Virus record (IMG/VR): IMGVR_UViG_3300047476_002078 | Location: 1 to 64,000 of that record | Strand: one strand, 5' to 3' | DNA: 64,000 bases | Part shown: piece after piece, positions 1 to 64,000 of the stretch | Layout: each line of letters starts with the position of its first letter | How positions within the stretch are numbered: position 1 is the first letter of the stretch | The notes under the pieces: model-generated | The model's database searches: none | What the model saw: only the letters and a program-made list of their open reading frames with translations | What the model was told of the DNA's origin: nothing | Program-made: the position numbers and the translations under genes

Positions 1-1
1 A

Positions 2-892
2 ACTGGAGTCCAAGGCGAAACTGGTGTTCAAGGTGAAACAGGAGTCCAAGGCGAAACTGGAGTACAGGGAGCCACAGGCGTTCAAGGTGAAACTGGAGTT
101 CAGGGAACAACTGGAGTCCAAGGAACCACAGGTGTCCAAGGTCAAACAGGTGTTCAAGGTGAAACTGGGGTACAGGGAACAACTGGAGTCCAAGGTCAAA
201 CTGGAGTCCAAGGAACCACAGGTGTTCAAGGTGAAACTGGAGTACAGGGAACAACTGGAGTCCAAGGAACCACAGGTGTTCAAGGAACAACTGGGGTACA
301 AGGAGTCCAAGGTCAAACGGGTGTTCAAGGTGAAACAGGAGTCCAAGGAGCGACAGGAGTCCAAGGAACCACAGGAGTTCAAGGCATCCAAGGAAATACA
401 GGCGTACAGGGTGAAACTGGAGTTGACGGTTACACAGGGGTACAAGGAACAACTGGGGTACTAGGATTTACAGGTGTCCAAGGTGGAACAGGAGTCCAAG
501 GAGCAACAGGTCCAGCTTCATTAGCTAACAATGAAGCTTCTGCCACACTTGATACAACAACAACGAGTAGTTCCGATGTTTTAATGTCAGGAATGACTTT
601 ATCACCTTCGGCAGGTAAATATTTGGTGACTTTTAGTACCGTAATATCTCAAGATACTGTAGGAGCTTCTGTTTTTGTTAGTATTTATAAAGGCGGTTCA
701 CAGGTTTCTGGAAGTGAAAGAGTGATTCAACCTCGTAACTCTACAGGTAACTCAACTTTAAACACTATTCCTGTGGCGGTAAATGCCATAGTAACAGTGA
801 CTAACGGACAGTCTATAGATATTTACTGGAGAACTTCGGGCGGAACAGCAACAGCTAAAGCTAGAATTATTGATATTATAAAAATTGCGTAA
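2..892 (+). CDS. Collagen-like fibre protein (5' truncated) with a C-terminal globular domain
   Basis: Frame +2 is open from base 2 to the TAA at 892. It reads (G-V-Q-G-x-T)n to 517, then continues into the track ORF 584..892, which is in the same frame. Track ORF 24..464 is a shadow frame of the repeat. Confidence 0.9.
5..517 (+). repeat. 18-nt period collagen repeat, 57 Gly-X-Y triplets
   Basis: Gly codons stay in 9-nt register from 5 to 509; units such as ggtgttcaaggtgaaact. Confidence 0.95.
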
Positions 893-905
893 TTGGAGAA
901 AATAA

Positions 906-1967
906 ATGGCTGACATTAAGTATGATTATATTAAAGTAATTAACCCTACCCAACTTTCTGAAGAAATTAGAAAAAGCTCTATTGTAACAGCTTTAAGTTA
1001 TATTTCTACTGAGGGTGAAAACGTACAAATCTATTTTAAAAGTGCTCTCTCTCAATTAGATAAAGACACTTTGGATAGTTTAGTGTCAAATCATTTACCT
1101 GCCTCAGATTATACGGCTCCAATTAATAAGGAAAATATCCCAATCTTCGAGCCTTCTTTGAGAAGAGGTAGAGAAGGAACAGAAACTTTTACAATCGTTT
1201 CACATGATTTTTCTGATAGAACTACTTGGTATCAAAATTCTATTCAAGTTACAAACCAAAGTCTCAGTTTGGTAAGTGGTAACATGTATCAAGCACCTGT
1301 AGGAAAAAGACACTGGATTAATATACATAATCCTAAATTAACGCTAGATCATAATAAAGTTTTAGAAAAAGATGGAAGCTTATCAGCAATATCTCTTCGT
1401 GAAGTTAAAGTTTATTCAAACGGTACTTTACTAAATTCTTCGGAATATTCAGTAGATTTTGAAAATGGTTCAGTAAGTTTTAATTCCCCGCAAGCTGGAA
1501 GTATTTCAGCCGATTTTTGGCATAATGATGGAGTTAGCTCAAATAATTTAGCTGATTTTATTATCAAACCTCAAACAGGCTATACTTTAAGAATTCAACA
1601 CGTAGAAATTCAAGTATCAAAAAATATTGCTTTTAATGACACTATAATTTTTGAAACTTGGGCAGGAGCGAACTTAGAAAATTATGGAAATTTTAGCAGT
1701 TCTGTTTTTGATTTAGGGTTTGGAATATCAAGAGCCTATTACCGTTCAATTAAAGATTTAATAAATTGGTGTAATAACTCATATCCTGTAATTCCTGCGG
1801 CAGGAGAATTACAAAACGATGTGATGTGTTTTCCTTTTATTTTTCTTCTTTCTCCTGAATTAAATTATAAGCAAAAATCTTTGATTAGACTTTGCACTAA
1901 AAATGGAGTGGGAGTTGCAGCGGAGATGGCTACAGCGACTTTTTATATGGAAAAATCTCAGATTTAG
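906..1967 (+). CDS. Putative virion structural protein
   Basis: 353-aa ORF with RBS GGAG, lying between the collagen and tube-like genes; beta-rich, no enzyme motif. Confidence 0.5.
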   Translation: MADIKYDYIKVINPTQLSEEIRKSSIVTALSYISTEGENVQIYFKSALSQLDKDTLDSLVSNHLPASDYTAPINKENIPIFEPSLRRGREGTETFTIVSHDFSDRTTWYQNSIQVTNQSLSLVSGNMYQAPVGKRHWINIHNPKLTLDHNKVLEKDGSLSAISLREVKVYSNGTLLNSSEYSVDFENGSVSFNSPQAGSISADFWHNDGVSSNNLADFIIKPQTGYTLRIQHVEIQVSKNIAFNDTIIFETWAGANLENYGNFSSSVFDLGFGISRAYYRSIKDLINWCNNSYPVIPAAGELQNDVMCFPFIFLLSPELNYKQKSLIRLCTKNGVGVAAEMATATFYMEKSQI

Positions 1968-2102
1968 GCTGTATAAAATAATAGCATAATAAAAATGACA
2001 TAATGAGTTAGTTCTTTAGTGGGAACGTATAAAAATATAGATAATCAATTATTAAATCATTTATACAGACTTTAAGAACTTTTTTTATCGGAGTTTCATA
2101 TT

Positions 2103-2741
2103 ATGGCTATTCCTACAAATTCACGCATTTATCGTTCGGGGACAACTCCTCAGACACGATCAGTCGTAAGCAGTAAAAACAGAATTTTTGCTCCTGCGGC
2201 AGAAGGTAATCAATTACTTCAAATTGGAGCAATGGCAAGTTTTTCACCTAATGAATCACGAAATGTTGAACAGGTTAGAGGGATTGGTTACGGAGACATG
2301 ATTGCTGAACTTGTTCCGGGCGTAACAGAGGCAATGACTATTTCTGTCGTTAGAACTGCTTTATATCTTGCTAATGTTTTCCAAGTGTTTGGATACAAGT
2401 CAGGTACTTCAGGAGTTGTAAGATCATTAAGACATCATAAGTTCCCTTTTGATATAAAACATGAGCTTATTTTATCTTCTCTTACAGAAAATGCTACAGC
2501 TTCAGGCACTAAAGATTTAACAATATCAGGTCAAACTGTAAAAGCTCTCATCACTATTTTTGAGGGTTGTTGGATGACAAGCTGGAGCACCGAGTTTACT
2601 TCTGATGCTGCGATGGTTCAAGAAAACGTAGAAATTATTGTTACTGACGTTGTGGACGCTGACTCTACTTACAATGAATTTATTGATGCTGGTCTTGGAG
2701 GCAATGACGCTTACCAGTCTAACATTTACAAAGCTATTTAA
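2103..2741 (+). CDS. Putative tail tube protein
   Basis: 212 aa; SRNVEQVRGIGYGDMIAELVPG and a C-terminal EGCWMTSWS..AMVQENVEIIVTD pattern resemble large-myophage tube proteins; followed by a terminator and chaperone-like genes. Confidence 0.6.
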   Translation: MAIPTNSRIYRSGTTPQTRSVVSSKNRIFAPAAEGNQLLQIGAMASFSPNESRNVEQVRGIGYGDMIAELVPGVTEAMTISVVRTALYLANVFQVFGYKSGTSGVVRSLRHHKFPFDIKHELILSSLTENATASGTKDLTISGQTVKALITIFEGCWMTSWSTEFTSDAAMVQENVEIIVTDVVDADSTYNEFIDAGLGGNDAYQSNIYKAI

Positions 2742-2747
2742 TTTTTT

Positions 2748-2778
2748 AAGGGAGTAAAAGTTAATTTTTTACTCCCTT
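2748..2778 (+). terminator. Rho-independent hairpin
   Basis: aagggagtaaaa / ttttactccctt 12-bp stem right after the tube-like gene. Confidence 0.75.
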
Positions 2779-2795
2779 TAACTATAATATAAAAT

Positions 2796-3284
2796 ATGGA
2801 TATAAAAAAACTTTCAAAAAAATTCGCTGAATTACACGCATCAACAATTCAAACTAAAGAAGTAGAAGTTCATGGTATGAAGGTAAAACTTCGACCATTG
2901 CAAAGCATAGAAGAAATTCAACTTCACAAATTAGTTTCAGATTTATCTGGTATAGAATATCTTTTAAGATTAAAACAAGAAACTTTAGGTTTTTCCATTT
3001 CTAGTATTGATGATGAAGAATTAGAAGAAGAAATAACAGATGATAGTGGTTCTTCTATGCCTAAATCTTTATATTTGAAGAAGAATTTTTTGTCTAAGTT
3101 ACCACAACAAGCAACTGATATTCTTTTCAACGCTTATCTTGTCTTAGGCATTGAGATGGAAGAAAAATCCAAATCTCAGATTAAATTTGATAACGCTGAT
3201 TTAATAAATAAATATCTTGAAGAAGAAAATGTTAAAAAAGTTAGCGAAACTGTAGATAAAATTATCGAAAAACAAGAAAACTAA
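2796..3284 (+). CDS. Putative tail assembly chaperone
   Basis: Acidic 162-aa ORF directly after the tube-like gene; KVKLRPL..EE pattern. Confidence 0.45.
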   Translation: MDIKKLSKKFAELHASTIQTKEVEVHGMKVKLRPLQSIEEIQLHKLVSDLSGIEYLLRLKQETLGFSISSIDDEELEEEITDDSGSSMPKSLYLKKNFLSKLPQQATDILFNAYLVLGIEMEEKSKSQIKFDNADLINKYLEEENVKKVSETVDKIIEKQEN

Positions 3285-3308
3285 TTGATCTAATGGGGTT
3301 TAATTTAG

Positions 3309-4427
3309 ATGGAAGATGACTCATACTTTCTTGAGTCGCAAAACGACTTCATTGAAATTCAAACTCCTGATTTTGAAGACAATTATTTTCAAGTAAAGAA
3401 TTTAATTTTTGACGGGTTTGTTCCTGTAAGAATAAATTTTGGAAATTATAATTTTGTAGTAAAAGCTTTAAACCCTTCCGATTTTAAATACATTGATTTA
3501 ATAACAAATTCATCGTCTTCCAAAGTCCCTTTGTATTTTTTATATTCTCTTGTATTTTTTGACGGTCAAGAAATAGTCCCATTCAGAAAAGAACTTCACG
3601 AAGACGTTTTTAATTTATTTAATTCTTTTTCAAATAAAACCATAGATAGAATAATGCAATTATTGGGGTATCTTCAAGGATACTATACTAAATGCTATGA
3701 AAATTTAGAGGGTTATTTGTATGAAAAAGAATCCAGATACAAATGGGAAGTTTATAAACACAAAGCTTTAAACAGTTTAATTAAAGGTTTTTCAGATTAC
3801 AATACTGCTCAAGAAGTTTGGGTTAGTTTTAATCAAAGAGAAGACGAAAGAGAAAAAAGTGAAAATGATTTCATCCATTCTAAGTTCATAGCTTCAGCTT
3901 TTATTGGAAGCAAAGAGATCAAGCGTATAGAACAATTAGAAAAGAATCGTTGGAATGAAGAATTAAAAAGACGACAAAACGTAAGATTAAAAAATAAAGA
4001 AGATAAAATTATTCTCTCTGCTCCAATTTTAACTTCAGATGATCTCGTTAAAGAACTAGAAAAGCAAATCAAAGGTGAAATGGATGTGCATGATAGAATA
4101 ATAAAACAACATGAAGAACAGATGGAAAAATTCGCTGAACAGAGACGTTTACAAATGGAAGCTATGAAATCTCAAATGTCTTTTGGAGAAGAAGACAAAA
4201 ATATTTTTGGCGGAAGCAAAGCTGTTTCTAAAAAAGAAATGGAAGATAGTTTAAATAAATCACCAAACGATATACCTAAATATTCAGAGCAGACTGATAG
4301 ATATTTGAACAAAATTTCTCAAACAAAAATACAAGGTTCAGAATTAACTCAAGAAAGATCAATAAGTATTTTTGACCCTGAAGTACAAGAAGAACTAGAA
4401 AAATTAGAAAGGGTGATAAAAAAATGA
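3309..4427 (+). CDS. Hypothetical protein, possibly tail-assembly associated
   Basis: 372-aa ORF with a charged coiled-coil C-terminus; position in the tail module. Confidence 0.45.
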   Translation: MEDDSYFLESQNDFIEIQTPDFEDNYFQVKNLIFDGFVPVRINFGNYNFVVKALNPSDFKYIDLITNSSSSKVPLYFLYSLVFFDGQEIVPFRKELHEDVFNLFNSFSNKTIDRIMQLLGYLQGYYTKCYENLEGYLYEKESRYKWEVYKHKALNSLIKGFSDYNTAQEVWVSFNQREDEREKSENDFIHSKFIASAFIGSKEIKRIEQLEKNRWNEELKRRQNVRLKNKEDKIILSAPILTSDDLVKELEKQIKGEMDVHDRIIKQHEEQMEKFAEQRRLQMEAMKSQMSFGEEDKNIFGGSKAVSKKEMEDSLNKSPNDIPKYSEQTDRYLNKISQTKIQGSELTQERSISIFDPEVQEELEKLERVIKK

Positions 4428-4585
4428 TTGTATGTCTTAATTGCGGAATAGAGTTATCAGAGGAAAAAGATATATATTTCTCTGAATATGAGATTTATGC
4501 TAAAGCCTACATTTGCGAATGTGGTGGAGAATTTATGACATCCGATCAATTGGATGACATGTTAAATAAGATTAAGAAAGAATAG
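4424..4585 (+). CDS. Small zinc-finger protein (YgiT-type-like), not in the track
   Basis: ATGA overlap with the previous stop; MIVCLNCGIE...AYICECGGEFMTSDQLDDML, 53 aa. Confidence 0.65.
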   Translation: MIVCLNCGIELSEEKDIYFSEYEIYAKAYICECGGEFMTSDQLDDMLNKIKKE

Positions 4586-7500
4586 TGTTATTTATACCTA
4601 TTTGTTCGTTAGAAGAATTCTGAGAATCAACGGCTCTTTTTATAGAAGATACTGTACCTGTACCTCTACTTGCTCTGTAAGTTAGCCAAGAATATCTTTT
4701 ATTGAATAAATTTTCTTGCGTTGACGTAAGAGTATTGGAAATTTCAGATAACCTATCATTCAAATTAGATAAAAATGTATTTATTTCATTCAAACGACTA
4801 GGGTTAGTAACATCACGTCTATTTGTAATGTTTGAATTTTGATTTATATCCATCGTTAAATCAATTTGATTTTTAGATTTTGATTGATTCGTATCTGAAA
4901 TGAAAGAATTAACTTTATCTCTCCATTCTTTAGCTTCGTTAAAAGATATATCATAAGGAGGTCTAAATTCTTCCATTATAACAGATAGAAAATCATTTAC
5001 TTGATTTAAAAGAACTAAATACAGATTTTGGTTATTTATTTCCCCTTGAACAAGATTCAGCCAATCTTGATACTCTTCCGAAGTGAGTCTTGTAGTTTCA
5101 GGTTCTTGACCCGGAAGAGGAAAAGAAAAAGTAGGAAGAGATAAAATAACATTGAGTAATGAGGTTTCAGAATTTATGTTAGATTTTTCATTATTTACAT
5201 AAGTAACAATAGTATTGTTAGTAGTTCCTCCTGTAGTAGTTCCATTATCATTTTGATTGATTCCATCTAAAGCTGGAACTCTGAAAGGAAGTGATGAGCT
5301 ATAACCTTGTGGAAATAATCTCGATGAAGAATTAACTATATTTTGAATATCTGATTCGGTTACTACACCGTTATTTGCTCCAACAATCCATCCGTTGTAC
5401 TTCAATCTTTCGTTAGTGAAAGCATTAATTCTGTTATTAAAAAAATCAAAATATTTTTTGGCAATTCCGTCCTCTATTCTAGCTTTGTATTCTACCCACT
5501 TAGGAGTTTCATTTCCTGAATCTGAATTAGCTTCTTCTCCTCCTGCCGTTGCAGAGTAACCACTGGACGAAGGATTAGATAAACTATCATTTTCAGAGCG
5601 GATTTTATCCAATATTTTTTCTGCAATATCATTTTCATAAACAACGTCATAGAAAAATTGATCTGGAGAAATAAATTCGTAAGAAGCTTTGACAATGCTC
5701 CCTTCGTTTAAGTTTGAAAAAAACTTATATGTAGCAACTATTGTGGAATTTTCAGGTATATTTGAAAATATTGTGTAGCTTGCTTGAATACTAGAGCTTG
5801 AATTTAATTTTTTAAGATCAGATAAAGTTATAGTACCGTTTTCATTAATCGTGTAATCAATGCCTTCTTGTAAAATAACATTGTTATCTTTCACTGTTAT
5901 TGGAAGATCAATTATTGGTGTCGATAAGAAAGATAGCTCTGTTTGACCTTCTAAAAATACAGGTCTTCTAGTAAATTGGATAACATCTATAGGATATATC
6001 GGAGCTACTGTTCTACTTAATAATTGAATTATTGTTTTTCCGTCTTCAAATCTTGAAGATAAAACGGAGTATAAGTTATTGTTGATTTTAATGACTGTGT
6101 TAGGTTTGTAATTATTTGTAACATCTACCCCGTTAAACTCGATAGTGCTACTACCTGCAACACATTTTTCTGGGCTGTTAGTTTCAGTAATGAAGGTAAC
6201 AGGTTTTTTTGTCGTTCTTAAAATAGGGTTTTCATAAGCAGTATAAAATAAACCCTGCACAGTAATTATGGTGTCAGTTAGACCGGAATCTGTTTGATTG
6301 TTTGTAAATCCTAACATTAAGTTAGCAGTTCCTTCTTTAATTTTTAATCTGCTCCCTATTCCTGAACTTTGTGACTCTAGTTTAACAACTGTTTGGTTAT
6401 TAATAGTCACTGAAGAGGCTATGCTTACTATTAAGTTTATATCTTCTGCAATATCTTGAGCAGTTCTATCTCCAGATGTGAGTATGATAGTTTTTTCGAC
6501 ATCATCAACTTCAATAATAAATTTGTCGTTGATGCCAGAAGTTATTCTGAAAGGTTCAGGATTTGAAAAAAGAGTGGCTTTGTTTGACGTACTAGAAGAT
6601 TCTACTAAATAAAAATCATTATTTATTTGTATTAAAGTATCAGGCAGGTAATTGTTCGCAACATTAGCTTCTCTGATATAAAAAGTGTTACCGTTTTGAG
6701 GAACTTTAAATGAATTAATTTCAATAGGAGCGTTCACCAAATCAAATGCAAATTCTCCTCCATTAGCACCAAAACCTACAGAGTTTAAACCTGTGGTAAG
6801 ACCTAAATTTATGTTACCGTTTGCTTGAAGAATTTGAATACTGCTTGAACTTCCTGCAATTCTACTTGAAATGATAAATCTATTACCTGCGGTATTCTTT
6901 GTCGCAAAACTATTAGAGGCTTGTGAATTATAAGCTTCTATTATCTCATCTAAACTTACGTTTAGACCGATAGGTAGAGTAATAGATTCTATTACAGATT
7001 CAACTTGAATTATAATGTTATCATTTTCTCCTGCCGTTATGGTGTATGGGGCAGGCAAAGTATTAGTAACCGTAGCAGGAGTTCCTGCTAAAATTTCATC
7101 ATTTATTTGTCCAAAATCCGCCGATCTATAGCTTGCAGTTAAAACGTCTTCTGGAAACAAAGGGGTGTTTAAATTTAAAAATCCTGCTTCTAAAGCAATA
7201 ACATATTCACTTGAATCAACTATAGTTCCATTTTTTTTGATTATAAGATCATTTGAAATCAAAGCCCCTTCAGTTGATAAAACATATTCTGCAATCAAAT
7301 CATCCGTAAAACTTTGAGTGAAATATATCCGACCTGAACTCATCGCTCTACTTTGGTATTCTGTAGTATCTTGGGCTATGAAATCTACATTTGGAGTGAG
7401 CAGATTACCGTTTAATGTAATGGAGATTAAATCTTTAATAACTCCACCAACTCCCGTATTATTGAGATCGAACTGCGAAGTTGAAGAATCGAACGTATAA

Positions 7501-8312
7501 ACTTCATTTGTTATTGTGCGAAGAAAATTGATGCGGTTATCTTGAAGTGATATTGTGTAACCTATATTTTCTTCTGAAATTTCTTCGTTTATGCTGATTT
7601 GTAGCGTTCCCGAAATTATCAATTTTAAAACAGGCATGTTTACAAACTGAATACCACTTGATGCGTTTTTAACCAAAATTTCATCAACAACAACTTTTAT
7701 TCGGGCTAGATCAAATTCTGGATTTGTTGTGTTATTAACAAAAATAATGTTCGCCCCGTTATCTATCGGAGTTATTCCTGACGAAGGAACTAAAACTCCA
7801 GTAGCATCATAATTCTGACTTTGGTTAATCCATTTAAAATCTATGGATGAAAAAACAAAATTATTTTTTACCCACTTAACTGAACTGCTTCCAAGTTTTG
7901 CGGTAGTCTCTGATTCAATTAAATATTCTGCGGTTTTTGCATAAAATACCTGAACAGTATTTTTAACATTCACTCCAATTTTTCCTTCGATTATTGCTCG
8001 ATCAGAAGGATTGCCTTGTAAAATCGCTTCATAATTAGAGTTTTGGTTTATAGCGTCAACTAAGTCTTGAAGTTGTTTTCCGACTAAAGGTATAACGAGA
8101 TTGTCTGAGTGTGTTAAGTCTTCGTTTACTAGAGTCACTAATTCTTTAGCGTTAAGAAAAAGAAAAGCTGTGTCACCAGAACCGTTGTATTTTACGGTAA
8201 AAGCGTTACTTAGCGTGTACGTTCCTGAAGTTGAAGGAGGCAATGTTTTTTTATGATTTACTGCCGAAACTCGTGGCTGTCTAATTATGAAACTTGTTAA
8301 ATTAATAGGCAT
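4572..8312 (-). CDS. Large virion structural protein (baseplate/tail-associated candidate)
   Basis: 1246 aa, Ser/Thr/Asn-rich beta modules, with two copies of an ITxGxNDx(I)II..G.AN..LG module. Confidence 0.6.
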   Translation of the reverse strand: MPINLTSFIIRQPRVSAVNHKKTLPPSTSGTYTLSNAFTVKYNGSGDTAFLFLNAKELVTLVNEDLTHSDNLVIPLVGKQLQDLVDAINQNSNYEAILQGNPSDRAIIEGKIGVNVKNTVQVFYAKTAEYLIESETTAKLGSSSVKWVKNNFVFSSIDFKWINQSQNYDATGVLVPSSGITPIDNGANIIFVNNTTNPEFDLARIKVVVDEILVKNASSGIQFVNMPVLKLIISGTLQISINEEISEENIGYTISLQDNRINFLRTITNEVYTFDSSTSQFDLNNTGVGGVIKDLISITLNGNLLTPNVDFIAQDTTEYQSRAMSSGRIYFTQSFTDDLIAEYVLSTEGALISNDLIIKKNGTIVDSSEYVIALEAGFLNLNTPLFPEDVLTASYRSADFGQINDEILAGTPATVTNTLPAPYTITAGENDNIIIQVESVIESITLPIGLNVSLDEIIEAYNSQASNSFATKNTAGNRFIISSRIAGSSSSIQILQANGNINLGLTTGLNSVGFGANGGEFAFDLVNAPIEINSFKVPQNGNTFYIREANVANNYLPDTLIQINNDFYLVESSSTSNKATLFSNPEPFRITSGINDKFIIEVDDVEKTIILTSGDRTAQDIAEDINLIVSIASSVTINNQTVVKLESQSSGIGSRLKIKEGTANLMLGFTNNQTDSGLTDTIITVQGLFYTAYENPILRTTKKPVTFITETNSPEKCVAGSSTIEFNGVDVTNNYKPNTVIKINNNLYSVLSSRFEDGKTIIQLLSRTVAPIYPIDVIQFTRRPVFLEGQTELSFLSTPIIDLPITVKDNNVILQEGIDYTINENGTITLSDLKKLNSSSSIQASYTIFSNIPENSTIVATYKFFSNLNEGSIVKASYEFISPDQFFYDVVYENDIAEKILDKIRSENDSLSNPSSSGYSATAGGEEANSDSGNETPKWVEYKARIEDGIAKKYFDFFNNRINAFTNERLKYNGWIVGANNGVVTESDIQNIVNSSSRLFPQGYSSSLPFRVPALDGINQNDNGTTTGGTTNNTIVTYVNNEKSNINSETSLLNVILSLPTFSFPLPGQEPETTRLTSEEYQDWLNLVQGEINNQNLYLVLLNQVNDFLSVIMEEFRPPYDISFNEAKEWRDKVNSFISDTNQSKSKNQIDLTMDINQNSNITNRRDVTNPSRLNEINTFLSNLNDRLSEISNTLTSTQENLFNKRYSWLTYRASRGTGTVSSIKRAVDSQNSSNEQIGINNTILS

Positions 8313-8902
8313 TATAATATCTTCCCAACTCCTACCCCAGAACCCCCAACAATATTGGGAGCACCTAAAATAGGTGTAACTACTGTGCCTGAAGATAATA
8401 CATGAGGCACGATTGAGTTTGCAATTGCTTTAGCTAATTTTGGGGAGTATTGACCTAACATGCCATTCGCTCCAAGCATACCTACAAGCAAAGCTTCCAT
8501 GGCTGTAGGCGTTAATCCTGAAACTGAACCTTGACCTACTCCCACGCCTACACCGGAGTGTACGGTTTGTGTTTGATTTCCAGCTAAAAACCACAAAGCA
8601 AAAGCTTCTGAAATAGCTCCTGCTAATTTTGGTGAATATTGACCAAGCATCCCTTGTGAAGCAAATTGACCTATCATTAACCCTTTTAACGCAGCGGAAT
8701 TAATTCCAAGAACTTTTGAAGTTCCGACTCCTCCTCCGAGAGTTCCTGAGTCTATTGTTTGAATTGTAGCGGTGGATAAAATATTTATTGTAACTGCATC
8801 GGATATTGCAGTAGCAAGTGCAGGAGAGGATTTTCCTAAAATCCCTTGTGCCGCAAATTGCCCTATTAGTAAACCTTTAAAAGCTGACGCTACTAATGTC
8901 AT
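8312..8902 (-). CDS. Gly/Ala-rich protein with three internal repeats
   Basis: TAATG overlap with the 1246-aa gene; three G.LG..SP.LA.AI repeats. Confidence 0.7.
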   Translation of the reverse strand: MTLVASAFKGLLIGQFAAQGILGKSSPALATAISDAVTINILSTATIQTIDSGTLGGGVGTSKVLGINSAALKGLMIGQFASQGMLGQYSPKLAGAISEAFALWFLAGNQTQTVHSGVGVGVGQGSVSGLTPTAMEALLVGMLGANGMLGQYSPKLAKAIANSIVPHVLSSGTVVTPILGAPNIVGGSGVGVGKIL

Positions 8903-8933
8903 ATTTAATTATAGTTTAATTTTAATCAAAATT

Positions 8934-9164
8934 ATGAACCTTGTGTTTATTTATAGACCAGATATTCCTAAAGAATTTGCTCTAGGCGTAATGTATGTTT
9001 TAAAAGGTTTCAACACTACACAGAACATGCAATTATTACGAGATTACATGGACGCAGAATCCGATATTTTAGTTTTTAAGTGGATAGAATCAATAATTCA
9101 AGACAATGACGTAGATCAAAAATATAGTTTAGGTTGGTGGAAAGCAAACCTTGTCGGTAACTAA
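8934..9164 (+). CDS. Hypothetical protein
   Basis: In-frame ATG at 8934 avoids overlap with the opposite-strand gene; 76 aa. Confidence 0.55.
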   Translation: MNLVFIYRPDIPKEFALGVMYVLKGFNTTQNMQLLRDYMDAESDILVFKWIESIIQDNDVDQKYSLGWWKANLVGN

Positions 9165-9185
9165 AACATTTTGTAAAATTTTTAA

Positions 9186-9773
9186 ATGAAGAACTTTTAT
9201 GAAATGCAAACAGTTAAATTCAAACTCAAGCCAATACAAAATTTTGAACCTGTTGGAAGTTGCGGGGTGTACGCTTTATCGTACATTACAGGATTAAAGT
9301 TATCTTACATTGATAAATTCACTCCTAAAAAAGGTTGGTGGTCGGATAAAGATATTTTGAAATTTTTAAAAAATTTGGGATATAAATATTTAAAAATATG
9401 TGATTCTACAATCCATCGTCAAAAACTTACTGGAAAGAACTACTATGAAAAAAATATTAACCATTTGAATGTAGTTTTAATATCCCAACATACTACCAAA
9501 GAAGAAGGAAGCTGGGCGGTAGTTTATGATAATAGATACTATCATGGAACAGAAGTTGAATTTTTCAGTGGGTATGAGCTATTAGTAAATCCGTTATGGA
9601 CAGGCTACGTTATTTTTCACCCTAAATGGAAAAGTTCAGCCAAACAAATAAGAGAAAAAATAGATCAAAATTTTTTAGCAATACATAAAATTTGCGGTAA
9701 AAAAAATATTAATGATTATTATCATCCCTCATTATCTATTTGGCATCACTCAGTTTCTAAAAAGTTTAAGTAA
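9186..9773 (+). CDS. Hypothetical protein, possible papain-like cysteine peptidase
   Basis: GSCGVYALS motif plus a later His and W-x-V-V-Y-D segment; weak. Confidence 0.35.
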   Translation: MKNFYEMQTVKFKLKPIQNFEPVGSCGVYALSYITGLKLSYIDKFTPKKGWWSDKDILKFLKNLGYKYLKICDSTIHRQKLTGKNYYEKNINHLNVVLISQHTTKEEGSWAVVYDNRYYHGTEVEFFSGYELLVNPLWTGYVIFHPKWKSSAKQIREKIDQNFLAIHKICGKKNINDYYHPSLSIWHHSVSKKFK

Positions 9774-10415
9774 TTTTTCCCAAGCGTTTGGCTTTAATTC
9801 TAGTTTCGGCTCTGGGATTATTTCAATTTCTAATTCCTTATCTTTTTTTGTAACTGCTTTTTGTTTAACAACTTCTTCATTTTCTTTCGGTTTTTCAGAT
9901 TCAACAACTACTAAAGGATTTTTCCACGGTTTAAGATAACCAAGAAGAACAAAAGAACCAGAATTTCCTATAAGTCTTTTTCTTCTATAAACTCCATCAC
10001 CTTCACGATTAATACCTATACCGTCGCTAGTATTTCCTTCTATCGTAATCATGGTCTTGTTATCTATGATTTTTTCAACGATGCCTGTGTGCCCTGAAGC
10101 TGTAGGTTTTCCGTTTTTGTAATAGTTCCAAATAACAATAGCTCCGACTTCTGGTTTACTTAGACGGGCTTCTTTTGGTGATTTATTCCAACATGTTAAT
10201 ACGTGCTCTGTTTTGAATATCCAAGAACTAATGCCTCCAAATTCATCTGTTTTTTTTATACAGTATTGGACAAAAGACATGCACCAAGGTTCCCCTTGAG
10301 CTTTCCCATCTACAGCTTTTTGAAATTCTTCAACCATTTTCCCCTTGTTTTTACCCGACTCTTTGACTCCAACAAGTTTAGAAGCTATTCCGCATAGTTT
10401 TTGAATCTTATTCAT
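9750..10415 (-). CDS. CHAP-domain peptidoglycan hydrolase (endolysin candidate)
   Basis: EPWCMSFVQ, GHTGIV and TIEGNT motifs. Confidence 0.85.
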   Translation of the reverse strand: MNKIQKLCGIASKLVGVKESGKNKGKMVEEFQKAVDGKAQGEPWCMSFVQYCIKKTDEFGGISSWIFKTEHVLTCWNKSPKEARLSKPEVGAIVIWNYYKNGKPTASGHTGIVEKIIDNKTMITIEGNTSDGIGINREGDGVYRRKRLIGNSGSFVLLGYLKPWKNPLVVVESEKPKENEEVVKQKAVTKKDKELEIEIIPEPKLELKPNAWEKLLKLFRN

Positions 10416-10452
10416 AGGTAATTCCTCCTAAGAATAATATAAATTAAAAGAA

Positions 10453-10749
10453 TTATTGGTTTTGTTTGTAAGATTTCAATAAATCTGGGCGAAATACGTT
10501 TGATTCATATCCGCAGTCACACATCTTAATTAACATTTTTGGTTGATGGAAATTGAAATTAACTATAGGGGCTAATTTTTTGCAACAGGGGCATTTTTCA
10601 TAGCCTAACTCTTGGATATGGTAAATTGAAGAGTCTTTTTTGCCTTTCTTCATTTCTATTGAAATATGATCGAATGACATATCACAAATCAATCTGTCAT
10701 ATATTTCAATTGCTTTTTTTTGCCAAGTTTTTGTCTTTAATTCATTCAT
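10453..10749 (-). CDS. Hypothetical protein with Cys motifs
   Basis: CPCC...CDCG; 98 aa. Confidence 0.5.
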   Translation of the reverse strand: MNELKTKTWQKKAIEIYDRLICDMSFDHISIEMKKGKKDSSIYHIQELGYEKCPCCKKLAPIVNFNFHQPKMLIKMCDCGYESNVFRPDLLKSYKQNQ

Positions 10750-10819
10750 TCTTACCTATTATAGTAGTAATTATTTTTTAATTTATCAGTGATTTATATT
10801 TCTAATAAAAGACAGGGTT

Positions 10820-11746
10820 ATGAATTTAAGAAAAATAGCAGGAAGAGTAGCTTTAAAATATGCGGCATCTGGACCATCCTTTGATTACAAATTTAATGAA
10901 GAGGATTCAGAAAAATTAGTGAGAAATCCTAACCCTCACGGTGTTAAGAAAATGGTGACACAGGAATACGCTGATAGATTTTTGGGGAAACAGCCAAAAA
11001 AATCTCCTGTTGAAAATAAACCTGCTCCTTCAACAATTTCTAAAGCTAAAGAAAATAAGGAAAGAGTAGAAAATCAGAAAAAAACTAATCAAAAGCACTC
11101 GAATGGGATGAATAAACCTGAATACAATAAAAAGGGTGCTGAAGTAACAAAAGATGAATGTGTTTCTTTTATTAAAGAGTTTCACCCTGCTTTTGAAGAA
11201 GCCGCTTCATGGGGAGAAGGGTTTAAAAAATCAGGAGCGATGAGTTTTTCAGGAAGATTAAAAGACGAAAATTCTCTACATGATAAAATGAAAGGAAGAT
11301 TCAAAGAAAGAACTTTGAATTCGGCAGGGGATATTGTAGGAAGTAGAGCTATTTGCAAAAATATGAACGATGTTAAAAAAATCATTTCTCATGTTTATGA
11401 CACTTATGATGTTTTAGAACACGATGATAGTGTAGAAGAAAAAGTAAGACCTGAAGGGTACAGAGCACATCATTTTACAATCAAATCAAGTGATGGTAAA
11501 TTAATTGAACTTCAAGTTAAAACGCAAAATCAACAATTATGGTCAGGGTACACACATGACACAATTTATAAAGCTGAAGACCCTGAAATAATACAAGCCA
11601 AGCCAGATATAGATAAATATACTAAAGCAGTTAGTGACTATATTTATGCTGTGGATACTGGCAAAGACCCCGGTTCTTTTCCAGAAACTCCAGAAATATT
11701 AAAAAAGAAAAATTTAGCTTTCCCTGCTAATGACATAGTGAGATAA
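10820..11746 (+). CDS. Small alarmone synthetase (RelA/SpoT synthetase domain) with N-terminal extension
   Basis: GRLKDENSLHDK, DIVGSR, EHDD, GYRAHH and ELQVKT..QQLW..YTHDTIYK motifs; no hydrolase, TGS or ACT domain. Confidence 0.88.
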   Translation: MNLRKIAGRVALKYAASGPSFDYKFNEEDSEKLVRNPNPHGVKKMVTQEYADRFLGKQPKKSPVENKPAPSTISKAKENKERVENQKKTNQKHSNGMNKPEYNKKGAEVTKDECVSFIKEFHPAFEEAASWGEGFKKSGAMSFSGRLKDENSLHDKMKGRFKERTLNSAGDIVGSRAICKNMNDVKKIISHVYDTYDVLEHDDSVEEKVRPEGYRAHHFTIKSSDGKLIELQVKTQNQQLWSGYTHDTIYKAEDPEIIQAKPDIDKYTKAVSDYIYAVDTGKDPGSFPETPEILKKKNLAFPANDIVR

Positions 11747-11750
11747 GAAA

Positions 11751-11963
11751 ATGAAATACTATCTAGTTATAAGAGATAAAAAAAATAAAAACTTAGACGT
11801 AAAAGAATATCCTACCATGAAAAAAGCTTCCGCAGTAAAAGAAGCTATGCTTAAAAGCGGTCATGAAGGGCAATTAGTAATAGGTTACGGAAGCTCAATG
11901 AATGATTTTTTAACATCATTTACAGAGTATCGACCAAAAAATTGGAAAGATTTAATTAAGTAA
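11751..11963 (+). CDS. Hypothetical protein, 4 bp downstream of the synthetase
   Basis: 70-aa ORF, tight operon spacing. Confidence 0.6.
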   Translation: MKYYLVIRDKKNKNLDVKEYPTMKKASAVKEAMLKSGHEGQLVIGYGSSMNDFLTSFTEYRPKNWKDLIK

Positions 11964-12573
11964 TTTTTTTGGCAGGTATTCCAACATAAATACCACTTTC
12001 TGTTAAATTTTTGACAACTGCGGATTGAGCACCAGTAATTACATTTTCTGATATACAAATTTTTTCTCGAACCGCTGTTCCTGTTCCCAAAGAGGAATAT
12101 TTTCCGATAACTGTGTTACCTGAAATGTGACAGCCCGGATTTGCTGTTACATAATCATCAATTACTGCGTCGTGCCCAACAGTACAGTTAAGATTCAAAA
12201 CAACGTAATCCCCGATTTTAACATTAGTAGTGATTATACACCCTGCGGTTATAATCCCTCCTACACCTATATCAGCATCTTGAACTAAAGCTTTTGGGTG
12301 AACAAATGTTTTCATTGGCTTTAATCCGCTTTTCAATGCTTTTTCTACCATTATTTTTTTAACTTCGGGATTACCTACACCGATTATAAATTCAGCATTT
12401 TGAAATGAATCAAAGTTCCAATTTTTAACAACCTTGTAACTTTTATTTTTTATAATTATTTCTTCAATATTTGTGAAATCATCCACAAAAATAAAATCAG
12501 CATTAAAAGAATCTAAGTGAAAAAAGACTTCCCTTGCAAATCCCCCTGCTCCAAGAATAACTATGTTTTTCAT
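11956..12573 (-). CDS. NeuD/PglD-family sugar acetyltransferase
   Basis: ILGAGGFAREV N-terminus, hexapeptide repeats, VGHD, C-terminal GIPAK. Confidence 0.9.
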   Translation of the reverse strand: MKNIVILGAGGFAREVFFHLDSFNADFIFVDDFTNIEEIIIKNKSYKVVKNWNFDSFQNAEFIIGVGNPEVKKIMVEKALKSGLKPMKTFVHPKALVQDADIGVGGIITAGCIITTNVKIGDYVVLNLNCTVGHDAVIDDYVTANPGCHISGNTVIGKYSSLGTGTAVREKICISENVITGAQSAVVKNLTESGIYVGIPAKKIT

Positions 12574-14654
12574 GAAAGAGCCTCAATAATTCCATTGAAA
12601 ACTTCATCCATTTCTTCATTTGTAATAGTTTCGTAAAACGGTATGCACAATATTCTGTCTGACATGTTTTCAGTTTTTGACAAGTCGTTAAATGCCAAAT
12701 TATCTTTGAAAAAAGGCTGTGCGTGAATAGGTATGTAGTATATTCTGGTGTTAATACCTTTTTTGTTCAAAGATTCAATAACTAAATTTCTTTCTTCTTT
12801 ATTTGATAAAATAATAGGGTAAACCTGATAACCTGAATTAATATTTTTAATTGTTTTTATTGAACTTGTAGAAAATTTTTGTTGATAGTAATCGTGTTTT
12901 TGCTTTTTAATATTTATTTTATTTTCAATAGTATCCATAACAGATAGACCTATAGCAGCATGAAATTCAGAGCATTTTGCATTTGTACCCGATAAGGTTG
13001 AAACATTATTGGTAAAACCAAAATTTATAATTTTTCTGCATTTCTCAATAAAATTTGAATTTTTACTGGTCACTAAGCACCCTTCACCAATACCAAAAGT
13101 TTTGGTTATATGCAGACTGAAAATTTCGCAATCTCCTGCCGACCCTAATTTTGTTTCGTCACTGTACGATGCTCCAAGTGCAGCCGCCGAATCAAAAATT
13201 AAAATTAATCCATGTTTATTAGCAAAGTCTTCGTACTTTTTATAATCACATGTGTAGCCGAGAGCCTGAACGACAATCATGGCTTTTGTATTGGCAGTTA
13301 ATTTTTTTTCTGCGTTTTTAATACATAAATGAATACCTTCTTCTTCAATATCAACTAAGACAGGATTACATTCAGCGTTTAATACAGAATGTGCTGTAGC
13401 AGAAAACGTAAAAGATGGAATTAAAATATCACAGTTCTTTAAATCATGTGCTTTTATAGCAACAGTTAATCCTATTGTTGCGTTATTCATTAAAACTGGG
13501 ACATTATCAAGATTGAGATAGGACTTGAACCTTTCCTCTAACATTTTTACACAGGGTCCGTTGTTAGAGAATGTATTTGATTCATAGGAATCTACTAAAT
13601 ATTTAGCCCAATCTTTGATTTGTGGTGGGTTAGGTTTTAAAACAGGTATCTTTAAAAAAAGATCAGAGTCATCAAAAAATTTACTGGCGTAATTTGGCAA
13701 ATTTTTAATGTCGAATCTTTCGTATCTTTCAGAGATTTCTAAATTCACTTTAGAATTTATCTGAATTTCACTTAAAGCAGAGCTAGATATTATTGAATTT
13801 GGGACATTTACTGTAAAATGGTCTTGTTCTATTTTGTAAACATTCAAACTTAACCCATTAACTGAAATAGAATCTTCTATCTTTAAATCAGCTAGTATCT
13901 CTGGGCAAGAAATTATAAATTCTTTTGATTCCTCTAAGTTGTTAATTGAAGATACAGTCCCTATATTTTTGATTTGACCAGCAAACATATTTCCCTTCCT
14001 ATTTTGTATATCAACCCCAAATATAGGGTATTTATCTAAATCTTTGAAATGCCATCCGATTATTTCACCATTAGATAAAGAATTTGATCTTAAATTATCT
14101 ACGTTATTGACCGTAAAATGAAAAAGAGGGTCAAAATTCTTTTTTAGACACATTAAATTTTTACTATCTTGAATATTATTTTGAATTTTCAAATTTAAAA
14201 AATATCTAAAATTTTGGAGCTTGAAAACAATAGGCTCCTGATTATCTGTAAATAAAGCATGAGCTTCTCTTGTCCAACTCATTAATGTTTGATTATTAAA
14301 AACGATATTATCTTCGGAGAGTATGACAATATCTTCCGGTTGTGCAGAAGATAGAGCTTCTGACAGTTTTGAATAGTGGTGCGTTAAATTTTCAACAAGT
14401 GAATTTTCTGAAGGTAAGTCTATGACGCTGTACAAAATTTTATCTTTATACTTATCAAAAATGTCTTTATTTTCTTCAAACAGTAGAGCTTTCGGCTTTC
14501 CGTTATAATCTTGGTTACATTCTACGAAAACAAAATAATCAACGATGGAAAGTTCATAAACTAATGTTTCTAAAACTGTTAGGGTATGTTTACCGTAATT
14601 TACAATAGGTACACATAAAAAAACTTTTTTTCCAAATTTATTGCTTAATTCCAT
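12570..14654 (-). CDS. Fusion: GT17-like domain + riboflavin-synthase-alpha-like barrel + DegT/DnrJ sugar aminotransferase
   Basis: N: DYFVFVECN..NGKPK, GWHF; aa 223-306: MFAGQIKNIGTV..DSISVNG..VNLE; C: PSFTFSATA, FDSAAALG, SLHITKTFGIGEGC. Confidence 0.85.
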   Translation of the reverse strand: MELSNKFGKKVFLCVPIVNYGKHTLTVLETLVYELSIVDYFVFVECNQDYNGKPKALLFEENKDIFDKYKDKILYSVIDLPSENSLVENLTHHYSKLSEALSSAQPEDIVILSEDNIVFNNQTLMSWTREAHALFTDNQEPIVFKLQNFRYFLNLKIQNNIQDSKNLMCLKKNFDPLFHFTVNNVDNLRSNSLSNGEIIGWHFKDLDKYPIFGVDIQNRKGNMFAGQIKNIGTVSSINNLEESKEFIISCPEILADLKIEDSISVNGLSLNVYKIEQDHFTVNVPNSIISSSALSEIQINSKVNLEISERYERFDIKNLPNYASKFFDDSDLFLKIPVLKPNPPQIKDWAKYLVDSYESNTFSNNGPCVKMLEERFKSYLNLDNVPVLMNNATIGLTVAIKAHDLKNCDILIPSFTFSATAHSVLNAECNPVLVDIEEEGIHLCIKNAEKKLTANTKAMIVVQALGYTCDYKKYEDFANKHGLILIFDSAAALGASYSDETKLGSAGDCEIFSLHITKTFGIGEGCLVTSKNSNFIEKCRKIINFGFTNNVSTLSGTNAKCSEFHAAIGLSVMDTIENKINIKKQKHDYYQQKFSTSSIKTIKNINSGYQVYPIILSNKEERNLVIESLNKKGINTRIYYIPIHAQPFFKDNLAFNDLSKTENMSDRILCIPFYETITNEEMDEVFNGIIEALS

Positions 14655-14742
14655 TAATTTACCTCTAACATATTTATAGCTAAAAAATTATAAAAATTTT
14701 ATGGCTTTATCCATATATATTTATTAGGATATTTTTACGGAG

Positions 14743-15084
14743 GTGTCTATGAGTTTTATGAACAGGATACGTAAAGAGGCTCTTAGTGATGAGGAGCTTA
14801 TCAAAATTCGAGAAAGCGAGCTTCTTTTTAACGAAAATCGTTACGGTAATAACGTACCAAAAGAAGAAATAGAAGAAGATAATAGATGCCGTGAGGTTCT
14901 ATCTGGTATTAAAGCACAAGCTGAATCTTTGTTGAGTGATACAGATACTTTAGAAATAAACATTAAAAAAATAGAAGATAATCTACAAAATGTTACGGTT
15001 TCAGGAACTTCTAATCAAGATTATGACGAAATTATTCTTTCAGTCGATGAAGGTAAAGTTATTTTTAAAATAACACCAAATTAA
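14743..15084 (+). CDS. Hypothetical acidic protein with RIRKEA leader
   Basis: RBS GGAGGT; start is probably the ATG at 14749. Confidence 0.6.
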   Translation: MSMSFMNRIRKEALSDEELIKIRESELLFNENRYGNNVPKEEIEEDNRCREVLSGIKAQAESLLSDTDTLEINIKKIEDNLQNVTVSGTSNQDYDEIILSVDEGKVIFKITPN

Positions 15085-15413
15085 ATTGAAAAAGATTCAC
15101 CGCAACCACAGGTATTTTTGGCATTATGGTTTTCAAATACAAAACCTTTTCCATTAAGACCGTCTTTAAAGTCAAGTGTGACTCCTTTCAGATAGATAGC
15201 GGATTTAGGGTCTATTAAGATGGAGATGTTATCCAAACTTAATATGTTGTCTTTTTCTTTAAACTGAGAAAATTCTATTTTATAAGATAACCCAGAACAT
15301 CCTCCTCCTGTTACAGAGATGCGTAAACCCTTTTCGTTGTTCGCATTTTCGGTACTCCAGATGTCTTTTATTTGTTGGATTGCCTTTTCGGTTACTTCAA
15401 TTATGTTGTTCAT
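15081..15413 (-). CDS. iscA: A-type Fe-S carrier protein (IscA/HesB)
   Basis: GGGCSGLSY and TCGCGESF motifs. Confidence 0.93.
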   Translation of the reverse strand: MNNIIEVTEKAIQQIKDIWSTENANNEKGLRISVTGGGCSGLSYKIEFSQFKEKDNILSLDNISILIDPKSAIYLKGVTLDFKDGLNGKGFVFENHNAKNTCGCGESFSI

Positions 15414-16096
15414 AAAACCTCTTTATCAATTATCGCCGTAATTTGCTCTTTTGATAGAGTTCCATCTATTTCAAAAACTTTAGGAAAATTTGTAGATAAT
15501 TCAATTTCTCCTAAAAAGGGACAGTTTAATTTATTTATAGCAAATTTTTGTCCGTTTATGCTATTCAAAGAGTTTAAATCCTTAGAAATTCTTAAAAAAT
15601 TTTCTCTTACTTTTTCCGTAAAACTGTCACCTTTAGATTCTTCTCTCGTGGAAGAAGTATCACCTCTTTCAAACCTTCGTTTTGTAGCTTCTTCGATAGG
15701 TATATCTAAGAAAAAAATATGAGAGGGGAAAACCTGAATAGCAAATTTTAACAGGTTCCAAATGTCTTGAACTTTGTTTCCACAAGCTACACCATAAGCT
15801 AAACCGCTCATAAATGATCTGTCTGAAACAACAAAATAACCGTCTTCTAAAAGCTGTTTTACCTTGGCGGTATGTTCGGCTCGATCAGCTTGCATTAGCA
15901 GTTCCAATGATGCTGGAGATATTTTTTCATGGCTTAAAACAAAATCTCGAACTTTTAAATTTATCAAAGGGCTTCCGGGTTCTCTAGTCCAAATTGCTTT
16001 GTGCCCTGAATTGATTAATCTTTTTACTAAATTTTCACTGTGACTTGATTTACCACACCCGTCGATTCCTTCAAACACGATATATTTGTTTTCCAT
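15410..16096 (-). CDS. tmk: Thymidylate kinase
   Basis: FEGIDGCGKS, TREPG, QADRAEH and SDRSFMS..AY motifs. Confidence 0.93.
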   Translation of the reverse strand: MENKYIVFEGIDGCGKSSHSENLVKRLINSGHKAIWTREPGSPLINLKVRDFVLSHEKISPASLELLMQADRAEHTAKVKQLLEDGYFVVSDRSFMSGLAYGVACGNKVQDIWNLLKFAIQVFPSHIFFLDIPIEEATKRRFERGDTSSTREESKGDSFTEKVRENFLRISKDLNSLNSINGQKFAINKLNCPFLGEIELSTNFPKVFEIDGTLSKEQITAIIDKEVL

Positions 16097-16167
16097 AAAT
16101 CCCCTTTTACGGAAAAAGTTTAAAATAATGTGTTGGAATTTTCAAACGAATAGTATAATTTGATTTT

Positions 16168-16809
16168 ATGATTAGTATTATTACAAGCGTAAATGACCAA
16201 GAGCAATATGAACAATTTATGATGCCTAGTATGAACAGGCTTCAGAAATTTCTTATGGATTCTAATCTTCCTACTCTGGATATAGTAAAAGTTTCTGGTT
16301 CAGAGTCTATCGGCAAGAATTACAATGAAGGCATAAGAAAAGCCATCTACAAGGTAAAAGTTTTTATTCACCAAGATGTAGATATGCTAGAAATAGATTG
16401 GGCTTTTAAACTTCTAAAAATTTTTGCTGATTACCCAGATGTGGGATTAGTAGGATTGGTAGGAACCGTAAATTTTCCGAATAGAGGGTTTTGGTGGACT
16501 TCTGGAAGAGAATTTATTCGTGGAGAGCTTTGGTCAGGAAAAGAAAAAGCTGATTGGACTTTTTTGCCTGTGATTGCCCCGACAACAGTAGAATGTATTG
16601 ATGGCTTTTTCATGGCAACAAATAGAGACATTCTATGGGATGAGGACATTAAAGGTTTTCATTGTTATGATATGGACTACTCTCGTACAATTACTAAAAA
16701 CGGTTTAAAAATAATGGTCATGCCTCATAAATCTTGGCATATTGGAGAAATTCGAGAGGCAAAACACGAGCATTTATTTGAAACTTACTATAAAAAATGG
16801 AATTTATGA
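16168..16809 (+). CDS. GT-A glycosyltransferase-like protein
   Basis: YNEGI..A, FIHQD, IDGFFMA and FHCYDMD motifs. Confidence 0.8.
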   Translation: MISIITSVNDQEQYEQFMMPSMNRLQKFLMDSNLPTLDIVKVSGSESIGKNYNEGIRKAIYKVKVFIHQDVDMLEIDWAFKLLKIFADYPDVGLVGLVGTVNFPNRGFWWTSGREFIRGELWSGKEKADWTFLPVIAPTTVECIDGFFMATNRDILWDEDIKGFHCYDMDYSRTITKNGLKIMVMPHKSWHIGEIREAKHEHLFETYYKKWNL

Positions 16810-17717
16810 AAATAGCAGTTTTTTGGGGTGGAAGACATACTTTGCCCGGTGCTTGCGATGAAAATACTTGGTACAGTTTTTACAATTCTGGTTGGAAGTA
16901 CGGATTTGAAAGTTTAGGGCACTCTGTACATTATTTTTCATGGGATGACCATGAAGATAGATCAGGATATGATCTTTACATTTACGCTCCGGGGTTTTTA
17001 ACAAATTTAACTTATCATCCAAAAATTTATCATCCGAACGTATTTTTTACTGAAGAGGCTAGTTGTGCAGTTTCTTGGGCGGCTTCTCACAGTTACTACT
17101 ACGATGCGGTCACATTTCTTGATTACATAAATTGGAAAGCTGTAAAACATATAGGCGTTAATAACGCATATTGGGTGCCCGGTGCAGTTGACCCGACAGT
17201 GTTTAAAAATTTGAATCAGGAAAGAATATATAATACAGCGTTTTTAGGTTCTTATGATGATAATGTTAAAATCATTAATGGTAAGACACGATTAGATTTT
17301 ATACGAGCTATTGACGCTCATAATAAACCTTCAATGGTAGCCAGAGGTTATTACGCATTTGAAGCTAATAAGATTTGGAATGTTACTAAAATAGGTGTCG
17401 ATGTACCGATAGTTGAGTTCTGTTCTTTTAGACTTTTTCAAATAATTGCGTCAGGGGCTTTCTGTATTACTCGAAAAACTAGATTGGATAGTGGAATATC
17501 ACAACTTCTTGAACCTGATATGTATGACACTTATAACGACATAGATGATCTTGTTTTTAATGTAGCTCCGTATTGGATAGTTAAAGACCAAAAACGGGAG
17601 AAACTATGTAAGACTGCTCAAGAGTTTGTTCTCCAAAATCATACTTTTAAAAATCGTGCAGAGCAAATATTAAAAATAGCTGGTCTTATGGAAGGAAAAA
17701 TTCCGTATCAAGGATAA
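16806..17717 (+). CDS. GT-B glycosyltransferase (CgeB-like C-terminal domain)
   Basis: AVDPTVF, AFLGS, RLFQIIASGAF and HTFKNRAEQIL motifs; ATGA overlap gives a start at 16806. Confidence 0.78.
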   Translation: MKIAVFWGGRHTLPGACDENTWYSFYNSGWKYGFESLGHSVHYFSWDDHEDRSGYDLYIYAPGFLTNLTYHPKIYHPNVFFTEEASCAVSWAASHSYYYDAVTFLDYINWKAVKHIGVNNAYWVPGAVDPTVFKNLNQERIYNTAFLGSYDDNVKIINGKTRLDFIRAIDAHNKPSMVARGYYAFEANKIWNVTKIGVDVPIVEFCSFRLFQIIASGAFCITRKTRLDSGISQLLEPDMYDTYNDIDDLVFNVAPYWIVKDQKREKLCKTAQEFVLQNHTFKNRAEQILKIAGLMEGKIPYQG

Positions 17718-17722
17718 CTATA

Positions 17723-17953
17723 ATGGCATCTCCTTATGAAAAAGAGGTAATTGATATTCTTTTAAAAACAAAAGGAAAAGCTGTGTGCTTTTTGGTTTTG
17801 GATGGCTCAAAAGGAACTAGCTTTGAAGTAAGGTCTGTTGATGAAAAATACATGCGGAGTCTGCCAAAAATTTTAATAGAAATAGCCAGTAAAATTGAAG
17901 GCGAATTGAACGAAAAAGATTTAAAGAAGAAAATGGAAAATTTAGATGTTTGA
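17723..17953 (+). CDS. Hypothetical protein
   Basis: 76-aa ORF inside the operon. Confidence 0.6.
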   Translation: MASPYEKEVIDILLKTKGKAVCFLVLDGSKGTSFEVRSVDEKYMRSLPKILIEIASKIEGELNEKDLKKKMENLDV

Positions 17954-18575
17954 TCTTAATTATCAAAACCCTTATAATCCTTACGTAACTAAGACTCAAG
18001 AATTTGGAAATTTTAAATTTGAGAGTTTATCCATAGAAGGTTTAGTTATTATTACTCCTAAAATCTATGGAGACAGTAGAGGCTACTTCCTTGAAACTTA
18101 TAATGAATACGCATTTTTAAACGCTGGGATACCTACACAGTTTAAACAAGATAATCAAAGTTATTCAAGTAAAGGTGTACTTAGAGGGATGCACATACAA
18201 AACCCTACCTTTCAAGGAAAGCTTGTAAGATGTAATAGCGGATTAGTTTATGATGTTGCAATTGATTTAAGAAAAGGTAGTAAAACTTTTGGTCATTTTG
18301 CTGGAATTTTATTAGACCCGAAAATTAAAAATATGTTCTATGTTCCTGAAGGATTTGCACACGGGTTTTTAGCTTTAGAAGATTCTGAGTTTGTTTATAA
18401 ATGCTCTGAAACTTGGAAACCTAACGAAGACCTCACGGTTTCTTATGATTGTTTTGGTGCTCCTTGGTTAGATATTGCGAATAAATACGATATTTCAGAA
18501 TTTTTAACTTCTGTTAAAGACCGCCAAAATGCTATTAGTGTTGAACAATATCGAGTAATGTACTGCTTGGAGTAA
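17946..18575 (+). CDS. rfbC: dTDP-4-dehydrorhamnose 3,5-epimerase
   Basis: DSRGYFLETY, QDNQSYS..GVLRGMH, DVAIDLR and YVPEGFAHGF motifs. Confidence 0.92.
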   Translation: MFDLNYQNPYNPYVTKTQEFGNFKFESLSIEGLVIITPKIYGDSRGYFLETYNEYAFLNAGIPTQFKQDNQSYSSKGVLRGMHIQNPTFQGKLVRCNSGLVYDVAIDLRKGSKTFGHFAGILLDPKIKNMFYVPEGFAHGFLALEDSEFVYKCSETWKPNEDLTVSYDCFGAPWLDIANKYDISEFLTSVKDRQNAISVEQYRVMYCLE

Positions 18576-18580
18576 AGTGT

Positions 18581-18982
18581 GTGAATAAACTTCATAAGCT
18601 CACAATCAAAAAATTGATAAAATTGTGTTCACCTAGTTTAAGAAGTTTAAAATGGGAATTTACGACAATGACCCATGAACAAAAAATTATTTCAGTTTTA
18701 GAAGTTATATGTTTTGAAATTTTTAAGAGAAACAAAGATAAGATTTCAAGTTTAAAATTTTCAGATTATATTAAAAACGAACCTTACCTTGACCATTATT
18801 TGTTAAAACTTTGCAAAGAACTGGACAATAAAAAAACTGACAAAATAAAAAAGCCCAAACAAAAAACTAAAAAATTCGGTATTTTTGACGTAACTAAACT
18901 TCAAAAGAAAAAAGACGCAAATTTAGATATTAAACCAAAAATATTGTCAAAAAAAGAAGCCTTCACAGATTTTGATGAATAG
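18581..18982 (+). CDS. Hypothetical basic protein
   Basis: 133-aa ORF, GTG start. Confidence 0.5.
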   Translation: MNKLHKLTIKKLIKLCSPSLRSLKWEFTTMTHEQKIISVLEVICFEIFKRNKDKISSLKFSDYIKNEPYLDHYLLKLCKELDNKKTDKIKKPKQKTKKFGIFDVTKLQKKKDANLDIKPKILSKKEAFTDFDE

Positions 18983-18984
18983 TA

Positions 18985-19024
18985 TCAATTACTTGCGATC
19001 ATTAGTGGATTCGGTATAGCCTTT
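18985..19024 (+). promoter_or_regulatory. Bipartite conserved element, copy 1 (TCAATTACTT-N10-GTGGAWTCGGTATAGCCTTT)
   Basis: Matches 48358..48397 (minus strand) at 10/10 and 19/20 in exact register; ends 11 nt before the helicase ATG. Confidence 0.8.
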
Positions 19025-19035
19025 GAGAGGTTAGA

Positions 19036-21279
19036 ATGAAATCCAACAAAATTGAAAATAAAATTATTGAGACAACTGCTTGGTACGCCAAAACTTTTAA
19101 AGAAAGTCACGGCACTTCCTACGCTTTTAGAAATTTTAAAGTTCTAAAATTTTTAGGGGAAACCTCAAAAGCTTATCATGTTGATGTAGAGTTTTTTTCA
19201 GGTATCTCTTGCACTTGCGGAGTCTGCGGAAGGATTCTATCGAACGCAGTTTCTAAAGCGACTGGAATTGGTCCCGTTTGTGCTGAAAAAATAGGTCTTC
19301 CAAGACCAACACTAGAGTCGGCAAAAGAAACCGTTAAATTAATGGAATCTTTATCACAACAACAAGGTCAATTTACAAGTATTTGGATTCCAAAATCACA
19401 AATTAAAAGAATCGTAGGTGAAGACGGACAAATAATCGAAGGAGACTCTCCTGAATCTGAAAATGATTCAGAAAAAGTAGAAGTTAAATTAGAACATGAG
19501 ATAAAAGTTTCAGGTCAAGAAGTTACTTTCAAATTTAAAGGCGGAGATTTCCAAAATATTTTGAATAAGATGCGTTCAATGAACGGTAAGTGGGATGCTT
19601 CTTCTAAGTCATGGGTAGTATCTCTACAAAATGTAAAAAAAGAATCAAACTCCCTTAAACTTTTAGGATTTAATTTTGATTTAAGCGTGGAAGATGCAGA
19701 AGTCGAAAAGCCTTTGATGCAAATATCCATTGAAGATGATACTGCAATTATCAATTCACCTTATAACTCTCAATTGGTTAATTTTTTCAGAAATAACTCA
19801 GGGTTTATTTATAACGCTTCAAATCACTCAAGAAAGATTAACATTATTTCAGGAGCAGAGACTCTAAAAAAACTTATAGAATTTGCAAAGAATATAGGAT
19901 TTGAAGTTGATGAATCTATAAGCTCTCACCTTGAGGATTTAAAACAAAAGAAAATCGAACTTGAAGCAACAAAAAAAGATTTCACGATTGATCTAAATCT
20001 TGGAATGAAGGTTAAACCATACCCATATCAAATGGCAGGAATTAAGTTCATTGATCTTGCTAACGGCAGAGCAATTGTTGGAGATGAGATGGGTCTTGGA
20101 AAAACTATGCAGGCTTTAGGATGGGTAGCTTGGAGAAAAAAGAAAGCTCTTGTTATTTGTCCTAATTCTTATAAACTCGGTTGGGCTAGAGAGATAACTA
20201 AGTTCACAAATTGCACTAGCCAAGTTTTAGGAAGTAAAAATGTTGAATTTGAGCAATCTGATTTTACGATTATCAACTATGAAAATATTAAAAAACATGA
20301 TTTTTCAAAATTAAATTACGATACAGTTATTATTGATGAATCTCATAAAATTAAAAATTCTAAAACACAAAGATTCGAGTCTTGTGATAAAATTGTATCC
20401 AAATCAAAACATGTAATTTTGCTGACAGGTACAGCGATTGTTAATAGACCTGTTGAATTTTACACACAGCTTAAAATGGTTTCACCTTCATTAGTCGGTT
20501 CTTATGGTTCTTATACTGCTAAATTTTGTGGAGGTCACAATAACGGTTACGGTTGGGATACTAATGGGGCTACGAACTTGGATGAGTTAAGCAAACTTAT
20601 TTCTCCTATCTACCTTCGCAGGATTAAATCAGAAGTTCTTACTGAGTTACCTTCAAAAATTCATCAAGATATAATGATTGAAGGGGTTAAAGTAAAATTA
20701 AATAGACATTCAAAAAACGCTCTTGATGAAATTAATAATCTGAAAATTGAGTTAGCTAAGGAAAAAGTTAGTCATACAATCGAGTTCGTCGAAAACATGG
20801 TTGAGAATGGGGACAAGGTAATTGTTTTCAGTGACTATATTGAGACTGCTAAAAGTATAGCAGATGCTCTTGGAGAAAAAGCTGTATGCTATTTAAGTGA
20901 ACTTTCAACAGAAGAAAGATTCGAGATTGAAAAGAAATTTCAAGAAGATGAAAATGTAAGAGTTTTTGTCGCCACTATGAAAGTCGCAGGGGTAGCACTT
21001 ACTTTAACGGCAGCTAACAAAGTATGTTTTAATGATCTTCCGTGGACTCCGGGCGATTTAAGACAGTGTGAAGATAGAGCACATAGAATCGGTCAAAAAA
21101 ATTCAGTAAATGTTTACAAGATGGTAGCTGAAGGAACGCTGGACGAGTACATTAATGATCTTCTAAACGACAAAATACGTATTCTTGATGCGGTACTTGA
21201 TGGAAAAGAAATTTCGTCTTCTGATAGAGCTATCTTAGATTTATCAATAGAATCAAAGCTTTGTAATATGGTGCGTTAA
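19036..21279 (+). CDS. SNF2-family helicase with N-terminal zinc finger and HARP-like region
   Basis: CGVCGRIL..S.ATGIGPVC; GDEMGLGKT, IIDESH, LLTGT and QCEDRAHRIGQ motifs. Confidence 0.9.
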   Translation: MKSNKIENKIIETTAWYAKTFKESHGTSYAFRNFKVLKFLGETSKAYHVDVEFFSGISCTCGVCGRILSNAVSKATGIGPVCAEKIGLPRPTLESAKETVKLMESLSQQQGQFTSIWIPKSQIKRIVGEDGQIIEGDSPESENDSEKVEVKLEHEIKVSGQEVTFKFKGGDFQNILNKMRSMNGKWDASSKSWVVSLQNVKKESNSLKLLGFNFDLSVEDAEVEKPLMQISIEDDTAIINSPYNSQLVNFFRNNSGFIYNASNHSRKINIISGAETLKKLIEFAKNIGFEVDESISSHLEDLKQKKIELEATKKDFTIDLNLGMKVKPYPYQMAGIKFIDLANGRAIVGDEMGLGKTMQALGWVAWRKKKALVICPNSYKLGWAREITKFTNCTSQVLGSKNVEFEQSDFTIINYENIKKHDFSKLNYDTVIIDESHKIKNSKTQRFESCDKIVSKSKHVILLTGTAIVNRPVEFYTQLKMVSPSLVGSYGSYTAKFCGGHNNGYGWDTNGATNLDELSKLISPIYLRRIKSEVLTELPSKIHQDIMIEGVKVKLNRHSKNALDEINNLKIELAKEKVSHTIEFVENMVENGDKVIVFSDYIETAKSIADALGEKAVCYLSELSTEERFEIEKKFQEDENVRVFVATMKVAGVALTLTAANKVCFNDLPWTPGDLRQCEDRAHRIGQKNSVNVYKMVAEGTLDEYINDLLNDKIRILDAVLDGKEISSSDRAILDLSIESKLCNMVR

Positions 21280-21384
21280 TACTCTAATAAATACATATTA
21301 GTGATCGGTCCATGGGAAGCAAGGAAGCTATTATTTGTATATGAACATATTTGAATTCACCCTTTAACTCTTAGGAGAATTCGT

Positions 21385-21642
21385 ATGGAAGTCATCTTAG
21401 TCGCAATTAAACCTTTAATTGAAACATTTGCAGGGAATAACGGTGTTGTTCTTCAGGTAGTATCAATCATCGGAGCTTTAAGAATTTTATTAAAGCCTGC
21501 CATGACTCTTGCTCAAGCTGTAGTTGATGTTACTCCGTCTCAAACGGATAACGAAAAACTAAACAAGTTTTTAGAAAGCAAGACTTATGCAACAATCGTT
21601 TATGTTTTAGATTGGTTCGGTTCAATTAAATTACGTAAGTAA
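21385..21642 (+). CDS. Small membrane protein (holin-like)
   Basis: 85 aa with hydrophobic segments and a basic C-terminus; RBS AGGAG. Confidence 0.45.
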   Translation: MEVILVAIKPLIETFAGNNGVVLQVVSIIGALRILLKPAMTLAQAVVDVTPSQTDNEKLNKFLESKTYATIVYVLDWFGSIKLRK

Positions 21643-21663
21643 TTGTAAATTCAAAAGGATTTG

Positions 21664-21696
21664 AAAAAGGGGAGTATTTTTTACTCCCCTTTTTTT
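21664..21696 (+). terminator. Rho-independent terminator
   Basis: aaaaaggggagta / tactccccttttt stem followed by a T-run. Confidence 0.85.
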
Positions 21697-21752
21697 ATAC
21701 ATAATCCCTTAATTTTCTACAATATAGGTAAGTTCAATTAAGGAGATTTGAG

Positions 21753-22772
21753 ATGGATTACAAATTTGTAAAAGTGGAAATTGATAAAATGTATAAGCAA
21801 CTCCACAAATACGCTTCATTACCTGCGGAAAATTACCCTCCTGCTAATATAGCAAGTTGGATTAAACAGTGTAAAAAGGCTGGTCGGGATGATTTAGCAG
21901 ATAAAATTATGCAAGGTTGGAATAATTGTGTAGCTAAATATCCTCAAACTAGACTTAGATGGGATACAGCAACAGTTTTAGGGACTAACTCTGTTAAAAA
22001 GAATGTTTTTGGTGGAAAAGATGTAAATTTTGATGAGTGGTTCGCATCTCAAGGAGCACCTCAACAACAAGTACAAGAAGCTAAAAAAATTAAAGAGCCT
22101 AAAATAACTCTTCCTCCTATAGCTACCCCTTCTCCTGAAGAAACCCCTGAACAGTGGCAATCTGAAGCAGCTAAAACTAAAACTATGCTTGACCAAGGTG
22201 AGTCAGCTTTTAAAAATGTTGATGAGTTCATCACTTATTTAAAAAATACGGCGAGCGATCTGCAAAGAAAAATTAGTGATTACGGTCCGGGCGGTTCTAA
22301 AGAAAAAACTAAATCGGGAGCACCTCATAAATTTACAGAAAGGGTTCCAAAGTGGAAATCTGAGTTGGAAACATATTCTGCAAAAATAGAAGAAGTGGAG
22401 AAAAAAACAAAGCAAGCCAAAGAAAAATTTGATGACGCTAAAAAATCTTATGAAAAATCTCCAGCACTTACCGTTAAATATGAACAAAAAGCTCAAGATG
22501 CTTTAGAAGATGTTCTTAACTTTATTTTAAATGTTGAAGATTTTAATAAGCAAAAAGATATGCTGTTAAAGTTCCAAGACACATTAAAAAAGATGGACAG
22601 CAAAAAAGTAGCTTCCTTCGACAAAGAGGCAGCTTTTTGGGATGCCCTTTTTAAAGCTATGACCAACATGTTTGACTATATTTCAAAAGCTTGGAAAAAA
22701 TTAATTGACTGGATAAACGGTCTTTTCAAAGCTATTGATAAATTTGATGAACTTGCAAAAATAGATTTCTAA
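21753..22772 (+). CDS. Hypothetical coiled-coil protein with K-x-A motifs (head-internal candidate)
   Basis: RBS AAGGAG; HKYA at aa 18-21 and DKEAA near the C-terminus. Confidence 0.6.
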   Translation: MDYKFVKVEIDKMYKQLHKYASLPAENYPPANIASWIKQCKKAGRDDLADKIMQGWNNCVAKYPQTRLRWDTATVLGTNSVKKNVFGGKDVNFDEWFASQGAPQQQVQEAKKIKEPKITLPPIATPSPEETPEQWQSEAAKTKTMLDQGESAFKNVDEFITYLKNTASDLQRKISDYGPGGSKEKTKSGAPHKFTERVPKWKSELETYSAKIEEVEKKTKQAKEKFDDAKKSYEKSPALTVKYEQKAQDALEDVLNFILNVEDFNKQKDMLLKFQDTLKKMDSKKVASFDKEAAFWDALFKAMTNMFDYISKAWKKLIDWINGLFKAIDKFDELAKIDF

Positions 22773-22777
22773 ATTAT

Positions 22778-22809
22778 AAGGCGGCAGGTCGTAAAAATCT
22801 GCCGCTTTT
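22778..22809 (+). terminator. Rho-independent terminator
   Basis: gcggcag / ctgccgc stem followed by tttt. Confidence 0.75.
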
Positions 22810-22879
22810 ACCGTAAATTTTACCGTAAAATGAAATTTTATCTATAATCAAAACAACTAACCAAGGACGGAGGTTGTTT

Positions 22880-23635
22880 TTGAGAATAAAATATTTGCTA
22901 TCTAAGTATGATAAAGCTGTTCAAGTTGATAAATCTTTACCAATTCAAAAGCAAACTTTAATAGTATCCCAGCAATTAAAAAGTGTCCGAGACGATTTGT
23001 GCAAAAAGTCTAAAACCTTGAATGATGTCCTCGAAGCACAATACGCTTACATAATATCTTCTTTAAATCATAGAAATAGAATTTGGAAATATGACTACAT
23101 GTCCTTCCCTAGAAGAGTGGGAGAATTATGGGAGTCTTTCTGTAAAGCCGCCTTTTATAATGCACATGATGTAAGACATGTTAATGCCCCTGAATTTAAT
23201 GACATTAAAAAAGAAATAAAAAAATCTATCCCTAAAGAGATATGGCAGATTGTAGGAGAAGTTAATTTAAAAACAGACAGTCTTTTTTATACTGATCGTA
23301 AATTACATGTAATTGACCTTAAATCTAGTTTTAACAGTCATGAAAAAGGTAACATGCAAAGATTAAGGACAGTCGGGGCAGTTTACAAATTATGGAAGCC
23401 TCGCACAAAACTTTTGGTTTTAGTAAGAGAGACAGATAACAGCAATTATTTGGAGCATTTAGAAGAATTTTGGGAAGTAAAATGTGGTAAAGACGCTTAC
23501 AAAACGATTGAAAACTTTACTGGAGTGAATTTACGGAAATGGATTGATCGTAACGTAAATTTTGAAAAACATCTGGATAAAAACTTTTTTATTGACTTAA
23601 AGAAAAATGACCTAGAAAGTTATCTTAACTGGTAA
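22880..23635 (+). CDS. PD-(D/E)xK restriction-endonuclease-like protein
   Basis: GELWE..C, then TDSLF...IDLKSSF (D...D-x-K); GGAGG spacing favours the TTG at 22880. Confidence 0.6.
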   Translation: MRIKYLLSKYDKAVQVDKSLPIQKQTLIVSQQLKSVRDDLCKKSKTLNDVLEAQYAYIISSLNHRNRIWKYDYMSFPRRVGELWESFCKAAFYNAHDVRHVNAPEFNDIKKEIKKSIPKEIWQIVGEVNLKTDSLFYTDRKLHVIDLKSSFNSHEKGNMQRLRTVGAVYKLWKPRTKLLVLVRETDNSNYLEHLEEFWEVKCGKDAYKTIENFTGVNLRKWIDRNVNFEKHLDKNFFIDLKKNDLESYLNW

Positions 23636-23675
23636 AATATAAAATTTTACCGTAAATTTCAAAGGAGTGATTATC

Positions 23676-23972
23676 ATGGCAAAAGAAACCAAAAAGACGG
23701 CAAAAAAACCTAAAACTATGGCAAGCCGTCGAGGAACAGTAACTAAGACAGCTTCAGTTTTTGGGGCTATTGTAAAAACTATTCTTAATACCAAAAAGAA
23801 GACTTTTACATCAACTGAGATTGCTAAAGCCTCTAAAGCCAGCCCACGTCACAGCCGAAGAACTCTAGCTTCTTTAGCTTCTAAAAGCGTTCTAAGAGTG
23901 AAAAAAGGCGAAGCACCATTTGAATACAGTGTTGCCTCTCGTGAAACTCTCAAAAAAATCGTTACTGCTTAA
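23676..23972 (+). CDS. Highly basic winged-helix DNA-binding protein
   Basis: K/R-rich; FTSTEIAKASKASPRHSRRTLASL..VLRVKKG..FEYSV; AGGAG before the ATG at 23676. Confidence 0.65.
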   Translation: MAKETKKTAKKPKTMASRRGTVTKTASVFGAIVKTILNTKKKTFTSTEIAKASKASPRHSRRTLASLASKSVLRVKKGEAPFEYSVASRETLKKIVTA

Positions 23973-24079
23973 ATTAGTCGGGTGTCACATACCTAATCCT
24001 TTGAAATTGTGAGGGTGGCGAGCTATCGCCTCAATTCCTTGATATTTCATAAATTAAATCTCCTTTTGGAGATACAAAA

Positions 24080-26572
24080 ATGATAAGACAACGCCCAAAC
24101 ATTTTAGGAAATGATACAATTACTTCAGATTCTTTTGGAAGCTCTACTGCTATGTCAGGAGACGGTTCCTTGTTAGTTTCTGGAGCTTCAGAGCACAACC
24201 AGACAGGAGCCGTTTACGTCTTTTCTCTGGGAGGAGATTCTCTTTATTCACAGATTCAAAAAATAGTCTCAGATGACATAGCCACTGGAGATAATTTTGG
24301 GATTTCTGTAGATATAAGTAAAGATGGTAGCGTAATTGTAGTAGGGGCATCCGGAACAACCATAGCAGGGAAATCAAATTTCGGGTGTGCTTATGTTTTC
24401 AGAAAATCTGGTAATTCTTGGATTCAAGAAGCAAAACTTTTCACATCTTTATTATCGACGACAACTTCTCAACCTTTTTTTGGTTCAAATGTTGCAATAA
24501 GTGGAGACGGCAATACTATTGTTGTTTCTAACAAGTCAGAAACAAAAGATGTACAGTACGCTCTTTGCTTTTATTACGACGGGGTTTCTTGGACTGAGAA
24601 ATTTTTGCCATATTCAGAACCGGCGGAAGTTTACAACACTGAGTATAATTGGAAGGTGTCTGTAGATTTTAACGGCGAATTTATAGTATCTTCAAAAGCT
24701 CTTGCACAAAACGGAACAGAAGATAATGTAGGCTCTGTATTTGTTTATAAAAAAAATGAAGGGTCTTATCAAAATTTTCAAACATTAAATATAAGTAGAG
24801 AAACATTTCCGAATATATTCTCTATGGGGACTAGCCTATATTTTACTGAAAATGGGTTGAGTGTTTTAGCAAGTGCCCCAAAATCTAACTTAGATGAATT
24901 TTCTGAATTAGGTGCAATTTGCGTATTTAACAGGCATAGAAGAGATTTAACATTTTCGAGTTCACCTGAAGTATTTTATCCAAGAAATACTGACCAAGTA
25001 GATAATTTACGCTTTGGTTTAAAAATATCATGTAGTGAAAACGCTGAAAATTTAATTATATCTTGTAACGGAAGTGCTTATCTTTATAACAGATCACCGA
25101 AATTAAGTTCTTGGGAGTTCATGAATTTAATTTTAGCAAGTGATTATGGAATATCAGAAGTAGATTTTGCAAGTGATGTTGTGTGTTCTAAAGATTTCAT
25201 GTTTTTTTCTATAGCCTCTAAAAATCATTTGAGTAAAGGTGTAGTAACTCCTTTTAAAGTTCAATATAGAATATTTTTAAATGATTTTACAAGATTAGGG
25301 TCTTTAACCAAAATTTTTGATACCTCTATTGTACAAAATGAATTTTCAAATCCTACAGGTTTTATTGAACTTAGACAGCCGAGCCAATCCGCCGTATTTC
25401 AAAAATTAACAATAAACTCTTTATCTTCTTTTAATAAGTTAAAACTTAAATTGAACAAGATCGGAACTCCCACAGGGTTAATAGCTGTCAGAATAATTAG
25501 AGAGTCTGGTGTTTTACCATCTACAAGTGAAAATAATGTTTATGTTTCTTGGTTTGTAGATAGTGAAGAACTAACAGAAGGTGAAAACGAAGTTGTTTTA
25601 GATTTTCCTGTGAGACTTTCAAGCGGTAATTTTTATATTCAAATAGAACCATACAGTTATGATTCTTGGTCTGAAGGATTGAATGAAGTAGCTGTAGCTG
25701 TTGTTATTAATTCATCCTCACCTGATATTTTATTATACGACAGCGGTCTTCAGAATTACTCGGCTGTTACAAGCACATCATTGGTTTATTCTTTAGAGCT
25801 TTCGTCCTCTGTGTACAGAGGTCAGTTTAATTTTTTAAACTTTCCAGTTTTAGATACGTCAAATCCTCATATTGTATTAACAAAACAAGAGCCTTTCAAT
25901 TATTTTGGTGGGGAATTATTGGCTTTTGATATTGATGGAAACATTAAATCTTTTACTTTAGCTCAACCTGCAATAGCTGGAGCGGCTACTGCATCTGAAC
26001 TTGCTTCTTCTTTAAATATAGATTTAGCTTCTATTGGAGGTCAGGCAGAGGTAGTAAACGGAAGAGTAAAAATATCTTCAACGACTGAAAACGGTTACGC
26101 TAAATTTTTTCATACGTTTAATACTGTTTCACAAATTGGAACAGGTAGTTCAATGGATATTTTTAAATTTCAAAAAGGTTACTTTTGTAAGAATTGGAAA
26201 CCTGACATTTTAAGTAGAGCTAGAGTAAGTGTTCCTTTCAATAAGCAAGTGGTATCAGCTTGGAAATTTGCAGATATACCAGAATTTTATGCTAATTCTA
26301 CCATCTCAAATTATTTGGATGATGAAACCCTTTCTGTAGGAGAAGCCCAAAGTATAAAAGTTGAAGTTTACGATTCAAATGAATGGTCTTGGACTAAACA
26401 GCAAATAGTAGAGTTTGGTGTAACAAATTTTATTGAAAAACCGTTTACTCAGATTGTTAGTAATACTCAAAATGTCTCAATACCTTCAAGCGAAACATCT
26501 CACTTAAACGTAGTTTTATTTGAAGACACTATTGACGGAGTTGTTCATTACGGAGCTTTCTGGTATTTATAA
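24080..26572 (+). CDS. Virion protein with FG-GAP-type beta-propeller (receptor-binding/baseplate candidate)
   Basis: Repeated FG.SVxISxDG..IVVGA...G.(A/V)YVF units in the N-terminal ~400 aa. Confidence 0.75.
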   Translation: MIRQRPNILGNDTITSDSFGSSTAMSGDGSLLVSGASEHNQTGAVYVFSLGGDSLYSQIQKIVSDDIATGDNFGISVDISKDGSVIVVGASGTTIAGKSNFGCAYVFRKSGNSWIQEAKLFTSLLSTTTSQPFFGSNVAISGDGNTIVVSNKSETKDVQYALCFYYDGVSWTEKFLPYSEPAEVYNTEYNWKVSVDFNGEFIVSSKALAQNGTEDNVGSVFVYKKNEGSYQNFQTLNISRETFPNIFSMGTSLYFTENGLSVLASAPKSNLDEFSELGAICVFNRHRRDLTFSSSPEVFYPRNTDQVDNLRFGLKISCSENAENLIISCNGSAYLYNRSPKLSSWEFMNLILASDYGISEVDFASDVVCSKDFMFFSIASKNHLSKGVVTPFKVQYRIFLNDFTRLGSLTKIFDTSIVQNEFSNPTGFIELRQPSQSAVFQKLTINSLSSFNKLKLKLNKIGTPTGLIAVRIIRESGVLPSTSENNVYVSWFVDSEELTEGENEVVLDFPVRLSSGNFYIQIEPYSYDSWSEGLNEVAVAVVINSSSPDILLYDSGLQNYSAVTSTSLVYSLELSSSVYRGQFNFLNFPVLDTSNPHIVLTKQEPFNYFGGELLAFDIDGNIKSFTLAQPAIAGAATASELASSLNIDLASIGGQAEVVNGRVKISSTTENGYAKFFHTFNTVSQIGTGSSMDIFKFQKGYFCKNWKPDILSRARVSVPFNKQVVSAWKFADIPEFYANSTISNYLDDETLSVGEAQSIKVEVYDSNEWSWTKQQIVEFGVTNFIEKPFTQIVSNTQNVSIPSSETSHLNVVLFEDTIDGVVHYGAFWYL

Positions 26573-26593
26573 AGAAAAACTTTTGGATATACA

Positions 26594-27376
26594 ATGAAGC
26601 AGTATCACGATCTATTAAACTTTATCTTAAAAAATGGAAAAGTAAGAGAAGATAGAACAGGAACAGGTACTATAAGTGTTTTTGGATACCAAAATCGTTA
26701 TGATTTGGAAGAAGGTTTTCCTTTAGTCACTACAAAAAAAATTCACCTGAAATCAGTTATCCATGAACTACTTTGGTTCATTAACGGTAACACTAACATT
26801 AAATATCTTAAAGATAACGGCGTTTCGATCTGGGATGAGTGGGCAGATGAGAACGGGAATCTGGGTCCTGTTTATGGTCATCAATGGAGAAATTTTGGAG
26901 GTGTCGTAGATCAGCTTCAAAATGCTATTGATACAATCAAAAACAACCCAAAATCACGTCGAATTATCGTTTCTGCATGGAACCCTGTGGATATACCTCA
27001 GATGGCTTTACCGCCATGCCACGCCTTATTTCAGTTTTATGTTGAAGGTAATGAGTTATCTTGTCAATTATATCAAAGAAGTGCAGATGCTTTTTTAGGA
27101 GTTCCTTTTAATATTGCCTGTTATTCAATGTTGACTATGATGGTAGCTCAAGTAACTAATTTAAAGGCTAAAGAGTTTGTCCATACTTTTGGCGATTTAC
27201 ATATCTATAGTAATCATCTCGATCAAGTAAATTTACAGCTTTCTCGACAACCTAAAAAATTACCTTCACTTGAAATAAACCCAGATGTTAAATCTATTTT
27301 TGATTTTAAATACGAGGATTTTAAACTTATTGGTTATGAACCTGAACCTGCTATAAAAGCACCAGTAGCTATTTAA
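26594..27376 (+). CDS. thyA: Thymidylate synthase
   Basis: [39 protein letters not shown] and HIYSNH motifs; uninterrupted. Confidence 0.97.
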
Positions 27377-27378
27377 TT

Positions 27379-27615
27379 TTATTTATTTTCAAATTCATCC
27401 CATAAAGATTGGCAAAAAGCCCAAGTTGCGTCTTCACTTGGAAAATATTTTCTAACCTTCTTATGACATTTAGTTCTCTTGTGCTCTACGTCTCCGACTA
27501 AAGTATCCCAAAATTGTTTTCTACTCCCTTCAGTCCAGCCTTTAGGCATATTTTTCCATTCTGTAGAAATTTTGTTTTCTAATTCTGAAATTTTTTCCAT
27601 TAAACTTTTTTTCAT
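27379..27615 (-). CDS. Small protein with EKISELENKIS leader (head-internal candidate)
   Basis: 78 aa; GWT..SRKQFW..H..TKC..AFC. Confidence 0.6.
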   Translation of the reverse strand: MKKSLMEKISELENKISTEWKNMPKGWTEGSRKQFWDTLVGDVEHKRTKCHKKVRKYFPSEDATWAFCQSLWDEFENK

Positions 27616-27689
27616 ATAATCCCTCTTGGAGATTTAAAATAATTACAAGAAAATTCACCGTTAATCTTTACATCAATTATATTTAAGGA

Positions 27690-27893
27690 ATGAAAAATAA
27701 AAGTGAAAAAAAAGAAGATATGTGTATAAAGTGCGTTCACGCCTTACCAAATTTTAATTTACTTTGGTGTAATAAATATAAAAAAAGCGTACACGCTCAT
27801 GATAAATGCCTTCATTTTGATTTAAGAGAAAAAATTTGTTCTGAATGTAATTGCAAGTTATTAGACTGCTTGTGTCAATACGATGAGTTTTAA
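27690..27893 (+). CDS. Cys-rich hypothetical protein
   Basis: 67 aa, several CxxC-type pairs. Confidence 0.5.
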   Translation: MKNKSEKKEDMCIKCVHALPNFNLLWCNKYKKSVHAHDKCLHFDLREKICSECNCKLLDCLCQYDEF

Positions 27894-27902
27894 AGGTAAA
27901 GA

Positions 27903-28115
27903 ATGGAAATTTTAAAAAAATACGTTATTTTATACATGTATCAAAAAGATCGTAACTTTTATTTAGTAGATTACGATCATGATTCTATAGAGTGGTCTGG
28001 AGATAAAAAAAATAGTTTAATTTTTCCGAATGAGGAAGAAGCATTGAAAGCCATCGAGCAATTTCCTTGGTTTGTTCATAAAGACTTATGTGTAGTTAAA
28101 GAATCAGTTTTCTAG
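27903..28115 (+). CDS. Hypothetical protein
   Basis: 70-aa ORF, RBS AAGG. Confidence 0.55.
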   Translation: MEILKKYVILYMYQKDRNFYLVDYDHDSIEWSGDKKNSLIFPNEEEALKAIEQFPWFVHKDLCVVKESVF

Positions 28116-28634
28116 CATTTTGGATTTACGTCTTTTTTTAACCACTAACTCCAAGGAGTCAGCAAAAATTTTTCCTGACCTTACCTCATCTTTTATTTTT
28201 TTGATTTCTTGCAGAAGATTATCATTTGTAGTTTCTTCAAATCTGCCTTCCATTTCTTCAATCTTCTTTTTTAGAAAATCTATAGTTTTTTGATTTTCTA
28301 ACATTATGCTGACAATCTCATTAATTTTTTTCAAAAGTTCGGTTTCAAAAATTAAATCAGAGCTTTCTTCCGTCATTTTTTCTTTAAAATTCAAAGGAGG
28401 GTCAATGACTTTATCATCGAAAATTTTGAACAAATTTGACGGGATTGTTACGTATTTAACAAATTTATTTTCTGAAACTATTTGAGTTTTTACCAAATAG
28501 CCTTCATTTACGTCTAAAATAAGATCGTTAGTCAGCTTAAATGGGTTACGGAATAAAACAATTTCAGGGTATGATTTATAAAAATCATCTGTTATTGTAA
28601 GAATATCGCCAACTTTAAACGGTGCATTATACAT
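28104..28634 (-). CDS. Hypothetical protein (FKVGD SH3-like N-terminus, coiled coil)
   Basis: 176 aa, RBS AAGGA. Confidence 0.6.
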   Translation of the reverse strand: MYNAPFKVGDILTITDDFYKSYPEIVLFRNPFKLTNDLILDVNEGYLVKTQIVSENKFVKYVTIPSNLFKIFDDKVIDPPLNFKEKMTEESSDLIFETELLKKINEIVSIMLENQKTIDFLKKKIEEMEGRFEETTNDNLLQEIKKIKDEVRSGKIFADSLELVVKKRRKSKMLEN

Positions 28635-28657
28635 GTTTATCCTTCAAGGAAGAAATT

Positions 28658-28933
28658 ATGCGTTTGTTTGTATTTCAATTAAACAATTTCTCTCACGATT
28701 TCAAGAATTTTGTTGTGAAACAAGATAAAAAAAGTGAAGATTTCATGGCTGTTCATTCAGCATTGCTTAGAATAATGCCTAGCAAAAAATTTGAATGTAG
28801 CGTGAGTTACAATTGGCAGTCAGGGTTCCCTTTGTTTATTTTTGAAGATGAGACGGATGTATATGTTGTTTCAGACACACAGCTAAAAATGTTCGGTATA
28901 AAAAGTAGTTTTGAAATAAATGTAGAGGTTTAA
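28658..28933 (+). CDS. Hypothetical protein
   Basis: In-frame ATG at 28658 with AAGGAAG upstream. Confidence 0.6.
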   Translation: MRLFVFQLNNFSHDFKNFVVKQDKKSEDFMAVHSALLRIMPSKKFECSVSYNWQSGFPLFIFEDETDVYVVSDTQLKMFGIKSSFEINVEV

Positions 28934-28934
28934 A

Positions 28935-29159
28935 ATGCAAAAAGATGATGATTTTAGAAGAATTACTTCTATGCCTTTAGCTAAAGCGTTAAAAAATCCT
29001 CATACCGCTTCGGACTGGCTGGCAGAAAAAATGAATCTTGAACCACATCAAGTACATATTTCAAAAACAAGTGAAGATGAAATGGATACATATCTTGAAG
29101 GTTCATTATTGCTTCAAGGGGTTTCCTCTTTTAATTTTAAGGTCAAAATAAAAAAATGA
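28935..29159 (+). CDS. Hypothetical protein
   Basis: 74 aa, ATGA-coupled to the next gene. Confidence 0.55.
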   Translation: MQKDDDFRRITSMPLAKALKNPHTASDWLAEKMNLEPHQVHISKTSEDEMDTYLEGSLLLQGVSSFNFKVKIKK

Positions 29160-30295
29160 TAGCAGTTGTTCTTTCTGAGAAAAACGAATGTCAAAAAAGA
29201 TTAGCTTTCGTAAAATCTAAATTATACCAAAACGGTTTAAATTGTATCGTTATTCAAGATATTTGGGAAATGGAAAAATTAATCCCTTTTCTTTACTCAA
29301 TTGGGGACTTCCCTTTTTTGTTTTTTAAAAGTCCTTGGGAATGGATAGAAAAACCAAAAGAGATATTAGAGTTTCATGCCTCTAACACAGGATTCGACAG
29401 TGTAGTTGTTAGTGGGGATATTGTTACTTATATTCCATCAAGAGTGACTGTATTTCGAGATACTCTTATTAATTTTAAACAATTATATAACCAAGAGTTT
29501 TATAATTTTTATGCAAAAAATTCTCAAAAAGTAATTGATAAGCCAAACTATGCCCCTCACATATTTTTGACTACACATAATAGACATACCTATTTAGAAT
29601 TAACCCTAAACTCGCTTTTATTTAATGTGAGTGAGTCAACTCCAATAACTTTATTACTGAATGAACCTACAGAAGAAGTTTACAAAACAGCGTTAAAATT
29701 TTCTCAAAAAAGACAAATTGAAATTTTACATATAGAAAAAAACTCATTCTATTCTTCAATAAATTTAGCTGTTCAGTGGTATAACCCAGACATATTTATG
29801 GTATTTGAGGATGACTTTATCCTGCCTCCAACGGCAAAAGAATATTATCCAAATTGGGAGTATCATTTTGCCAGAAGGTTACAAGAATTTGACTTAGTTG
29901 GTTGGAGTCCTATTTTAGATAATGGTCCGACAATTCATAGATTACCTAGAATAGAATCAAAGCCTTTTGGTCAGTGGTATTACGGAAATAAATCTGAAAA
30001 ACCTTTACTATTAGGCAACGCTTTAATGATTAGAAAAAATTTTTGGTTAGAATCTTTAAAATTTATGGCTGAATCAGGGGATGAGAATAAATGGTACACT
30101 CCGCTAGATCACACGTTACATAAAAATGCTAAGAAATATTGTATGCCTAGTTTAAGAGGTTATCATATCGGATGGAATCAAACTTTGGATTATAATTTTA
30201 AAGCTCCTACAAATTTTGACCCTCCTTTAAAAAACACAGTTACTAGCATAAATACGGGTGAAAAAAGAGAGTTCAACTTACAGGATATTCTATGA
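29156..30295 (+). CDS. GT2-like glycosyltransferase with N-terminal extension
   Basis: LTTHNRHTYLELTLNSL, VFEDDF and HIGW motifs. Confidence 0.7.
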   Translation: MIAVVLSEKNECQKRLAFVKSKLYQNGLNCIVIQDIWEMEKLIPFLYSIGDFPFLFFKSPWEWIEKPKEILEFHASNTGFDSVVVSGDIVTYIPSRVTVFRDTLINFKQLYNQEFYNFYAKNSQKVIDKPNYAPHIFLTTHNRHTYLELTLNSLLFNVSESTPITLLLNEPTEEVYKTALKFSQKRQIEILHIEKNSFYSSINLAVQWYNPDIFMVFEDDFILPPTAKEYYPNWEYHFARRLQEFDLVGWSPILDNGPTIHRLPRIESKPFGQWYYGNKSEKPLLLGNALMIRKNFWLESLKFMAESGDENKWYTPLDHTLHKNAKKYCMPSLRGYHIGWNQTLDYNFKAPTNFDPPLKNTVTSINTGEKREFNLQDIL

Positions 30296-31086
30296 AAATA
30301 TTCATAGGTTTTGATAACAATGAGGCGGAAGCTGCCAAAGTGTGTGAATATTCTTTACGTAAAAACTCAAGTTCAGAATTAGATATAGTTTTTTTAAACA
30401 TTCATAATTTGAATTTTAATCGACCTTTAGACCCGTTGCAATCAAGCGAGTTCACATATACTAGATTTTTAGTTCCTTACTTGTGCGGATATGAAGGTAG
30501 AGCTTTGTTTATGGATTCGGACATGATTGTTCTTTCAGACATAAATGAGTTATTTGGTTTGTATGACCCGAATTATTCAATTCAAGTAGTAAAACATGAT
30601 TATGTTCCCACCCAACAAATAAAAAAAGGCAACAAAATACAGTCAGCTTACCATAGAAAAAATTGGTCTTCCTTAATGATGATGAATTGTGGAGATTTAA
30701 AAATATGGTCTAAAGATTATGTTGAAAAATCTACAGGTTCAGATTTACATCAATTTTTAGGTATCCGTGATGATAAAATTGGAGCTATACCAAAAAATTG
30801 GAATAGCCTTGATATTTTTGAGTCTGACACAAAAATACTTCATTTTACGTCTGGAGGTCCTTGGATTAAAGGTTGTGAAAATCATCCTGAATCGTATTTG
30901 TGGCTTCAATACTGGAAAGATATGTACAAAGATGGAATTAGAAGTGTTTTATCCGCTTACGATTGGAATAATATTGATAGTAATGTTTTCTTTAAATGGT
31001 GTGAAAATAAAAGGAAACAAGATATTTCCCCAGACAAAATATCATTCGTAGAGTTTGTCAGAGAGACGTTAAGTAAATTGTTATGA
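30292..31086 (+). CDS. GT8-like glycosyltransferase
   Basis: KIFIGFD, EFTYTRFLVP, FMDSDM, NWSSLM and HFTSGGPW motifs. Confidence 0.85.
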   Translation: MKIFIGFDNNEAEAAKVCEYSLRKNSSSELDIVFLNIHNLNFNRPLDPLQSSEFTYTRFLVPYLCGYEGRALFMDSDMIVLSDINELFGLYDPNYSIQVVKHDYVPTQQIKKGNKIQSAYHRKNWSSLMMMNCGDLKIWSKDYVEKSTGSDLHQFLGIRDDKIGAIPKNWNSLDIFESDTKILHFTSGGPWIKGCENHPESYLWLQYWKDMYKDGIRSVLSAYDWNNIDSNVFFKWCENKRKQDISPDKISFVEFVRETLSKLL

Positions 31087-31832
31087 ATCATATTTTTAAT
31101 AAATGCTACCTTCAAATATCCTCAGATTTTAATTTAGAATACATTAAAAAACAGGATTGTGTTTTATTTTCAGATAAGTACAAGTTCATAGATTATTTTA
31201 ATACTGCTATAGGATGTTCAAATTCATTGGTAGCTTGGAAAGGAAATAGCTTATTAGATTTAGTTAAAAAAGGCACAAGCGTTGCCACTTTTGTAAAAGC
31301 TTTAAGTGAATACGAGTCAGATAAAGACCTTCTCGTTTTTGGTGACATTGAAGACATAGCATTAATAATTTTGCAGACTATTAAATCTCTTACAAACTTA
31401 GATTTAAAGCAATTTTGGAGAGTTTGTGAAAAACAATATTTTCCTGTTACTATATCTGAAGATAGGCTAGAATTTTTAATTTCTTTGATAGAGCCTGTTG
31501 AAATTAAAGTAAAACGATTGTCTCCTGAATTTATGTACGCCGATTTTTTATTCAGAAATGACTCAACTTCAAAACAAGAGTTTTTAAAATTTTTTAATTT
31601 TTGTAATAATCACCAAATCAAAAAAAATTACAAATTAGGTCAGATATTTTACAGAGAAAATTTGTGGAAAGATGATTCTTATAAAAATTTTATCACAGAA
31701 AACTCACCTCAAGAAGTTATAACTGAAAACATAGAAAGAGAATGGTATTCCAACATAGATGTTATCGAATTAAATAAACATGTTTTAAAGTACATAGAGA
31801 GTATAAATGGTTTTGAAGTGCTTAGGCGATAA
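31083..31832 (+). CDS. Hypothetical protein
   Basis: 249-aa ORF, ATGA-coupled. Confidence 0.6.
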   Translation: MNHIFNKCYLQISSDFNLEYIKKQDCVLFSDKYKFIDYFNTAIGCSNSLVAWKGNSLLDLVKKGTSVATFVKALSEYESDKDLLVFGDIEDIALIILQTIKSLTNLDLKQFWRVCEKQYFPVTISEDRLEFLISLIEPVEIKVKRLSPEFMYADFLFRNDSTSKQEFLKFFNFCNNHQIKKNYKLGQIFYRENLWKDDSYKNFITENSPQEVITENIEREWYSNIDVIELNKHVLKYIESINGFEVLRR

Positions 31833-32034
31833 ATGTAAAGAGTGTCCAAATCACACTGAACTTTTGGATAATCTGGAAAAAATTGATACCTGCATTGATG
31901 GTTGTATAGGGTTGAAACCTTATTTTATAAATTTCGATAAAAAGCCACTTGAAGAAATACAAGCAACTTTTTCGGATGGAAGAGTAACTGACTTTGAATT
32001 TAAACTTATGCCTCCAGTTTTTAGGAGCATTTAA
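31807..32034 (+). CDS. Hypothetical protein with Cys motifs
   Basis: 75 aa; C..KCKEC...CIDGC. Confidence 0.45.
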   Translation: MVLKCLGDKCKECPNHTELLDNLEKIDTCIDGCIGLKPYFINFDKKPLEEIQATFSDGRVTDFEFKLMPPVFRSI

Positions 32035-32037
32035 AAA

Positions 32038-32517
32038 ATGAAAATTTTTGATTGCTTCATGTTTAATAATCAGATTGAAATTTTTAACAAAAGAGTCGAA
32101 AAACATTTTGATTATGTAGAAAGCTTTGTGATAGCTCAAGGAAAATTCAATTACGACGGTTCAGAAAAAGAATTTGTAGATTTATATGGCAAAAAATTAA
32201 CTCATATAATTAATGAAGAGAGAATAAGCTCCAAGACAATTCAACGTAATTTAATTATGAAAGGATTAGAAAAATGTAATTCTGAAGACATAATTATTTT
32301 TTCAAGAATAAATGAGTTTGTTGATTTTGATAGATTATTACCTTTTATTAAAGTTTTAGATTTTTTTCCAATATCTTTAGGATTATCAAACAGAGGTAAT
32401 CAAGCCGGACCTATAGTTACAAAGTACAAATATTTAAAATCTTTTACCCTGTCCCAATTAAGGAACCAAAGAAATTTTTTGTTAAAATTAGAAAACGGCT
32501 CTTTTTATGAGAATTGA
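32038..32517 (+). CDS. Short or degenerate GT17-like glycosyltransferase
   Basis: MKIFDCFMFNN..I..R, FVIAQG..YDG..K and QRN..MKGL motifs; the expected DxD is absent. Confidence 0.6.
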   Translation: MKIFDCFMFNNQIEIFNKRVEKHFDYVESFVIAQGKFNYDGSEKEFVDLYGKKLTHIINEERISSKTIQRNLIMKGLEKCNSEDIIIFSRINEFVDFDRLLPFIKVLDFFPISLGLSNRGNQAGPIVTKYKYLKSFTLSQLRNQRNFLLKLENGSFYEN

Positions 32518-32779
32518 TGGTAATTATTTATTTTTAGACCATATTGGAATTATGGATTCCATAATTTCTAATTTACATTCTTCTTATCATAAAATGATAT
32601 TAAGTTTTCAAGTACAGATTTCTGTTGATTGTTTTTTTATTCCGAACGATTGTTTAGATGAAGTAAAACAAATGCTTTTAAATGTTTCTCAGGAAACAAT
32701 TCCAATTAATTTATCAAAAGACATAAATAACGATATATTTAGACTTAAAAAACAAGAACACTTATTGGTTCGGTGGTAA
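32507..32779 (+). CDS. Hypothetical protein
   Basis: 90-aa ORF overlapping the previous stop. Confidence 0.45.
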   Translation: MRIDGNYLFLDHIGIMDSIISNLHSSYHKMILSFQVQISVDCFFIPNDCLDEVKQMLLNVSQETIPINLSKDINNDIFRLKKQEHLLVRW

Positions 32780-32968
32780 ATTTTCTTTAATGTAAGGATA
32801 AATTAATTCGTAGATGTAATTAGGATAACTAAGTAAACTGGGGTTAATTCCTTCTTTTTTCTTAGATTCTACCCACTTGTAAAATTCATTATTTTGAGGC
32901 TCGTCCCAATTATAGCAGCTATAAATTTTTTTTATTATGTCTTCTAGTAAAATTACTTTTTCATTCAT
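32762..32968 (-). CDS. Small protein homologous to the C-terminal tail of the GT8-like enzyme
   Basis: 14/37 ungapped identities by hand alignment with the 30937..31047 region. Confidence 0.65.
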   Translation of the reverse strand: MNEKVILLEDIIKKIYSCYNWDEPQNNEFYKWVESKKKEGINPSLLSYPNYIYELIYPYIKENLPPNQ

Positions 32969-32979
32969 ATAATATAATT

Positions 32980-33699
32980 GTGATGCAAAATGGGAAAACT
33001 CTTATATTTACTATAGCTTTTAATCGTCTTGAGATGATTAAATTTTCTATTTTAAATGTCGTCACTCATGCTAAAAACGCTCGTTTTGTAATATGGGATA
33101 ATGCTAGTGATCGAAAGCTTTTAGACTTTTGTCGGTACATTGTTAAAAATAACACTGAAAAGTCCCTCGAAATATTATACTTCGCATCAAAAAATATTGG
33201 TTTAAACGCAGCTAAAGAGATAGTTGAAAAATTTTCTGAGGGTTGTGAATTTATCATGAGTGTAGATGAGGATATTCTGTATCTACCTTTTAATTTTCAA
33301 TCTGATCTTCAATACTTACTAAAACAACAAGTTAAACCTTTAGGTTATGTGGCGTGTAATGTAATTCAAGATAAATTAACTAATGGTGCTAAACCTCCAG
33401 AAGATAGCTATCAAGAAATTGATGTAGGCTTACCTATTTTAATCGGACCTACCGGCGGATGGGCTTCCATGACAACCTCTTCAGTATATCAAAAAATAGG
33501 AGGATACTCTCAATCTAGCGAGGGCTTCTATGGTCTTGATGGTCTTTTTAGCAAAAAATGTCATGACAATGGTTTGTACACGGCGTTATCAAAAAATACT
33601 ATTTGTTATCATGCTACAGGTCCAAAATGGAATCATTATTTTAACTACGGTCAAATATATGATAAAAAATTAGAGATGTTTAAGAAATCAAAAACATGA
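32980..33699 (+). CDS. GT2-family glycosyltransferase
   Basis: IAFNR, VIWDNAS, NIGLNA, SVDED, KIGGY..FYGLDG and CYH motifs. Confidence 0.85.
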   Translation: MMQNGKTLIFTIAFNRLEMIKFSILNVVTHAKNARFVIWDNASDRKLLDFCRYIVKNNTEKSLEILYFASKNIGLNAAKEIVEKFSEGCEFIMSVDEDILYLPFNFQSDLQYLLKQQVKPLGYVACNVIQDKLTNGAKPPEDSYQEIDVGLPILIGPTGGWASMTTSSVYQKIGGYSQSSEGFYGLDGLFSKKCHDNGLYTALSKNTICYHATGPKWNHYFNYGQIYDKKLEMFKKSKT

Positions 33700-34490
33700 A
33701 GTTAGCAATTACTACAGATACCCATTATGGGTTTGACGCAAAAACTCATAGAATCCATGAAAAATTTCTTACAAGATTAAAAGAAATCTGTGATTTAGAA
33801 AAAGTGGAAGCTTTAATTCATACTGGCGATTGGATTTCTAATAATCAGCATCAATTACCAAGAACTTGGAATATGTTTAGAAAATTTCTTGGAGATTTAC
33901 CAATTTTGACTGTTTTAGGAAATCACGATTTTTGGCAACAAGAAGTATGGAACAGTAAAAAAAGTAGTTATAAAAGAGATAAAATAACAACCATTCCTGT
34001 TCTCAATGAACAGCATTACGAATGGGCTTTAGAAAATAAAATACATCTTTTACAAGGAAATCCATACATAAGTAATGATATTGTTTTTTATGGATTTAAT
34101 GGTTGGTATCATCATCCTAATCCACCAACTAATGACGCTGTTAATATGTGTAAAATGTATGAAACTGCTCCGACAGGATTGTATTTTTCTTATCAAGCTA
34201 ATAAGGAATTAGAAAAAATACTAATAGATGTTGACCAGCATCCTATCAAAAAGAAAGTCTGTGTTACTCATTTTCCTCCTTACAGTAAAAATCCGAATTA
34301 CGAAATTTATTGTGCCAATACCTCTTATTTAGATTTTATATCAGAAAAATTTGATTTACTTGTTGTAGGTCATTCTCATCAAACAGAAGATTGGATTTCA
34401 AAATCTTGTAGAGTTGTTAATGCAGGAACTAATTTTGATAAATTTAGCGGTGGGTATAATAAACCGAATTTTTTAATCATAGATATTTAA
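33696..34490 (+). CDS. Calcineurin-like metallophosphoesterase
   Basis: TDTH, HTGD, LGNHD, VTHF and GHSH motifs. Confidence 0.88.
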   Translation: MKLAITTDTHYGFDAKTHRIHEKFLTRLKEICDLEKVEALIHTGDWISNNQHQLPRTWNMFRKFLGDLPILTVLGNHDFWQQEVWNSKKSSYKRDKITTIPVLNEQHYEWALENKIHLLQGNPYISNDIVFYGFNGWYHHPNPPTNDAVNMCKMYETAPTGLYFSYQANKELEKILIDVDQHPIKKKVCVTHFPPYSKNPNYEIYCANTSYLDFISEKFDLLVVGHSHQTEDWISKSCRVVNAGTNFDKFSGGYNKPNFLIIDI

Positions 34491-34509
34491 GTTAGTCCTA
34501 AAATGTTAT

Positions 34510-34902
34510 GTGGTTAAAAAATCTAAATATTCAAAATTTTTATACAAAGCAAAACAGAGAAATTTAGAAGTATCTATTTCTTATACTGATTACGTTAAAT
34601 TAAAAAGCGGTACTTGTTTCTATTGTGGAACAGAGCCTTATATTCTAAAGCATTACTGCTATTTTTTAGGGATAAAGACACCATTTCCCACGATTGATAG
34701 AAAAGACAATACTAAAGGTTACACATTAGATAACACTGTCAGTTGTTGTTTCTTATGCAACAAAATAAAAGGTAATATTTTTAATTCAGACGAGATGGTT
34801 GAAATAGCTCAAAAATATTTGGTTCCTAAGATAAATTCGATTAAAGAAGAGGCTTGGGATGATTTCACCGATGATTGCAGGTATGATTATGATTTTGATT
34901 AA
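34510..34902 (+). CDS. HNH-family endonuclease
   Basis: CFYCG, IDRKDNTKGYTLDN and CCFLCNKIK motifs. Confidence 0.8.
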   Translation: MVKKSKYSKFLYKAKQRNLEVSISYTDYVKLKSGTCFYCGTEPYILKHYCYFLGIKTPFPTIDRKDNTKGYTLDNTVSCCFLCNKIKGNIFNSDEMVEIAQKYLVPKINSIKEEAWDDFTDDCRYDYDFD

Positions 34903-35652
34903 TTATACCTTGTTTAAAGTTTTTCCCATGATATTGTCTATATATCCAAACTGACAACTAAGTGTGAATCTTTCTTTTTCACATTTCATTGGATGCACTT
35001 TATGAAGAAGTCTTGGGTTCATATTGTCTAGTGTAATTAAAGTTCCGTGATTTGGTAAAACGTCTGCCAGAATACTAATTATTTCTTTTGGAAGACCTTT
35101 ATCGTCAATAGAACAATCAGATATGCTGAGATAGCCTCCATCGTTTTTAGTAAAATCTGAATCCCCTAAATACAGAATGTTGTTAAACCATGTCGAATCA
35201 GACAGATCATGATGCCATCCCAAGCTCTGATTTAATTTGTATTTGTGTGCTAACATGTAGCGATGGGTAAAATTACCATATATTGAAGTAAACCAATCCA
35301 TAGAATTTTCTACATTGAGCCAAAATTCCGTAAACATTTCAGGATAGTTATTGAAAGGTCTTTCAGATGAGTGCGGTCCATTAACCCCATTGACCCAAAT
35401 ATCTGGATGTTTTACTTCTTTCCAATCAAAACTTAGAGACTTTTTTAAATCTACATTAAAATCTGGTTCAATGACCTGACCGTTAGATGCTAGGTAATTT
35501 TTGGATTCGTAAACATCAAAAACATTTCCAGCATCAACAAAAACTTCGCTTTTTAAACAATTGAGTAGTTTGTCGGAATTTTCTTTTTTTAATTTCCTTA
35601 CAACAAAACCTTTTGAAAAAAAGTGATCTAAGTCAAATTCATCCTCGAACAT
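34903..35652 (-). CDS. 2OG-Fe(II) oxygenase, paralog 1
   Basis: WHHD..ILYL..DGGYL..PNHGTL..LHKV..ERF. Confidence 0.88.
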   Translation of the reverse strand: MFEDEFDLDHFFSKGFVVRKLKKENSDKLLNCLKSEVFVDAGNVFDVYESKNYLASNGQVIEPDFNVDLKKSLSFDWKEVKHPDIWVNGVNGPHSSERPFNNYPEMFTEFWLNVENSMDWFTSIYGNFTHRYMLAHKYKLNQSLGWHHDLSDSTWFNNILYLGDSDFTKNDGGYLSISDCSIDDKGLPKEIISILADVLPNHGTLITLDNMNPRLLHKVHPMKCEKERFTLSCQFGYIDNIMGKTLNKV

Positions 35653-36328
35653 ATTTTTTAGTCTCTTTGTTTATTACATTATTGAAGTATCCTAGCTGAC
35701 ATACAAGGGCATAACGTGTTTTATCAGAAAAAAGCTTTTCAACTTTATGCAAAACGCTTGGGTTATAATTTGATATGGTAACAAGTGTTCCGTGATTTGG
35801 TAGAATTTTTATTTTACTTTCTACAGTGTCTTTTATTGGAATACCTTTCCCTGTTATATTACAGTGTCCTACCTCTAAATAACCTCCATCTTCAAGTTTC
35901 CATGTGTCGTCGGTAAGATATAATATGTTTAATAGAAGTGTCGCATCCGTTACATCGTAGTGCCATCCCATGCCATCATCTTTATTGTATTTATGAGCCA
36001 TGATTGTTCTATGGGTAAAACTTCCATAAAGTTTTGGAAACCATGAAAAGTATTCGGATTCAGATAAATTCTTCCAAAAATCTTGAAATAAATTAGGAGC
36101 GGAATTGAAAGGGCTTTTCTTGTCCCATAGAGGAGCTTTGGGGTGTATAATCCCATCCCAACTTTCTTTTAAAGCAACACTCGAAGGATTATCTAAAGAA
36201 TAGACATCATCTTCTTCAATATAATCATCTTTTTTTATAGCTTGTAATAATTGATCTGCCTCAGATTTATCAATTTTGGTAAATGTAAATCCATCACGAA
36301 AAAAATTATTTAGATTAAATTTTTCCAT
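35639..36328 (-). CDS. 2OG-Fe(II) oxygenase, paralog 2
   Basis: WHYD..ILYL..DGGYL..PNHGTL..LHKV..TRY. Confidence 0.88.
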   Translation of the reverse strand: MEKFNLNNFFRDGFTFTKIDKSEADQLLQAIKKDDYIEEDDVYSLDNPSSVALKESWDGIIHPKAPLWDKKSPFNSAPNLFQDFWKNLSESEYFSWFPKLYGSFTHRTIMAHKYNKDDGMGWHYDVTDATLLLNILYLTDDTWKLEDGGYLEVGHCNITGKGIPIKDTVESKIKILPNHGTLVTISNYNPSVLHKVEKLFSDKTRYALVCQLGYFNNVINKETKKYVRG

Positions 36329-36896
36329 ATAAATGCTCCAAAAATCCCGTCTGGCAAGATAAAGCTATGCGTGTTTTTTCCGATTTTACCGTAGATACCT
36401 CATGTAATATACAAGGATTTAAGTTATTAATTGTAACTAAAGTTCCGTGATTAGGGGAAATCTTTTTTAATACTTTGTAGGAGCCGTTATTTTTCCCATC
36501 GTTATTTATGTTGCATTGAGAAATAATTAACTCTCCTCCATCTTCAGGATAAAAAGTTTCATCTGTTAGATATAAAATACTTAATATAAAAGACCTGTCT
36601 AAAACATCATTATGTGTTTCCATAGCTTCACCTATTTCATAACGATGTGCAATAATATTTTTGAAAGAAAAATTTCCAAATAGTTTAAAAAATGCGTATG
36701 AGTTTAGACGTTTATGCCAATAGTAATCAATATCTTTATTATAAAAGTTAAGGCATGTTTGATTTCTTAAATACCCTTCAGATTTTTCTTCATAAGAATA
36801 GTTTAACTTTTTTGCTTCTTTTAGTAGCAAGTCAGCGTCGGATTTATCTATTTTTTCAACGCAGTAACCAAATTTAAAAAATAAGTTTATATCCAT
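36315..36896 (-). CDS. 2OG-Fe(II) oxygenase, paralog 3
   Basis: THND..ILYL..DGGEL..PNHGTL..LHEV..TRI. Confidence 0.88.
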   Translation of the reverse strand: MDINLFFKFGYCVEKIDKSDADLLLKEAKKLNYSYEEKSEGYLRNQTCLNFYNKDIDYYWHKRLNSYAFFKLFGNFSFKNIIAHRYEIGEAMETHNDVLDRSFILSILYLTDETFYPEDGGELIISQCNINNDGKNNGSYKVLKKISPNHGTLVTINNLNPCILHEVSTVKSEKTRIALSCQTGFLEHLYGKI

Positions 36897-36945
36897 CTAT
36901 ATTAAATTATAACAACAAACGTCGTAGATATGATAGGTTTTAGTA

Positions 36946-37641
36946 ATGTTTTACGGTAAATTTGACGTAAATTCTTTTTTTAAAAATGGTCACACCGTCG
37001 GTAAACTTGATGATAATACTTCAGATTATTTGTTGAATTTGATTGAAAAAGAAAAATTTGCACAAGCTGAACAAAAGAATCTATTTTTAGACAATCCAGA
37101 TCACCCAGATGCTAAATTAGAGTATCCTGAAATATGGACAGAAAACGGAAATATCGTACAAGCTTTTTCTCGCCAAAATTACAACCCTGAATTGATACAG
37201 TTTTGGAAAGAATTTTCAGATAGTAACTTAAAATGGTTTAAAGATTATTTTGGCTCATTTGATGATATGACTATGTTAGCTCATAATTTTAAAATTAATA
37301 ATGAGATAGGTTTTCATACAGATTACATTGAAGCTTCTTATTTAGGGGTCATTGTTTATCTTGGGGATAGAAATTTCACGAAAGATGACGGAGGGTATTT
37401 GGAATTAGCTAAGTGCAAAGTAGATAATGAGGGAACGCCTCTAATCGACACAGTTCAAGTATTAAATCAAATTTTGCCTAATCACGGTACAGTGGTTTTT
37501 ATATCTAATACAAATCCTTGTTTCATGCACAGAGTTGTTCCATTAAAGTCTTGTAAAGTAAGAATTTCGCACGCCTGTAGATTCGGTTTTATTGCAAATA
37601 GAGTTAGTAAGAAAAATTTACCGAATCACGGGTATTTATAA
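36946..37641 (+). CDS. 2OG-Fe(II) oxygenase, paralog 4
   Basis: FHTD..IVYL..DGGYL..PNHGTV..MHRV..VRI. Confidence 0.88.
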   Translation: MFYGKFDVNSFFKNGHTVGKLDDNTSDYLLNLIEKEKFAQAEQKNLFLDNPDHPDAKLEYPEIWTENGNIVQAFSRQNYNPELIQFWKEFSDSNLKWFKDYFGSFDDMTMLAHNFKINNEIGFHTDYIEASYLGVIVYLGDRNFTKDDGGYLELAKCKVDNEGTPLIDTVQVLNQILPNHGTVVFISNTNPCFMHRVVPLKSCKVRISHACRFGFIANRVSKKNLPNHGYL

Positions 37642-37655
37642 ATAAGGGGCTATTT

Positions 37656-38021
37656 ATGAAATTTAATTTTGAATACCACGGAGAAAACTACGATTTCGAT
37701 GTGATTATTGAAAAACAACTCAACAGTTATTCAATAATTTCCACAAATAAAGAAATTTCTATGAAATCTGAAGTAATGTTTCAAGAAAATGGGGATATAA
37801 GAATACTAAAACCTGTAAGTTTTATTTTAAAAGACCCAAAGATACAAATTAGTGACTACGTAATAAAAGTTTTTGTAAAAGCTACAAGGATAGCCTCAGT
37901 TTTAACCAATTTTCCTGAATTAAGCGTGGCAGATGCCAAAAATTTAATAGACCTGTTTGGTGACGAAGTGGCTATAAACTGCTCCGCTTTGAACATGAAA
38001 TTTTGTATGGAAATCCACTAA
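37656..38021 (+). CDS. Hypothetical protein
   Basis: 121 aa, RBS AAGGGG. Confidence 0.6.
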   Translation: MKFNFEYHGENYDFDVIIEKQLNSYSIISTNKEISMKSEVMFQENGDIRILKPVSFILKDPKIQISDYVIKVFVKATRIASVLTNFPELSVADAKNLIDLFGDEVAINCSALNMKFCMEIH

Positions 38022-39196
38022 TATTTACTGATTATATGAAAAAAACAAACATTTTGTTAAGTTATCTAGTTACGGGTCTTCCAGATGAAGGGAAAACATC
38101 TTTTTCCATAGCTTTAGCCAAAATTTCGGGTGATTACTTTGTTAGTGGGTGTCAGCCTATTTTTAACCCTAAAAGCATAGTAATAATGTTGGATAGATCA
38201 TTTTACTTATTTATAGGAGAAAACCCAGCAACTACAAAATATTCAATAACTACAGCTATTCACAAAGATGCCAAGCTGGACAAAGACGAGTTTCTAAAAG
38301 TAGTAATTAAAGAAATTGATGAAATGTTAGAATACAACCCGAATCAGATCATAATAGAAGGCTACGTTTTAAATTTTATTAAAGAAGAAGTAGAAAATTA
38401 TTTAAAAGATAAAACATTATCTGCTCACATTAGAATGAGAAATTATGTAATACATTATTTGGATGAGGTTTATTCAACTAAGAGGTGCGAAAGTCCGAAT
38501 AGTTATACAGATGAAATAGTTGTAGCTTATAGAGATGCTATTCAATTGTTAAAACAAAAATTAGTTGAAGTTCACGGCAAAAACATTTTATCTCAAGTAA
38601 ATTATCAAGCTTTTCCTGACTTAGGAATAAATGTTAAAAATTCAGACAGCATTAAAAAATTTAAGAGCTTAAATCTAAAAAATTTACAAGACAAAAAAGT
38701 TTTGGACGTTGGGTGTAACCATGGGAGATTTTGCATTGAATCAATTAGGCTAGGTGCTTCCGTAGTTCATGGCATAGATAGTAACAAAAATTTTCTACAT
38801 ACTGCTTCAGCTTTAAATAATATTTTTTATCGCTATAACATTTCTTTTTTTGAATGTGATTTTTTAAATTTTAATCAGTCTAATTATGACATTATTATTG
38901 CTTGTTCCGTGTTTCATTATTTTAAAGAAAATCAACCTGAATTTTTTAAGAAAGCTTATGATTTGTTGGTTAAAGATGGTGTCTTAATTCTTGAAGCAGG
39001 AATATCTGATTTGCATCCAGATAAAGAATTTATTGAAAAGTATCAAAGAGGTGTGGACCCTACACCTTGTCACTTTCCAAATCATTTAGCTTTACTTGCC
39101 ATGGCTCAAGGCTTTAAGTGTGAATATCTAGGTAGTTCCGTTAATCAGCATGGGGATAGAATAAACAGGAAAGTTTATCATTTAAGGAAATTATAA
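38003..39196 (+). CDS. Class I SAM methyltransferase with N-terminal P-loop-like domain
   Basis: VTGLPDEGKTS; KVLDVGCNHG..GID and SVFHY motifs; start may be the ATG at 38036. Confidence 0.78.
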   Translation: MYGNPLIFTDYMKKTNILLSYLVTGLPDEGKTSFSIALAKISGDYFVSGCQPIFNPKSIVIMLDRSFYLFIGENPATTKYSITTAIHKDAKLDKDEFLKVVIKEIDEMLEYNPNQIIIEGYVLNFIKEEVENYLKDKTLSAHIRMRNYVIHYLDEVYSTKRCESPNSYTDEIVVAYRDAIQLLKQKLVEVHGKNILSQVNYQAFPDLGINVKNSDSIKKFKSLNLKNLQDKKVLDVGCNHGRFCIESIRLGASVVHGIDSNKNFLHTASALNNIFYRYNISFFECDFLNFNQSNYDIIIACSVFHYFKENQPEFFKKAYDLLVKDGVLILEAGISDLHPDKEFIEKYQRGVDPTPCHFPNHLALLAMAQGFKCEYLGSSVNQHGDRINRKVYHLRKL

Positions 39197-41187
39197 TGTC
39201 TATTAAAATAGCAAAAATTTTAGCAAAAATAGCTTTAACTTATGAAGAGTATAAAAATCTTCATCCTAAAACTAAAAAAACTCCAGATGATCCACTGTTT
39301 TCAAAAGAAAAAGAAAAAAAGAAAATAAAAAAAGATGTTCCTAATAATACAAAAAATAAAAAGGAAGAATCTAAACAAATTAAAAAGACTACCAAAGAAA
39401 TGTCTGACGACGAAATCGTAGAAAAATATAAGCCTACTTTTTCTGGGGGCGAGTTTCAGAGAAAAATGAATTTTGATGAACTTGGAAAGTATGCGGAAAA
39501 AATGTCTTCAGATGATTTAGCTTACCATCTTGTAAATAGCCCGATACCAGAGGATGAAGGGCATCCGTTTTTTCAATCGGCTAATTATAAGATTGGGAGA
39601 TTTAACGGATTTATGTTACAGCTTTTCAATCCCAACGTGAGCAAAGATGAAAGAACTTCGCTCGCCAGTTACATATTAGATAAAGCTGGAGTTTCTTTTG
39701 TTGGGGGAAGAACTTTAAATCAATTTATAACAGCCTTAGCGAAAAAAGGGTTAATTGATAAAAGTCTTTCTGAAGAATCAGAGTATGATAAATTAAGAAC
39801 TGATCTTTATTATGGAAATATATCTGACTCAGAAGAAATAAGAAAATACGCTAAAGAAAGAGATGGGAAAAGTATGAAGTGGGCGTATCAATTAAAAACT
39901 AATCCGTTCACTCCTTCGGATGTTCTAGTCAAAATTTATCAAGAACATGGTTCAGACTCTTCCTATAAAGAAGTTTTAAGACATAAAAATTTTCCAATAG
40001 AAACACTATTAAAAATAAGACCCCCTACATCTTCTGATAATTATTCTTTTTATTTAGATAGAGAAGATGTACCAAGTCAAATTCAACAACAAATAATTGA
40101 AACTTACATCATGAAGGGTAATGGTTTTTCAATACCTAAAAACTTTAATTTTTCAGAAAAACAACTTTCTGAATTATGGAGAAAAAACCTAGCTTCTCAC
40201 AAAAAATCAAACAAAGAAAAAGCTCAAAAAAGCCAAGACGGATTTATTTACCCTACTGATACAGAGTACGGTCTTTCAAAATGGGCAGAGCATCCAAACT
40301 GTCCCAAAGAGATACTTACAGAAATATTAAATTGGGAAAATAAGCAAGATAGAGAAGGTGGAGTACATTTCTCAATATCAAAAGCAAAAGTTTCTGCTTA
40401 TCAAAACTTAGTTAAAAGAAATATTTTAAAAAAAGAAGATATTGTTAATAAAGTAAAAGAGACTTTAAATTTACACGGTGATGAAGAAATTCTTCAAAAA
40501 TTTGGAGAAAGAGCTTACTGTTCTGAAAATCAAAAAAATGTTGTAAAAAGAACTATTACTAAAGTTTCTCCTGAAGAAAAATTAAAAATACAAGAAGAGA
40601 TGAATAAGACCGCAGTTCACGACGATTTTGATTATGATGTTTTAGAAGTATATGAGATAGATAAAGAGCCTCACAAAGACTTTGAAAATACCGAAAAAAG
40701 AATCAATAATGTTTTTAAAAATGTGTATCATGGTACATCATTTTCAAATGCAGGAGGTATTTTGGCTGACGGTATCAATACTGATTCAAAAGCTAGAACA
40801 GGTCAAATGTTTGGGCAGGGTTTTTATTTAGCTTCAGCCTCTTCAAAAGCAGTTCAATATGCGTCTGATAACTTCTCCAAGAATGAAGGGGAGGGCGTAG
40901 TTTTTCTTTTGGACGCAAGTATGGGAAAAACGACTGAGATGAAATACGGAAGACCTGCTAACGATGATATATCTCGTGTTGAATGGAAAGATGAAATCAA
41001 AAAAAAGAAAGAAGAGTACGAGAAAAATACAGGCAAGACCACTAACACTTATTGGCATTTAGAGCACGATTCAGTTATAGCTAAAGCAGGCATGTCTTTA
41101 GATCACGATGAATATGTGGTTAAGGATTCTTCTCAACTGAGAATAAAAAGAATAGTTCACGTTAAAAAGAAACCAAAAGCAGGCTAA
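39196..41187 (+). CDS. PARP-family (ARTD, H-Y-E) ADP-ribosyltransferase with long N-terminal region
   Basis: VYHGT..NAGGILADG..TGQMFGQGFYLA..SKAVQYA..VFLLDA.MG..HDEYVV; helical NP.TP..L repeats upstream. Confidence 0.9.
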   Translation: MSIKIAKILAKIALTYEEYKNLHPKTKKTPDDPLFSKEKEKKKIKKDVPNNTKNKKEESKQIKKTTKEMSDDEIVEKYKPTFSGGEFQRKMNFDELGKYAEKMSSDDLAYHLVNSPIPEDEGHPFFQSANYKIGRFNGFMLQLFNPNVSKDERTSLASYILDKAGVSFVGGRTLNQFITALAKKGLIDKSLSEESEYDKLRTDLYYGNISDSEEIRKYAKERDGKSMKWAYQLKTNPFTPSDVLVKIYQEHGSDSSYKEVLRHKNFPIETLLKIRPPTSSDNYSFYLDREDVPSQIQQQIIETYIMKGNGFSIPKNFNFSEKQLSELWRKNLASHKKSNKEKAQKSQDGFIYPTDTEYGLSKWAEHPNCPKEILTEILNWENKQDREGGVHFSISKAKVSAYQNLVKRNILKKEDIVNKVKETLNLHGDEEILQKFGERAYCSENQKNVVKRTITKVSPEEKLKIQEEMNKTAVHDDFDYDVLEVYEIDKEPHKDFENTEKRINNVFKNVYHGTSFSNAGGILADGINTDSKARTGQMFGQGFYLASASSKAVQYASDNFSKNEGEGVVFLLDASMGKTTEMKYGRPANDDISRVEWKDEIKKKKEEYEKNTGKTTNTYWHLEHDSVIAKAGMSLDHDEYVVKDSSQLRIKRIVHVKKKPKAG

Positions 41188-41197
41188 AGCCTGCTTT
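41176..41197. terminator. Bidirectional hairpin between convergent genes
   Basis: aaagcaggc-taaa-gcctgcttt. Confidence 0.75.
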
Positions 41198-41462
41198 ATT
41201 GAAGAGGTGGATTAAATTCTTTTTCTTTTTCGTTAATGGCTTTGTTAGCTAAAGCTTCATTGTAGAATTCTTTAGTTTGAGCCGTACTTACAAACTTTTT
41301 TTCAGGCTTATAAACAAAAGCAAATCTGTGGTTGAGTTTGACCCTTATTGTTTGACCTTCGAGAGAGTTCTTTTCATGGATTTCCATAGCCATGAGTATT
41401 TCTCTCATTTTATCAGGAGTTACTTCAAATTCATAAAGCGTTTCAATATTATTAAATCCCAT
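41196..41462 (-). CDS. Hypothetical protein
   Basis: 88 aa, RBS GGAGG. Confidence 0.65.
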   Translation of the reverse strand: MGFNNIETLYEFEVTPDKMREILMAMEIHEKNSLEGQTIRVKLNHRFAFVYKPEKKFVSTAQTKEFYNEALANKAINEKEKEFNPPLQ

Positions 41463-41569
41463 CTTTTCCTCCCTAAATTGAACCGTATTTTAATAATCAT
41501 CAAACTTATTTAATGCTTAATCAAGTTAAAAATGATAGATTTTACCGTAAATATATTTTGCGTGTGGTT

Positions 41570-42466
41570 ATGAATTGGATTCGAGGACAAAAATTTCAAA
41601 ATAAGATAATTCATTTGGCGATAAATTCATATCGTTTAGGGGATAATATTGCTAGTTTCCCAACCCTTAGATATTTAGTAAGTAATGGAAAAAATTATGG
41701 AATAAATTATAAAGTTCATGTAATAAATCAACATTTAAACGACTTATATCGTTTAGCCTTGCCTGAATTAGTATTTGATAATTTTACAGGCAGCAATTTT
41801 CCACATTTAACTCATTTTGCCTTTAGTAATGTACCTACATTTGCCTCGAATTTAGTCGATTACATATCCTTTAATTTGGCTCAAACTAGCCTTTCAAAAG
41901 AAAATAAAAAGTATCCTTTGCTAAACCCTCCAGCGTTTAATTTTGATTTTGATGTGTCGAAATCAATAATTATTTCAGTAGGTCACACTTGGGAAAACAA
42001 AAAATTTACAACTAAATTTATTGAAGATATTTCCGATTGGGTGAATTCAAAAGGGTATTTGCCAGTTCTAGTAGGTACTACTAATAAAAATTTTGACATA
42101 ATGCAATACGCATCATCCTGTGAAAAATCTATCAATTTAGTAGATAAGACAAACTTGATAGAATTGTTATATTTAATTTCTAACTCTAAAGCTGTGATAA
42201 CTCAGGATAACGGAATACTTCACCTTTCAGCACTAACAAAAACCCCAATAGTAGTCGGATTTACAGCAACGATGCCTGAACATGCCCTCCCAATTAGAGA
42301 GGACATATTTCCAATTGAAACAGGTGTAGATTGTAAATTTTGTGCGGTAAAAGGCATCCATACTTTTAAAAGTTTTAACATTTGCCCTTATGGAGATTAT
42401 CTATGTATAGAGGATTTAAAAGCAGAAAAATTTATTAAAGTTTTAAGTGAAAAAGTTTTTAAATGA
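41570..42466 (+). CDS. GT9 (heptosyltransferase-like) glycosyltransferase
   Basis: RLGDNIA..P.LR, W..KKF and ITQDNGILHLSA motifs; the in-frame ATG at 41570 is preferred over 41513. Confidence 0.8.
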   Translation: MNWIRGQKFQNKIIHLAINSYRLGDNIASFPTLRYLVSNGKNYGINYKVHVINQHLNDLYRLALPELVFDNFTGSNFPHLTHFAFSNVPTFASNLVDYISFNLAQTSLSKENKKYPLLNPPAFNFDFDVSKSIIISVGHTWENKKFTTKFIEDISDWVNSKGYLPVLVGTTNKNFDIMQYASSCEKSINLVDKTNLIELLYLISNSKAVITQDNGILHLSALTKTPIVVGFTATMPEHALPIREDIFPIETGVDCKFCAVKGIHTFKSFNICPYGDYLCIEDLKAEKFIKVLSEKVFK

Positions 42467-42490
42467 GAGGCATGACTGCCTCTCATTTTT
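42462..42490. terminator. Bidirectional terminator
   Basis: aatgagaggca-tgac-tgcctctcatt followed by a T-run. Confidence 0.8.
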
Positions 42491-42499
42491 TGGTGATTA

Positions 42500-42811
42500 T
42501 TACATTATCTTTTTTAATTCTTCTTCATAAGTGTTTTTAGGATGAACCCCAACCAATTGCTTTTCAACTTTTCCATCTTTTAAAATAACCACGGTTGGGA
42601 TACCTCTAACTCCAAACTGAGCAGCGATATTGCTATTTTCATCAACATTCACTTTAGTAATTGAAGCTTTACCTTGAAATTCTGAAGCAAGTTCATCAAT
42701 CACAGGGGATAGTGCTTTACAAGGACCGCACCATTCAGCAAAAAAATCCACAAGAACTACTCCACTTTCTGTAGCTTGGTTAAAATTTAATTCATTGAGG
42801 TATAAAGTCAT
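42500..42811 (-). CDS. trxA: Thioredoxin
   Basis: LVDFFAEWCGPC and FGVRGIPT motifs. Confidence 0.95.
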   Translation of the reverse strand: MTLYLNELNFNQATESGVVLVDFFAEWCGPCKALSPVIDELASEFQGKASITKVNVDENSNIAAQFGVRGIPTVVILKDGKVEKQLVGVHPKNTYEEELKKIM

Positions 42812-42878
42812 TCTGAAACTCCTTTTTCATTTTTTATCAATTTAACACTATATTATTATAATCAAAAAGGTTTTAAAT

Positions 42879-43091
42879 ATGTCAGATTTTATTACAGACA
42901 TTCAAAGTATTCAGTATTTGGTTAGTTCTTCAAAAACAGTAGAAGAGGCTAAAAGTTTGTACCATGTTATGCAAGGCATAAATTTGGATAGAACTGTGGC
43001 AGAAAAAGTTTTTGAAGAAATGTTAAGGGCTAAATTTTCTAATAAGAACATTAAAGCTGAAATTTCTAAAATGGAAGCTAAGTTAAGATGA
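42879..43091 (+). CDS. Hypothetical protein
   Basis: 70 aa, RBS AAGG. Confidence 0.55.
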   Translation: MSDFITDIQSIQYLVSSSKTVEEAKSLYHVMQGINLDRTVAEKVFEEMLRAKFSNKNIKAEISKMEAKLR

Positions 43092-43408
43092 AAAGATCAA
43101 AGGTCTGGATTTCATATTGCCCTGATTTAAAAAATATTAACTCAGAGCCTCTGACTGTAAAATTTGAATTTGATTATGATTATGATTGTTATTTCGTAAG
43201 CATATATAAAGAAAGGCTTCTTTTAAAAGAAACTCCAGTTAATAAACAAAGTGATTATTTAGAATTTGAAGAATTAAAAAAAAGCATTAAGGTTGCAGAT
43301 AACCTCATCCAAGAATTACATTACAAAGAAACACTACTTAAAAAATTATTTCGCAAACTGAAAAATAAGTTAAATGATTGGATATACAATCAATGTGGCA
43401 TGAATTAA
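43088..43408 (+). CDS. Hypothetical protein
   Basis: 106 aa, ATGA overlap. Confidence 0.55.
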   Translation: MKRSKVWISYCPDLKNINSEPLTVKFEFDYDYDCYFVSIYKERLLLKETPVNKQSDYLEFEELKKSIKVADNLIQELHYKETLLKKLFRKLKNKLNDWIYNQCGMN

Positions 43409-43418
43409 TTACGGTAAT

Positions 43419-43447
43419 TTGACTTTAAAAACAGCATAAGATATTTT
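43419..43447 (+). promoter_or_regulatory. Sigma70-like promoter
   Basis: TTGACT-17-TATTTT, ending 6 nt before the exonuclease ATG (near-leaderless if real). Confidence 0.5.
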
Positions 43448-43453
43448 AACCAA

Positions 43454-44098
43454 ATGAAAATATCTACAGAATTAATTGTTTTTGATCTCGAATCAACATC
43501 AAATCAAGAAACAAAATACGAAAAGCCTAAAGTTCAAACGAATAATTTCATTATTGAAATAGGTGCTGTTTTACTAAACAAAAATTTAGAAATTGTAGAT
43601 GAGTTTCAGCATTTTGTTAAACCTGAAGAAAATATAACTCCTTTCATAGAAGAATTAACTGGAATTTCAAACGATATAGTTCATAAAGAGCCTACGTGGG
43701 AACAAGTAGCTTCTAAATTTGAACAGTGGGCTTTAAGTCACACTAAAAATTTTAAAAGTGTTAGGTTGTGTGCTTGGGGAAACTATTTTGATATACCTCT
43801 TTTAAGAAAATGCTATTCTCATTACGGTATGTATTACCCTTGGTCAGGAACAGCACTAGATTGTAAAACAATTGCATTTTTATGGTGTGCTTTAAGTGGT
43901 AGAAGAACAGATAAGTTAAGTGTAGAACATTTAGCATCTTTAATGAATATTAGCCCTGAAGGGGATTACCATCGAGCTATAGTGGATGCTCAAGTACAGG
44001 CTAAAATTATCCAAAAGGCTTTAAAAGACCTGTCTTCTGGTTATTTTTTACCTAACACAGAAAACAAGCCCTATGATTTACTTAAAATTTGCAAGTGA
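43454..44098 (+). CDS. DEDDh 3'-5' exonuclease
   Basis: VFDLEST, IIEIGAV, AWGNYFD, ALDCK and HRAIVDA motifs. Confidence 0.9.
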   Translation: MKISTELIVFDLESTSNQETKYEKPKVQTNNFIIEIGAVLLNKNLEIVDEFQHFVKPEENITPFIEELTGISNDIVHKEPTWEQVASKFEQWALSHTKNFKSVRLCAWGNYFDIPLLRKCYSHYGMYYPWSGTALDCKTIAFLWCALSGRRTDKLSVEHLASLMNISPEGDYHRAIVDAQVQAKIIQKALKDLSSGYFLPNTENKPYDLLKICK

Positions 44099-44099
44099 T

Positions 44100-44705
44100 T
44101 TATATTTCACCGTGTAATTCGGTAACTTCCGTTGTGTATGTTTTAAGCCATTTTTTATAAGATTTTTTAATAATTTTAAGTTCCAATTTTGGAGCAATAA
44201 TTTCATCCCAACATTCTTCGTAAACATCATTTAAAAGATAGCACAATGAAAAAGGTCTTTTTGATGTGCTATAAAAATCGTGAGAAAATCCTAATTTGTG
44301 ACCATATTCATGGATAAAATTAGAGCCTGTCATTTTTCTGTGATGGCTTTCTTTTGATAAATTATTTGAATCAAAATATTTTGTGTTCACGTAAATTGTC
44401 ATGGTATTTGGATAGGTATAGCCGATGACATTTTTCCATGAAAAATAAGATTGAATTGTTATATCAATTACGTTGTCGATTGAAGGATTTAGAGTTTCTT
44501 TTCCAGATAGTATGTGGTTGTATATTTGTTCTCTTGATGCGTCTTTCCAAACAGAAAGTTCTCCGATTGGATTTTTAAGATTAATAATTTTTTCTTTAAA
44601 AAGAGAAGAGTTTATTATCATTTCCATCTCTTTCTGTACGGCATTAACTTTTTCCTGTCTTTCCTGTGTGAAATCTATTGTGGTTATATTAATTTTTGTA
44701 TTCAT
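44100..44705 (-). CDS. Zinc metallopeptidase-like protein (metzincin-type motif)
   Basis: HEYGHKLGFSH = HExxHxxGxxH. Confidence 0.7.
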   Translation of the reverse strand: MNTKINITTIDFTQERQEKVNAVQKEMEMIINSSLFKEKIINLKNPIGELSVWKDASREQIYNHILSGKETLNPSIDNVIDITIQSYFSWKNVIGYTYPNTMTIYVNTKYFDSNNLSKESHHRKMTGSNFIHEYGHKLGFSHDFYSTSKRPFSLCYLLNDVYEECWDEIIAPKLELKIIKKSYKKWLKTYTTEVTELHGEI

Positions 44706-44766
44706 TTTAACTCCAAGTTTTACTCAGAATAAAAATAAATATGTTATTTTAACTACATGTGTTAAA

Positions 44767-44796
44767 TTGACAGTTTCACCGTAAAATTGATATTCT
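44767..44796 (+). promoter_or_regulatory. Sigma70-like promoter with CCGTAAA in the spacer
   Basis: TTGACA-18-TATTCT with extended TG. Confidence 0.6.
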
Positions 44797-44802
44797 AAAA
44801 AA

Positions 44803-45153
44803 ATGAACTTTGTTGCTGACTTTTATAATATCATTTCAAAATGCCAGTTTTCTTTAGAATCTGAAGAAGAGTTGAAACTGCAAATTTCAAGCGTCTTAGA
44901 ACGACATAATTTTGATTTTAAAAAAGAGTTTAGATTAGATTCAAAAAATAGGTTAGATTTTTACATTCATGATTATGCAGTAGAGGTAAAAATAAAAGGC
45001 TCTGCTATGAGCATCTACAGACAGTGTGTTCGATATTGTCAATTTAAGGAAGTAAAAGGTTTATTTCTCATTACAAATAAGTCTATGGGGTTTCCCACAG
45101 AGATTAATCAAAAACCTTGTTATTTAATAAATTTAGGTAAAAGTTGGCTTTAA
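44803..45153 (+). CDS. Small PD-(D/E)xK nuclease-like protein
   Basis: E..L, KEFRL..RLDF..AVEVK motifs. Confidence 0.65.
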   Translation: MNFVADFYNIISKCQFSLESEEELKLQISSVLERHNFDFKKEFRLDSKNRLDFYIHDYAVEVKIKGSAMSIYRQCVRYCQFKEVKGLFLITNKSMGFPTEINQKPCYLINLGKSWL

Positions 45154-46814
45154 TGTTTAGATATTACGGTTCTATAAAATTTGATTCTAAAAATAATAGA
45201 TGGACAATAGAACAAATTGAACCGCATGTTTCAATTAAACTAAAATCTATTTTCACAAAAATTGCAAAATGGAAAACCGTTCCAATACATTTTGAAAATA
45301 CTCAAGAAAATTGCAGAGAATTAGAATGGTTTATTTCTCGATACCCTTTAGAAATGAGCGAAGAAGATCACAGTTATTTATTATCGCAAAAATTTAATCA
45401 TCTAAAAAAATTAGAAGATTTAGAAAAAATACTTAAACCTGATTATTCTCCAAGAGTTTTTCCACTGAAAGGTGAACTAAGACCTTATCAAGCTACCGCT
45501 GTTGAAATATTTCTACGCAACAAGCGGTTGTTAATAGGAGATGGAGTAGGATTGGGTAAAACTCTGTGCGGTATAGCTTCTGCTTTAGAGCCTTCTACGC
45601 TTCCAATGGCAGTAGTGGTTCAAACTCATTTACCGACGCAATGGAAAGAGCAGTTTGAAAAGTTTACTGATCTTAAAGTTCATCTAATTAAAGGAACAAA
45701 ACCGTATAATTTACCAACCGCAGATATTTATATTTGGAAATATTCATGTTTGTCTGGATGGGTTGATGTTTTTAAAATGGGATTTTTAAAATCTGTTGTA
45801 TTTGATGAGTGCCAAGAATTACGTATATCTGGTTCACAAAAATATGAAGGAGCGAAAGTTTTAACTTCAAATGTGGACTATGTTCTGGGTCTTTCTGCTA
45901 CCCCTATTTATAATTATGGTGATGAAATTTATAACATAATGAATCTAATCAAAGAAGGCTGTTTAGGAAACATTTATGATTTTATGAGAGAGTGGGCAGG
46001 AGGAGGGAATGGTAAACAAATTAAAAATCCAAAAGCTTTGGGAACTTATTTAAGAGAAAATTTTCTCTTTATTAGAAGAACAAGAGAAGACGTTCAAAGA
46101 GAATTACCTCCAGTAAACAAAATCGTACACACTGTAGATTTCGATAAAGAAGCTGTAGATAATATTGAGGAAATAGCGAAGAAATTGGCTATTTCTGTTA
46201 CGACAGGAACTTTTGTAGAAAGAGGAAAAGCCGCTCGTGAATTAGACATAATGGTTCGTCAGGCTACAGGAGTGAGTAAAGCAAAGTATGTGGCAGAATA
46301 TGTAAAGATTTTGTTAGAAAACGGGGAGTCTGTTCTTTTGGCAGGATGGCATAGAGCCGTTTACGATATATGGTTAAAAGAGTTATTTCAGTACAACCCA
46401 GTTATGTACACTGGTTCGGAAGATGTTAAAGAAAAAGATGCTGCTAAAAAGGCTTTTATTGAAGGTAAATCTCAATTAATGATTATATCACTTCGTTCCG
46501 GAATAGGATTAGATGGTCTTCAAGAGAGGTCTTCTCTGGTAGTTTTTGGGGAATTAGATTATTCTCCAGCCGTTCATGAGCAAGTGATAGGACGCTTAGA
46601 CAGGGATGGTCAAAAAAATCAAGTAACTAGCATTTATTTAATTAGCGATAGCGGCTCAGACCCTTTGATGGTTGACTTATTGGGCTTAAAAGCCTCTCAA
46701 GCCAAAGATATTATTGACCCTATGAATAACCAAGTGACTTTCCAAAATAGTGATGATACTCGTATTAAACTTCTAGCAGAGCTTTACCTTAAAAAAGCAG
46801 GAAATAATGGATAA
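45153..46814 (+). CDS. SNF2-family helicase (second copy)
   Basis: LRPYQ, GDGVGLGKT, VFDECQ, LSATP and QVIGRLDRDGQ motifs; TAATG-coupled to the nuclease. Confidence 0.9.
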   Translation: MFRYYGSIKFDSKNNRWTIEQIEPHVSIKLKSIFTKIAKWKTVPIHFENTQENCRELEWFISRYPLEMSEEDHSYLLSQKFNHLKKLEDLEKILKPDYSPRVFPLKGELRPYQATAVEIFLRNKRLLIGDGVGLGKTLCGIASALEPSTLPMAVVVQTHLPTQWKEQFEKFTDLKVHLIKGTKPYNLPTADIYIWKYSCLSGWVDVFKMGFLKSVVFDECQELRISGSQKYEGAKVLTSNVDYVLGLSATPIYNYGDEIYNIMNLIKEGCLGNIYDFMREWAGGGNGKQIKNPKALGTYLRENFLFIRRTREDVQRELPPVNKIVHTVDFDKEAVDNIEEIAKKLAISVTTGTFVERGKAARELDIMVRQATGVSKAKYVAEYVKILLENGESVLLAGWHRAVYDIWLKELFQYNPVMYTGSEDVKEKDAAKKAFIEGKSQLMIISLRSGIGLDGLQERSSLVVFGELDYSPAVHEQVIGRLDRDGQKNQVTSIYLISDSGSDPLMVDLLGLKASQAKDIIDPMNNQVTFQNSDDTRIKLLAELYLKKAGNNG

Positions 46815-47061
46815 AGAAAAATATGATTTTTTAGTCTCGAAAACTATGGGTGAAATAGAAAAAGCCGTAAAAAATGCTTTGGTTGGTGAAAACTTAACTC
46901 CTTCCGAACAGTTTACTGTTACAACTGGAGTTTCCTTTTTTCTTACGGCTGAACACATTTCCGCTCTCTTGATGAGTCAACCTGAACAAAAAGATTTTTT
47001 AGTTCAGAGTTCAATAAATAAAATTATGGAATTAGTTCAAGGATATTTATCCGAAGTTTAA
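46807..47061 (+). CDS. Hypothetical protein
   Basis: 84 aa. Confidence 0.55.
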   Translation: MDKEKYDFLVSKTMGEIEKAVKNALVGENLTPSEQFTVTTGVSFFLTAEHISALLMSQPEQKDFLVQSSINKIMELVQGYLSEV

Positions 47062-47085
47062 TATTTTAATGGAATGGAGTTTTAA

Positions 47086-47376
47086 ATGAAATTTTTAGTT
47101 GTTATTTTGTCATTTTTTTACGCAAACATTTCTGAGGCTTGTCTTCACAGTGATAAGACTGAGTTTAAACGGAAGCTAGAACAGACAAAGGTTGAGATTA
47201 AAATTTTTTGTCACAACTATTTTAATTCAGATATGATTGAGACTTGCGTTAATGAAAATAATGAATGTTTAAAAGAAAACATTAAAAAAGTTAGAAAAGT
47301 AACTTTTTGCAAAAATGATTCTAATATAATCATTAAAGCTTGGGATATGTGTCAATATAGAAAACCTTGGCTATAA
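47086..47376 (+). CDS. Putative exported Cys-rich protein
   Basis: Signal-peptide-like MKFLVVILSFFYANISEA; RBS GGAG. Confidence 0.6.
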   Translation: MKFLVVILSFFYANISEACLHSDKTEFKRKLEQTKVEIKIFCHNYFNSDMIETCVNENNECLKENIKKVRKVTFCKNDSNIIIKAWDMCQYRKPWL

Positions 47377-48336
47377 ATCCACGCATTGAGAAGCATCCTT
47401 ATCTTCTCTTATTCTTATAAATCTGGGGCTTCTAAAAGCCCCTTTTTTTGTTCTTTCTTGTGCTTTTATCTCAATAACTTTTCCAATGTAACTTTCTTTA
47501 TTTTGTGAGAAATCTCTTCTCATACTTTCACTCATTCCCGAACAAGTTCCAAGCTCAATAATTTGACCGTTTTTATACAGTCCAAATTTTATAGCTCCTA
47601 TTAATTTTTCTTTCCAATAAGATGTTTCAGATACTTCTCCGTTTGATTTTTTTGAAAATTGTTGAGGCTTTTCAAAACCTGTTATGATTACATCCCAAGT
47701 CTTCACTTTTTTTACTTTAAACCAACCTGAGCCGTAACTAGCGTTTAAACTTTTCAACATAATTCCTTCGCCTCCTCTATTTGTTACAGCTTCATATAAT
47801 TTTTTTGCCTCTGAAGCAGGAACAGATTGAACCATAACGACAGGCACTTTATTACTGAATAGAATGTTTACAACTTTTTTTAAAAACTCTTTCCTTTTTT
47901 TAAGAGGTATTTGACGTAAATCATTATTTCCAAATTTAGGTATGTCATAAACATGGTACTCAAGCCAACCTTCTTCATTTTGTTTTTGTACTGCTCTTTC
48001 AGGAGTACACCCCATTATTGAAGTAGTTGCATCGGATTTTTCTGTATTAGGGTGAACTAACTCTCCATCAATAATTGTTCCGTAAAGTTCTTTTGGTACT
48101 AACACTCTTGTTAAGTGGGGACAATGTAGAGTTTTATCTACGTATTCTCCAGTAACGTCTGATATTCTTCGGGATAACAATTTAGATTTCCCAAGTTCGT
48201 CAATATAAAGCAAATAACGGCTTCCGTCTTTTTTCACTTCAGCTACGAAGTTTTCATTGATGAAATTAGAATCTGCCCAAAGATTGTCATAGTCTTCGTG
48301 GGGAATGTGTTCAGCTTTAGCAGGATTTACTTTCAT
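47371..48336 (-). CDS. lig: ATP-dependent DNA ligase
   Basis: EVKKDGSR (KxDG), IDGEL, YDI, GEGIMLK, FKVK and FRSPRF..IREDK motifs. Confidence 0.92.
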   Translation of the reverse strand: MKVNPAKAEHIPHEDYDNLWADSNFINENFVAEVKKDGSRYLLYIDELGKSKLLSRRISDVTGEYVDKTLHCPHLTRVLVPKELYGTIIDGELVHPNTEKSDATTSIMGCTPERAVQKQNEEGWLEYHVYDIPKFGNNDLRQIPLKKRKEFLKKVVNILFSNKVPVVMVQSVPASEAKKLYEAVTNRGGEGIMLKSLNASYGSGWFKVKKVKTWDVIITGFEKPQQFSKKSNGEVSETSYWKEKLIGAIKFGLYKNGQIIELGTCSGMSESMRRDFSQNKESYIGKVIEIKAQERTKKGAFRSPRFIRIREDKDASQCVDL

Positions 48337-48357
48337 GTTTATTCTCCTATAATACTT

Positions 48358-48397
48358 AAAGGCTATACCGATTCCACCGTTTAATATAAGTAATTGA
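48358..48397 (-). promoter_or_regulatory. Bipartite conserved element, copy 2
   Basis: Minus strand reads TCAATTACTT-atattaaacg-GTGGAATCGGTATAGCCTTT, upstream of the ligase RBS. Confidence 0.8.
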
Positions 48398-48412
48398 ATT
48401 TAATGAGGATTT

Positions 48413-48751
48413 ATGAGTTTTGAAGGGTATTATCAAATAAAGTGCGAAAATAATCACTATTACACGGAAAATGTTTATACGTTTTCTTTTTCTTCATCAA
48501 GGTGCTCTTACTGTGATGGAAAAATTATAGCTACAAAAATGGTAGATGAAACAAATGGGGAGTCAGAAGGGTATGATCCAAAATTTTCAGAAAATTGTGA
48601 TGTTTTAGTCTCAGTTTGGAAATCTGAATTAGAGTTTTTAACAGAAGAAAAAGAAAAATTTGAAAAAATTGCTAAATGTAAATATATGCACAAGATGAAA
48701 ATAGATGGGGAAGGCTATTGTTCTAAATGTGGCTGGAAACAAAATTTGTAA
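48413..48751 (+). CDS. Hypothetical protein with Cys/His motifs
   Basis: CENNHY, CSYC and CSKC; RBS GAGG. Confidence 0.6.
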   Translation: MSFEGYYQIKCENNHYYTENVYTFSFSSSRCSYCDGKIIATKMVDETNGESEGYDPKFSENCDVLVSVWKSELEFLTEEKEKFEKIAKCKYMHKMKIDGEGYCSKCGWKQNL

Positions 48752-48777
48752 AGAGGAGCCTGCTTTCAGGCTCCTCT
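48752..48777. terminator. Bidirectional hairpin
   Basis: agaggagcctg-cttt-caggctcctct, between convergent genes. Confidence 0.8.
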
Positions 48778-48787
48778 CTTGTTTAGA

Positions 48788-48982
48788 TTACTCTCCGATA
48801 GAAAGCTTATCTTTTGAAACAATTCGCAGAATCATGTTTACTACCGCAAATACGCCTACTACAACGTCAGGTTGAGCAGCAATGTATTCGCTCACGCCCG
48901 GAGCGAAAAGTGCTCCTAATGCCACAATAGCGTTTACCCAAAGCGTTTTAGAAAGCCATGGCTTCTTTACACCGTTTTCCAT
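48788..48982 (-). CDS. Small two-TM membrane protein (holin-like)
   Basis: KPWLSKTLWVN..., N.ILR..S; RBS AAGGAG. Confidence 0.55.
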   Translation of the reverse strand: MENGVKKPWLSKTLWVNAIVALGALFAPGVSEYIAAQPDVVVGVFAVVNMILRIVSKDKLSIGE

Positions 48983-49060
48983 TTTAAATTCTCCTTTTTA
49001 AGTTGAGTTCCTAAATAATTATAGAAACAATACATATAATGGTGACGAGGATATTTTATT

Positions 49061-49717
49061 ATGTCTATAAACATAAATCATTTTTTTAATTACGGTTACT
49101 CAGTGAGTCAAATTCCTGTCGAATTAGCGGATGCTTTGTTAGAAACAGTGAGAAAGCAAAATTATTCTGTTTGTGATGGAACTTACAAATCAAATTTGGA
49201 GGCTCCTTTACTAGCTTCTTGGAATAGTGAGCTTTTACCTAAAACTTCTAACATTGGTGAAACTCCTCCAATTTTAGAGTCTCTTCAAGCGATTTTAAAA
49301 GAAATGGGTTTTTTAAATTGGTTTGAGATTAACTTTGGGGTCTTTAGTCAATTTTCGGTAATGGTCAACAAATTTTCAAAAAATAATGGGATGATTTGGC
49401 ATAATGACCATTTAGATTCAACTTTTTTAAGTGTTTTAATTTATCTTTCTAAAGATATTTTTGAAGAAAATGATGGCGGATATTTGGAGTTAGGTAGGAT
49501 ATACAACACTGATTATGTAATGGATGCTAGACCTCCTTCAGAAGAAGTTAGCTTATTAAGAAGTGTCTTGCCAAATCACGGAACAATAGTGCTTTTAAAC
49601 AATACTCAGATAACATCTGTTCACAGAGTTGAAAAAATGATTTCAGACAAAGAGCGTTATACAATTCTGTGTCATTTTGGTTATTGGCAAAATATTGTTC
49701 ACAAAAAACGGAAATAA
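49061..49717 (+). CDS. 2OG-Fe(II) oxygenase, paralog 5
   Basis: WHND..LIYL..DGGYL..PNHGTI..VHRV..ERY. Confidence 0.88.
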   Translation: MSININHFFNYGYSVSQIPVELADALLETVRKQNYSVCDGTYKSNLEAPLLASWNSELLPKTSNIGETPPILESLQAILKEMGFLNWFEINFGVFSQFSVMVNKFSKNNGMIWHNDHLDSTFLSVLIYLSKDIFEENDGGYLELGRIYNTDYVMDARPPSEEVSLLRSVLPNHGTIVLLNNTQITSVHRVEKMISDKERYTILCHFGYWQNIVHKKRK

Positions 49718-49719
49718 TT

Positions 49720-49748
49720 TTGACTTACCGTAAAATACCTTTTAGCGT
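49720..49748 (+). promoter_or_regulatory. Sigma70-like promoter with CCGTAAA in the spacer
   Basis: TTGACT-17-TAGCGT. Confidence 0.5.
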
Positions 49749-49770
49749 TTTAAAATACATGGAGGTTTCA

Positions 49771-50001
49771 ATGAAATTTTTATCTTTATTCAGTGTTCTT
49801 TTTTCCTTTTCTTTGTTTGCCCAAGAATTAAAATGTGACGTTAGATTAAACTACGTCGGTGTTTATTATAATTATTGTCCTGTTGGAACAGTTTCGGAAG
49901 CTGTAGATGTAAGATTGAGCGGTTCCCCTCAATATCCTTTTGTAAATGTGTTGCTAAGATGTGTAAAACCTGAAGTTGTGTGTAAAAAGGTTAATGAATA
50001 A
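49771..50001 (+). CDS. Putative exported small protein
   Basis: GGAGG then ATG at 49771; signal-peptide-like MKFLSLFSVLFSFSLFA; four Cys. Confidence 0.65.
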   Translation: MKFLSLFSVLFSFSLFAQELKCDVRLNYVGVYYNYCPVGTVSEAVDVRLSGSPQYPFVNVLLRCVKPEVVCKKVNE

Positions 50002-50874
50002 ATGAAAAAGTTAGTAGTTGTAGATGTATCAAATATGTTTTTTAGGGCTTTCTATGGTGTACCAACACTTTCAAATAAGAAAGGGATGCACACCAACGCC
50101 ATTTTTGGGTTTTTGAAAATGGCACTCAACTTGACAAAAATGAGTCCTGATTATTTTGCATTTTGTATGGAAGGTGGAAGCTCTTTTAGAAAAGATATTT
50201 TTTCAGAATACAAAGGCAATAGAAGTGAATTGCCTGAAGAGTTAAAACAACAACTTCCATATATTCCAAAAGTGATTGAGTCTCTAGGATTTAAACAGAT
50301 TCAACAAAAAACTTTTGAGGCTGACGATATAATTGGCACTTTATCTAAAAAAGCTTCAGAAAGCGGAATTAAAACCATAATCATATCAGGTGATAAAGAT
50401 TTTTCTCAGCTTATAGACGAAAATGTAGAGCTTGTTGATACTATGAGAAACATTACCTACGCTTCAAAAGACGTGTTTTTAAAATACGGGGTAGAGCCTA
50501 AAAATTTCATAGATTATTTGGCTATAGTCGGAGACAGTTCAGATAATATTCCGGGCGTTTCTGGCATAGGGGCGAAAGGGGCAAGCTCGCTTCTAAACTT
50601 GTATAATTCCCTTGAAGGGATTTATGAGAATATTGAAAAGATTAAAGGCAAAAATAAAGAAAAATTAATCGCCTCTAAAGACAACGCCTTTTTGAGTAAA
50701 AGACTAGCAACAATAGTAACAGATGTACCTATTGAAATTAATTGGGAAGACTTTAAAAGAAATCCAATCAACAAAGAACTCATAAAAGAATTAATAGAAG
50801 AGTTAGAATTTACTCAACTTGACTACTTATATAAACCGCAGCCTGAATCTTTAAGCGAGTTAGAATACATGTAA
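50002..50874 (+). CDS. 5'-3' exonuclease (PolI N-terminal/FEN-like, stand-alone)
   Basis: VVDVSNMFFRAF, EYKGNR, EADDIIG, SGDKD and GDSSDNIPGV.GIG motifs. Confidence 0.93.
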   Translation: MKKLVVVDVSNMFFRAFYGVPTLSNKKGMHTNAIFGFLKMALNLTKMSPDYFAFCMEGGSSFRKDIFSEYKGNRSELPEELKQQLPYIPKVIESLGFKQIQQKTFEADDIIGTLSKKASESGIKTIIISGDKDFSQLIDENVELVDTMRNITYASKDVFLKYGVEPKNFIDYLAIVGDSSDNIPGVSGIGAKGASSLLNLYNSLEGIYENIEKIKGKNKEKLIASKDNAFLSKRLATIVTDVPIEINWEDFKRNPINKELIKELIEELEFTQLDYLYKPQPESLSELEYM

Positions 50875-50876
50875 AA

Positions 50877-50900
50877 TGAAGGGAGTTAAATCTCCCTTCA
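50877..50900. terminator. Bidirectional hairpin
   Basis: tgaagggag-ttaaat-ctcccttca. Confidence 0.7.
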
Positions 50901-51248
50901 TTGCGTGATTGGAATAATTTTCTTACTTTTTTCAGTTTTTGGAATTTCTATCTTTAATACTCCGTCTTTGTATGATGCTTTAATATCATCTGTATTAAGA
51001 TCATTCGCTAGTTTAAAAGATCGTTTAAATTTCCCATAATTAATTTCATTCAAAATAGTTCTGTCTGCTTCTGTTTTTTCTTTTTCATATTCAACAGTCA
51101 AAATATTATTGTTTGTTTCTATGTTGAATTTTTCAGATGAAACTCCGGGCACTTCGGCAAGAATGGATACTTTATCTTTGTAGTCAGTGATGCAAACATC
51201 AAAAGGTTTCACCATTTCATGACGGAAAAAAGAATCTGAATAAAACAT
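50898..51248 (-). CDS. Small heat-shock protein (Hsp20)
   Basis: AEVPGV, EINYGKFKRSF.L and ASYKDGVLKIEIPK motifs. Confidence 0.92.
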   Translation of the reverse strand: MFYSDSFFRHEMVKPFDVCITDYKDKVSILAEVPGVSSEKFNIETNNNILTVEYEKEKTEADRTILNEINYGKFKRSFKLANDLNTDDIKASYKDGVLKIEIPKTEKSKKIIPITQ

Positions 51249-51336
51249 TTTAACCTCCTAAAATTGTTCTTATTTATAAAATGTTTCCGTAATTTAATTT
51301 GTCAAGTGCCTAAAATAAAAATAAGGAATAACTTAT

Positions 51337-51612
51337 ATGAACAAAGAAGAAATTATATCTCTTGCAATGGAACGATTGGGTTGGACTGAAAGAAAAGTTC
51401 GGTCTTGGTATAAAAAAGAAAATAATTGGCTTAAAGGTAACTCTCCTAAAGAGTTAGTTGAAAGAGGTGAATCAGAAATAGTTGTAGAATTTTTAATGTC
51501 ACGGCAAAAAGATTTAGACGAAGATGATAAAGGCGAAGATGTTGAGCCAAAAGAAGAATATGAAGTAGTGTTCAAAAAAGATAAGAAGAAAAAATTATGG
51601 TTTAAACCATAA
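51337..51612 (+). CDS. Stand-alone Xre/MbcA/ParS-type antitoxin C-terminal domain
   Basis: VRSWY..ENNWLKGNSPKELV..GE..IV..FL; acidic/basic tail. Confidence 0.6.
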   Translation: MNKEEIISLAMERLGWTERKVRSWYKKENNWLKGNSPKELVERGESEIVVEFLMSRQKDLDEDDKGEDVEPKEEYEVVFKKDKKKKLWFKP

Positions 51613-51634
51613 CATCATGCACAATTAAAATTTA

Positions 51635-51673
51635 TTGTTATAGTATTTTCCGTAAAATATAATTTACGGAAAA
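51635..51673 (+). promoter_or_regulatory. Sigma70-like promoter whose -10 is flanked by an 11-bp inverted repeat
   Basis: TTGTTA-17-TATAAT; ttttccgtaaa (51646-51656) / tttacggaaaa (51663-51673). Confidence 0.7.
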
Positions 51674-51682
51674 AGAGGTTAT

Positions 51683-52024
51683 ATGAAAAAAGGAACAGTT
51701 ACAAAAATTTCATTCTTAGATAATCCGCAAGTCCCTGTTGAAAAGGCTTTCGTATTAGAAGGAGAGAAATTTACGGGGTATTTTTCTGAGGAACCTAGAG
51801 TTGGTCAATGCTTTTTACTCACTCAATGTCAGGACGATGTGGCATTTTTTAAAAGCTCTACAGTCAAATCTGTTTTTAAACCAGATACAGAGCAAGATAA
51901 ATTAATTATTCCTTCTCAATTTCAAAATAAAGAAAAACTGAATATTCCAGTTGTTAAAGAAAATGAAACACTTTTTATAACAATGAACTCTTTATACCTT
52001 TTAAGTGATGTGACGGATGCGTAA
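51683..52024 (+). CDS. Hypothetical protein
   Basis: 113 aa, RBS GAGG. Confidence 0.6.
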   Translation: MKKGTVTKISFLDNPQVPVEKAFVLEGEKFTGYFSEEPRVGQCFLLTQCQDDVAFFKSSTVKSVFKPDTEQDKLIIPSQFQNKEKLNIPVVKENETLFITMNSLYLLSDVTDA

Positions 52025-52166
52025 CAAGATTAAAAAACTTCATTTGGTGTCGGTTATTGTATGTTTTTTTGTGCTGGGTAACGCAATTAACAAAAAAGAT
52101 TTTAAGTTAATTGCGTTCACTTCATTTTTTACATTTGTTGGTTTGTACAGATACGTAAGGATTTAA
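52017..52166 (+). CDS. Small membrane protein, not in the track
   Basis: 49 aa with two hydrophobic segments; overlaps the previous stop. Confidence 0.4.
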   Translation: MRNKIKKLHLVSVIVCFFVLGNAINKKDFKLIAFTSFFTFVGLYRYVRI

Positions 52167-52393
52167 AAATCATCTTTTAAAGGATTTTTGTCAGTTCCCA
52201 TTAACCATCCTCTATCTACGCCATATAAATTTACCACGTCAGTAATAAATTGTGCAGAAGCCGATTTAGAACCCTCTTCGATAGCGATATATTCATCTAG
52301 TGGCATAGCGAGTAGAGCACAAACTTGTTCCCGTGTGAATCGGTTGGAAATTCTTTTTGCTCTTATTTTTGCGGCGAAATCTTTCATTTTCAT
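52163..52393 (-). CDS. XRE-family HTH protein
   Basis: KIRAKR..FTREQVCALL..YIAIEEG..YGVDRGWL; AAGGAG before the ATG at 52393. Confidence 0.8.
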   Translation of the reverse strand: MKMKDFAAKIRAKRISNRFTREQVCALLAMPLDEYIAIEEGSKSASAQFITDVVNLYGVDRGWLMGTDKNPLKDDF

Positions 52394-52449
52394 AAATTCT
52401 CCTTTATTTAATTTTATTTTAGAGAAGCATTGATCGAATTGCAAATAAT

Positions 52450-52908
52450 TTGCCTATAATGCTTTACAGTATGGAAGACTTAGATTTATTAAAATTTCTT
52501 TTTCCTATAATTTCTTATTCGATAATCTGTGGCTCTATTTTGGGAATAGAGAGAGAAATAAATAACAAAAAAGCAGGCATTAAAACAAACATATTAATTT
52601 GTTTCGGCTCTGCGTTATTTACAATATGTTCGGTTCTAGTCACAAAAGAAGTGGGGGACCCTTCAAGAGTAATATCTCAAATAGTATCAGGTATAGGTTT
52701 TTTAGGGGCTGGAACGATAATTCGATACAACGACAAAGTATCAGGATTAACAAGTGCTGCAATTATATGGGTAGCTTCTGCTATAGGTATCATGATCGGA
52801 TTAGGTCACGGATTAACAGCGAGTGTCACAACATTTATAATTGTTATAATTCTTATGGTCGTTAGATTTCTTGAAAGAAAATTTATCTATCAAAGAAAAG
52901 ATGATTAG
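52450..52908 (+). CDS. mgtC: MgtC/SapB-family membrane protein (N-terminal domain only)
   Basis: GIERE..K.AGIKT, DPSRVISQIVSGIGFLGAG and GLTSAA.IW motifs; start may be 52459 or 52471. Confidence 0.88.
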   Translation: MPIMLYSMEDLDLLKFLFPIISYSIICGSILGIEREINNKKAGIKTNILICFGSALFTICSVLVTKEVGDPSRVISQIVSGIGFLGAGTIIRYNDKVSGLTSAAIIWVASAIGIMIGLGHGLTASVTTFIIVIILMVVRFLERKFIYQRKDD

Positions 52909-53261
52909 CCTTTAAGAGATTTTTTTAAAAATTCTAAAAGAAGAAGACAGGCTACTGCCACAATACTACCAATAGCTCCCCAAGCTCCAGACTTTAATTT
53001 CAAAAGAGCTATTTCAGTTGAAAACTTAGGAAGTTCAACTGTGCGTATTTGATCTACTTTATCCGCTAGTTCGTTGTGTTGCTTGTTCGACTGATCTGAC
53101 ATGTGTTTTATTTCATTCTGTAGCATTTCAAGCTTTGCTAACAAAACTTCGTGAACTGAAGAATTTTCTCGTAAATCAGCCATAGCTTCTCGTTGGTCAG
53201 CGAGAGCGTACTCAACTTTTTGAAGTCTTTTTTCAAGCTGTTCGATGTTTTGTTCTTCCAT
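52905..53261 (-). CDS. Coiled-coil protein with C-terminal TM helix
   Basis: Heptad pattern followed by GAWGAIGSIVAVACLLLL. Confidence 0.6.
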   Translation of the reverse strand: MEEQNIEQLEKRLQKVEYALADQREAMADLRENSSVHEVLLAKLEMLQNEIKHMSDQSNKQHNELADKVDQIRTVELPKFSTEIALLKLKSGAWGAIGSIVAVACLLLLEFLKKSLKG

Positions 53262-53357
53262 CTTGACCTACCTTAAAAATGATACATATAGTAAAATTAA
53301 TTACTTCTGTAACAAGTCTAATAAAAAACTTAATAGATAGAATAACTTACGTATTTA

Positions 53358-53603
53358 CTATTGTTCCATGTTGAAAATTTTGCATAATAACGCAAGGTGA
53401 ACAATAACTAAAAGCCTGTTTCCTCTTCGCTCTTTTACTCTTAAAGAACCTAGTTCAGGGTAAGTTGCGTAGTCACTACCAGAACTATAATTCGCAGGAG
53501 GTGGGAGAAGTATAGAAACGATCTCATCTTCATCCCAGTGATCTTTGTTACCGTAAAATACGACGTTATCTTTTATATGTGATTTTAACTCTTCAATAGT
53601 CAT
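53358..53603 (-). CDS. Hypothetical protein
   Basis: 81 aa, coupled to the NADAR gene. Confidence 0.55.
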   Translation of the reverse strand: MTIEELKSHIKDNVVFYGNKDHWDEDEIVSILLPPPANYSSGSDYATYPELGSLRVKERRGNRLLVIVHLALLCKIFNMEQ

Positions 53604-54159
53604 TTTGTTCGCACTTTTTTAACTCTTCTCTGATCTCCATTAAAGCTTCACCTAAAAGATTTTGACCGAAACCAACATTACCTAATTTTCCTGTTCCCCA
53701 CACTAGATCATACGGGTTATCAGAATAAATTAAGCGATCTTTTGTAGAAAGAAGGAGATTTTTCATTTCTTCTTCTCTGAATTTTACTCTTAGTGCTTTT
53801 AACATGATACTATATTTTATACTGTCCCAATCTTCTCTAATGTTTATTTTTGAAGCCATCTTTTTTGCATCTTTTGGATTTGGTGCAAATCGGATGGTTT
53901 CTTGTTCAAAAAAATTTTCTGATTTCATTGCTTGAAAATAATGCTCAACTGTTTGCCAATCCCTTCCATCTATTTCTAATGGAGTTAAAGCGTAGTTAGA
54001 CAACATTGAATATTTTTGATTACTAAAAAAGAAAATAGGAATCGTTGGATTATCTGCACTAATATCGTTATCAAAAATTATGTTAGATTTAGCTTCTTTT
54101 AAGTTCCAGTTTGTTATATGGAGGTTACGGTTAGGATTTAATCTAAAAAGTCCACTCAT
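53593..54159 (-). CDS. NADAR/YbiA-family hydrolase
   Basis: LSNY, TVEHYFQAMK, WD..K..IM..AL..KF, D..WG.G and G.NLLG..LM.IR motifs. Confidence 0.9.
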   Translation of the reverse strand: MSGLFRLNPNRNLHITNWNLKEAKSNIIFDNDISADNPTIPIFFFSNQKYSMLSNYALTPLEIDGRDWQTVEHYFQAMKSENFFEQETIRFAPNPKDAKKMASKINIREDWDSIKYSIMLKALRVKFREEEMKNLLLSTKDRLIYSDNPYDLVWGTGKLGNVGFGQNLLGEALMEIREELKKCEQNDY

Positions 54160-54226
54160 AAAAACCCTCTCAAGTGAATTTACCTATTAAATATAAAATA
54201 AAAGTTAGTTATCTTCTTATATTTTT

Positions 54227-54826
54227 CTATTCAATAGACTTATCTGAATCCCAAACGACTTTTACGTTTTCTGCTAAATATAAACCTGTAGGACTTATGT
54301 AAGGTCTTCCTAATCCTGCCAAATCTGTAAGATCAATTTTGAGTCTTTTTTCAAAATCAGAAAGATAAATTAACTCTGAACAATACAAGGCAGAAACACC
54401 TATTTTAAAGGAAGTGTCATACTTAGAGCCTTCAAAAGATTGACATTTTTCTACCATTTTATTTATGTAATCTTCATCAAAATCAACACATTCTAATATA
54501 ACAACTCGGTCGCTTTCTTTGCACATATCAAAGAAAAAAGATTTGGTGTAATCCGAATGGGTCATTTCTGCTATTTCGTAATTGTCTGGATATAAACCTA
54601 TGCAAAATCCTGCATGTGAGAACTCGCCCGGAATTAGAAAAGTTGTGAGCTTATTCTTATCAATGGATAAGATTATATGCCCCTTTTTTAAAAGTTTGTA
54701 ACCTTCGTGATACTTTCGACCTCGTAAAGAAGTGTAATAGGTTGTAAATCTAATGTAAGGAACGAATTTTTTAAGAAGCCATTTATACGGTTTTGTTTCC
54801 ATTAACCAAAAGATAATTTTTTTCAT
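54227..54826 (-). CDS. Permuted papain-like (YiiX/YebB-type NlpC/P60) amidase
   Basis: His motif FSHAG precedes Cys motif LYCSELIY; ISP at the C-terminus. Confidence 0.72.
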   Translation of the reverse strand: MKKIIFWLMETKPYKWLLKKFVPYIRFTTYYTSLRGRKYHEGYKLLKKGHIILSIDKNKLTTFLIPGEFSHAGFCIGLYPDNYEIAEMTHSDYTKSFFFDMCKESDRVVILECVDFDEDYINKMVEKCQSFEGSKYDTSFKIGVSALYCSELIYLSDFEKRLKIDLTDLAGLGRPYISPTGLYLAENVKVVWDSDKSIE

Positions 54827-54876
54827 TATTTATACCCTCTATAAGGTAGAAATAATGAAACTTTATGACGCATAGC

Positions 54877-54906
54877 AAAAGTGAGAGGGTTTAACCTCTC
54901 ACTTTT
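54877..54906. terminator. Terminator hairpin
   Basis: aaaagtgagagg / cctctcactttt 12-bp stem with A- and T-runs. Confidence 0.8.
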
Positions 54907-55046
54907 TCAATTATTTCTTTTACGGCTGAAACAAGATCAGGAATATCCAAAATAAATATCCAGACTCCAAGAATACCGACAGAGTAAAGATAATATGAGG
55001 CAGAAAAACATGATGATAAATCTGATAGTTCTTTTATAAGAGAATA

Positions 55047-55496
55047 TCAGTTCCATTTGTCTCTTCTGTAGTTGCCTCTATCTCCTCGATCACGTCTGTT
55101 ACCTCTGTTTTCGATGTCATATTTCGTGAATCCTGCATCATTTGTGAAAGGGCGTTCCTCACGATTAAAAGACCTTTCTTCACGATTAAAAGACTTTTCT
55201 CTAGGGGCATACGAGGTTCTTTCAGTACGAGGTCTATCCCCTCTAGGTGCTTGAGGTTGAGCTTCTTTTACAACTAGGGTTCTTCCGCTTAGTTCTCCAC
55301 CATTTAATTCCTGAATAGCTTTCTTACCGTCTTCTTCATTTTCCATCTCTACAAAAGCAAAACCTTTAGATTTTCCTGTTTCTCTATCGGTAATCACTCT
55401 TGCATCAACAACTTTTCCAATCTCAGAAAAAGTCATTTTAAGATCATTTGAGGTTACAGTGTAGGGTAGATTAGCTACGTAAATTTTCTTAGACAT
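55047..55496 (-). CDS. Single-RRM RNA-binding protein with Arg/Gly-rich tail
   Basis: RNP2 IYVANL; RNP1 KGFAFVEM; DRETGKS; tandem SFNREER x2. Confidence 0.93.
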   Translation of the reverse strand: MSKKIYVANLPYTVTSNDLKMTFSEIGKVVDARVITDRETGKSKGFAFVEMENEEDGKKAIQELNGGELSGRTLVVKEAQPQAPRGDRPRTERTSYAPREKSFNREERSFNREERPFTNDAGFTKYDIENRGNRRDRGDRGNYRRDKWN

Positions 55497-55505
55497 AAAG
55501 TCTCC

Positions 55506-55919
55506 TTAATAAAGTCTTGACCACTTAGTTTGTTTAGTTTTGAGATAATTATCAATTAAGTCTTCCATTGATTCTTCTGTATAAAAACCGACAGGGTAAA
55601 GTTTTGCTAAATTGTCACAGTTAAGCTCCTCGTTTTCAAAGTTTGAAATAAAATCAATAAGCAAAATTACAGCCGCACCGGGGTTATGGGCAAAACAATT
55701 AACTGCCATTAAACCTTGATTGGTTAATTTTATAGGGAGCTTATTAACTTCTACTCTTAGTTGTACGATTTTTGATAAAAATGGCATCTCCTGAATTTCA
55801 AAATCTTTTCCAAGGATACAAAGCTGTAAAAATAATTCAGCTTGGTCTTTGGAAAGTTCCTTATATTTAGGAACAAACCCAAGCTCCGTTGGTAAAGGCA
55901 GTTCATTTTGGTAAAGCAT
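55506..55919 (-). CDS. Hypothetical protein
   Basis: 137 aa. Confidence 0.6.
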   Translation of the reverse strand: MLYQNELPLPTELGFVPKYKELSKDQAELFLQLCILGKDFEIQEMPFLSKIVQLRVEVNKLPIKLTNQGLMAVNCFAHNPGAAVILLIDFISNFENEELNCDNLAKLYPVGFYTEESMEDLIDNYLKTKQTKWSRLY

Positions 55920-56103
55920 TTTTATTTTCCTGATTCCATTTATTTTTAGGACAAGACATATTTTGTAAACGTGCTTTGATTGTCATTACACAGCCACAAA
56001 TACCGCATCGGTTTAGAAATTTTTTGAAGTGTTCGCACTCAGTACATATCGCTAATCTTTGCTCATACTCTTTTTTTAAAACAAAAATCTCTTTAATTTT
56101 CAT
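55903..56103 (-). CDS. Small Cys-rich protein (RL.IC..C..CG.CGC..K..CP.KW type)
   Basis: Conserved Cys spacing. Confidence 0.7.
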   Translation of the reverse strand: MKIKEIFVLKKEYEQRLAICTECEHFKKFLNRCGICGCVMTIKARLQNMSCPKNKWNQENKNALPK

Positions 56104-56333
56104 AGATTTGGTTATTGAGGAAATAATTCTCTGATTTTCATTTATGAAGGGAGTTTACAATAATGTTAATCTGTTTTGTCACAGTTCTTTTGGCTCTTTT
56201 AATTAGACAAGCGTCAGCCCATTCTAAAGGTAATTTCATAAAATGCAACAAAATTATCTCAAAGGTATAAAATTGATATTTTCAAACTATAACTCTTCAG
56301 AATTAATAACTTTTTTAAATCCCTTGAAATAAG

Positions 56334-56516
56334 ATGGACGTTAAAAAGTTTAAAAATGGGGATAAGGTTCAAGTAGTCGCAAGCTCTTGTGGTTACAAAG
56401 GCAAAGGTGAAGTTATTGGACCTGCCTATCTAAAGGCTTATCTGGTAAAAATTGAAGCTGAAGGTTTTAATTCAATCATTCTTGTTAAAGAAGATGAGAT
56501 GAGAAAATTAAAATAA
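56334..56516 (+). CDS. Small KOW/SH3-like protein
   Basis: FKNGDKVQVV..YKG.GEVIG. Confidence 0.6.
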   Translation: MDVKKFKNGDKVQVVASSCGYKGKGEVIGPAYLKAYLVKIEAEGFNSIILVKEDEMRKLK

Positions 56517-56521
56517 AAAAA

Positions 56522-56597
56522 TGGAGCGGGCGAAGGGGTTTGAACCCTCGACATCCAGATTGGAAATCTGGCACTCTACCAACTGAGCTACGCCCGC
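56522..56597 (-). tRNA. trnG: tRNA-Gly(TCC)
   Basis: 76-nt cloverleaf GCGGGCG..., anticodon arm CCAGA-TTTCCAA-TCTGG, T-loop TTCAAAC, encoded CCA. Confidence 0.96.
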
Positions 56598-56619
56598 ATG
56601 GTTTTATTATAGAAAAAAT

Positions 56620-56868
56620 TTATTTTGTAGCAACTATTTTTTGAAAAATATGTTCGCAAACATTTTCGCCCCATTCAACGGGCTTACCACATGTTCCACA
56701 ACGACCAACAGCCGCCATTTTATTACCTTCAGCACAATAACTACAATCGCAATCAACAATCCAATATGGTGAACAATTTTCGGTAGTCATCCAATATTCA
56801 TCGCAGTTTTGACAATACCAATCTATTTTTCCCCAATTTTCCATTAAGACTCCTCTTTCATTTACCAT
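56620..56868 (-). CDS. Cys-rich zinc-ribbon-like protein
   Basis: CQNC, CDCSYC and CGTC motifs. Confidence 0.55.
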   Translation of the reverse strand: MVNERGVLMENWGKIDWYCQNCDEYWMTTENCSPYWIVDCDCSYCAEGNKMAAVGRCGTCGKPVEWGENVCEHIFQKIVATK

Positions 56869-56923
56869 TATAGAGGTAAATTATAAACTTTACTTTACGG
56901 TAAAAACTCGATAGCCTTTTTAA

Positions 56924-57046
56924 ATGAAACAAAATTTATGTGTTGTGTTATATTTAATTTTTATTTTTTTAGCGTCAGGATTTATTGCTTTTTATAGTCC
57001 AATAGAATGTGATGAAGTTTGTATGAAAGAATACATGGAAGAATAG
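56924..57046 (+). CDS. Small membrane peptide, not in the track
   Basis: MKQNLCVVLYLILFFLASGFIAFY..., 40 aa. Confidence 0.4.
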   Translation: MKQNLCVVLYLIFIFLASGFIAFYSPIECDEVCMKEYMEE

Positions 57047-57056
57047 GGAGGTTCCT

Positions 57057-57410
57057 GTGATTGATTACGACCAAAAGGGTAAAGAAGTTTGGGAATTAAA
57101 AGTTGTTACTCTTGATAATGGAAAAAGTTTGCCAACTATCGTGAGTTTTAATGACGGAAAAAATTTTATCGGAGTTGATGATTATAAAGGTTTTAATTAC
57201 GTCTTGTTAGAACAAGACAATGATAAGGTTGTTTACAGTTCTTTAATTTTTCCTCATGTAATGAAAATTTTAGCAAAATTACCAGAATTGCCACTAGCTT
57301 ATGAACCTTACGCTGAGTGGTATTATAACGATAGTACGTCGGTGGAAATTACGGCAAAACCTACACCGAAAGACGAAATTAATTCAAAACCTCATAGCGT
57401 TCACGGGTAG
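57057..57410 (+). CDS. Hypothetical protein
   Basis: GGGAGG RBS, GTG start. Confidence 0.6.
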   Translation: MIDYDQKGKEVWELKVVTLDNGKSLPTIVSFNDGKNFIGVDDYKGFNYVLLEQDNDKVVYSSLIFPHVMKILAKLPELPLAYEPYAEWYYNDSTSVEITAKPTPKDEINSKPHSVHG

Positions 57411-57416
57411 GTCATA

Positions 57417-58376
57417 ATGTCAGATATGGAAGAATTTGCATCTAAAGTGGGAACTTCTAAACCAGAATACAGTGAGAGAGGGAGCTTGGTAGCTGAAGAA
57501 CCTGTACGTTGCCGTGAATCAAAAGAGGGTGCTCCTCAAATTGGTAAACTGACTCAATACGCAAATTTCGCAAGAGGTTTTTTACCTACAACTTCAACAG
57601 TTTCAACATTGCCTGCAAGAGCCTACAAACTCGTCGGTTATCAAGAAGGGGTCGTTCTTGAACCTTTGAATATTGTGACTGATAAACTTATGAGATTTCC
57701 TGACAGTAGATCGGATGAAGTCATTGCAGAAGTTAAAAATTTCTGGAAATTAAAGAGCAAATTTAAACAATTTGGTTTTTCTCATAAAAGAGGATTTTTA
57801 ATATGGGGTCCGCCCGGTTCTGGAAAAACTTGTACTATAGCGATAATTATACAAAATATGCTTCAAGATGAAGGAGTAGTAATTATCGCAGAGTCTCCAA
57901 GGTATCTAGCTGATATTCTACCAAATATAAGATCGGTTGAGCCTGAACGACCTATCATTGTTATTTGGGAAGACTTAGATGCTGTAATAGATCGTTATGG
58001 GGAATCTGAAGTTTTGGCTATTTTAGATGGTGAATCTCAAGTGGAAAATATCGTTTTTATAGCAACGACAAATTATCCTGAAAAACTTGATGGTCGAATT
58101 GTAAATAGACCTAGCCGATTCGATAAAATTGTTAAAATAGGTATGCCAAATGAAGAAGCTAGAAAAATGTATTTAATGGACAAAATAGGAACTACACAAA
58201 TAGATGGTATAGATTTAATCAAATCTACTCATGACTTTTCTATTGCTCATTTAAGAGAATTAATCGTGGGTATAAAGTGTTTGGGTAACTCGCCACAAGA
58301 AGTTATATCAAGGCTTTCTTCAATGAAGAAAAAACCAAAATCAAGTGACACTGGACATACTTTAGGATTGCAATAA
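57417..58376 (+). CDS. AAA+ ATPase (FtsH/Cdc48-clade core, no protease domain)
   Basis: GPPGSGKT, IWEDLD, ATTNYPEKLD..IVNRPSRFD motifs. Confidence 0.9.
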   Translation: MSDMEEFASKVGTSKPEYSERGSLVAEEPVRCRESKEGAPQIGKLTQYANFARGFLPTTSTVSTLPARAYKLVGYQEGVVLEPLNIVTDKLMRFPDSRSDEVIAEVKNFWKLKSKFKQFGFSHKRGFLIWGPPGSGKTCTIAIIIQNMLQDEGVVIIAESPRYLADILPNIRSVEPERPIIVIWEDLDAVIDRYGESEVLAILDGESQVENIVFIATTNYPEKLDGRIVNRPSRFDKIVKIGMPNEEARKMYLMDKIGTTQIDGIDLIKSTHDFSIAHLRELIVGIKCLGNSPQEVISRLSSMKKKPKSSDTGHTLGLQ

Positions 58377-58387
58377 TTTTATATGGG

Positions 58388-58855
58388 TCAGAAATCTGAC
58401 CCATATAATTTTTTTTCTAGTTCAGCGATCTTTTTTTCTAAGTGTGACTTTTTCTTTATCTCTTTAGCTTTATCACCAAATGTAGGAGTGTTTACAGGTT
58501 TACCTGTATTAGGTTTCTCCTTCTCTTTTTTCTTTTTATTCTTGGCAAGCTCCGCTCTTTCATCTTTGGATAGATCATGAGCTTTTTGTCTTGGCATACA
58601 TTTAAGAGGGTCTTTACCGTTATTAGTAATGTCTTTCCAGTCTGGGTCTTTGCTTATTCCACAAGGTCCGACTATATCCCCTGCCTCATAAGTCTTTTTT
58701 TCACCGTCATCTTTTGTAACAGTGTTTTTAACAGGAGTAATAGCTATCCAATCGCCGTAAGGAGCTTTGCCTTTAGCTTTTGATTTACCTTGACCGTGAC
58801 CTTTAAACCAAGCATCCAAACCTCCGTGTTCGGAGCCTTTATCTCTATCAGCCAT
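58388..58855 (-). CDS. Basic hypothetical protein (head-internal candidate)
   Basis: GGLDAWF, GPCG and KCMP..KA motifs; C-terminal LEKKIAELEKKL. Confidence 0.65.
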   Translation of the reverse strand: MADRDKGSEHGGLDAWFKGHGQGKSKAKGKAPYGDWIAITPVKNTVTKDDGEKKTYEAGDIVGPCGISKDPDWKDITNNGKDPLKCMPRQKAHDLSKDERAELAKNKKKKEKEKPNTGKPVNTPTFGDKAKEIKKKSHLEKKIAELEKKLYGSDF

Positions 58856-58857
58856 AT

Positions 58858-59667
58858 TTAATCTGCTTTTTTATAGGTAAGAATAGGTTTTCCGCCTTTA
58901 ACAATTGTGAATCCGCCTTCATCATCAAATTTAATTTCACTTGCTTTTGGAAATTCTAACCAAGAGTCGCCATTAGGAGTTTTGAAAGCAACTGCCTTGG
59001 ACTGAATTTTTGAAACTTCTCTTAATCCTAAATCTTTGTTCAATATGTGGTTAAAACAATTCCACTTAGAACCTATAGTTAAAGATTTCTTGAGGTCTGA
59101 TAGACTTGATTTTTTCTTCCACCCTCCACCAAGCTCTTTATAAGTTTTTGAAGCCCATCCATTTCCGTAGGCACTTGGAAAAATTTCAAAACCTTTACCA
59201 TCGTTAGGTCCATTAATTTCTTTTCCGTTATGTTTAATAGATTTAACTTCGCCTTTAGTAAGTTTCTGTACCTTTTCCCACAATGAAGGGTTTGTAGGCT
59301 CATTGTCTCCTGCAAATTTCTCATTAGACTTTTTGCTTAAAACATCTGATACACTGAAACCTTTTTCCCACATCTTGCACGACCAATACTTAGCTTTCCA
59401 TTTTGGTCCGGGGTCAACATCGCATTGATGTCTTGATCTAAAGTTTTTTCTAGCATCGTCGTTATCACGACGGATTTCCATATTAGGGTCGCCAAAATTT
59501 ACTTTAACTACATTACCTTTATCGTTTTTAACATAAACACTAAATTTTTTAGGACCATCTGGAGTTCGGAAAGGCTTATTTAAAGTTACTTTTTTACCTT
59601 GATATTCAGATTCACCTGCTATCTTCATTTCCATTTCAAAAATTTCAAACTCTATATCTTTTTTCAT
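58858..59667 (-). CDS. Modular basic protein (three small domains joined by K-x-A/S linkers)
   Basis: KVTLNKPFR..VKVNFGD..NFRSRHQC..YWSC; PSAYGNGWASKTYKELGG.W; third domain after KKKS. Confidence 0.7.
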   Translation of the reverse strand: MKKDIEFEIFEMEMKIAGESEYQGKKVTLNKPFRTPDGPKKFSVYVKNDKGNVVKVNFGDPNMEIRRDNDDARKNFRSRHQCDVDPGPKWKAKYWSCKMWEKGFSVSDVLSKKSNEKFAGDNEPTNPSLWEKVQKLTKGEVKSIKHNGKEINGPNDGKGFEIFPSAYGNGWASKTYKELGGGWKKKSSLSDLKKSLTIGSKWNCFNHILNKDLGLREVSKIQSKAVAFKTPNGDSWLEFPKASEIKFDDEGGFTIVKGGKPILTYKKAD

Positions 59668-59675
59668 TTTATCTC

Positions 59676-61100
59676 CTAACGGGAATTACCCCAACGTAAA
59701 ACTTTGGCAGCACTAATGAAATCTTGTAATGATGATTTGATTAAATTAGTGTCGTATTTTTTCCCTTTAGGGAACTTTATGTGAAATCTAAAACTTACTG
59801 CCCATGCTTTTGGAATATCATGGTGACTATCAGAAGACATTGTAACAATGTTGTCTTTTACTATAACTCTTGGAGTTCGATAAGTATCGGTTCCATCGTA
59901 ATAGTCTTCTTCTTGGTAGGTTAAGCTACCTGTAACAAATCCACCTGCGTTTTTAATTCCCTTAACAGCACTATCTATTCGAGATTTGAGTGAGCTTTCC
60001 TCAGATTTAGAAAAATAAAGTTTTGTTTTCCAAGAATCATCAATTTCTTCATATCCCTCGACAGTAATCAAATTTTCATTTTCTGATTCTTTTACTTTAA
60101 TATGTTTTCCATCTTCCATTTTACGAAATTCATGCTGATTTTCTTCAGTTTTATTTTTCAGTTTCTTATATCCACCATCAACTAACATTCTTTGTAATTT
60201 TTCTACTTGAAACAAATTGTCTGTTTTTGATTGAAGTGTACTCTTATCTTCAAAAAATAATTCTTTTACATTGTCATGATTGCCTTCTCCTAAGCTGAAT
60301 TGATAGTAAGGAAGACCTTCTGTAAAAGTCATAACAATAGATGCAAAAAGAGGTTTTTGTCCTTTAATGTTAATTACTGCCCCTGATTTAACATCAATGC
60401 TGTAGTTCATTGGATTTTGTCTTGCATAGTTTCTGTACTTAACATCAAAATCTAACCCTGAACCTCTTGTTATGTTTTCTTTTACTAATGATTGAAATTT
60501 TTTTACTAAATCAGATAAATCTTTAGGGGGTGTTTTTGATGAATTAAATTTGTCTTTTTGACTTTCAATATCTTTTTCAGCTTTTGTCTTATATTTTTCA
60601 GCTTCAGATTTTAATTTTGCTAGATCAGAATTATTTTCTTTCCCTTGGTTGAAAGCTCTAATTACATTCTGAATTATAAAAACGGCTTGTCGAAGTTTTA
60701 CTAACTTTTGAGATAAATCTTCGGCTCCTGCTTTTTTTGATGCTCTTATTGAAGATGAATACTCAATTGTAGCCACAAGATCATAAACATCATTTTCCTG
60801 TGGTTTTGAGGGACCAAAAGAAGCGTTAATGTAAAGTAAGAATCCTCCCTTATCTCCATGTGGAATTTCTACGTACCATTTTTTTCCATCTGGCATAGGT
60901 GAATGTTCACTATTAGGTATGTGGTAATAATCAGTTTTTTGTATGTTATAGTCTATTCCATTATCAGAAAGGTCTTTTAAAATACTTTGAACAGGCTTCC
61001 ACGTATCATCTCTAAAAAATCCCTTAGTCTTGGGATATATTATAGACTGTAAGTAAGACTTCGCTTTATGCTTTGATAACTCGTTAAACATGACGTTCAC
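59676..61100 (-). CDS. Modular hypothetical protein with K-x-A motifs
   Basis: 474 aa from the GTG; the ATG at 61091 fits the GAGG spacing; SKHKA and SKKAG motifs. Confidence 0.6.
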   Translation of the reverse strand: MNVMFNELSKHKAKSYLQSIIYPKTKGFFRDDTWKPVQSILKDLSDNGIDYNIQKTDYYHIPNSEHSPMPDGKKWYVEIPHGDKGGFLLYINASFGPSKPQENDVYDLVATIEYSSSIRASKKAGAEDLSQKLVKLRQAVFIIQNVIRAFNQGKENNSDLAKLKSEAEKYKTKAEKDIESQKDKFNSSKTPPKDLSDLVKKFQSLVKENITRGSGLDFDVKYRNYARQNPMNYSIDVKSGAVINIKGQKPLFASIVMTFTEGLPYYQFSLGEGNHDNVKELFFEDKSTLQSKTDNLFQVEKLQRMLVDGGYKKLKNKTEENQHEFRKMEDGKHIKVKESENENLITVEGYEEIDDSWKTKLYFSKSEESSLKSRIDSAVKGIKNAGGFVTGSLTYQEEDYYDGTDTYRTPRVIVKDNIVTMSSDSHHDIPKAWAVSFRFHIKFPKGKKYDTNLIKSSLQDFISAAKVLRWGNSR

Positions 61101-61140
61101 CTCTTGAATATAAAACTATTATATTAAGAAATTAGACATC

Positions 61141-61710
61141 TTAATCCCAATCCCAAGGGTCATAAAAAAATTTATCGGAATTGCTCCCAAGTTTATCAAA
61201 TCTTTCATGTTTTATACATTCACGTTCAAACATTCTATGACGCTTTGCAGATTTTTTTCTACTTATCTGGCGAGCCGTACTACGTGATCTTTTATAGTCT
61301 CTTCTTTTATCCTTTTTCCAAGAGCTTTTATTTTTTGTATCCTTTTTTTTGTGATGCTGTTTACGAACAAACTTTTGTTTTTCCCTGAACTTCTTGACAG
61401 TTGCTTTTTTAAAGTAAGTTTTAAAAAAAATATCTTTACCGTTTTTAATTTTCTGGCAAAATTCAAAAAAACTCATTTTAAGGCACATCGAAAATATACC
61501 TTCATCGTACAGGTTTTGCAGTAGTGGTAATTTTAATTCATGCTTATCTGAGTAGATATATTTGAAAGATTTTAAGCAGAAATATTTTTCAGGTGGATAA
61601 GGTTCACCGCATTTTTCAACGTAAAACAAATAACAAAAACGAAGGTAATTGTTTTGCTTTTCTTCAGTCCAAACAGGTTTCCATGCAGGATTAGGATAAA
61701 TTTTTGACAT
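61141..61710 (-). CDS. Very basic hypothetical protein
   Basis: RBS AAGGAG; K/R-rich C-terminal half. Confidence 0.6.
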   Translation of the reverse strand: MSKIYPNPAWKPVWTEEKQNNYLRFCYLFYVEKCGEPYPPEKYFCLKSFKYIYSDKHELKLPLLQNLYDEGIFSMCLKMSFFEFCQKIKNGKDIFFKTYFKKATVKKFREKQKFVRKQHHKKKDTKNKSSWKKDKRRDYKRSRSTARQISRKKSAKRHRMFERECIKHERFDKLGSNSDKFFYDPWDWD

Positions 61711-61823
61711 AAAGTCTCCTTAGTGAAAGTTCACTAATGAGCGTCAAATAAAAATTTTCCTAGTTTTGTGTGGTTCATTCTCATACAATATTTAAAATAA
61801 TTAACTGATTACATATAATTTTT

Positions 61824-62360
61824 GTGATGCAAGATTGGAAAGTTTTAATTATTGACCAGTTAGATCAACCTATCAAAATGGTTGATTGGACTACGGCTAT
61901 CATAATGCTACTTCAAAACAAAATTGACGTAGTTTATGAATATCAAAATGTTTTAATTAGAAGTGAGAAAATACAAATAAATTTACCATCTGTTATAAGG
62001 TTAAAGCGTTATTTCCGAAGACCTTCTTCCGCAAAATTTTCCAGATATTCAGTGTACTTTAGAGATAAATGGACTTGTCAGTATTGCGGTGAAAAGAAAA
62101 AACAGAAAGAGCTTACTTTTGACCATGTGATACCTCGAAGTTTAGGAGGTAAAACTAATTGGGAGAACATTGTTACAGCTTGTTTTAGATGTAACGGTAA
62201 AAAAGCTGATTTATCACTTCAAGAATCTGGTATGAGTCTTTTAAATAAACCTAAAAAGCCTCATTGGACTCCTTGCATTATATTTAAAATAAAAAAACAT
62301 CATCCTGAAGAGTGGAAGTATTACATTCATTGGTACGATCAGATCGAAGAAAATATTTAG
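61824..62360 (+). CDS. HNH endonuclease (McrA-like)
   Basis: RDKWTCQYCG, TFDHVIPRS.GG.T.WEN and ACFRCN.KK motifs. Confidence 0.92.
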   Translation: MMQDWKVLIIDQLDQPIKMVDWTTAIIMLLQNKIDVVYEYQNVLIRSEKIQINLPSVIRLKRYFRRPSSAKFSRYSVYFRDKWTCQYCGEKKKQKELTFDHVIPRSLGGKTNWENIVTACFRCNGKKADLSLQESGMSLLNKPKKPHWTPCIIFKIKKHHPEEWKYYIHWYDQIEENI

Positions 62361-62382
62361 AAATTGAATCTATAATAAAGCT

Positions 62383-62550
62383 ATGGATTGTAAACATGAT
62401 TACAAAAATGCTTATACCCAAGTTCTTTATGAAGATAATAAAATTATCGAAACTGTAGAATTTTGCCCTAAATGTAAACAAGTTATCAGACATGAAATAA
62501 TCTCAAAAGATCAAAAATCAGATACTTACGACATCAAATGCGAACATTAG
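62383..62550 (+). CDS. Small Cys/His protein, not in the track
   Basis: MDCKHDY...FCPKC..., 55 aa. Confidence 0.5.
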   Translation: MDCKHDYKNAYTQVLYEDNKIIETVEFCPKCKQVIRHEIISKDQKSDTYDIKCEH

Positions 62551-62590
62551 TTAATAGTTTTGGTTATAGGAATCTTTAAAGGAGATACAG

Positions 62591-62701
62591 ATGAAATGGA
62601 TATTCTTATTATCAGTTATCTTGTCTTGTAGCCACGTTGAAGAAAAACCTTGTTCTGAAAACTGTAATCATCACAAACATGTTTATGAGAGGGCTAGATG
62701 A
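62591..62701 (+). CDS. Small lipoprotein, not in the track
   Basis: AGGAG RBS; MKWIFLLSVILS-C lipobox-like; ATGA-coupled to the next gene; 36 aa. Confidence 0.55.
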   Translation: MKWIFLLSVILSCSHVEEKPCSENCNHHKHVYERAR

Positions 62702-62913
62702 AAACAAAATTAATCTTAGCCTTTCTGTTATTTTTTAGTAGTTGCGGAAAACCGATAGTTGATAAATCCGATGAAGTTCAAAGAGAAGTTTATTCTTCAG
62801 AGTATGATTTAAAAAGAGAGGTTCTCAATTACAATTTTACAAGGTATTCTAACAAAGAAATAACATGCTATACCTTCAATGGTTTTGATTTGGATTGTAA
62901 ATGGAAGTTTTAG
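62698..62913 (+). CDS. Small lipoprotein
   Basis: MKTKLILAFLLFFSS-C lipobox-like. Confidence 0.65.
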   Translation: MKTKLILAFLLFFSSCGKPIVDKSDEVQREVYSSEYDLKREVLNYNFTRYSNKEITCYTFNGFDLDCKWKF

Positions 62914-63821
62914 TTACAGGCGGAGCAGGATTTATCGGAAGTCATTTATGTGACCATTTAATCAGTAAAGGTTGCAATGTTACGGTAATTGATGACTTAT
63001 CAACAGGCAGAAATAAAAATTTATCCAAAAAAGTCGATTTTATTCAAGCAGATATTTCAAAGCAAGAGACGTGGAATAGTTTAAACAAAAATTTTAATGC
63101 TTTGTTTCATTTAGCCGCAAAAACTTCGGTAACAGAATCGGTAAAAATACCGTCATTCTATTTTCAGCAAAATGTTATTACGTCACAATACATTTATGAA
63201 TGGAGCATAAAAAACAACGTAAAGAATGTAATTTATGCAAATACCGCTGGAGCCTTGTACGGTGACGCTTTTGATAAAGGTCATAATGAAAGCTCCTTAC
63301 CTAAGCCTAAGTCTCCTTATGGTGCGACTAAATACGCCTGCGAGCTTTTTTTAATGTCTCTCCCAATAAATTTTACTTCCATAAGATTAGCCAACGTATA
63401 TGGGGAGAGACAAATAACCAAAGGTGAAGCAGGAGTAATCCCTATTTTTACGGAAAATATTCACGCTGGTAAAGATTGCATTATTTTCGGTAAAAATAAA
63501 ATGCGTGACTACATTCATGTAACAGATGTTTGTGAATATTTTGTTAGAGCCTTTGAAAAAATGCTCCCATCACAGGGATGGAAAGAGATTTTTAATGTAG
63601 GGACAGGCGTAAAAACTGAAGATGAGAAAGTTTTTAATACTATTTCTAGTGTAATTAAAAAGCCTGCTCAAATGTTATATGCTGATAAGAGAGATGGGGA
63701 AATAGATGTAACTTATTTAGACATCTCTAAAGCAAAAGAGATTTTAGAATATGAACCAAAAATAGAATTTGTTCAAGGTTGCTCGAATACTGTCAGATAT
63801 TATTTAGAAAATGAGTTTTGA
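62901..63821 (+). CDS. NAD-dependent nucleotide-sugar epimerase/dehydratase (GalE/WcaG-like SDR)
   Basis: VTGGAGFIGSH, YGATK, NVYGERQ and RDYIHV.D motifs. Confidence 0.93.
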   Translation: MEVLVTGGAGFIGSHLCDHLISKGCNVTVIDDLSTGRNKNLSKKVDFIQADISKQETWNSLNKNFNALFHLAAKTSVTESVKIPSFYFQQNVITSQYIYEWSIKNNVKNVIYANTAGALYGDAFDKGHNESSLPKPKSPYGATKYACELFLMSLPINFTSIRLANVYGERQITKGEAGVIPIFTENIHAGKDCIIFGKNKMRDYIHVTDVCEYFVRAFEKMLPSQGWKEIFNVGTGVKTEDEKVFNTISSVIKKPAQMLYADKRDGEIDVTYLDISKAKEILEYEPKIEFVQGCSNTVRYYLENEF

Positions 63822-64000
63822 TGAGTGATAAAAATAGCTTTTTAGCAGACATCTATTATTTTCTGTTAAAAATGTTTAATAAGGTGTGCAAAAGAGACAC
63901 TTCTATCAAAAATTTTCCCTCCAAAAAGTTTCATAACTATAAAGCAGACAATCATATTGTTTGTAGTTTTTGTAATTTTCAATTTAGTTATGTTCGAGAT
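63821..64000 (+). CDS. Partial ORF running off the window
   Basis: TGATG overlap, open for 60 codons; an opposite-strand frame is also partly open. Confidence 0.3.
   Translation, partial: MSDKNSFLADIYYFLLKMFNKVCKRDTSIKNFPSKKFHNYKADNHIVCSFCNFQFSYVRD

What the first reader, a model, noticed from the sequence alone, without database searches (positions are those of the whole stretch)
2..63821. Dispersed, near-complete glycan-building toolkit: possible phage-made virion glycocoat
Seen: about eight GT-like domains (12570, 16168, 16806, 29156, 30292, 32038, 32980, 41570), RmlC, a DegT aminotransferase adjacent to a NeuD/PglD acetyltransferase, an SDR epimerase/dehydratase and a methyltransferase. 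Known: a DegT + hexapeptide acyltransferase pair makes N-acyl-amino-dideoxy sugars (viosamine in Mimivirus fibrils, anthrose on BclA), and some mycobacteriophages glycosylate their virions. Inference: this phage builds a rhamnose/aminosugar glycan on its collagen fibre or capsid. DNA or host-LPS modification are alternatives.
Basis: partly seen in the sequence, partly recalled or inferred. Interest (0 to 1): 0.75.

Follow-up and report, generated by a model that had tools for sequence, protein, structure and literature searches.

The report
Phage collagen fibre with sugar-coating genes
A 356-kb freshwater phage encodes a giant threonine-rich collagen-like tail fibre, next to it a relative of the enzyme that sugar-coats the collagen-like hairs of bacterial spores, and its own rhamnose and amino-sugar pathways, so it probably makes a glycosylated virion fibre without host enzymes.

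Summary
The window is the first 64 kb of a 355,874-bp tailed-phage genome from lake metagenomes. Eight GT-like ORFs, RmlC, a DegT fusion, a NeuD/PglD/VioB-type acetyltransferase, an SDR and a methyltransferase lie at the stated places; three GT calls are weak.

Outside the window are rmlA-rmlB-rmlD flanked by two GT4 genes, and three large multidomain GTs: about 13 GT genes in all.

The decisive evidence also lies outside the window. A roughly 3,082-aa, nearly proline-free collagen-like gene, (GVQG[E/A/T]T)n with Thr at 46% of Y positions, spans the record ends. It sits inside the tail-gene module. Divergent from it is a GT2-TPR gene.

This pair is conserved in three diverged relatives. The closest cellular homologues of the GT are the SgtA-type TPR-GT2 enzymes of spore-forming Bacillota; half of 80 such loci have a GXT collagen gene within 1.5 kb. 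C. difficile SgtA is shown to put O-GlcNAc on Thr of BclA3 collagen repeats.

No lipid-carrier machinery, membrane segments or hydroxymethylase were found.

Best reading: a BclA-like fibre glycosylated by the phage itself. That rhamnose or amino sugar ends on it is inferred. New variant of a known kind; interest 0.66.

The parts
2..892 (+). 3' end of the giant collagen-like fibre gene. The gene starts at genome 347431 and is about 3,082 aa across the record ends. This part holds the last GXY repeats and a 125-aa C-terminal head.
   Evidence: Pfam Collagen E 4e-28. The frame is continuous across the 87-bp terminal repeat. The head model (pLDDT 66) matches BclA C-domain and TNF/C1q jelly rolls.
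2103..2741 (+). Virion structural protein in the tail-tube position. It marks the collagen gene as lying inside the tail module.
   Evidence: 46% identical to Tunturiibacter phage Tunturi_5 gp329, annotated 'virion structural protein', which lies downstream of that phage's tail sheath gene. It also matches Bacillus phage G gp180. Atlas features resemble tail-tube families.
11956..12573 (-). NeuD/PglB/VioB-type sugar N-acetyltransferase.
   Evidence: Pfam PglD_N plus Hexapep. NCBIfam TIGR03570 at 153 bits, cut-off 161. A 62%-identical copy is in relative G001.
12570..14654 (-). Three-domain fusion: GT17-like domain, single lumazine/riboflavin-synthase barrel, and DegT-type NDP-4-keto-6-deoxyhexose aminotransferase.
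   Evidence: Pfam. The nearest solved structure is DesI (2PO3), and the H-x-T-K PLP lysine is conserved. The barrel matches lumazine protein and riboflavin synthase. Only two homologues with this architecture were found among 5.8 billion proteins.
16168..16809 (+). GT-A glycosyltransferase (Glyco_tranf_2_5).
   Evidence: Pfam E 2.7e-41.
16797..17717 (+). GT-B glycosyltransferase (Glyco_trans_1_2).
   Evidence: Pfam E 7e-12. In relative L039 a 59%-identical copy lies with RmlC in a block about 6.7 kb from the collagen/GT2-TPR pair.
17946..18575 (+). RmlC, dTDP-4-dehydrorhamnose 3,5-epimerase.
   Evidence: Pfam E 2e-54. NCBIfam equivalog at 183 bits, cut-off 156.
29156..30295 (+). Weak GT2-like protein.
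   Evidence: Pfam GT2 at 19 bits, below the cut-off. A 32%-identical homologue is in G001.
30292..31086 (+). GT8-family glycosyltransferase.
   Evidence: Pfam E 3e-8, 34 bits against a cut-off of 24.
32038..32517 (+). Weak GT17-like ORF (159 aa).
   Evidence: Pfam at 20 bits, below the cut-off of 26.
32980..33699 (+). Probable GT2-like protein.
   Evidence: No Pfam hit. Atlas features at 0.98, with 195 shared features, match phage and bacterial GT2 clusters. This is a lead only.
38003..39196 (+). Class I SAM methyltransferase (domain at residues 218-372). Its substrate is unknown.
   Evidence: Pfam Methyltransf_25/12/23/11. No NCBIfam equivalog.
41513..42466 (+). Divergent GT9 (heptosyltransferase-like) glycosyltransferase.
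   Evidence: Pfam E 8e-12. The only close homologues (91% and 70% identical) are metagenomic sequences, taken to be of this phage lineage. No close bacterial LPS enzyme was found.
62901..63821 (+). SDR nucleotide-sugar epimerase/dehydratase, GalE-like, with no assignable specificity.
   Evidence: Pfam Epimerase E 1e-48. Its best NCBIfam matches, GalE at 163 bits and RmlB at 143 bits, are both under their cut-offs.

Best explanation
The phage makes a very long, trimeric, BclA-like collagen fibre as part of its tail and glycosylates it in the host cytoplasm with its own soluble enzymes.

**Steps that rest on homology or genomic context**
- The fibre has a 62-aa N-terminal anchor, about 2,650 residues of (GVQG[E/A/T]T)n with roughly 400 Thr in the Y position, and a TNF/C1q-like head.
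- The divergently placed GT2-TPR enzyme is an SgtA-family protein glycosyltransferase. It would start O-glycans on the repeat threonines.
- The phage supplies dTDP-L-rhamnose through RmlA, RmlB, RmlC and RmlD.
- It also encodes an aminotransferase and an N-acetyltransferase. These fit synthesis of an N-acetyl-4-amino-4,6-dideoxyhexose from the RmlB product, but the exact substrate and sugar are not assigned.

**Inferred steps**
- The neighbouring three-domain GT, the two GT4 enzymes flanking the rml operon, the GT domain fused to DegT and some window GTs extend the glycan with these sugars, possibly with methylation.
- The glycan stabilises a proline-free triple helix.
- The glycan forms the outer surface of a fibre up to about 0.76 um long (2,655 residues at 0.286 nm each).
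For: **Virion context**
- Phage identity is shown by TerL, portal and PolA matches.
- Major head, sheath and terminator genes are homologous to annotated Tunturi_5 genes.
- The collagen gene is flanked by a gp6-like baseplate wedge gene, a weak BW3TFN-like ORF (21 bits, below the cut-off of 27) and a virion structural protein in the tube position.

**Fibre composition.** Thr is 46% and Gln 49% of Y positions, and Pro is under 1%.

**Conserved gene pair**
- The pair of collagen and GT2-TPR, with the three-domain GT beside GT2-TPR (about 6 kb away in L039), is conserved in G001 at 57% identity, where the collagen ORF is at least 6,593 aa.
- It is conserved on a 345-kb contig, where the neighbour is 3,526 aa.
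- It is conserved in L039, whose collagen has the same N-terminal domain. There the window's GT1_2-RmlC block lies about 6.7 kb away.

**Link to the SgtA family**
- The nearest cellular homologues are 35-42% identical TPR-GT2 proteins of Bacillota.
- The phage clade is monophyletic and, with midpoint rooting, nests among them.
- Of the 80 best genome loci, 47 have a collagen-like ORF within 6 kb and 40 within 1.5 kb. Thr is 72% of their Y positions.
- Collagen-like ORFs occur at 0.185 per kb near the GT against 0.024 per kb farther out.
- C. difficile SgtA is 358 aa with GT-A plus TPR domains. Its primer-encoded N-terminus MITISLCMI is identical to that of family members. It transfers beta-O-GlcNAc to Thr of BclA3 GPT repeats in vitro (PMC7157674).
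- The closest solved relatives are labelled GmaR (E 2e-25) and SunS. From my own knowledge, both glycosylate proteins or peptides.
- The DXD motif is invariant in the family alignment.

**Sugar supply**
- The rml operon with its flanking GT4 genes is conserved in G001.
- A C. beijerinckii BclA locus combines the same parts: SgtA-like GT, GT2_5, hexapeptide transferase, DegT and RmlA-like genes.
Against: - There is no biochemical or proteomic evidence; everything rests on homology and gene context.
- The more distant relative G004 has the GT2-TPR and three-domain GT pair beside the tube-like gene, but no collagen gene in its 70-kb fragment.
- The other toolkit genes are rarely co-located with SgtA-like loci in Bacillota: 0 to 10 of 80 loci per gene.
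- GT8 and GT9 are families best known from LPS core synthesis.
- The C-terminal head does not hit Pfam BclA_C, and its model is of only moderate confidence.
- Short-read contigs break inside the collagen repeats. The gene's length and the closure of the record are therefore unverified.
Confidence: 0.55

Rival explanations
1. Part or all of the GT set remodels the host envelope (LPS core, O-antigen or capsule) during infection. The purpose would be to block superinfection or receptor recognition, as proposed for GT-rich tail-fibre regions of pelagic myophages.
For: GT8 and GT9 are LPS-core families. PMC7029224 reports glycosyltransferases within the hypervariable tail-fibre region of pelagimyophages and reads them as O-chain modification. 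The rml and amino-sugar pathways are typical O-antigen supply routes.
Against: No Bac_transf, WecA/MraY-type or Wzy genes were found. None of 23 glycan proteins has a membrane segment. The GT9's only close homologues are metagenomic proteins, apparently of this phage lineage, rather than a recent host gene. The GT beside the collagen gene belongs to a protein-glycosylating family.
Confidence: 0.2
2. The GTs glycosylate other virion proteins (tail tube, capsid) as in mycobacteriophages, and the adjacency to collagen is incidental.
For: In G004 the GT2-TPR and three-domain GT pair sits beside the tube-like gene with no collagen gene in the fragment. Mycobacteriophage capsid and tail-tube C-termini carry glycans (cited in PMC12619734).
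Against: The collagen adjacency is conserved in three diverged relatives. The same GT family is tied to GXT collagen genes in 40 to 47 of 80 Bacillota loci. G004 is estimated to be only 42% complete.
Confidence: 0.15
3. The sugars decorate phage DNA, as a hypermodified base that protects against restriction.
For: Phage GTs are classically DNA-modifying, and diverse DNA glycans have been reported recently (reference cited). Thymidylate kinase and ThyA lie near the sugar cluster.
Against: The only thymidylate-synthase-family gene is a canonical ThyA above the equivalog cut-offs, with no hydroxymethylase paralogue. Two C5 cytosine DNA methylases imply ordinary cytosine in the DNA. To my knowledge, dTDP-rhamnose or N-acyl amino sugars on DNA have no precedent.
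Confidence: 0.04
4. There is no coherent system. The GTs and sugar genes are unrelated accessory genes accumulated in a large genome, some of them inactive.
For: The genes lie in at least six places. Three GT calls are weak. Specificities cannot be assigned.
Against: The rml operon, its flanking GT4 genes, the acetyltransferase, the collagen-adjacent GTs and the GT1_2-RmlC block are conserved at about 32-65% identity in relatives. Catalytic motifs are kept: DXD and the PLP lysine. RmlC and RmlD pass equivalog cut-offs.
Confidence: 0.06

Closest known systems
C. difficile SgtA-BclA3 and the wider TPR-GT2 / BclA-type collagen loci of spore-forming Bacillota
   Same: - The GT has the same GT-A plus TPR architecture, at 35-42% identity, with a shared N-terminal motif and DXD motif.
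- It lies next to a collagen-like gene whose Y position is mostly Thr.
- The fibre ends in a TNF/C1q-like head (fold level only).
- Some loci also hold DegT, hexapeptide transferase, GT2_5 and RmlA-like genes.
   Different: - It is encoded by a phage, inside a tail-gene module, not by a sporulating cell.
- The fibre is about 3,082 aa (at least 6,593 aa in a relative) against roughly 200 to 1,900 aa.
- The repeat is GVQGxT, almost without proline, rather than GPT.
- The GT has an extra C-terminal extension of about 130 aa.
- Pfam BclA_C is not detected by sequence.
B. anthracis BclA glycan (rhamnose oligosaccharide capped by anthrose; rml and ant operons)
   Same: The ingredient list is the same:
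- a dTDP-rhamnose pathway;
- a 4-aminotransferase plus N-acyltransferase acting on dTDP-4-keto-6-deoxyglucose;
- a methyltransferase;
- several GTs;
- a Thr-rich collagen acceptor.

The anthrose-BclA link is stated in PMC9614988. The pathway details are from my own knowledge.
   Different: No enoyl-CoA-hydratase-type AntA was sought or seen. The acyl group is predicted to be acetyl (NeuD/VioB family). The actual glycan is unknown.
Mimivirus fibril glycosylation cluster (R141, L136, L142, L780 and neighbouring GTs)
   Same: - A virus encodes its own rhamnose and N-acetyl-4-amino-4,6-dideoxyhexose synthesis and uses the products on virion fibrils.
- A biosynthetic enzyme is fused to a GT domain. 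In Mimivirus, L142 is an acetyltransferase plus GT; here it is a GT plus aminotransferase.
- The sugar is methylated (PMC9614988).
   Different: - The pathway is bacterial-type dTDP with separate RmlA-D enzymes, rather than UDP-based with a bifunctional enzyme.
- The host is a bacterium.
- The presumed acceptor is a collagen-like protein, not the GMC oxidoreductase R135.
Mycobacteriophage virion glycosylation (Freeman et al. 2023, as cited in PMC12619734)
   Same: Phage-encoded GTs modify virion proteins in the cytoplasm.
   Different: - There, one or two GTs use host sugar nucleotides on capsid and tail-tube C-termini.
- Here, there are about 13 GTs, autonomous sugar-nucleotide synthesis and a collagen repeat acceptor.
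GT-rich hypervariable tail-fibre regions of pelagimyophages and cyanomyophages (PMC7029224)
   Same: These are aquatic myophages with many GTs and sugar genes among their tail-fibre genes.
   Different: - Those authors read the genes as host O-chain modification.
- No SgtA-type GT paired with a collagen gene was reported there.
- The present phage is unrelated in size and in TerL sequence.

Membership tests
SgtA-type TPR-GT2 collagen O-glycosyltransferase (phage gene 345778-347256, outside the window) | N-terminal GT-A (GT2) domain with a DXD motif | tested here: met
   Pfam Glycos_transf_2 E 6e-23. D83, D85 and D86 are invariant in a 23-sequence alignment.
SgtA-type TPR-GT2 collagen O-glycosyltransferase (phage gene 345778-347256, outside the window) | TPR domain after the catalytic domain | tested here: met
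   Pfam TPR_1/2/8 at residues 205-354. PDB consensus-TPR proteins also match.
SgtA-type TPR-GT2 collagen O-glycosylferase family (phage gene 345778-347256, outside the window) | Sequence homology to the Bacillota family that contains C. difficile SgtA | tested here: met
   35-42% identity over about 73% of the protein, E down to about 5e-83. With midpoint rooting, the phage clade nests among Bacillota sequences, nearest the named Peptostreptococcaceae. Those members start MITISLCMI, as does SgtA's cloning primer. The full SgtA sequence itself was not available for alignment.
SgtA-type TPR-GT2 collagen O-glycosyltransferase (phage gene 345778-347256, outside the window) | Gene adjacent to a Thr-rich collagen-like acceptor gene | tested here: met
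   The gap to the collagen gene is 174 bp, in divergent orientation. The arrangement is conserved in G001, L039 and the 345-kb contig.
SgtA-type TPR-GT2 collagen O-glycosyltransferase (phage gene 345778-347256, outside the window) | Transfers beta-O-GlcNAc from UDP-GlcNAc to Thr of collagen repeats | not testable with these tools
   This needs an enzyme assay.
BclA-type collagen-like surface glycoprotein | Central G-X-Thr collagen-like region | tested here: met
   2,655 residues lie in GXY repeats, with Thr at 46% of Y positions.
BclA-type collagen-like surface glycoprotein | C-terminal BclA_C (TNF/C1q-like) trimerising head | tested here: inconclusive
   Pfam BclA_C was not hit. The model has pLDDT 66. 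The top Foldseek hits are BclA C-domains (E 1e-4, TM 0.45). VIA-align gives Z 11.5 to a TNF-like lectin and 9.4 to BclA and F-BclA.
BclA-type collagen-like surface glycoprotein | Exosporium targeting through the N-terminal domain | tested here: not met
   The N-terminal 62 aa are shared only with phage relatives and have no match among deposited phages. The context is a phage tail module, so this is an analogue and not a member.
dTDP-L-rhamnose pathway (RmlABCD) | All four enzymes present | tested here: met
   RmlC scores 183 against 156 bits and RmlD 266 against 224, both over the equivalog cut-offs. RmlB scores 328 against 365 and RmlA 202 against 320; both are best matches but below the cut-offs.
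Phage DNA glycosylation (hydroxymethyl-pyrimidine plus GT) | dCMP or dUMP hydroxymethylase of the thymidylate-synthase family | tested here: not met
   There is a single family member, a canonical ThyA (458 bits, cut-off 327). C5 DNA methylases are present.
Lipid-carrier (Und-P) O-antigen or capsule assembly | Initiating phosphoglycosyl transferase and Wzy polymerase/ligase | tested here: not met
   PF02397, PF00953 and PF04932 are absent from the genome, while the control genomes were positive. The glycan proteins have no membrane segments. A Wzx flippase was not searched for.
Mycobacteriophage-type virion glycosylation | Glycans on capsid or tail-tube C-termini | not testable with these tools
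   This needs virions and mass spectrometry.

The most novel reading that the evidence does not exclude
A lineage of huge freshwater phages carries micrometre-scale collagen-like tail fibres (0.76 um here; at least 1.7 um in a relative if fully helical). These fibres are densely O-glycosylated by an entirely phage-encoded system: an SgtA-like initiator, about a dozen extending GTs, and the phage's own dTDP-rhamnose and N-acetyl-amino-dideoxyhexose supply. On this reading the phage carries a spore-like 'hairy nap'. It would be a bacterial-virus counterpart of the Mimivirus fibril glycocalyx, with threonine glycosylation replacing hydroxyproline as the stabiliser of the triple helix.
Probability: 0.4. 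Interest if true: 0.8.

Novelty: new variant of a known kind. Interest (0 to 1): 0.66.

Why it matters
Protein glycosylation by phages is known from a few mycobacteriophages that use host sugar nucleotides. Autonomous glycan synthesis has been the hallmark of giant eukaryotic viruses.

A phage with its own acceptor, initiating enzyme, extending enzymes and sugar-nucleotide pathways would extend that capacity to bacterial viruses.

It would also give a concrete alternative reading of the many unexplained GTs found among tail-fibre genes of aquatic phages, which are usually filed as host LPS modification.

It would supply a natural proline-free, glycosylation-dependent collagen of extreme length, of interest for collagen biophysics and biomaterials.

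Finally, it links the SgtA family to collagen-like genes across Bacillota in numbers: 40 of 80 loci.

Tried and rejected
**Searches that found nothing**
- A DNA search of 8 kb of the sugar cluster against deposited phages found nothing.
- Pfam Terminase_6N found no TerL; PHROGs did.
- A single-sequence scan for relatives of the DegT fusion in IMG/VR found none.
- The fusion's N-terminal half has only two homologues, both of the same lineage and synteny.
- DegT is absent from four related fragments, but these are only 11-42% complete, so this is uninformative.
- PHROGs and Pfam gave nothing for window ORFs 906, 2796, 3309 and 4572-8312, or for several large tail-region ORFs.
- ORF 31083 is not recognisable as a GT.
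- The collagen N-terminal domain and C-terminal head have no tblastn match in deposited phages.

**Failed or inconclusive analyses**
- The single-sequence model of ORF 2103 failed (pLDDT 34), and ORF 2103 has no sequence match in the PDB. Its structural role rests on homologues annotated as virion proteins.
- Laying contigs on window 1-5000 did not verify the junction. Short-read contigs fragment inside the repeats.

**Ideas rejected**
- The 'moraphage' lineage (PMC12619734) is probably not this phage. Those phages use PolB and the paper does not mention collagen.
- I considered whether the 13 P4H-like oxygenases hydroxylate the collagen. This is unlikely as prolyl hydroxylation, because Pro is under 1% of X and Y positions.

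**Not attempted**
- No complex prediction was run, because an enzyme-substrate contact is not a stable complex.

Full report
**What the window is.** The window is bases 1-64,000 of a single-contig IMG/VR virus record of 355,874 bp with 34% G+C. The record is a tailed phage.
- PHROGs finds a large terminase, a portal, a family-A DNA polymerase and a ribonucleotide reductase.
- The major head protein, head protease, tail sheath and tail terminator have homologues annotated as such in the 309-kb Tunturiibacter phage Tunturi_5.
- Near-identical sequence occurs in freshwater and lake metagenomes from several studies.
- The host is unknown.

**Checking the observation.**
- 11956-12573(-) is a NeuD/PglB/VioB-type acetyltransferase. 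It abuts 12570-14654(-).
- 12570-14654(-) is one 694-aa protein made of a GT17-like domain, a single riboflavin-synthase/lumazine barrel and a DegT aminotransferase.
- The closest solved relative of the DegT domain is DesI, and its PLP lysine is conserved.
- 16168 (GT2_5), 16797 (GT1_2), 30292 (GT8) and 41513 (GT9) are sound GT calls.
- 29156 and 32038 score below the Pfam cut-offs.
- 32980 is GT2-like only by language-model features.
- RmlC (17946) passes its equivalog cut-off.
- The SDR (62901) and the methyltransferase (38003) are real, but their specificity cannot be assigned.
- ORF 31083, which lies between GTs, is not recognisable as one.

**What lies outside the window.** Searching the whole genome changes the picture.
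- An rmlA-rmlB-rmlD operon sits at 229385-232044, flanked by two GT4-like genes at 228378 and 232061. RmlD is over its equivalog cut-off, and RmlA and RmlB are clear best matches. With RmlC in the window, the dTDP-L-rhamnose pathway is complete.
- The RmlB product is also the usual substrate of DesI-type aminotransferases. N-acetylation would then give an N-acetyl-4-amino-4,6-dideoxyhexose. This step is an inference; the exact sugar cannot be called.
- Three more large GTs exist: 314883-317123 (GT2 plus GT2_5), 343440-345791 (GT4 plus GT2 plus GT4) and 345778-347256 (GT2 plus TPR).
- In all there are about 13 GT genes and 16 GT domains.

**The collagen gene.**
- Window 2-892 is the end of an ORF that starts at 347431 and is in frame across the 87-bp terminal repeat. 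The product is about 3,082 aa.
- It has a 62-aa N-terminal domain and then 2,655 residues of G-X-Y, essentially (GVQG[E/A/T]T)n.
- The Y position is Thr in 46% and Gln in 49% of triplets, and Pro is under 1%. There are two internal globular inserts.
- The 125-aa C-terminal head has a moderate-confidence model (pLDDT 66) that is a TNF/C1q-type jelly roll. BclA C-domains are the top Foldseek hits, and VIA-align gives Z 9.4-11.5 to TNF-like lectins, BclA and F-BclA.
- If fully triple-helical at 0.286 nm per residue, the stalk would be about 0.76 um long. This is an inference.
- Short-read contigs break inside the repeats, with word depth up to 50 times that of unique sequence. The repeat number and the circular closure are therefore unverified.

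**The collagen gene sits in the tail module.**
- Upstream lie the tail terminator (320.4 kb), the sheath (322.2 kb), a gp6-like baseplate wedge (335.5 kb; PHROG E 9e-21) and a weak BW3TFN-like ORF at 341.7 kb (21 bits, below the cut-off of 27).
- Downstream, window 2103-2741 is 46% identical to a Tunturi_5 virion structural protein that lies downstream of that phage's sheath gene. It also matches phage G gp180.

**The link between fibre and sugars.**
- The GT2-TPR gene is divergent from the collagen gene across 174 bp that carry back-to-back promoter-like sites. These are pattern matches only.
- The arrangement recurs in diverged relatives.
  - In G001 (155 kb, GT 57% identical, TerL 69%), the collagen ORF is at least 6,593 aa and the three-domain GT follows.
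  - On a 345-kb contig, the neighbouring ORF is 3,526 aa.
  - In L039 (GT 60% identical), a 498-aa collagen has the same N-terminal domain, and the window's GT1_2-ORF-RmlC block lies about 6.7 kb away.
- G001 also keeps the rml operon with both GT4 genes and the acetyltransferase.

**The wider family.**
- Beyond this lineage, the nearest homologues (35-42% identity) are TPR-containing GT2 proteins of about 357 aa from spore-forming Bacillota. In a tree the phage proteins are one clade that, with midpoint rooting, nests among them.
- I fetched the 80 best bacterial loci; all are Bacillota. Of these, 47 contain a collagen-like ORF within 6 kb and 40 within 1.5 kb, mostly as the immediate same-strand neighbour. 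Thr is 72% of the Y positions.
- Collagen-like ORFs occur at 0.185 per kb within 1.5 kb of the GT, against 0.024 per kb farther out.
- Two loci inspected in detail, from Priestia endophytica and C. beijerinckii, carry Collagen plus BclA_C genes next to the GT. The Clostridium locus also holds GT2_5, hexapeptide transferase, FdtA, DegT and RmlA-like genes.
- C. difficile SgtA belongs to this family.
  - It is 358 aa with GT-A plus TPR domains, and its gene lies beside bclA3.
  - Its primer-encoded N-terminus MITISLCMI is identical to that of Peptostreptococcaceae family members.
  - It adds beta-O-GlcNAc to Thr of BclA3 GPT repeats in vitro (PMC7157674).
- The closest solved structures are labelled GmaR and SunS. 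I know these as a flagellin O-GlcNAc transferase and a peptide S-glycosyltransferase.
- Among 80 IMG/VR loci with more distant homologues, 17 have a collagen-like ORF within 6 kb.

**Alternatives.**
- Lipid-carrier glycan assembly is not supported. No Bac_transf, WecA-type or Wzy genes were found although the control genomes were positive. None of 23 glycan proteins has a membrane-like segment.
- DNA glycosylation is unlikely. There is one canonical ThyA and no hydroxymethylase paralogue, and there are two C5 DNA methylases.
- Action of GT8 or GT9 on the host LPS core remains possible. Such enzymes need no carrier machinery, although the GT9's only close homologues are metagenomic proteins, apparently of this phage lineage.
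- The distant relative G004 has the two GTs beside the tube-like gene, with no collagen gene in its 70-kb fragment. Other virion proteins may therefore be acceptors as well.
- The other toolkit genes are only sporadically co-located with SgtA-like loci in Bacillota. Their assignment to the fibre glycan is an inference from conservation within the phage lineage and from the BclA and Mimivirus precedents (PMC9614988).

**Verdict.** The best explanation is a BclA-like, phage-made and phage-glycosylated tail fibre.
- The initiating step is well supported by comparative evidence.
- The composition of the glycan and the roles of the other GTs are inferred.
- This is a new variant of a known kind: SgtA/BclA-type collagen glycosylation moved into a huge phage and joined to autonomous sugar-nucleotide synthesis.

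Noticed in passing
window 34903-37641 and 49061-49717; also genome 104203, 173525, 174226, 207848, 233578, 266145, 266807, 280974: Thirteen paralogues of P4H-like 2OG-Fe(II) oxygenases, 12 of them with an HxD motif. One abuts the rml/GT4 operon, and its counterpart does so in relative G001. The collagen has under 1% proline, so their substrate is unexplained.
   Followed up: partly
window 12570-14654 (-), residues about 223-310: A single riboflavin-synthase/lumazine-protein barrel sits between the GT17-like and DegT domains. This three-domain architecture has only two homologues among 5.8 billion proteins, both on metagenomic contigs; the one examined has the same synteny.
   Followed up: partly
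window 39196-41187 (+) and genome 86873-89050 (+); window 53593-54159 (-): Two large intact proteins with C-terminal PARP-type ADP-ribosyltransferase domains, and a NADAR-domain protein. This may be an ADP-ribosylation and reversal pair of unknown target.
   Followed up: no
genome 80820-81758 and 81755-82834 (+): Two adjacent C5 cytosine DNA methyltransferases. They imply that the phage DNA carries ordinary cytosine.
   Followed up: no
window 1-87 = genome 355788-355874: The record's 87-bp 'direct terminal repeat' lies inside the collagen repeats. Short-read contigs of four runs fragment at window 1-355, with word depth up to 50 times that of the unique flank. The closure of the record and the collagen length may be assembly-dependent.
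   Followed up: partly
G001 (IMGVR_UViG_3300020183_000008) 2-19780 (-): The relative's collagen-like ORF is at least 6,593 aa and runs off the contig. It has the same GVQGxT repeat and three 128-aa globular inserts that resemble one another.
   Followed up: partly
window 10820-11746, 15081-15413, 50898-51248, 52450-52908, 55047-55496: Host-physiology genes unusual for a phage: a RelA/SpoT-domain protein, an IscA-like Fe-S assembly protein, HSP20, MgtC and an RRM RNA-binding protein.
   Followed up: no
window 32762-32968 (-): A 68-aa ORF on the opposite strand resembles the C-terminal 50 residues of the GT8 protein at 30292 (phmmer E 1.5e-9). It may be a remnant of a duplicated GT8.
   Followed up: no
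345-kb relative contig (JGI 3300059473), gene after the GT2-TPR: The three-domain GT homologue there is 1,197 aa and carries an intein-splicing domain hit.
   Followed up: no
window 19036-21279 and 45144-46814: Two SNF2-family helicases, the first with an N-terminal DUF6011. There is also an FG-GAP repeat protein of 830 aa at 24080-26572.
   Followed up: no

What the first reader, a model, noticed from the sequence alone, without database searches (positions are those of the whole stretch)
10820..61100. Shared basic N-terminal leader ending in K-x-A/S on about seven scattered proteins: candidate protease-matured, virion-delivered effector system
Seen: MNLRKIAGRVALKYA|A (10820, alarmone synthetase), MSIKIAKILAKIA|L (39196, PARP), MSFMNRIRKEA|L (14749), MDYKFVKVEIDKMYKQLHKYA|S (21753), MKKSLMEKISELENKIS|T (27379), MKKDIEFEIFEMEMKIA|G (58858), MFNELSKHKA|K (61091). 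The same motif recurs internally at apparent domain boundaries (DKEA|A, NEKFA|G, SKKA|G). An I-x-E-L-E-x-K pattern is shared by 27379, 58388 and 58858. Known: T4 gp21 and phiKZ gp175 prohead proteases remove leaders from head-internal proteins at Glu-based sites, and T4 Alt is a packaged, injected ADP-ribosyltransferase. Inference: this is a different (K-x-A) packaging/cleavage code that loads a PARP and a (p)ppGpp-type synthetase for injection at the start of infection.
Basis: partly seen in the sequence, partly recalled or inferred. Interest (0 to 1): 0.88.

Follow-up and report, generated by a model that had tools for sequence, protein, structure and literature searches.

The report
Shared N-terminal tag on huge-phage enzymes
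The proposed K-x-A cleavage code is no commoner than chance, but two or three of the seven listed proteins carry a real, undescribed 40-residue N-terminal tag that this 356-kb phage and its relatives put on many unrelated enzymes, probably to send them to one shared destination.

Summary
All seven N-termini are in the sequence as quoted. K-x-[A/S] is not enriched: 24 of 95 proteins have it in the first 25 residues, against 22.9±3.5 for internal windows.

Four listed proteins (14749, 21753, 58858, 61091) show no shared leader. 58388 carries the pattern only at its C-terminus.

The PARP-like protein (39196) does start with a real module: a two-heptad helix that tends to end K-Φ-A, then a near-invariant motif, Y-x-x-Y-K-K-x-H-P-x-T-x-K-x-x-x-D-P-[M/L]-F, then a disordered linker. 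A profile of it finds 79 protein clusters among 1.84 billion (E down to 1e-19), about nine in ten with it at the N-terminus. The cargoes are PARP, LPD1, topoisomerase IB, RelA/SpoT, a DUF3293/SAM-lyase-like domain and many unknowns.

A strict DNA pattern gave 9 true hits in 2.9 million viral contigs. Six lie in this one genome. No true hit was found in 185,579 cellular genomes, in cultured phages, Pfam, PDB or the literature.

The RelA/SpoT protein (10820) has a conserved, diverged version. The 78-aa protein (27379) probably has the helix alone.

Function is inferred: a shared addressing or docking tag, most plausibly for virion loading. Cleavage is untested.

The parts
39196..39306 (+). N-terminal module of the PARP-like protein (residues 1-37): a helix ending K-I-A, then the Y-E-E-Y-K-N-L-H-P-K-T-K-K-T-P-D-D-P-L-F motif
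   Evidence: Family HMM E=4.8e-18. Profile search E=6.4e-18 in 1.84e9 proteins. Conserved in five homologues. AF2 model has helices 3-12 and 16-22.
39307..39399 (+). Lys-rich disordered linker between the module and the cargo (residues 38-68)
   Evidence: pLDDT below 50 for residues 38-65. Length and sequence vary among homologues. The same low-complexity linker follows the module in other cargo types.
39196..41187 (+). PARP-like ADP-ribosyltransferase gene (663 aa). The catalytic domain covers residues 464-657, nt 40585-41166.
   Evidence: Pfam PF00644, 84.8 bits against a cut-off of 26.7. H512, Y544 and E639 are invariant in the family alignment.
10820..10987 (+). Conserved N-terminal leader of the RelA/SpoT protein (residues 1-56): helix 3-16 ending K-Y-A, then a diverged proline-rich motif (N-P-N-P-x-G ... 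E-Y-A-D-x-F)
   Evidence: Conserved in 16 homologues, with M1 and A7 invariant. Linked to the module through an orthologous RelA/SpoT subgroup: hhalign P=1.1e-5 (module vs subgroup) and P=5.5e-4 (subgroup vs this type); family HMM hits the subgroup at E=7.6e-6 and 9e-5. Not detected directly by the module HMM. In the AF2 model the helix is detached and of low confidence.
10820..11746 (+). RelA/SpoT-type nucleotide pyrophosphokinase gene (308 aa). The synthetase domain covers residues 145-253, nt 11252-11578.
   Evidence: Pfam PF04607, 57.5 bits against a cut-off of 27. Synthetase motifs are invariant. The model resembles CapRel, RelP and RelQ (Foldseek E 8e-10 to 1e-8).
27379..27615 (-). 78-aa protein that probably carries the helix only (residues 1-17, nt 27565-27615), without the H-P-x-T ... 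D-P-M-F motif
   Evidence: Second-best hit of the family HMM in the window, E=0.081, helix columns only. Helix PSSM score 9.6. Its orthologue in L210/L207 keeps the helix and scores E=0.024. This evidence is weak.

Best explanation
The window is the first 64 kb of a circularly assembling 356-kb uncultivated phage genome.

Shown. The phage and its relatives own a portable N-terminal module of about 40 residues. It has three parts:
- an amphipathic, leucine-zipper-like helix of two heptads that usually ends K-Φ-A;
- a near-invariant linear motif, [Y/F]-x-x-Y-K-K-x-H-P-x-T-x-K-x-x-x-D-P-[M/L]-F;
- a disordered low-complexity linker.

The module is fused in front of unrelated cargo domains: two PARP-like ADP-ribosyltransferases, a DUF3293/SAM-lyase-like protein and three small proteins in this genome; LPD1, topoisomerase IB and RelA/SpoT in relatives. 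The window's RelA/SpoT enzyme carries a diverged version.

Inferred. The module is an addressing or docking tag that binds one conserved partner, so a set of host-manipulating enzymes goes to one destination. The most likely destination is the assembling virion, for delivery with the DNA at the next infection. On that reading the system is a disaggregated version of the packaged polyvalent and MuF-fused effectors, working like the T4 capsid targeting sequence.

Whether the tag is cut off, and where, is unknown. The K-x-A end of the helix is a helix feature, not a demonstrated cleavage site.

Confidence. That the module is real and modular: about 0.95. That it is a partner-binding tag: about 0.8. 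That the destination is the virion: about 0.4. The figure given is for the whole statement.
For: Reality and modularity:
- The profile of the N-terminal 48-50 aa finds 79 clusters (E≤1e-3; 7 at ≤1e-10) in 1.84e9 proteins. They are 48-706 aa long, and about nine in ten have the match within the first 30 residues.
- Cargoes are PARP, LPD1, Topoisom_I, DUF3293, RelA_SpoT, DnaJ and many with no Pfam hit.
- Pairwise similarity between proteins with different cargoes is confined to the first ~45 residues.
- A strict DNA pattern gives 9 true hits in 2.9 M IMG/VR contigs, 6 of them in this genome.
- A relative has three tagged genes within 8 kb, and metagenome contigs hold tandem triplets.
- No true hit came from 185,579 species genomes: the family HMM rejected all 31 pattern matches there, though that strict pattern is not a full survey.

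Shape of a tag:
- Both AF2 models show a short, detached, low-confidence N-terminal helix followed by disorder.
- The helix PSSM is enriched at N-termini of this genome's ORFs: 10/149 N-terminal regions against 3/860 internal ones, P=7e-7.

Virion destination:
- PARP-like ART, RelA/SpoT and LPD1 are the repertoire of phage polyvalent and MuF-fused proteins predicted to be packaged and injected (PMC5512222; PMC9503650).
- The LPD1 cargo region matches giant phage protein families at E~1e-30 and 'minor head protein and DNA pilot' weakly.
- The tagged 128-aa gene and a helix-only 197-aa gene end a same-strand baseplate cluster (phrog_6, E=8.6e-21).
- The RelA/SpoT gene borders the tail, fibre and CHAP-lysin region once the contig ends are joined.
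- T4 provides the precedent of an N-terminal targeting peptide shared by diverse internal proteins and by Alt (PMC9026906).
Against: - There is no direct evidence of packaging, injection or cleavage. No cultured phage carries the module, so no virion proteome exists.
- PARP#1 lies among methyltransferase and glycosyltransferase genes. PARP#2, p209 and p273 lie among small unknown genes, not structural ones.
- A 20-residue near-invariant motif is unlike the short, loosely defined T4 targeting sequence and looks more like a docking motif for a hub protein.
- In a few proteins the module is internal or duplicated (P0052 at 407-446 of 512; P0061 and P0026 with two copies). That fits a docking motif better than a propeptide.
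- Topoisomerase IB and DnaJ cargoes could equally act inside the infected cell.
- Only about 40% of the genome could be read. The capsid, scaffold, portal and protease genes were not seen.
Confidence: 0.42

Rival explanations
1. The module is a docking motif for a hub inside the infected cell, for example a phage or host sliding clamp, RNA polymerase, the nucleoid, a chaperone or a phage-built compartment. It recruits DNA- and NAD-acting enzymes to that site after synthesis and has nothing to do with the virion.
For: - The linear motif is extremely conserved, as short docking motifs are.
- It is occasionally internal, C-terminal to another domain, or duplicated.
- Cargoes include topoisomerase IB and DnaJ.
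- Most tagged genes are not in structural clusters.
Against: - About nine in ten copies sit at the extreme N-terminus.
- The cargo set overlaps packaged-effector repertoires.
- One tagged gene ends a baseplate cluster.
- No candidate hub has been identified.
Confidence: 0.3
2. One reading: about seven window proteins share a basic leader that a prohead protease removes after K-x-A/S, a new cleavage code that also marks internal domain boundaries.
For: - The family helix does tend to end K-x-A: 32 of 66 members have K-x-[A/S] at that position.
- The RelA/SpoT and 27379 orthologues keep K/R-x-A/S there.
Against: - The motif is not enriched.
- Four of the seven listed proteins show no relation to the module. 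58388, cited only for the pattern, carries it at its C-terminus.
- The leader of 58858 is not conserved among the distinct homologue N-termini read (35, from the 80 loci kept of at least 596 hits).
- 61091 does not fit the motif.
- Conservation is strongest just after the proposed cut, so the cut would leave the functional core on the mature protein.
- No protease has been identified.
Confidence: 0.05
3. The module is a regulatory element of the proteins themselves: an autoinhibitory segment, a degradation tag that limits effector lifetime, or an anchor for a cognate inhibitor.
For: - Several cargoes (RelA/SpoT of CapRel-like fold, PARP-like ART) are potentially toxic enzymes that need control.
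- Small ORFs follow many of these genes.
Against: - In the models the helix does not pack on the catalytic core.
- The small downstream ORFs are not the same family across cargo types.
- The same tag sits on tiny proteins with no enzyme domain.
Confidence: 0.1
4. The whole observation is compositional chance: Lys-rich N-termini in an AT-rich genome.
For: This is true for K-x-[A/S] as a descriptor and for recurring gapped patterns in general.
Against: It cannot explain E-values of 1e-17 to 1e-19 against 1.84e9 proteins, six copies in one genome out of nine in all of IMG/VR, or conservation across homologues.
Confidence: 0.02

Closest known systems
T4 capsid targeting sequence (CTS) of the internal proteins IPI-III and the propeptides of Alt
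   Same: An N-terminal peptide shared by otherwise unrelated proteins of one phage. It is portable to foreign cargo. It serves host-takeover proteins, including an ADP-ribosyltransferase whose gene sits next to baseplate genes (PMC9026906; PMC5512222).
   Different: The CTS is about 10 residues, loosely defined, and removed by gp21 at Glu-based sites. Here the module is about 40 residues with a near-invariant 20-residue motif. No sequence relationship was tested or claimed, and packaging and cleavage are unproven.
Propeptides of ejection and inner-body proteins in phiKZ-like and SPN3US-like giant phages
   Same: Giant phages load many paralogous, often tandemly encoded proteins into the head for ejection (PMC5694885 and PMC10052503 abstracts).
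   Different: Those propeptides are defined by protease sites, not by a shared docking motif. The present phage has no nucleotide-level match to any cultured phage for the one stretch tested (window 19036-26572), and its protease was not seen.
Phage polyvalent proteins and MuF-fused effectors (Iyer et al. 2017)
   Same: The effector repertoire is the same: PARP-related ART, RelA/SpoT and LPD1. The LPD1 region of tagged proteins matches giant phage protein families.
   Different: Polyvalent proteins join 2-15 domains in one polypeptide, or to MuF or portal. Here each effector is a separate gene with a common tag, and no MuF or portal fusion was seen.
Encapsulation peptides of bacterial microcompartments and cargo-loading peptides of encapsulins (analogy, from my own knowledge)
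   Same: The architecture is the same: a short amphipathic terminal helix, a flexible linker, and varied enzyme cargo directed into a protein shell.
   Different: They have different sequences and different shells, and are usually helix only. Here a second, far more conserved linear motif follows the helix.
Small alarmone synthetases and toxSAS/CapRel tRNA pyrophosphokinases (cargo at 10820)
   Same: RelA_SpoT synthetase domain with conserved motifs and no hydrolase domain. The closest folds are CapRel, RelP and RelQ.
   Different: It has a ~140-residue N-terminal extension that includes the leader. No conserved neighbouring antitoxin was found. The substrate is unknown.

Membership tests
T4-type capsid targeting sequence / prohead-protease propeptide | Short peptide at the extreme N-terminus, shared by unrelated proteins of one phage | tested here: met
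   Six full copies and one diverged copy in this genome. About nine in ten of 79 clusters have it within the first 30 residues. It is about 40 aa long, not about 10.
T4-type capsid targeting sequence / prohead-protease propeptide | Removed by the prohead protease at a defined site | not testable with these tools
   No virion N-terminomics exists and the protease gene was not within reach. K-x-A is not enriched, and conservation continues past it.
T4-type capsid targeting sequence / prohead-protease propeptide | Cargo is present in the mature head and ejected | not testable with these tools
   No cultured phage carries the module.
Polyvalent proteins (Iyer et al. 2017) | Two to fifteen effector domains in one polypeptide | tested here: not met
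   Each tagged protein has at most one recognised cargo domain.
Polyvalent proteins (Iyer et al. 2017) | Presence of LPD-type domains and effector domains of the polyvalent repertoire | tested here: met
   LPD1 in P0024, P0039 and P0049. PARP/ART, with a weak ART-PolyVal hit in P0038. RelA_SpoT (repertoire from PMC5512222).
Polyvalent proteins (Iyer et al. 2017) | Fusion or adjacency to MuF, portal or other virion genes | tested here: inconclusive
   No MuF or portal fusion was seen. One tagged gene ends a baseplate cluster; the others are in non-structural surroundings.
RelA/SpoT homologue, small alarmone synthetase / toxSAS type | RelA_SpoT synthetase domain above Pfam's threshold, with conserved catalytic motifs | tested here: met
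   57.5 bits against a cut-off of 27. R146, K148, S152, D171, R176, the G-Y-R-A-H-H block and E230-L-Q-V-K-T are invariant. The assignment of these to the synthetase motifs is from my own knowledge.
RelA/SpoT homologue, small alarmone synthetase / toxSAS type | Adjacent cognate antitoxin (required for toxSAS membership) | tested here: not met
   The downstream gene differs between homologues: 70 aa here, 206 and 190 aa in L009 and L010. It does not align.
PARP / ARTD-type ADP-ribosyltransferase | PARP catalytic domain above threshold, with the H-Y-E triad | tested here: met
   84.8 bits against a cut-off of 26.7. H512, Y544 and E639 are invariant. Reading them as the triad is from motif context and my own knowledge. 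The catalytic part of the AF2 model is of low confidence.
Any described protein family (Pfam, PHROGs, PDB) for the module itself | A significant match of the N-terminal 45 residues | tested here: not met
   No Pfam or PHROG hit covers residues 1-45 in any tagged protein. Best PDB E-value is about 1. The motif strings are absent from 8.4 M papers and preprints.

The most novel reading that the evidence does not exclude
Uncultivated huge phages use a sequence-defined, genetically portable cargo-addressing tag (zipper helix plus H-P-x-T-K-K ... D-P-M-F motif). It loads separately encoded effectors into the capsid for co-injection: PARP-like ADP-ribosyltransferases, a RelA/SpoT pyrophosphokinase, topoisomerase IB, LPD1 proteins, a SAM-lyase-like protein and small unknowns. 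This would be a disaggregated polyvalent-protein system, and the tag would list a phage's injected arsenal directly from sequence.
Probability: 0.35. Interest if true: 0.85.

Novelty: new variant of a known kind. Interest (0 to 1): 0.66.

Why it matters
Which proteins a huge phage brings into the cell with its DNA is hard to know without a cultured host and virion proteomics. A tag that can be read from sequence would allow the candidate injected or co-localised set to be listed from metagenomes alone.

It would flag dozens of small proteins of unknown function as probable early host-takeover or counter-defence factors. It would also give a portable peptide for loading foreign cargo.

Even if the destination proves to be an intracellular hub, the finding still stands. 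One conserved 40-residue module unites PARP-like, RelA/SpoT, topoisomerase IB and LPD1 proteins in one phage lineage, and it gives a direct handle (peptide pull-down, complex prediction) on an unknown piece of huge-phage biology.

Tried and rejected
- K-x-[A/S] and K-x-A enrichment in the first 15-30 residues against internal windows: none found.
- I-x-E-L-E-x-K as a shared signature: such recurrences are commonplace, although the pattern does match the family helix consensus.
- HMMs of the PARP-type, RelA/SpoT-subgroup and RelA/SpoT-main leaders against the six-frame window: only the two source genes hit. None of 14749, 21753, 58858, 59676 or 58388 hit.
- 58858: its residues from about 20 to 110 belong to a very widespread phage domain. 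Among the 35 distinct homologue N-termini read, the first 17 residues are not conserved.
- 21753: no relative in IMG/VR other than itself.
- A word-based search with residues 1-42 of the PARP-like protein found only the query, so that search was wasted.
- A conserved partner gene downstream of tagged genes: the 70-73-aa ORF after the PARP orthologues is syntenic only. In the window it is displaced to 42879-43091, and it differs after other cargoes.
- A toxin-antitoxin reading of the RelA/SpoT gene with the 70-aa ORF at 11751: not conserved in homologues.
- tblastn of the module against 50,697 phage records: nothing significant. A weak hit inside a Ralstonia-phage DNA ligase is internal and at chance level.
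- PDB profile search: only chance-level hits.
- Cellular genomes: the family HMM rejected all 31 pattern matches as chance.
- The RelA/SpoT-main-type leader on other cargoes: found only on RelA/SpoT proteins.
- A second shared folded domain after the linker across cargo types: not convincing.

Full report
**Source and setting.** The window is bases 1-64000 of IMGVR_UViG_3300047476_002078, a 355,874-bp contig. GC content is about 32%. One 7.5-kb stretch of it (19036-26572), the only one tested, has no nucleotide-level relative among 50,697 deposited phage records.

The contig's end overlaps its start by 87 nt inside collagen-like G-X-Y repeats, so it assembles as a circle. Recognisable genes include:
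- a CHAP lysin and two SNF2 helicases;
- a DNA ligase, a flap endonuclease and a thioredoxin-like gene;
- many glycosyltransferases and five 2OG-Fe(II) oxygenase paralogues;
- a NADAR protein and an RRM protein.

**Check of the observation.** Every quoted N-terminus is present.
- K-x-[A/S] occurs in the first 25 residues of 24 of 95 crude genes, against 22.9±3.5 for internal windows of the same proteins.
- K-x-A alone occurs in 13, against 9.2±2.5.
- The overall frequency equals the compositional expectation, because Lys makes up 9.8% of residues.
- The 61091 N-terminus reads K-H-K-A and does not fit the motif.
- In 58388 the I-x-E-L-E-x-K pattern lies at residues 143-149 of 155, which is the C-terminus. 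In 58858 it has M in place of L.
- Gapped patterns that recur at least twice are common: 229 in this proteome, 164 after shuffling.

**What homologues show.** The RelA/SpoT protein (Pfam 57.5 bits, domain at residues 145-253) has 16 homologues at 40-78% identity, several of them from contigs of 182-484 kb. All keep an N-terminal helix of the form K/R-I-A-x-x-I-A-L-R-F-A-A, followed by a proline-rich motif.

The PARP-like protein (Pfam 84.8 bits, domain at residues 464-657) has five homologues. In them the first ~37 residues are among the best-conserved parts of the protein, and the conservation runs straight through the proposed K-I-A cut. A sixth hit, P0024, shares only those residues (71% identity over 5% of the query) and otherwise carries an LPD1 domain. 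That was the first sign of a portable module.

**The module.** I took the N-terminal 48-50 residues of five PARP/LPD1-type proteins and two RelA/SpoT-subgroup proteins from fetched loci. A profile of these was run against 1.84 billion representative proteins. It found 79 clusters at E≤1e-3, the best at 1e-19. They are 48-706 aa long, and in about nine in ten the match lies within the first 30 residues.

The consensus is M-K-K-I-L-A-E-I-x-A-L-E-K-K-L-A-I-T-Y-E-E-Y-K-K-x-H-P-K-T-K-K-T-P-S-D-P-M-F. Column frequencies in 66 non-redundant members split it into two parts:
- The helix is moderately conserved: hydrophobic positions at 3-4 residue spacing, K 50% and A 76% at its end.
- The following motif is almost fixed: Y 100%, K 88%, K 76%, H 97%, P 100%, T 94%, K 100%, D 98%, P 86%, M/L 94%, F 97%.

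The helix is the less conserved half of the module.

**Cargo diversity.** Pfam places these domains behind the module:
- PARP (P0018, P0027, P0038);
- LPD1 (P0024, P0039, P0049);
- eukaryotic-type topoisomerase I (P0041, P0058);
- DUF3293 with a weak SAM-lyase match (P0063 and its copy in this genome);
- DnaJ, with the module after it (P0052).

RelA_SpoT, in the subgroup of P0005, P0007, P0008 and P0012, is Pfam-assigned from the homologue table. Many small proteins have no match at all. BLAST between proteins with different cargoes aligns only the first ~45 residues, at 50-70% identity. After the module comes a low-complexity P/K/Q-rich linker, with no convincing second shared domain.

**Copy number and distribution.** A back-translated pattern for H-P-x-T-x-K-x3-D-P-[M/L]-F gave 10 stretches in 2.9 million IMG/VR contigs, 9 of them genuine. 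Six lie in this one genome:
- PARP#1, in the window;
- PARP#2, at about 87 kb;
- a 209-aa protein, at about 89 kb;
- the 273-aa DUF3293-like protein, at about 95 kb;
- a 127-aa protein, at about 168 kb;
- a 128-aa protein, at about 343 kb.

A related phage has three tagged genes within 8 kb (L003). Metagenome contigs L114 and L077 each carry three in tandem. The family HMM rejected all 31 pattern matches in 185,579 species genomes. No cultured phage has the module. No Pfam, PHROG or PDB entry covers it, and the motif strings occur in no paper searched.

**How the seven listed proteins fare.**
- *39196:* a bona fide member (E=4.8e-18).
- *10820:* a conserved but diverged variant. The module HMM does not detect it directly. 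Its orthologues of the P0005/7/8/12 subgroup (49% identical over the full length) carry a recognisable module: family HMM E=7.6e-6 and 9e-5, hhalign P=1.1e-5. The two RelA/SpoT leader types share the helix (P=5.5e-4). In IMG/VR this main leader type occurs only on RelA/SpoT proteins.
- *27379:* probably helix only. It is the second-best hit in the window (E=0.081). Its orthologue keeps the helix, scores E=0.024, and lies next to the RelA/SpoT gene in that phage.
- *14749:* a helix-PSSM hit in a different register, with nothing else to support it.
- *21753 and 61091 (59676-61100):* no evidence.
- *58858:* its first 17 residues are an unconserved extension of a very widespread phage domain (at least 596 IMG/VR hits). 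The 35 distinct homologue N-termini read (of 80 loci kept) lack any K-x-A.

**A wider helix-only class.** A 14-residue PSSM of the helix scores 8 or more in 10 of 149 N-terminal regions of this genome's ORFs, against 3 of 860 internal regions (P=7e-7). Seven of the ten are not full-module proteins, for example L016:873-1292 and L019:658-1251. Part of this sample was chosen because it flanks tagged genes, so the figure describes these neighbourhoods rather than the whole genome.

**Structure.**
- *RelA/SpoT model* (mean pLDDT 84): helix 3-16 has low confidence and is detached, residues 16-30 and 57-68 are disordered, and the core from residue 70 is confident. The core resembles CapRel, RelP and RelQ.
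- *PARP-like model* (mean pLDDT 65, shallow alignment): helices 3-12 and 16-22, disorder at 38-65, then an α-helical region and the catalytic domain.

Both fit a tag on a flexible tether.

**Function (inferred).** A nearly fixed 20-residue motif on unrelated proteins implies one conserved binding partner. Several points favour the virion as the destination:
- The position is N-terminal.
- Each genome holds several copies, often in tandem.
- The cargo set matches that of predicted packaged polyvalent and MuF-fused effectors (PMC5512222; PMC9503650).
- The LPD1 cargo region matches giant phage protein families.
- The 128-aa and 197-aa genes lie at the end of a same-strand baseplate cluster, and the RelA/SpoT gene borders the tail, fibre and lysin region.
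- T4 provides the precedent of a targeting sequence (PMC9026906).

Other points count against it:
- Most tagged genes sit among non-structural genes.
- The motif looks like a docking motif, and some copies are internal.
- There is no data at all on particles, timing or cleavage.

I put the virion reading at about 0.4 and an intracellular hub at about 0.3.

**Verdict.** The underlying intuition is right for two to three of the proteins: scattered enzymes of this phage share an N-terminal leader. That led to a real, apparently undescribed module of huge phages.

Noticed in passing
window 53593-54159 (-): NADAR-domain protein (Pfam E=3.8e-30) in a genome that also encodes two PARP-like ADP-ribosyltransferases. 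This may be an ADP-ribosylation writer/eraser pairing. It has no N-terminal tag.
   Followed up: partly
window 1-464 and L019 5795-14220 (contig 347-356 kb): Collagen-like G-X-Y repeat genes run across the contig junction, and the contig's end and start overlap by 87 nt. The listed ORF 24-464 (+), and the long minus-strand ORFs in L019, are out-of-frame or antisense artefacts of these repeats.
   Followed up: partly
window 34903-37641 and 49061-49717: Five paralogous 2OG-Fe(II) oxygenase genes, four of them adjacent on both strands, share an N-terminal F-F-x-x-G-[F/Y] ... K-[I/L]-D ... A-D-x-L-L region. More 2OG oxygenases lie elsewhere in the genome (L204, L206).
   Followed up: partly
window 12570-14654 (-): A 694-aa fusion of glycosyltransferase family 17, a lumazine-binding domain and a DegT-type aminotransferase. 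It lies in a large sugar-modification island that also holds GT1, GT8 and GT9 genes and an acetyltransferase-like gene, at 11956-17717, 29156-34490 and 41513-42466.
   Followed up: no
window 58858-59667 (-), residues ~20-110: A domain with the motif K-V-T-L-N-K-P-F-R-T-P-x-G-P-K-K-F-S-V-Y-V is extremely widespread in IMG/VR: at least 596 hits, up to 83% identity, on contigs of 4-133 kb. It is often fused after unrelated N-terminal regions. PHROGs gives it as phrog_7595, function unknown.
   Followed up: partly
window 42879-43091 (+); L003 12058-12273; L006 5151-5372; L007 11010-11219: A conserved ~70-aa ORF (I-Q-Y-L-V-N ... E-A-R) follows the PARP-like gene directly in relatives. In the window it is displaced by 1.7 kb, with a GT9 glycosyltransferase and a thioredoxin-like gene inserted between. 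In cluster P0057 it is fused in frame to a tagged protein.
   Followed up: partly
window 11751-11963 (+): A 70-aa ORF starts 4 nt after the RelA/SpoT gene and looks like an antitoxin by position. The downstream gene is different in homologous loci (L009, L010), so a toxin-antitoxin pair is not supported.
   Followed up: yes
P0052 (residues 407-446 of 512), P0061, P0026; L013 33-854 (residues 65-77): The module or its H-P-x-T core is occasionally internal or present twice in one protein. One case lies after a DnaJ domain.
   Followed up: no
window 55047-55496 (-) and 56522-56597 (-): A phage-encoded RRM-type RNA-binding protein (Pfam E=1.2e-25) lies near the single tRNA gene, tRNA-Gly(TCC).
   Followed up: no
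L204 1-2583 (contig ~175.7-178.3 kb): Three consecutive radical-SAM genes lie about 8 kb from the tagged 127-aa gene.
   Followed up: no

What the first reader, a model, noticed from the sequence alone, without database searches (positions are those of the whole stretch)
10820..11963. Phage small alarmone synthetase with EXDD motif and a tightly linked 70-aa partner
Seen: all four synthetase motifs, EHDD at the RXKD/EXDD position, a ~130-aa low-complexity N-terminal extension, and a small ORF 4 bp downstream. Known: toxSAS enzymes occur in two-gene TA-like loci and make (p)ppGpp or (p)ppApp, or pyrophosphorylate tRNA CCA ends. Inference: a host shut-off or stringent-response-hijacking enzyme, with 11751 as a possible antidote.
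Basis: partly seen in the sequence, partly recalled or inferred. Interest (0 to 1): 0.75.

Follow-up and report, generated by a model that had tools for sequence, protein, structure and literature searches.

The report
Jumbo-phage alarmone-synthetase enzyme with plug-like inhibitor
A freshwater jumbo phage carries an intact RelA/SpoT-type pyrophosphokinase gene followed by a 70-residue protein that looks like the known active-site "plug" antitoxins of toxic alarmone synthetases; the same two pieces are fused into one chain in many giant multi-domain phage proteins.

Summary
Both ORFs are real. 10820-11746 (+) encodes a 308-aa RelA/SpoT synthetase (Pfam E 2e-15) with every donor-ATP and catalytic residue kept. 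11751-11963 (+) encodes a 70-aa protein 4 nt downstream.

The partner is co-conserved. A homologous domain follows the synthetase in 9 of 9 related phage loci examined. In at least 24 of the next-closest synthetase domains it is fused directly C-terminal, inside 300-2750-aa phage "polyvalent" proteins carrying NUDIX, SNF2 or SAM-lyase domains.

The partner model (pLDDT 97) has a beta-beta-alpha-beta fold. Its best match among 48,161 PDB chains is the antitoxin ATfaRel2 (Z 4.8), and rank 5 is the CapRel pseudo-zinc-finger domain.

A complex prediction passed its controls (0.84 against 0.41). It places the partner's beta3 strand and invariant FxEY motif on the ATP-donor residues R146, K148, S152 and R176.

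Best reading: a phage-borne pyrophosphokinase restrained by a split, CapRel/FaRel2-style inhibitor. The acceptor substrate (tRNA CCA end, GDP/GTP or ATP) is unresolved.

The phage also encodes an alarmone hydrolase elsewhere.

Verdict: a new variant of a known kind.

The parts
10820..11746 (+). Gene for a 308-aa RelA/SpoT-type pyrophosphokinase (SAS / toxSYNTH-like)
   Evidence: ORF. PF04607 E 2e-15. AF2 model pLDDT 92. Structural Z 16.5 to RelQ, 16.1 to RelP and 16.0 to CapRel. dN/dS 0.10 against L003.
10826..10870 (+). N-terminal amphipathic helix (residues 3-17, RKIAGRVALKYAA), conserved as '(K/R)(I/L)A..I..R' in the solo family
   Evidence: Alignment A1. Modelled as H3-17 with pLDDT 70-79. 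Function unknown.
10913..10984 (+). Portable N-terminal motif KLVRNPNPHGVKKMVTQEYADRFL (residues 32-55)
   Evidence: As conserved as the catalytic core. Recurs in a second, unrelated 205-aa protein of the same genome (G000:C1:120680-121297): HMM E 1.5e-10, BLASTP 56% identity over 34 aa. Modelled as a hairpin plus helix, pLDDT about 89.
11132..11743 (+). Catalytic core shared with all relatives (residues 105-308)
   Evidence: The core HMM matches residues 105-307 and the equivalent part of fused relatives. PDB matches start at about residue 97-111.
11255..11287 (+). Donor-ATP phosphate motif R146-x-K148-x3-S152-x3-K156 (beta1/alpha)
   Evidence: Invariant. Equivalent to FaRel2 R64/K66/S70/K74 (PMC11782079). 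Residues 141-149 and 151-152 lie in the predicted partner interface.
11330..11347 (+). D171-x2-G174-x-R176 (Mg2+ aspartate and adenine-clamping arginine)
   Evidence: D171 and R176 are invariant. R176 lies in the predicted interface. Equivalent to FaRel2 D90/R95 and CapRel R116 (PMC11782079, PMC9712102).
11417..11428 (+). EHDD at the EXDD/RXKD position (residues 200-203)
   Evidence: HMMER alignment to RelP/RelQ. E-H-D is invariant in the solo family only. Not in the predicted partner interface.
11456..11473 (+). G-loop GYRAHH (G213-H218), with the acceptor-base-stacking tyrosine Y214
   Evidence: G213, Y214, A216 and H218 are invariant. Equivalent to CapRel Y155 and FaRel2 Y128. Left free in the predicted complex.
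11507..11524 (+). ELQVKT (E230-T235), the catalytic Glu/Gln strand
   Evidence: E230, Q232 and T235 are invariant and K234 is nearly so. Equivalent to ExQxRT of RSH enzymes.
11751..11963 (+). Gene for the 70-aa partner: a pZFD/ATfaRel2-like beta-beta-alpha-beta domain, predicted inhibitor of the donor site
   Evidence: Present after the SAS in 9 of 9 loci and fused in at least 24 relatives. AF2 pLDDT 96.9. Rank 1 of 48,161 PDB chains is ATfaRel2 (Z 4.8) and rank 5 is the CapRel pZFD. Complex score 0.84 against 0.41 for the best control. dN/dS about 0.02.
11871..11891 (+). Partner beta3 strand (residues 41-47, QLVIGYG)
   Evidence: Modelled as E42-47. Residues 40-48 lie in the predicted interface against SAS beta1. 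Same role as ATfaRel2 I42-T46 and CapRel V338-A341 (PMC11782079, PMC9712102).
11919..11930 (+). Invariant F57-T-E59-Y60 motif (FxEY), counterpart of the YXXY neutralisation motif
   Evidence: F57, E59 and Y60 are invariant in 32 solo and fused copies. A short helical turn at 58-60. Residues 55-60 lie in the predicted interface.

Best explanation
The two genes encode an enzyme and its cognate active-site inhibitor.

The 308-aa protein is a catalytically competent RelA/SpoT-family pyrophosphokinase that moves the beta,gamma-pyrophosphate of ATP onto a 3'-OH. It carries a basic, structured, family-specific N-terminal extension.

The 70-aa protein is a pseudo-zinc-finger-type (ATfaRel2 / CapRel-pZFD-like) domain. 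It extends the enzyme's beta-sheet at strand beta1. It places its invariant FxEY turn on the adenine/phosphate clamp of the ATP-donor pocket (R146, K148, S152, R176). This keeps the enzyme off while leaving the acceptor site (Y214) open.

The pair is the split form of a synthetase-inhibitor tandem that arose once. In sister lineages that tandem is one polypeptide embedded in large phage polyvalent proteins with NUDIX, SNF2-helicase and SAM-lyase domains. It is therefore a self-restrained phage effector, not a plasmid-style addiction pair. Some event must displace the partner to release activity.

What is shown: domain identity, intact motifs, linkage and fusion, fold similarity, and a prediction of binding at the donor site. 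What is inferred: inhibition, the trigger, and the acceptor.

My split for the acceptor:
- tRNA 3'-CCA end, about 0.45. Every characterised pZFD-controlled toxSAS is a tRNA pyrophosphokinase, and the N-terminus is basic (+11).
- GDP/GTP giving (p)ppGpp, about 0.35.
- ATP/ADP giving (p)ppApp, about 0.15.

The alarmone hydrolase encoded elsewhere in the genome could reverse any of these products.
For: 1. Enzyme identity and integrity:
- Pfam PF04607 E 2e-15.
- Invariant donor and catalytic residues in 17 and in 44 sequences.
- Model pLDDT 92.
- Z 16.5 to RelQ, 16.1 to RelP and 16.0 to CapRel. CapRel has the longest aligned span (199 residues) and is the top Foldseek hit at E 1.8e-9.

2. Linkage:
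- The partner gene lies directly downstream, with a 4-bp overlap or a few-nt gap, in L003, L004, L006, L007, L010, L011, L008, L009 and L002. Flanking genes differ between these loci.
- The partner HMM finds the domain fused 10-40 residues after the SAS domain in P0021, P0023-26, P0028-36, P0038-44, P0046 and P0047.
- It is a separate gene near P0027 and forms the N-terminus of the next protein after P0045.
- All partner-linked synthetases form one clade of 45 rows (SH-aLRT 93). Portal-MuF-SAS fusions lie outside it and lack the partner.

3. Partner fold:
- pLDDT 96.9, topology E-E-H-E-H.
- In an exhaustive structural scan, rank 1 is 8pu3_A ATfaRel2 (Z 4.8, rmsd 2.7 A, 61 of 70 residues) and rank 5 is 7ztb_A residues 285-350, the CapRel pZFD.

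4. Binding mode:
- Complex score 0.84 against 0.41 for the best control. That mark was reached by 51 of 78 solved complexes and 2 of 108 mismatched pairs.
- The interface is SAS 141-149, 151-152, 176, 178 and 236-247 with partner 40-48 and 55-60.
- This matches the published ATfaRel2:FaRel2 and closed-CapRel geometry (PMC11782079, PMC9712102).
- The partner's invariant F57, E59 and Y60 fall in that interface.

5. Both genes are under purifying selection.

6. The fused P0023 aligns colinearly to the CapRel family model PDC-S33 from the SAS into the partner region: residues 43-260 against profile positions 64-300 of 349.
Against: - No activity, toxicity or binding has been measured.
- Sequence homology of the partner to the pZFD is not demonstrable. 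hhalign gives E 0.1-0.3, although in the expected register. Foldseek finds nothing for the partner at E < 0.001.
- The structural Z-scores (4.8 and 4.2) are below the level that alone proves a shared fold for a small alpha/beta domain (note).
- The complex score is a model's own confidence and could partly reflect memory of 8PU1-4.
- By sequence and by Z the catalytic domain is as close to the non-toxic (p)ppGpp synthetases RelQ/RelP as to CapRel, and much closer than to FaRel2 (Z 8.3). The tRNA reading rests on analogy.
- CapRel's pZFD is its fastest-evolving part, whereas this partner is highly conserved.
Confidence: 0.6

Rival explanations
1. Nucleotide alarmone synthetase. The enzyme makes (p)ppGpp (stringent-response hijack or host shut-off) or (p)ppApp (ATP depletion), not modified tRNA. 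The partner is its regulatory subunit.
For: - Best sequence matches are RelQ/YjbM, RelP and long RSH enzymes: PDB profile E 7.6e-8 against 7e-4 for FaRel2, and NCBIfam YjbM E 4e-10.
- Highest structural Z is to RelQ bound to pppGpp.
- The G-loop keeps the Tyr and His of guanosine-type motifs (G-Y-R-A-H-H), and ELQVKT resembles ExQxRT. It does not match the GxN / YH signatures reported for the Apk2 (p)ppApp synthetases (PMC12226406).
- The phage carries a small alarmone hydrolase with an intact HD...EDT motif.
Against: - Characterised alarmone-making toxins (Tas1, FaRel, Apk2) are neutralised at the acceptor site by Tis1/IapK-type proteins. Donor-site pZFD plugs go with tRNA-targeting enzymes (PMC11782079).
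- The housekeeping enzymes RelQ and RelP have no such partner.
- Alarmone hydrolases also reverse tRNA pyrophosphorylation according to the toxSAS literature (PMC7229694), so the hydrolase does not discriminate.
Confidence: 0.35
2. Classical toxSAS type II toxin-antitoxin or abortive-infection module, used for superinfection exclusion or addiction as with Phrann gp29/gp30. The antitoxin is labile, or senses a trigger from a competing phage.
For: - A conserved bicistronic, translationally coupled arrangement is the criterion used to find toxSAS TA systems (PMC7229694).
- The partner resembles a solved toxSAS antitoxin.
- Phages are known to carry PhRel, PhRel2 and CapRel.
Against: - The host genomes are 180-480-kb phages, with no evidence of lysogeny seen here.
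- The two domains are very often one polypeptide inside multi-domain effector proteins, so differential stability cannot be the general mechanism.
- The partner is under strong purifying selection and shows no sign of arms-race variability.
- tblastn finds no similarity to phage PhRel or PhRel2 at E < 1e-3.
Confidence: 0.2
3. The partner is a positive cofactor, chaperone or specificity subunit rather than an inhibitor.
For: Fusion and co-conservation prove only a functional link. The fused forms must be active in some state.
Against: - The predicted interface covers the residues that bind donor ATP.
- The closest structural analogues are both inhibitors.
- The invariant aromatic-x-x-aromatic motif matches the neutralisation motif (PMC9712102).
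Confidence: 0.08

Closest known systems
CapRel(SJ46) fused toxSAS-antitoxin (tRNA pyrophosphokinase; PDB 7ZTB)
   Same: - toxSYNTH-type catalytic domain: top Foldseek hit and Z 16.0 over 199 residues.
- It is followed by a small beta-beta-alpha-beta domain with an aromatic-x-x-aromatic motif, which is modelled to plug the ATP-donor site between two arginines.
- The fused relatives of the window's pair have the same domain order as CapRel and align colinearly to the CapRel model PDC-S33.
   Different: - About 18% identity.
- The partner is a separate gene here.
- The motif is FxEY, not YxxY.
- There are no alpha-helical anchor regions.
- The partner is conserved rather than hypervariable.
- It is encoded by lytic-looking jumbo phages and polyvalent proteins rather than acting as a bacterial or prophage defence gene.
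- Partner-to-pZFD sequence homology is not significant.
FaRel2-ATfaRel2 toxin-antitoxin pair (PDB 8PU1-8PU4)
   Same: - A two-gene system with a ~73-aa structured antitoxin. That antitoxin is the best structural match of the partner.
- The predicted interface (antitoxin beta3 on toxin beta1, aromatic motif in the donor pocket, acceptor site free) mirrors the crystal structure described in PMC11782079.
   Different: - The catalytic domain is only distantly similar (Z 8.3).
- ATfaRel2 has an extra C-terminal beta/alpha element.
- FaRel2 occurs in Firmicutes and Actinobacteria chromosomes.
- Nothing here shows a 2:2 assembly.
RelA/SpoT domains of phage polyvalent proteins (Iyer et al. 2017, PMC5512222)
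   Same: The nearest relatives of the window's enzyme are such domains, in proteins with NUDIX, SNF2 helicase and SAM-lyase modules. The paper notes that solo versions of polyvalent-protein domains occur in related phages.
   Different: - The window's gene is a solo version.
- In what I read of that paper, RelA/SpoT co-occurs only with LPD3 and no inhibitor domain next to it is mentioned. The proteins here gave no LPD hit.
Apk2 MuF toxins with IapK and Aph1 immunity (PMC12226406) and Tas1-Tis1
   Same: - A phage-borne RelA/SpoT-type toxin domain with a protein inhibitor, plus an alarmone hydrolase somewhere in the genome.
- Portal-MuF-SAS fusions appear among more distant hits.
   Different: - No MuF domain.
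- The Syn signatures differ (A-H-H and V-K, not G-x-N and Y-H).
- The inhibitor is pZFD-like and predicted at the donor site, not a Tis1/IapK acceptor-site blocker.
- The MuF fusions fall outside the partner-linked clade.
- Tas1 scores Z 12.5.
RelQ / RelP housekeeping small alarmone synthetases
   Same: Highest structural Z (16.5 and 16.1) and the best sequence E-values. All Syn motifs are shared.
   Different: - About 20% identity.
- RelQ and RelP have no N-terminal extension and no partner. They tetramerise through a C-terminal helix bundle and are not toxic (PMC7229694).

Membership tests
RelA/SpoT homologue synthetase domain (PF04607) | Profile match above the curated threshold | tested here: met
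   57.5 bits against a cut-off of 27, E 2e-15. 60.1 bits in the genome scan.
RelA/SpoT homologue synthetase domain (PF04607) | Syn motifs: RxKxxxSxxxK, DxxGxR, G-loop GY..H, ExQx(R/K)T | tested here: met
   All are present and invariant or nearly invariant in 17 and in 44 sequences.
RelA/SpoT homologue synthetase domain (PF04607) | Synthetase fold | tested here: met
   Model pLDDT 92. Z 16.5 to RelQ and 16.0 to CapRel.
RelA/SpoT homologue synthetase domain (PF04607) | Pyrophosphate transfer from ATP to a 3'-OH acceptor | not testable with these tools
   Needs an enzyme assay.
toxSAS toxin-antitoxin modules (Jimmy et al. 2020) | SAS gene in a conserved two- or three-gene arrangement with a small neighbour | tested here: met
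   9 of 9 loci, with a 4-bp overlap or a few-nt gap.
toxSAS toxin-antitoxin modules (Jimmy et al. 2020) | Growth inhibition on expression, neutralised by the cognate partner | not testable with these tools
   Only a binding prediction is available.
toxSAS toxin-antitoxin modules (Jimmy et al. 2020) | Membership of a validated subfamily (FaRel, FaRel2, PhRel, PhRel2, CapRel) | tested here: inconclusive
   - CapRel is the top Foldseek hit, but RelQ/RelP score the same.
- The CapRel family model gives 51.8 bits for the window protein, against 290 bits for true CapRel.
- No phage PhRel or PhRel2 hit at E < 1e-3.
- No tree with named references was built.
pZFD-type toxSAS inhibitor (ATfaRel2 / CapRel C-terminal domain) | Three-stranded antiparallel sheet with a helix between strands 2 and 3 | tested here: met
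   E2-8, E14-20, H23-35, E42-47; pLDDT 96.9.
pZFD-type toxSAS inhibitor (ATfaRel2 / CapRel C-terminal domain) | Structural similarity to the solved domains | tested here: met
   Rank 1 (8pu3_A, Z 4.8, 61 residues) and rank 5 (7ztb_A 285-350, Z 4.2) of 48,161 chains. The absolute Z is modest, and Foldseek found nothing.
pZFD-type toxSAS inhibitor (ATfaRel2 / CapRel C-terminal domain) | Conserved YXXY motif after strand 3, forming a short helix | tested here: inconclusive
   FxEY (F57, E59, Y60) is invariant in 32 copies, 10 residues after strand 3, with a helical turn at 58-60. The first aromatic is Phe, not Tyr.
pZFD-type toxSAS inhibitor (ATfaRel2 / CapRel C-terminal domain) | Docks on the ATP-donor site by beta-sheet extension | tested here: met
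   Prediction only. Score 0.84 against 0.41 for the best control; that mark was reached by 51 of 78 solved complexes and 2 of 108 mismatched pairs. Contacts include R146, K148, S152 and R176, and partner residues 40-48 and 55-60.
pZFD-type toxSAS inhibitor (ATfaRel2 / CapRel C-terminal domain) | Detectable sequence homology | tested here: not met
   hhalign E 0.32 and 0.1. No PDB, Pfam or PHROG sequence hit. The two solved examples also lack sequence similarity to each other (PMC11782079).
Phage polyvalent proteins (Iyer et al. 2017) | Several unrelated effector domains in one large polypeptide | tested here: not met
   The window's protein has one catalytic domain. Its sister clade does meet this feature.
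Apk2 / MuF polymorphic toxins | N-terminal MuF domain; IapK (Tis1-like) immunity; Apk-type Syn signatures | tested here: not met
   No MuF hit. The motifs differ. The partner's fold matches pZFD-type inhibitors instead.

The most novel reading that the evidence does not exclude
The synthetase-plug tandem is an offensive counterpart of CapRel. It would be a self-inhibited tRNA (or nucleotide) pyrophosphokinase that phages package or express as part of their invasion toolkit. In the solo proteins it would be targeted by the portable N-terminal KLVxNPNxxGxKxxxTQxYADR motif. It would switch on when the plug is displaced, by processing, by a host factor or by a rival phage. The phage's own alarmone hydrolase would then reset the cell. 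This would make pZFD-gated toxSYNTH modules a shared weapon of both sides, and possibly place the evolutionary source of CapRel-type defence genes in phage polyvalent proteins.
Probability: 0.2. Interest if true: 0.8.

Novelty: new variant of a known kind. Interest (0 to 1): 0.66.

Why it matters
Toxic alarmone synthetases and their pZFD plugs are known mainly as bacterial or prophage defence modules (CapRel, FaRel2). Three things are new here.

- The same enzyme-plus-plug logic, in a distinct and previously unnamed clade, is widespread in large lytic-looking phages.
- The split and fused forms together give a natural "Rosetta stone" for the interaction.
- The ~65-aa domain next to RelA/SpoT modules of polyvalent proteins, which has no Pfam or PHROG family, gets a concrete and testable function.

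This gives a handle on what phage-delivered RelA/SpoT domains do. It bears on how a phage could switch translation or nucleotide pools off and, with its own hydrolase, back on. It also bears on the origin of CapRel-type immunity.

Tried and rejected
- Close DNA relatives among 50,697 phage records: none. tblastn gave only 7 weak hits, the best being Nitrososphaera provirus Pro-Nvie1 at 28%.
- A scan of viral contigs with the family profile found a single locus.
- The word-based protein search for the 70-aa partner found only near-identical copies. Its relatives had to be found through gene neighbourhoods and an HMM.
- The extra C-terminal tail of P0006 is not a fused partner (no Pfam hit).
- Partner against CapRel pZFD by hhalign, with a single sequence and with a 19-member family: right register but not significant. 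Sequence homology is therefore not claimed.
- Partner against PDB by sequence gave nothing. By Foldseek there was nothing at E < 0.001, and the top hit was GIY-YIG at E 0.5.
- The ESM Atlas structure search gave unnamed 71-93-aa Actinomycetota clusters (TM 0.71) and DUF6718 (TM 0.60). These are leads only, and no paper mentions DUF6718.
- The promoter/terminator scan was no better than shuffles.
- NUDIX and MazG are absent from the genome.
- An alarmone-hydrolase search in related phage records was possible for only one 47%-complete record, and it was negative.
There is no expression evidence.
- The second protein that shares the N-terminal motif has no Pfam or PHROG family. Its 'ParB-like' look is by eye only.
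Full report
**What is there.** The window is the first 64 kb of a 355,874-bp virus record with terminal repeats. It has 33.9% G+C and five tRNA genes. Near-identical sequence occurs in several freshwater and lake metagenomes.

ORF 10820-11746 (+) encodes 308 aa. ORF 11751-11963 (+) encodes 70 aa, after a 4-nt spacer. The pair forms a small plus-strand island. Upstream on the minus strand are a 98-aa Cys-rich ORF and a CHAP peptidoglycan hydrolase. Downstream on the minus strand are PglD-like acetyltransferase and aminotransferase genes.

**The enzyme.** The 308-aa protein matches PF04607 RelA_SpoT at E 2e-15, residues 145-253. It is the only such gene in the genome.

Seventeen homologs at 40-78% identity were found, several on contigs of 180-480 kb. 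Across them the following are invariant, and most remain so when 27 fused relatives are added:
- the donor-ATP motif R146-x-K148-x3-S152-x3-K156
- D171-x2-G174-x-R176
- the G-loop G213-Y214..H218
- E230-x-Q232-x-K234-T235
- H246, Y250 and K251

An AlphaFold2 model has pLDDT 92. Its core superposes on RelQ (Z 16.5), RelP (16.1) and CapRel (16.0). CapRel has the longest aligned span at 199 residues and is the best Foldseek E-value at 1.8e-9. Tas1 scores 12.5, long RSH enzymes about 10, and FaRel2 8.3. The active site therefore looks competent, but the fold comparison does not say which acceptor it uses.

**Corrections to the observation.**
- EHDD (200-203) does sit at the EXDD/RXKD position.
- Only E-H-D is fixed, and only in the solo family. 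Fused relatives show E-x-[DEQN]-D with exceptions. CapRel has EYDY and RelP/RelQ have ERDY at this position. It is the ordinary state of monofunctional synthetases, not a special mark.
- The N-terminal extension is about 104 residues, not 130.
- It is not low-complexity: no 12-mer falls below 2.2 bits.
- It is strongly basic (+11).
- It contains a motif at residues 32-55 that is as conserved as the catalytic core.
- Most of it is modelled with confidence.

**The partner is real and tightly coupled.** The word-based search found only near-identical copies, so I went through neighbourhoods. In L003, L004, L006, L007, L010, L011 and L002, a 69-73-aa ORF lies immediately downstream of the synthetase, overlapping by 4 bp or a few nt away. 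These ORFs are 44-90% identical to the window's partner.

In L008 and L009 the same domain is the N-terminal third of a 190-206-aa downstream protein. That makes 9 of 9 loci, with different flanking genes.

Against L003, dN/dS is 0.10 for the enzyme and about 0.02 for the partner, with dS saturated for the latter.

**The Rosetta-stone result.** A profile of the family, searched against 1.84 billion representative proteins, gave 2,300 hits. After the family itself, the best hits (E 1e-72 to 1e-50) are synthetase domains inside proteins of 300-2,750 aa.

Pfam finds the following in those proteins:
- NUDIX
- SNF2-type helicase
- S-adenosylmethionine lyase
- in more distant hits, portal plus MuF

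These are the "polyvalent proteins" and MuF toxins of the literature (PMC5512222, PMC12226406).

An HMM of the 70-aa partner then found the partner domain fused 10-40 residues after the synthetase domain in at least 24 of these proteins, always in that order. Two proteins end right after the synthetase. For P0027 the partner is a separate 73-aa gene one ORF away. For P0045 it is the N-terminus of the next large protein.

In a maximum-likelihood tree of 96 core domains, all partner-linked enzymes form one clade of 45 rows (SH-aLRT 93). It splits into the solo jumbo-phage family (18 rows, 99) and the polyvalent group (27 rows, 93). Portal-MuF fusions and the other relatives lie outside and have no partner.

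Across 32 solo and fused copies, the invariant partner residues are R8, F57, E59 and Y60.

**What the partner is.** It has no Pfam, PHROG, NCBIfam, PADLOC or PDB sequence match. Its AlphaFold2 model is very confident (pLDDT 96.9). The topology is strand 2-8, strand 14-20, helix 23-35, strand 42-47, helix 50-56, a turn at 58-60, and helix 65-69.

Foldseek found nothing significant. An exhaustive structural alignment against 48,161 PDB representatives gave:
- rank 1: chain A of 8PU3, the antitoxin ATfaRel2 of the FaRel2 toxSAS system (Z 4.8, rmsd 2.7 A, 61 of 70 residues)
- rank 5: residues 285-350 of CapRel (7ZTB), its pseudo-zinc-finger antitoxin domain (Z 4.2)

The Z-scores are modest, as expected for 70 residues, and would not carry the case alone. 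But two of the very few solved toxSAS-inhibitor domains appear among the top five of 48,161 chains, for a protein encoded next to a SAS. That is hard to put down to chance.

Profile-profile comparison with a 19-member CapRel pZFD alignment gave the expected register, with 'QLVIGY' on 'EVLIAV'. It reached only E 0.1, so I claim a shared fold and mechanism, not proven homology. The fused P0023 does align colinearly to the CapRel family model PDC-S33 from the synthetase into the partner region.

**How it probably works.** A complex prediction for residues 100-308 of the enzyme with the partner scored 0.84, and the best of three controls scored 0.41. That mark was reached by 51 of 78 solved complexes and by 2 of 108 mismatched pairs.

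The confident interface comprises:
- on the enzyme: 122-136, 141-149, 151-152, 176, 178 and 236-247. This is strand beta1 with R146, K148 and S152, plus R176, the residues that hold donor ATP.
- on the partner: 40-48 (strand 3) and 55-60 (the FxEY turn).

The G-loop tyrosine Y214 and EHDD are not in the interface.

This is the geometry described for ATfaRel2:FaRel2, where antitoxin beta3 pairs with toxin beta1 and YXXY stacks on R64 and R95 (PMC11782079). It is also the geometry of the closed state of CapRel, where YXXY sits between R79 and R116 (PMC9712102). The pass may partly reflect that solved complex, so it shows likeness and does not prove binding.

I infer that the partner blocks ATP binding and leaves the acceptor site open. 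The fused relatives are the cis version, like CapRel. The window's pair is the trans version, like FaRel2-ATfaRel2.

**What remains open.**
- The acceptor. Published work couples donor-site pZFD plugs to tRNA-pyrophosphorylating enzymes, and acceptor-site blockers (Tis1, IapK) to (p)ppApp synthetases (PMC11782079, PMC12226406). The +11 N-terminus would suit RNA binding. Against that, the core is at least as close to the (p)ppGpp synthetases RelQ and RelP. Its G-loop and ELQVKT motifs are of the guanosine/CapRel type rather than the Apk type.
- The trigger that removes the plug.
- The biological role. The clade's home in polyvalent proteins suggests an effector of the invasion phase or of inter-element conflict (PMC5512222). 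The strong conservation of the partner argues against a CapRel-like arms-race sensor.

**Other facts bearing on the system.**
- The same genome encodes a 178-aa small alarmone hydrolase: HD_4 E 5e-10, with an HD..EDT motif, at 205,431-205,967. Such hydrolases neutralise all tested toxSAS enzymes (PMC7229694), so the phage could reverse the enzyme's product.
- The N-terminal motif KLVRNPNPHGVKKMVTQEYADRFL recurs in an unrelated 205-aa protein of the same genome, so it is a portable module of unknown role.

**Verdict.**
- The TA-like interpretation is half right. The partner is a cognate, probably inhibitory protein, but the context is that of a self-restrained phage effector shared with polyvalent proteins.
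- The kind is known (toxSAS plus pZFD inhibitor; RelA/SpoT in polyvalent proteins).
- I did not find described in the papers I read this clade, its split and fused architecture, or the assignment of the ~65-aa domain.

Noticed in passing
Outside the window: G000:C1:205431-205967 (-), = L014:1357-1893: The same phage encodes a 178-aa small alarmone hydrolase: HD_4 E 5e-10, phrog_990 E 9e-40, motif 'WLHDIVEDTE'. It is unlinked to the synthetase pair and could act as a product-reversing third component.
   Followed up: partly
window 10913-10984, and G000:C1:120680-121297 (+) = L019:2181-2798: The synthetase's N-terminal motif KLVRNPNPHGVKKMVTQEYADRFL recurs as KLVRNPNTDGLKELITQDYADRL in an otherwise unrelated 205-aa protein of the same genome (56% identity over 34 aa; HMM E 1.5e-10). 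That protein has no Pfam or PHROG family. The motif may be a shared docking or packaging signal.
   Followed up: partly
window 19036-21279 (+): A 747-aa protein matches the central part (688-1137 of 1881) of phrog_62 'DNA helicase', plus methyltransferase-type phrogs. This is the SNF2-like module that is fused to the synthetase in polyvalent relatives. Here it is a separate gene 7 kb away.
   Followed up: no
window 9750-10415 (-); L003; L010:2599-3126; L006:5176-5646; L007:5602-6072; L011:5288-5764: In 6 of 9 loci the synthetase pair lies within 1-2 genes of a peptidoglycan hydrolase, of a different family in different phages: CHAP, GH108 or SLT.
   Followed up: no
Alignment A4; fused proteins P0041, P0033, P0025, P0021 and others: Several fused partner domains end in '...EY(R/K)PK-GPGSR'. 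This may be a linker or processing site between modules of polyvalent proteins.
   Followed up: no
L008:2377-2949 and L009:4909-5529: In one subgroup (soil and other samples) the partner carries an extra ~120-aa C-terminal domain ending '...LKDWDYY', with no family hit. The synthetases of this subgroup have a different N-terminal segment. L008 also has Thg1-like and MgtC genes nearby.
   Followed up: partly
P0006 residues 319-459 (L004:4001-5380, a 484-kb contig): One homolog has a 141-aa C-terminal tail of unknown nature and still keeps the separate partner gene. The tail is not partner-like.
   Followed up: partly
window 11956-14654 (-) and 15410-16096 (-): A sugar-modification cluster: a PglD-like acetyltransferase, a 694-aa protein with a DegT-type aminotransferase part, and a thymidylate-kinase-like gene. 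It is conserved next to the pair in L003 and L010.
   Followed up: no
window 10400-12600: A lake-water metatranscriptome run holds 21% of the sampled words of this stretch.
   Followed up: partly
window 56522-56597 (-): tRNA-Gly(TCC). The genome has five tRNAs in all: Gly, Leu, Met, Gln and Arg. FaRel2 is reported to target tRNA-Gly and tRNA-Thr (abstract listed). No link was tested.
   Followed up: no
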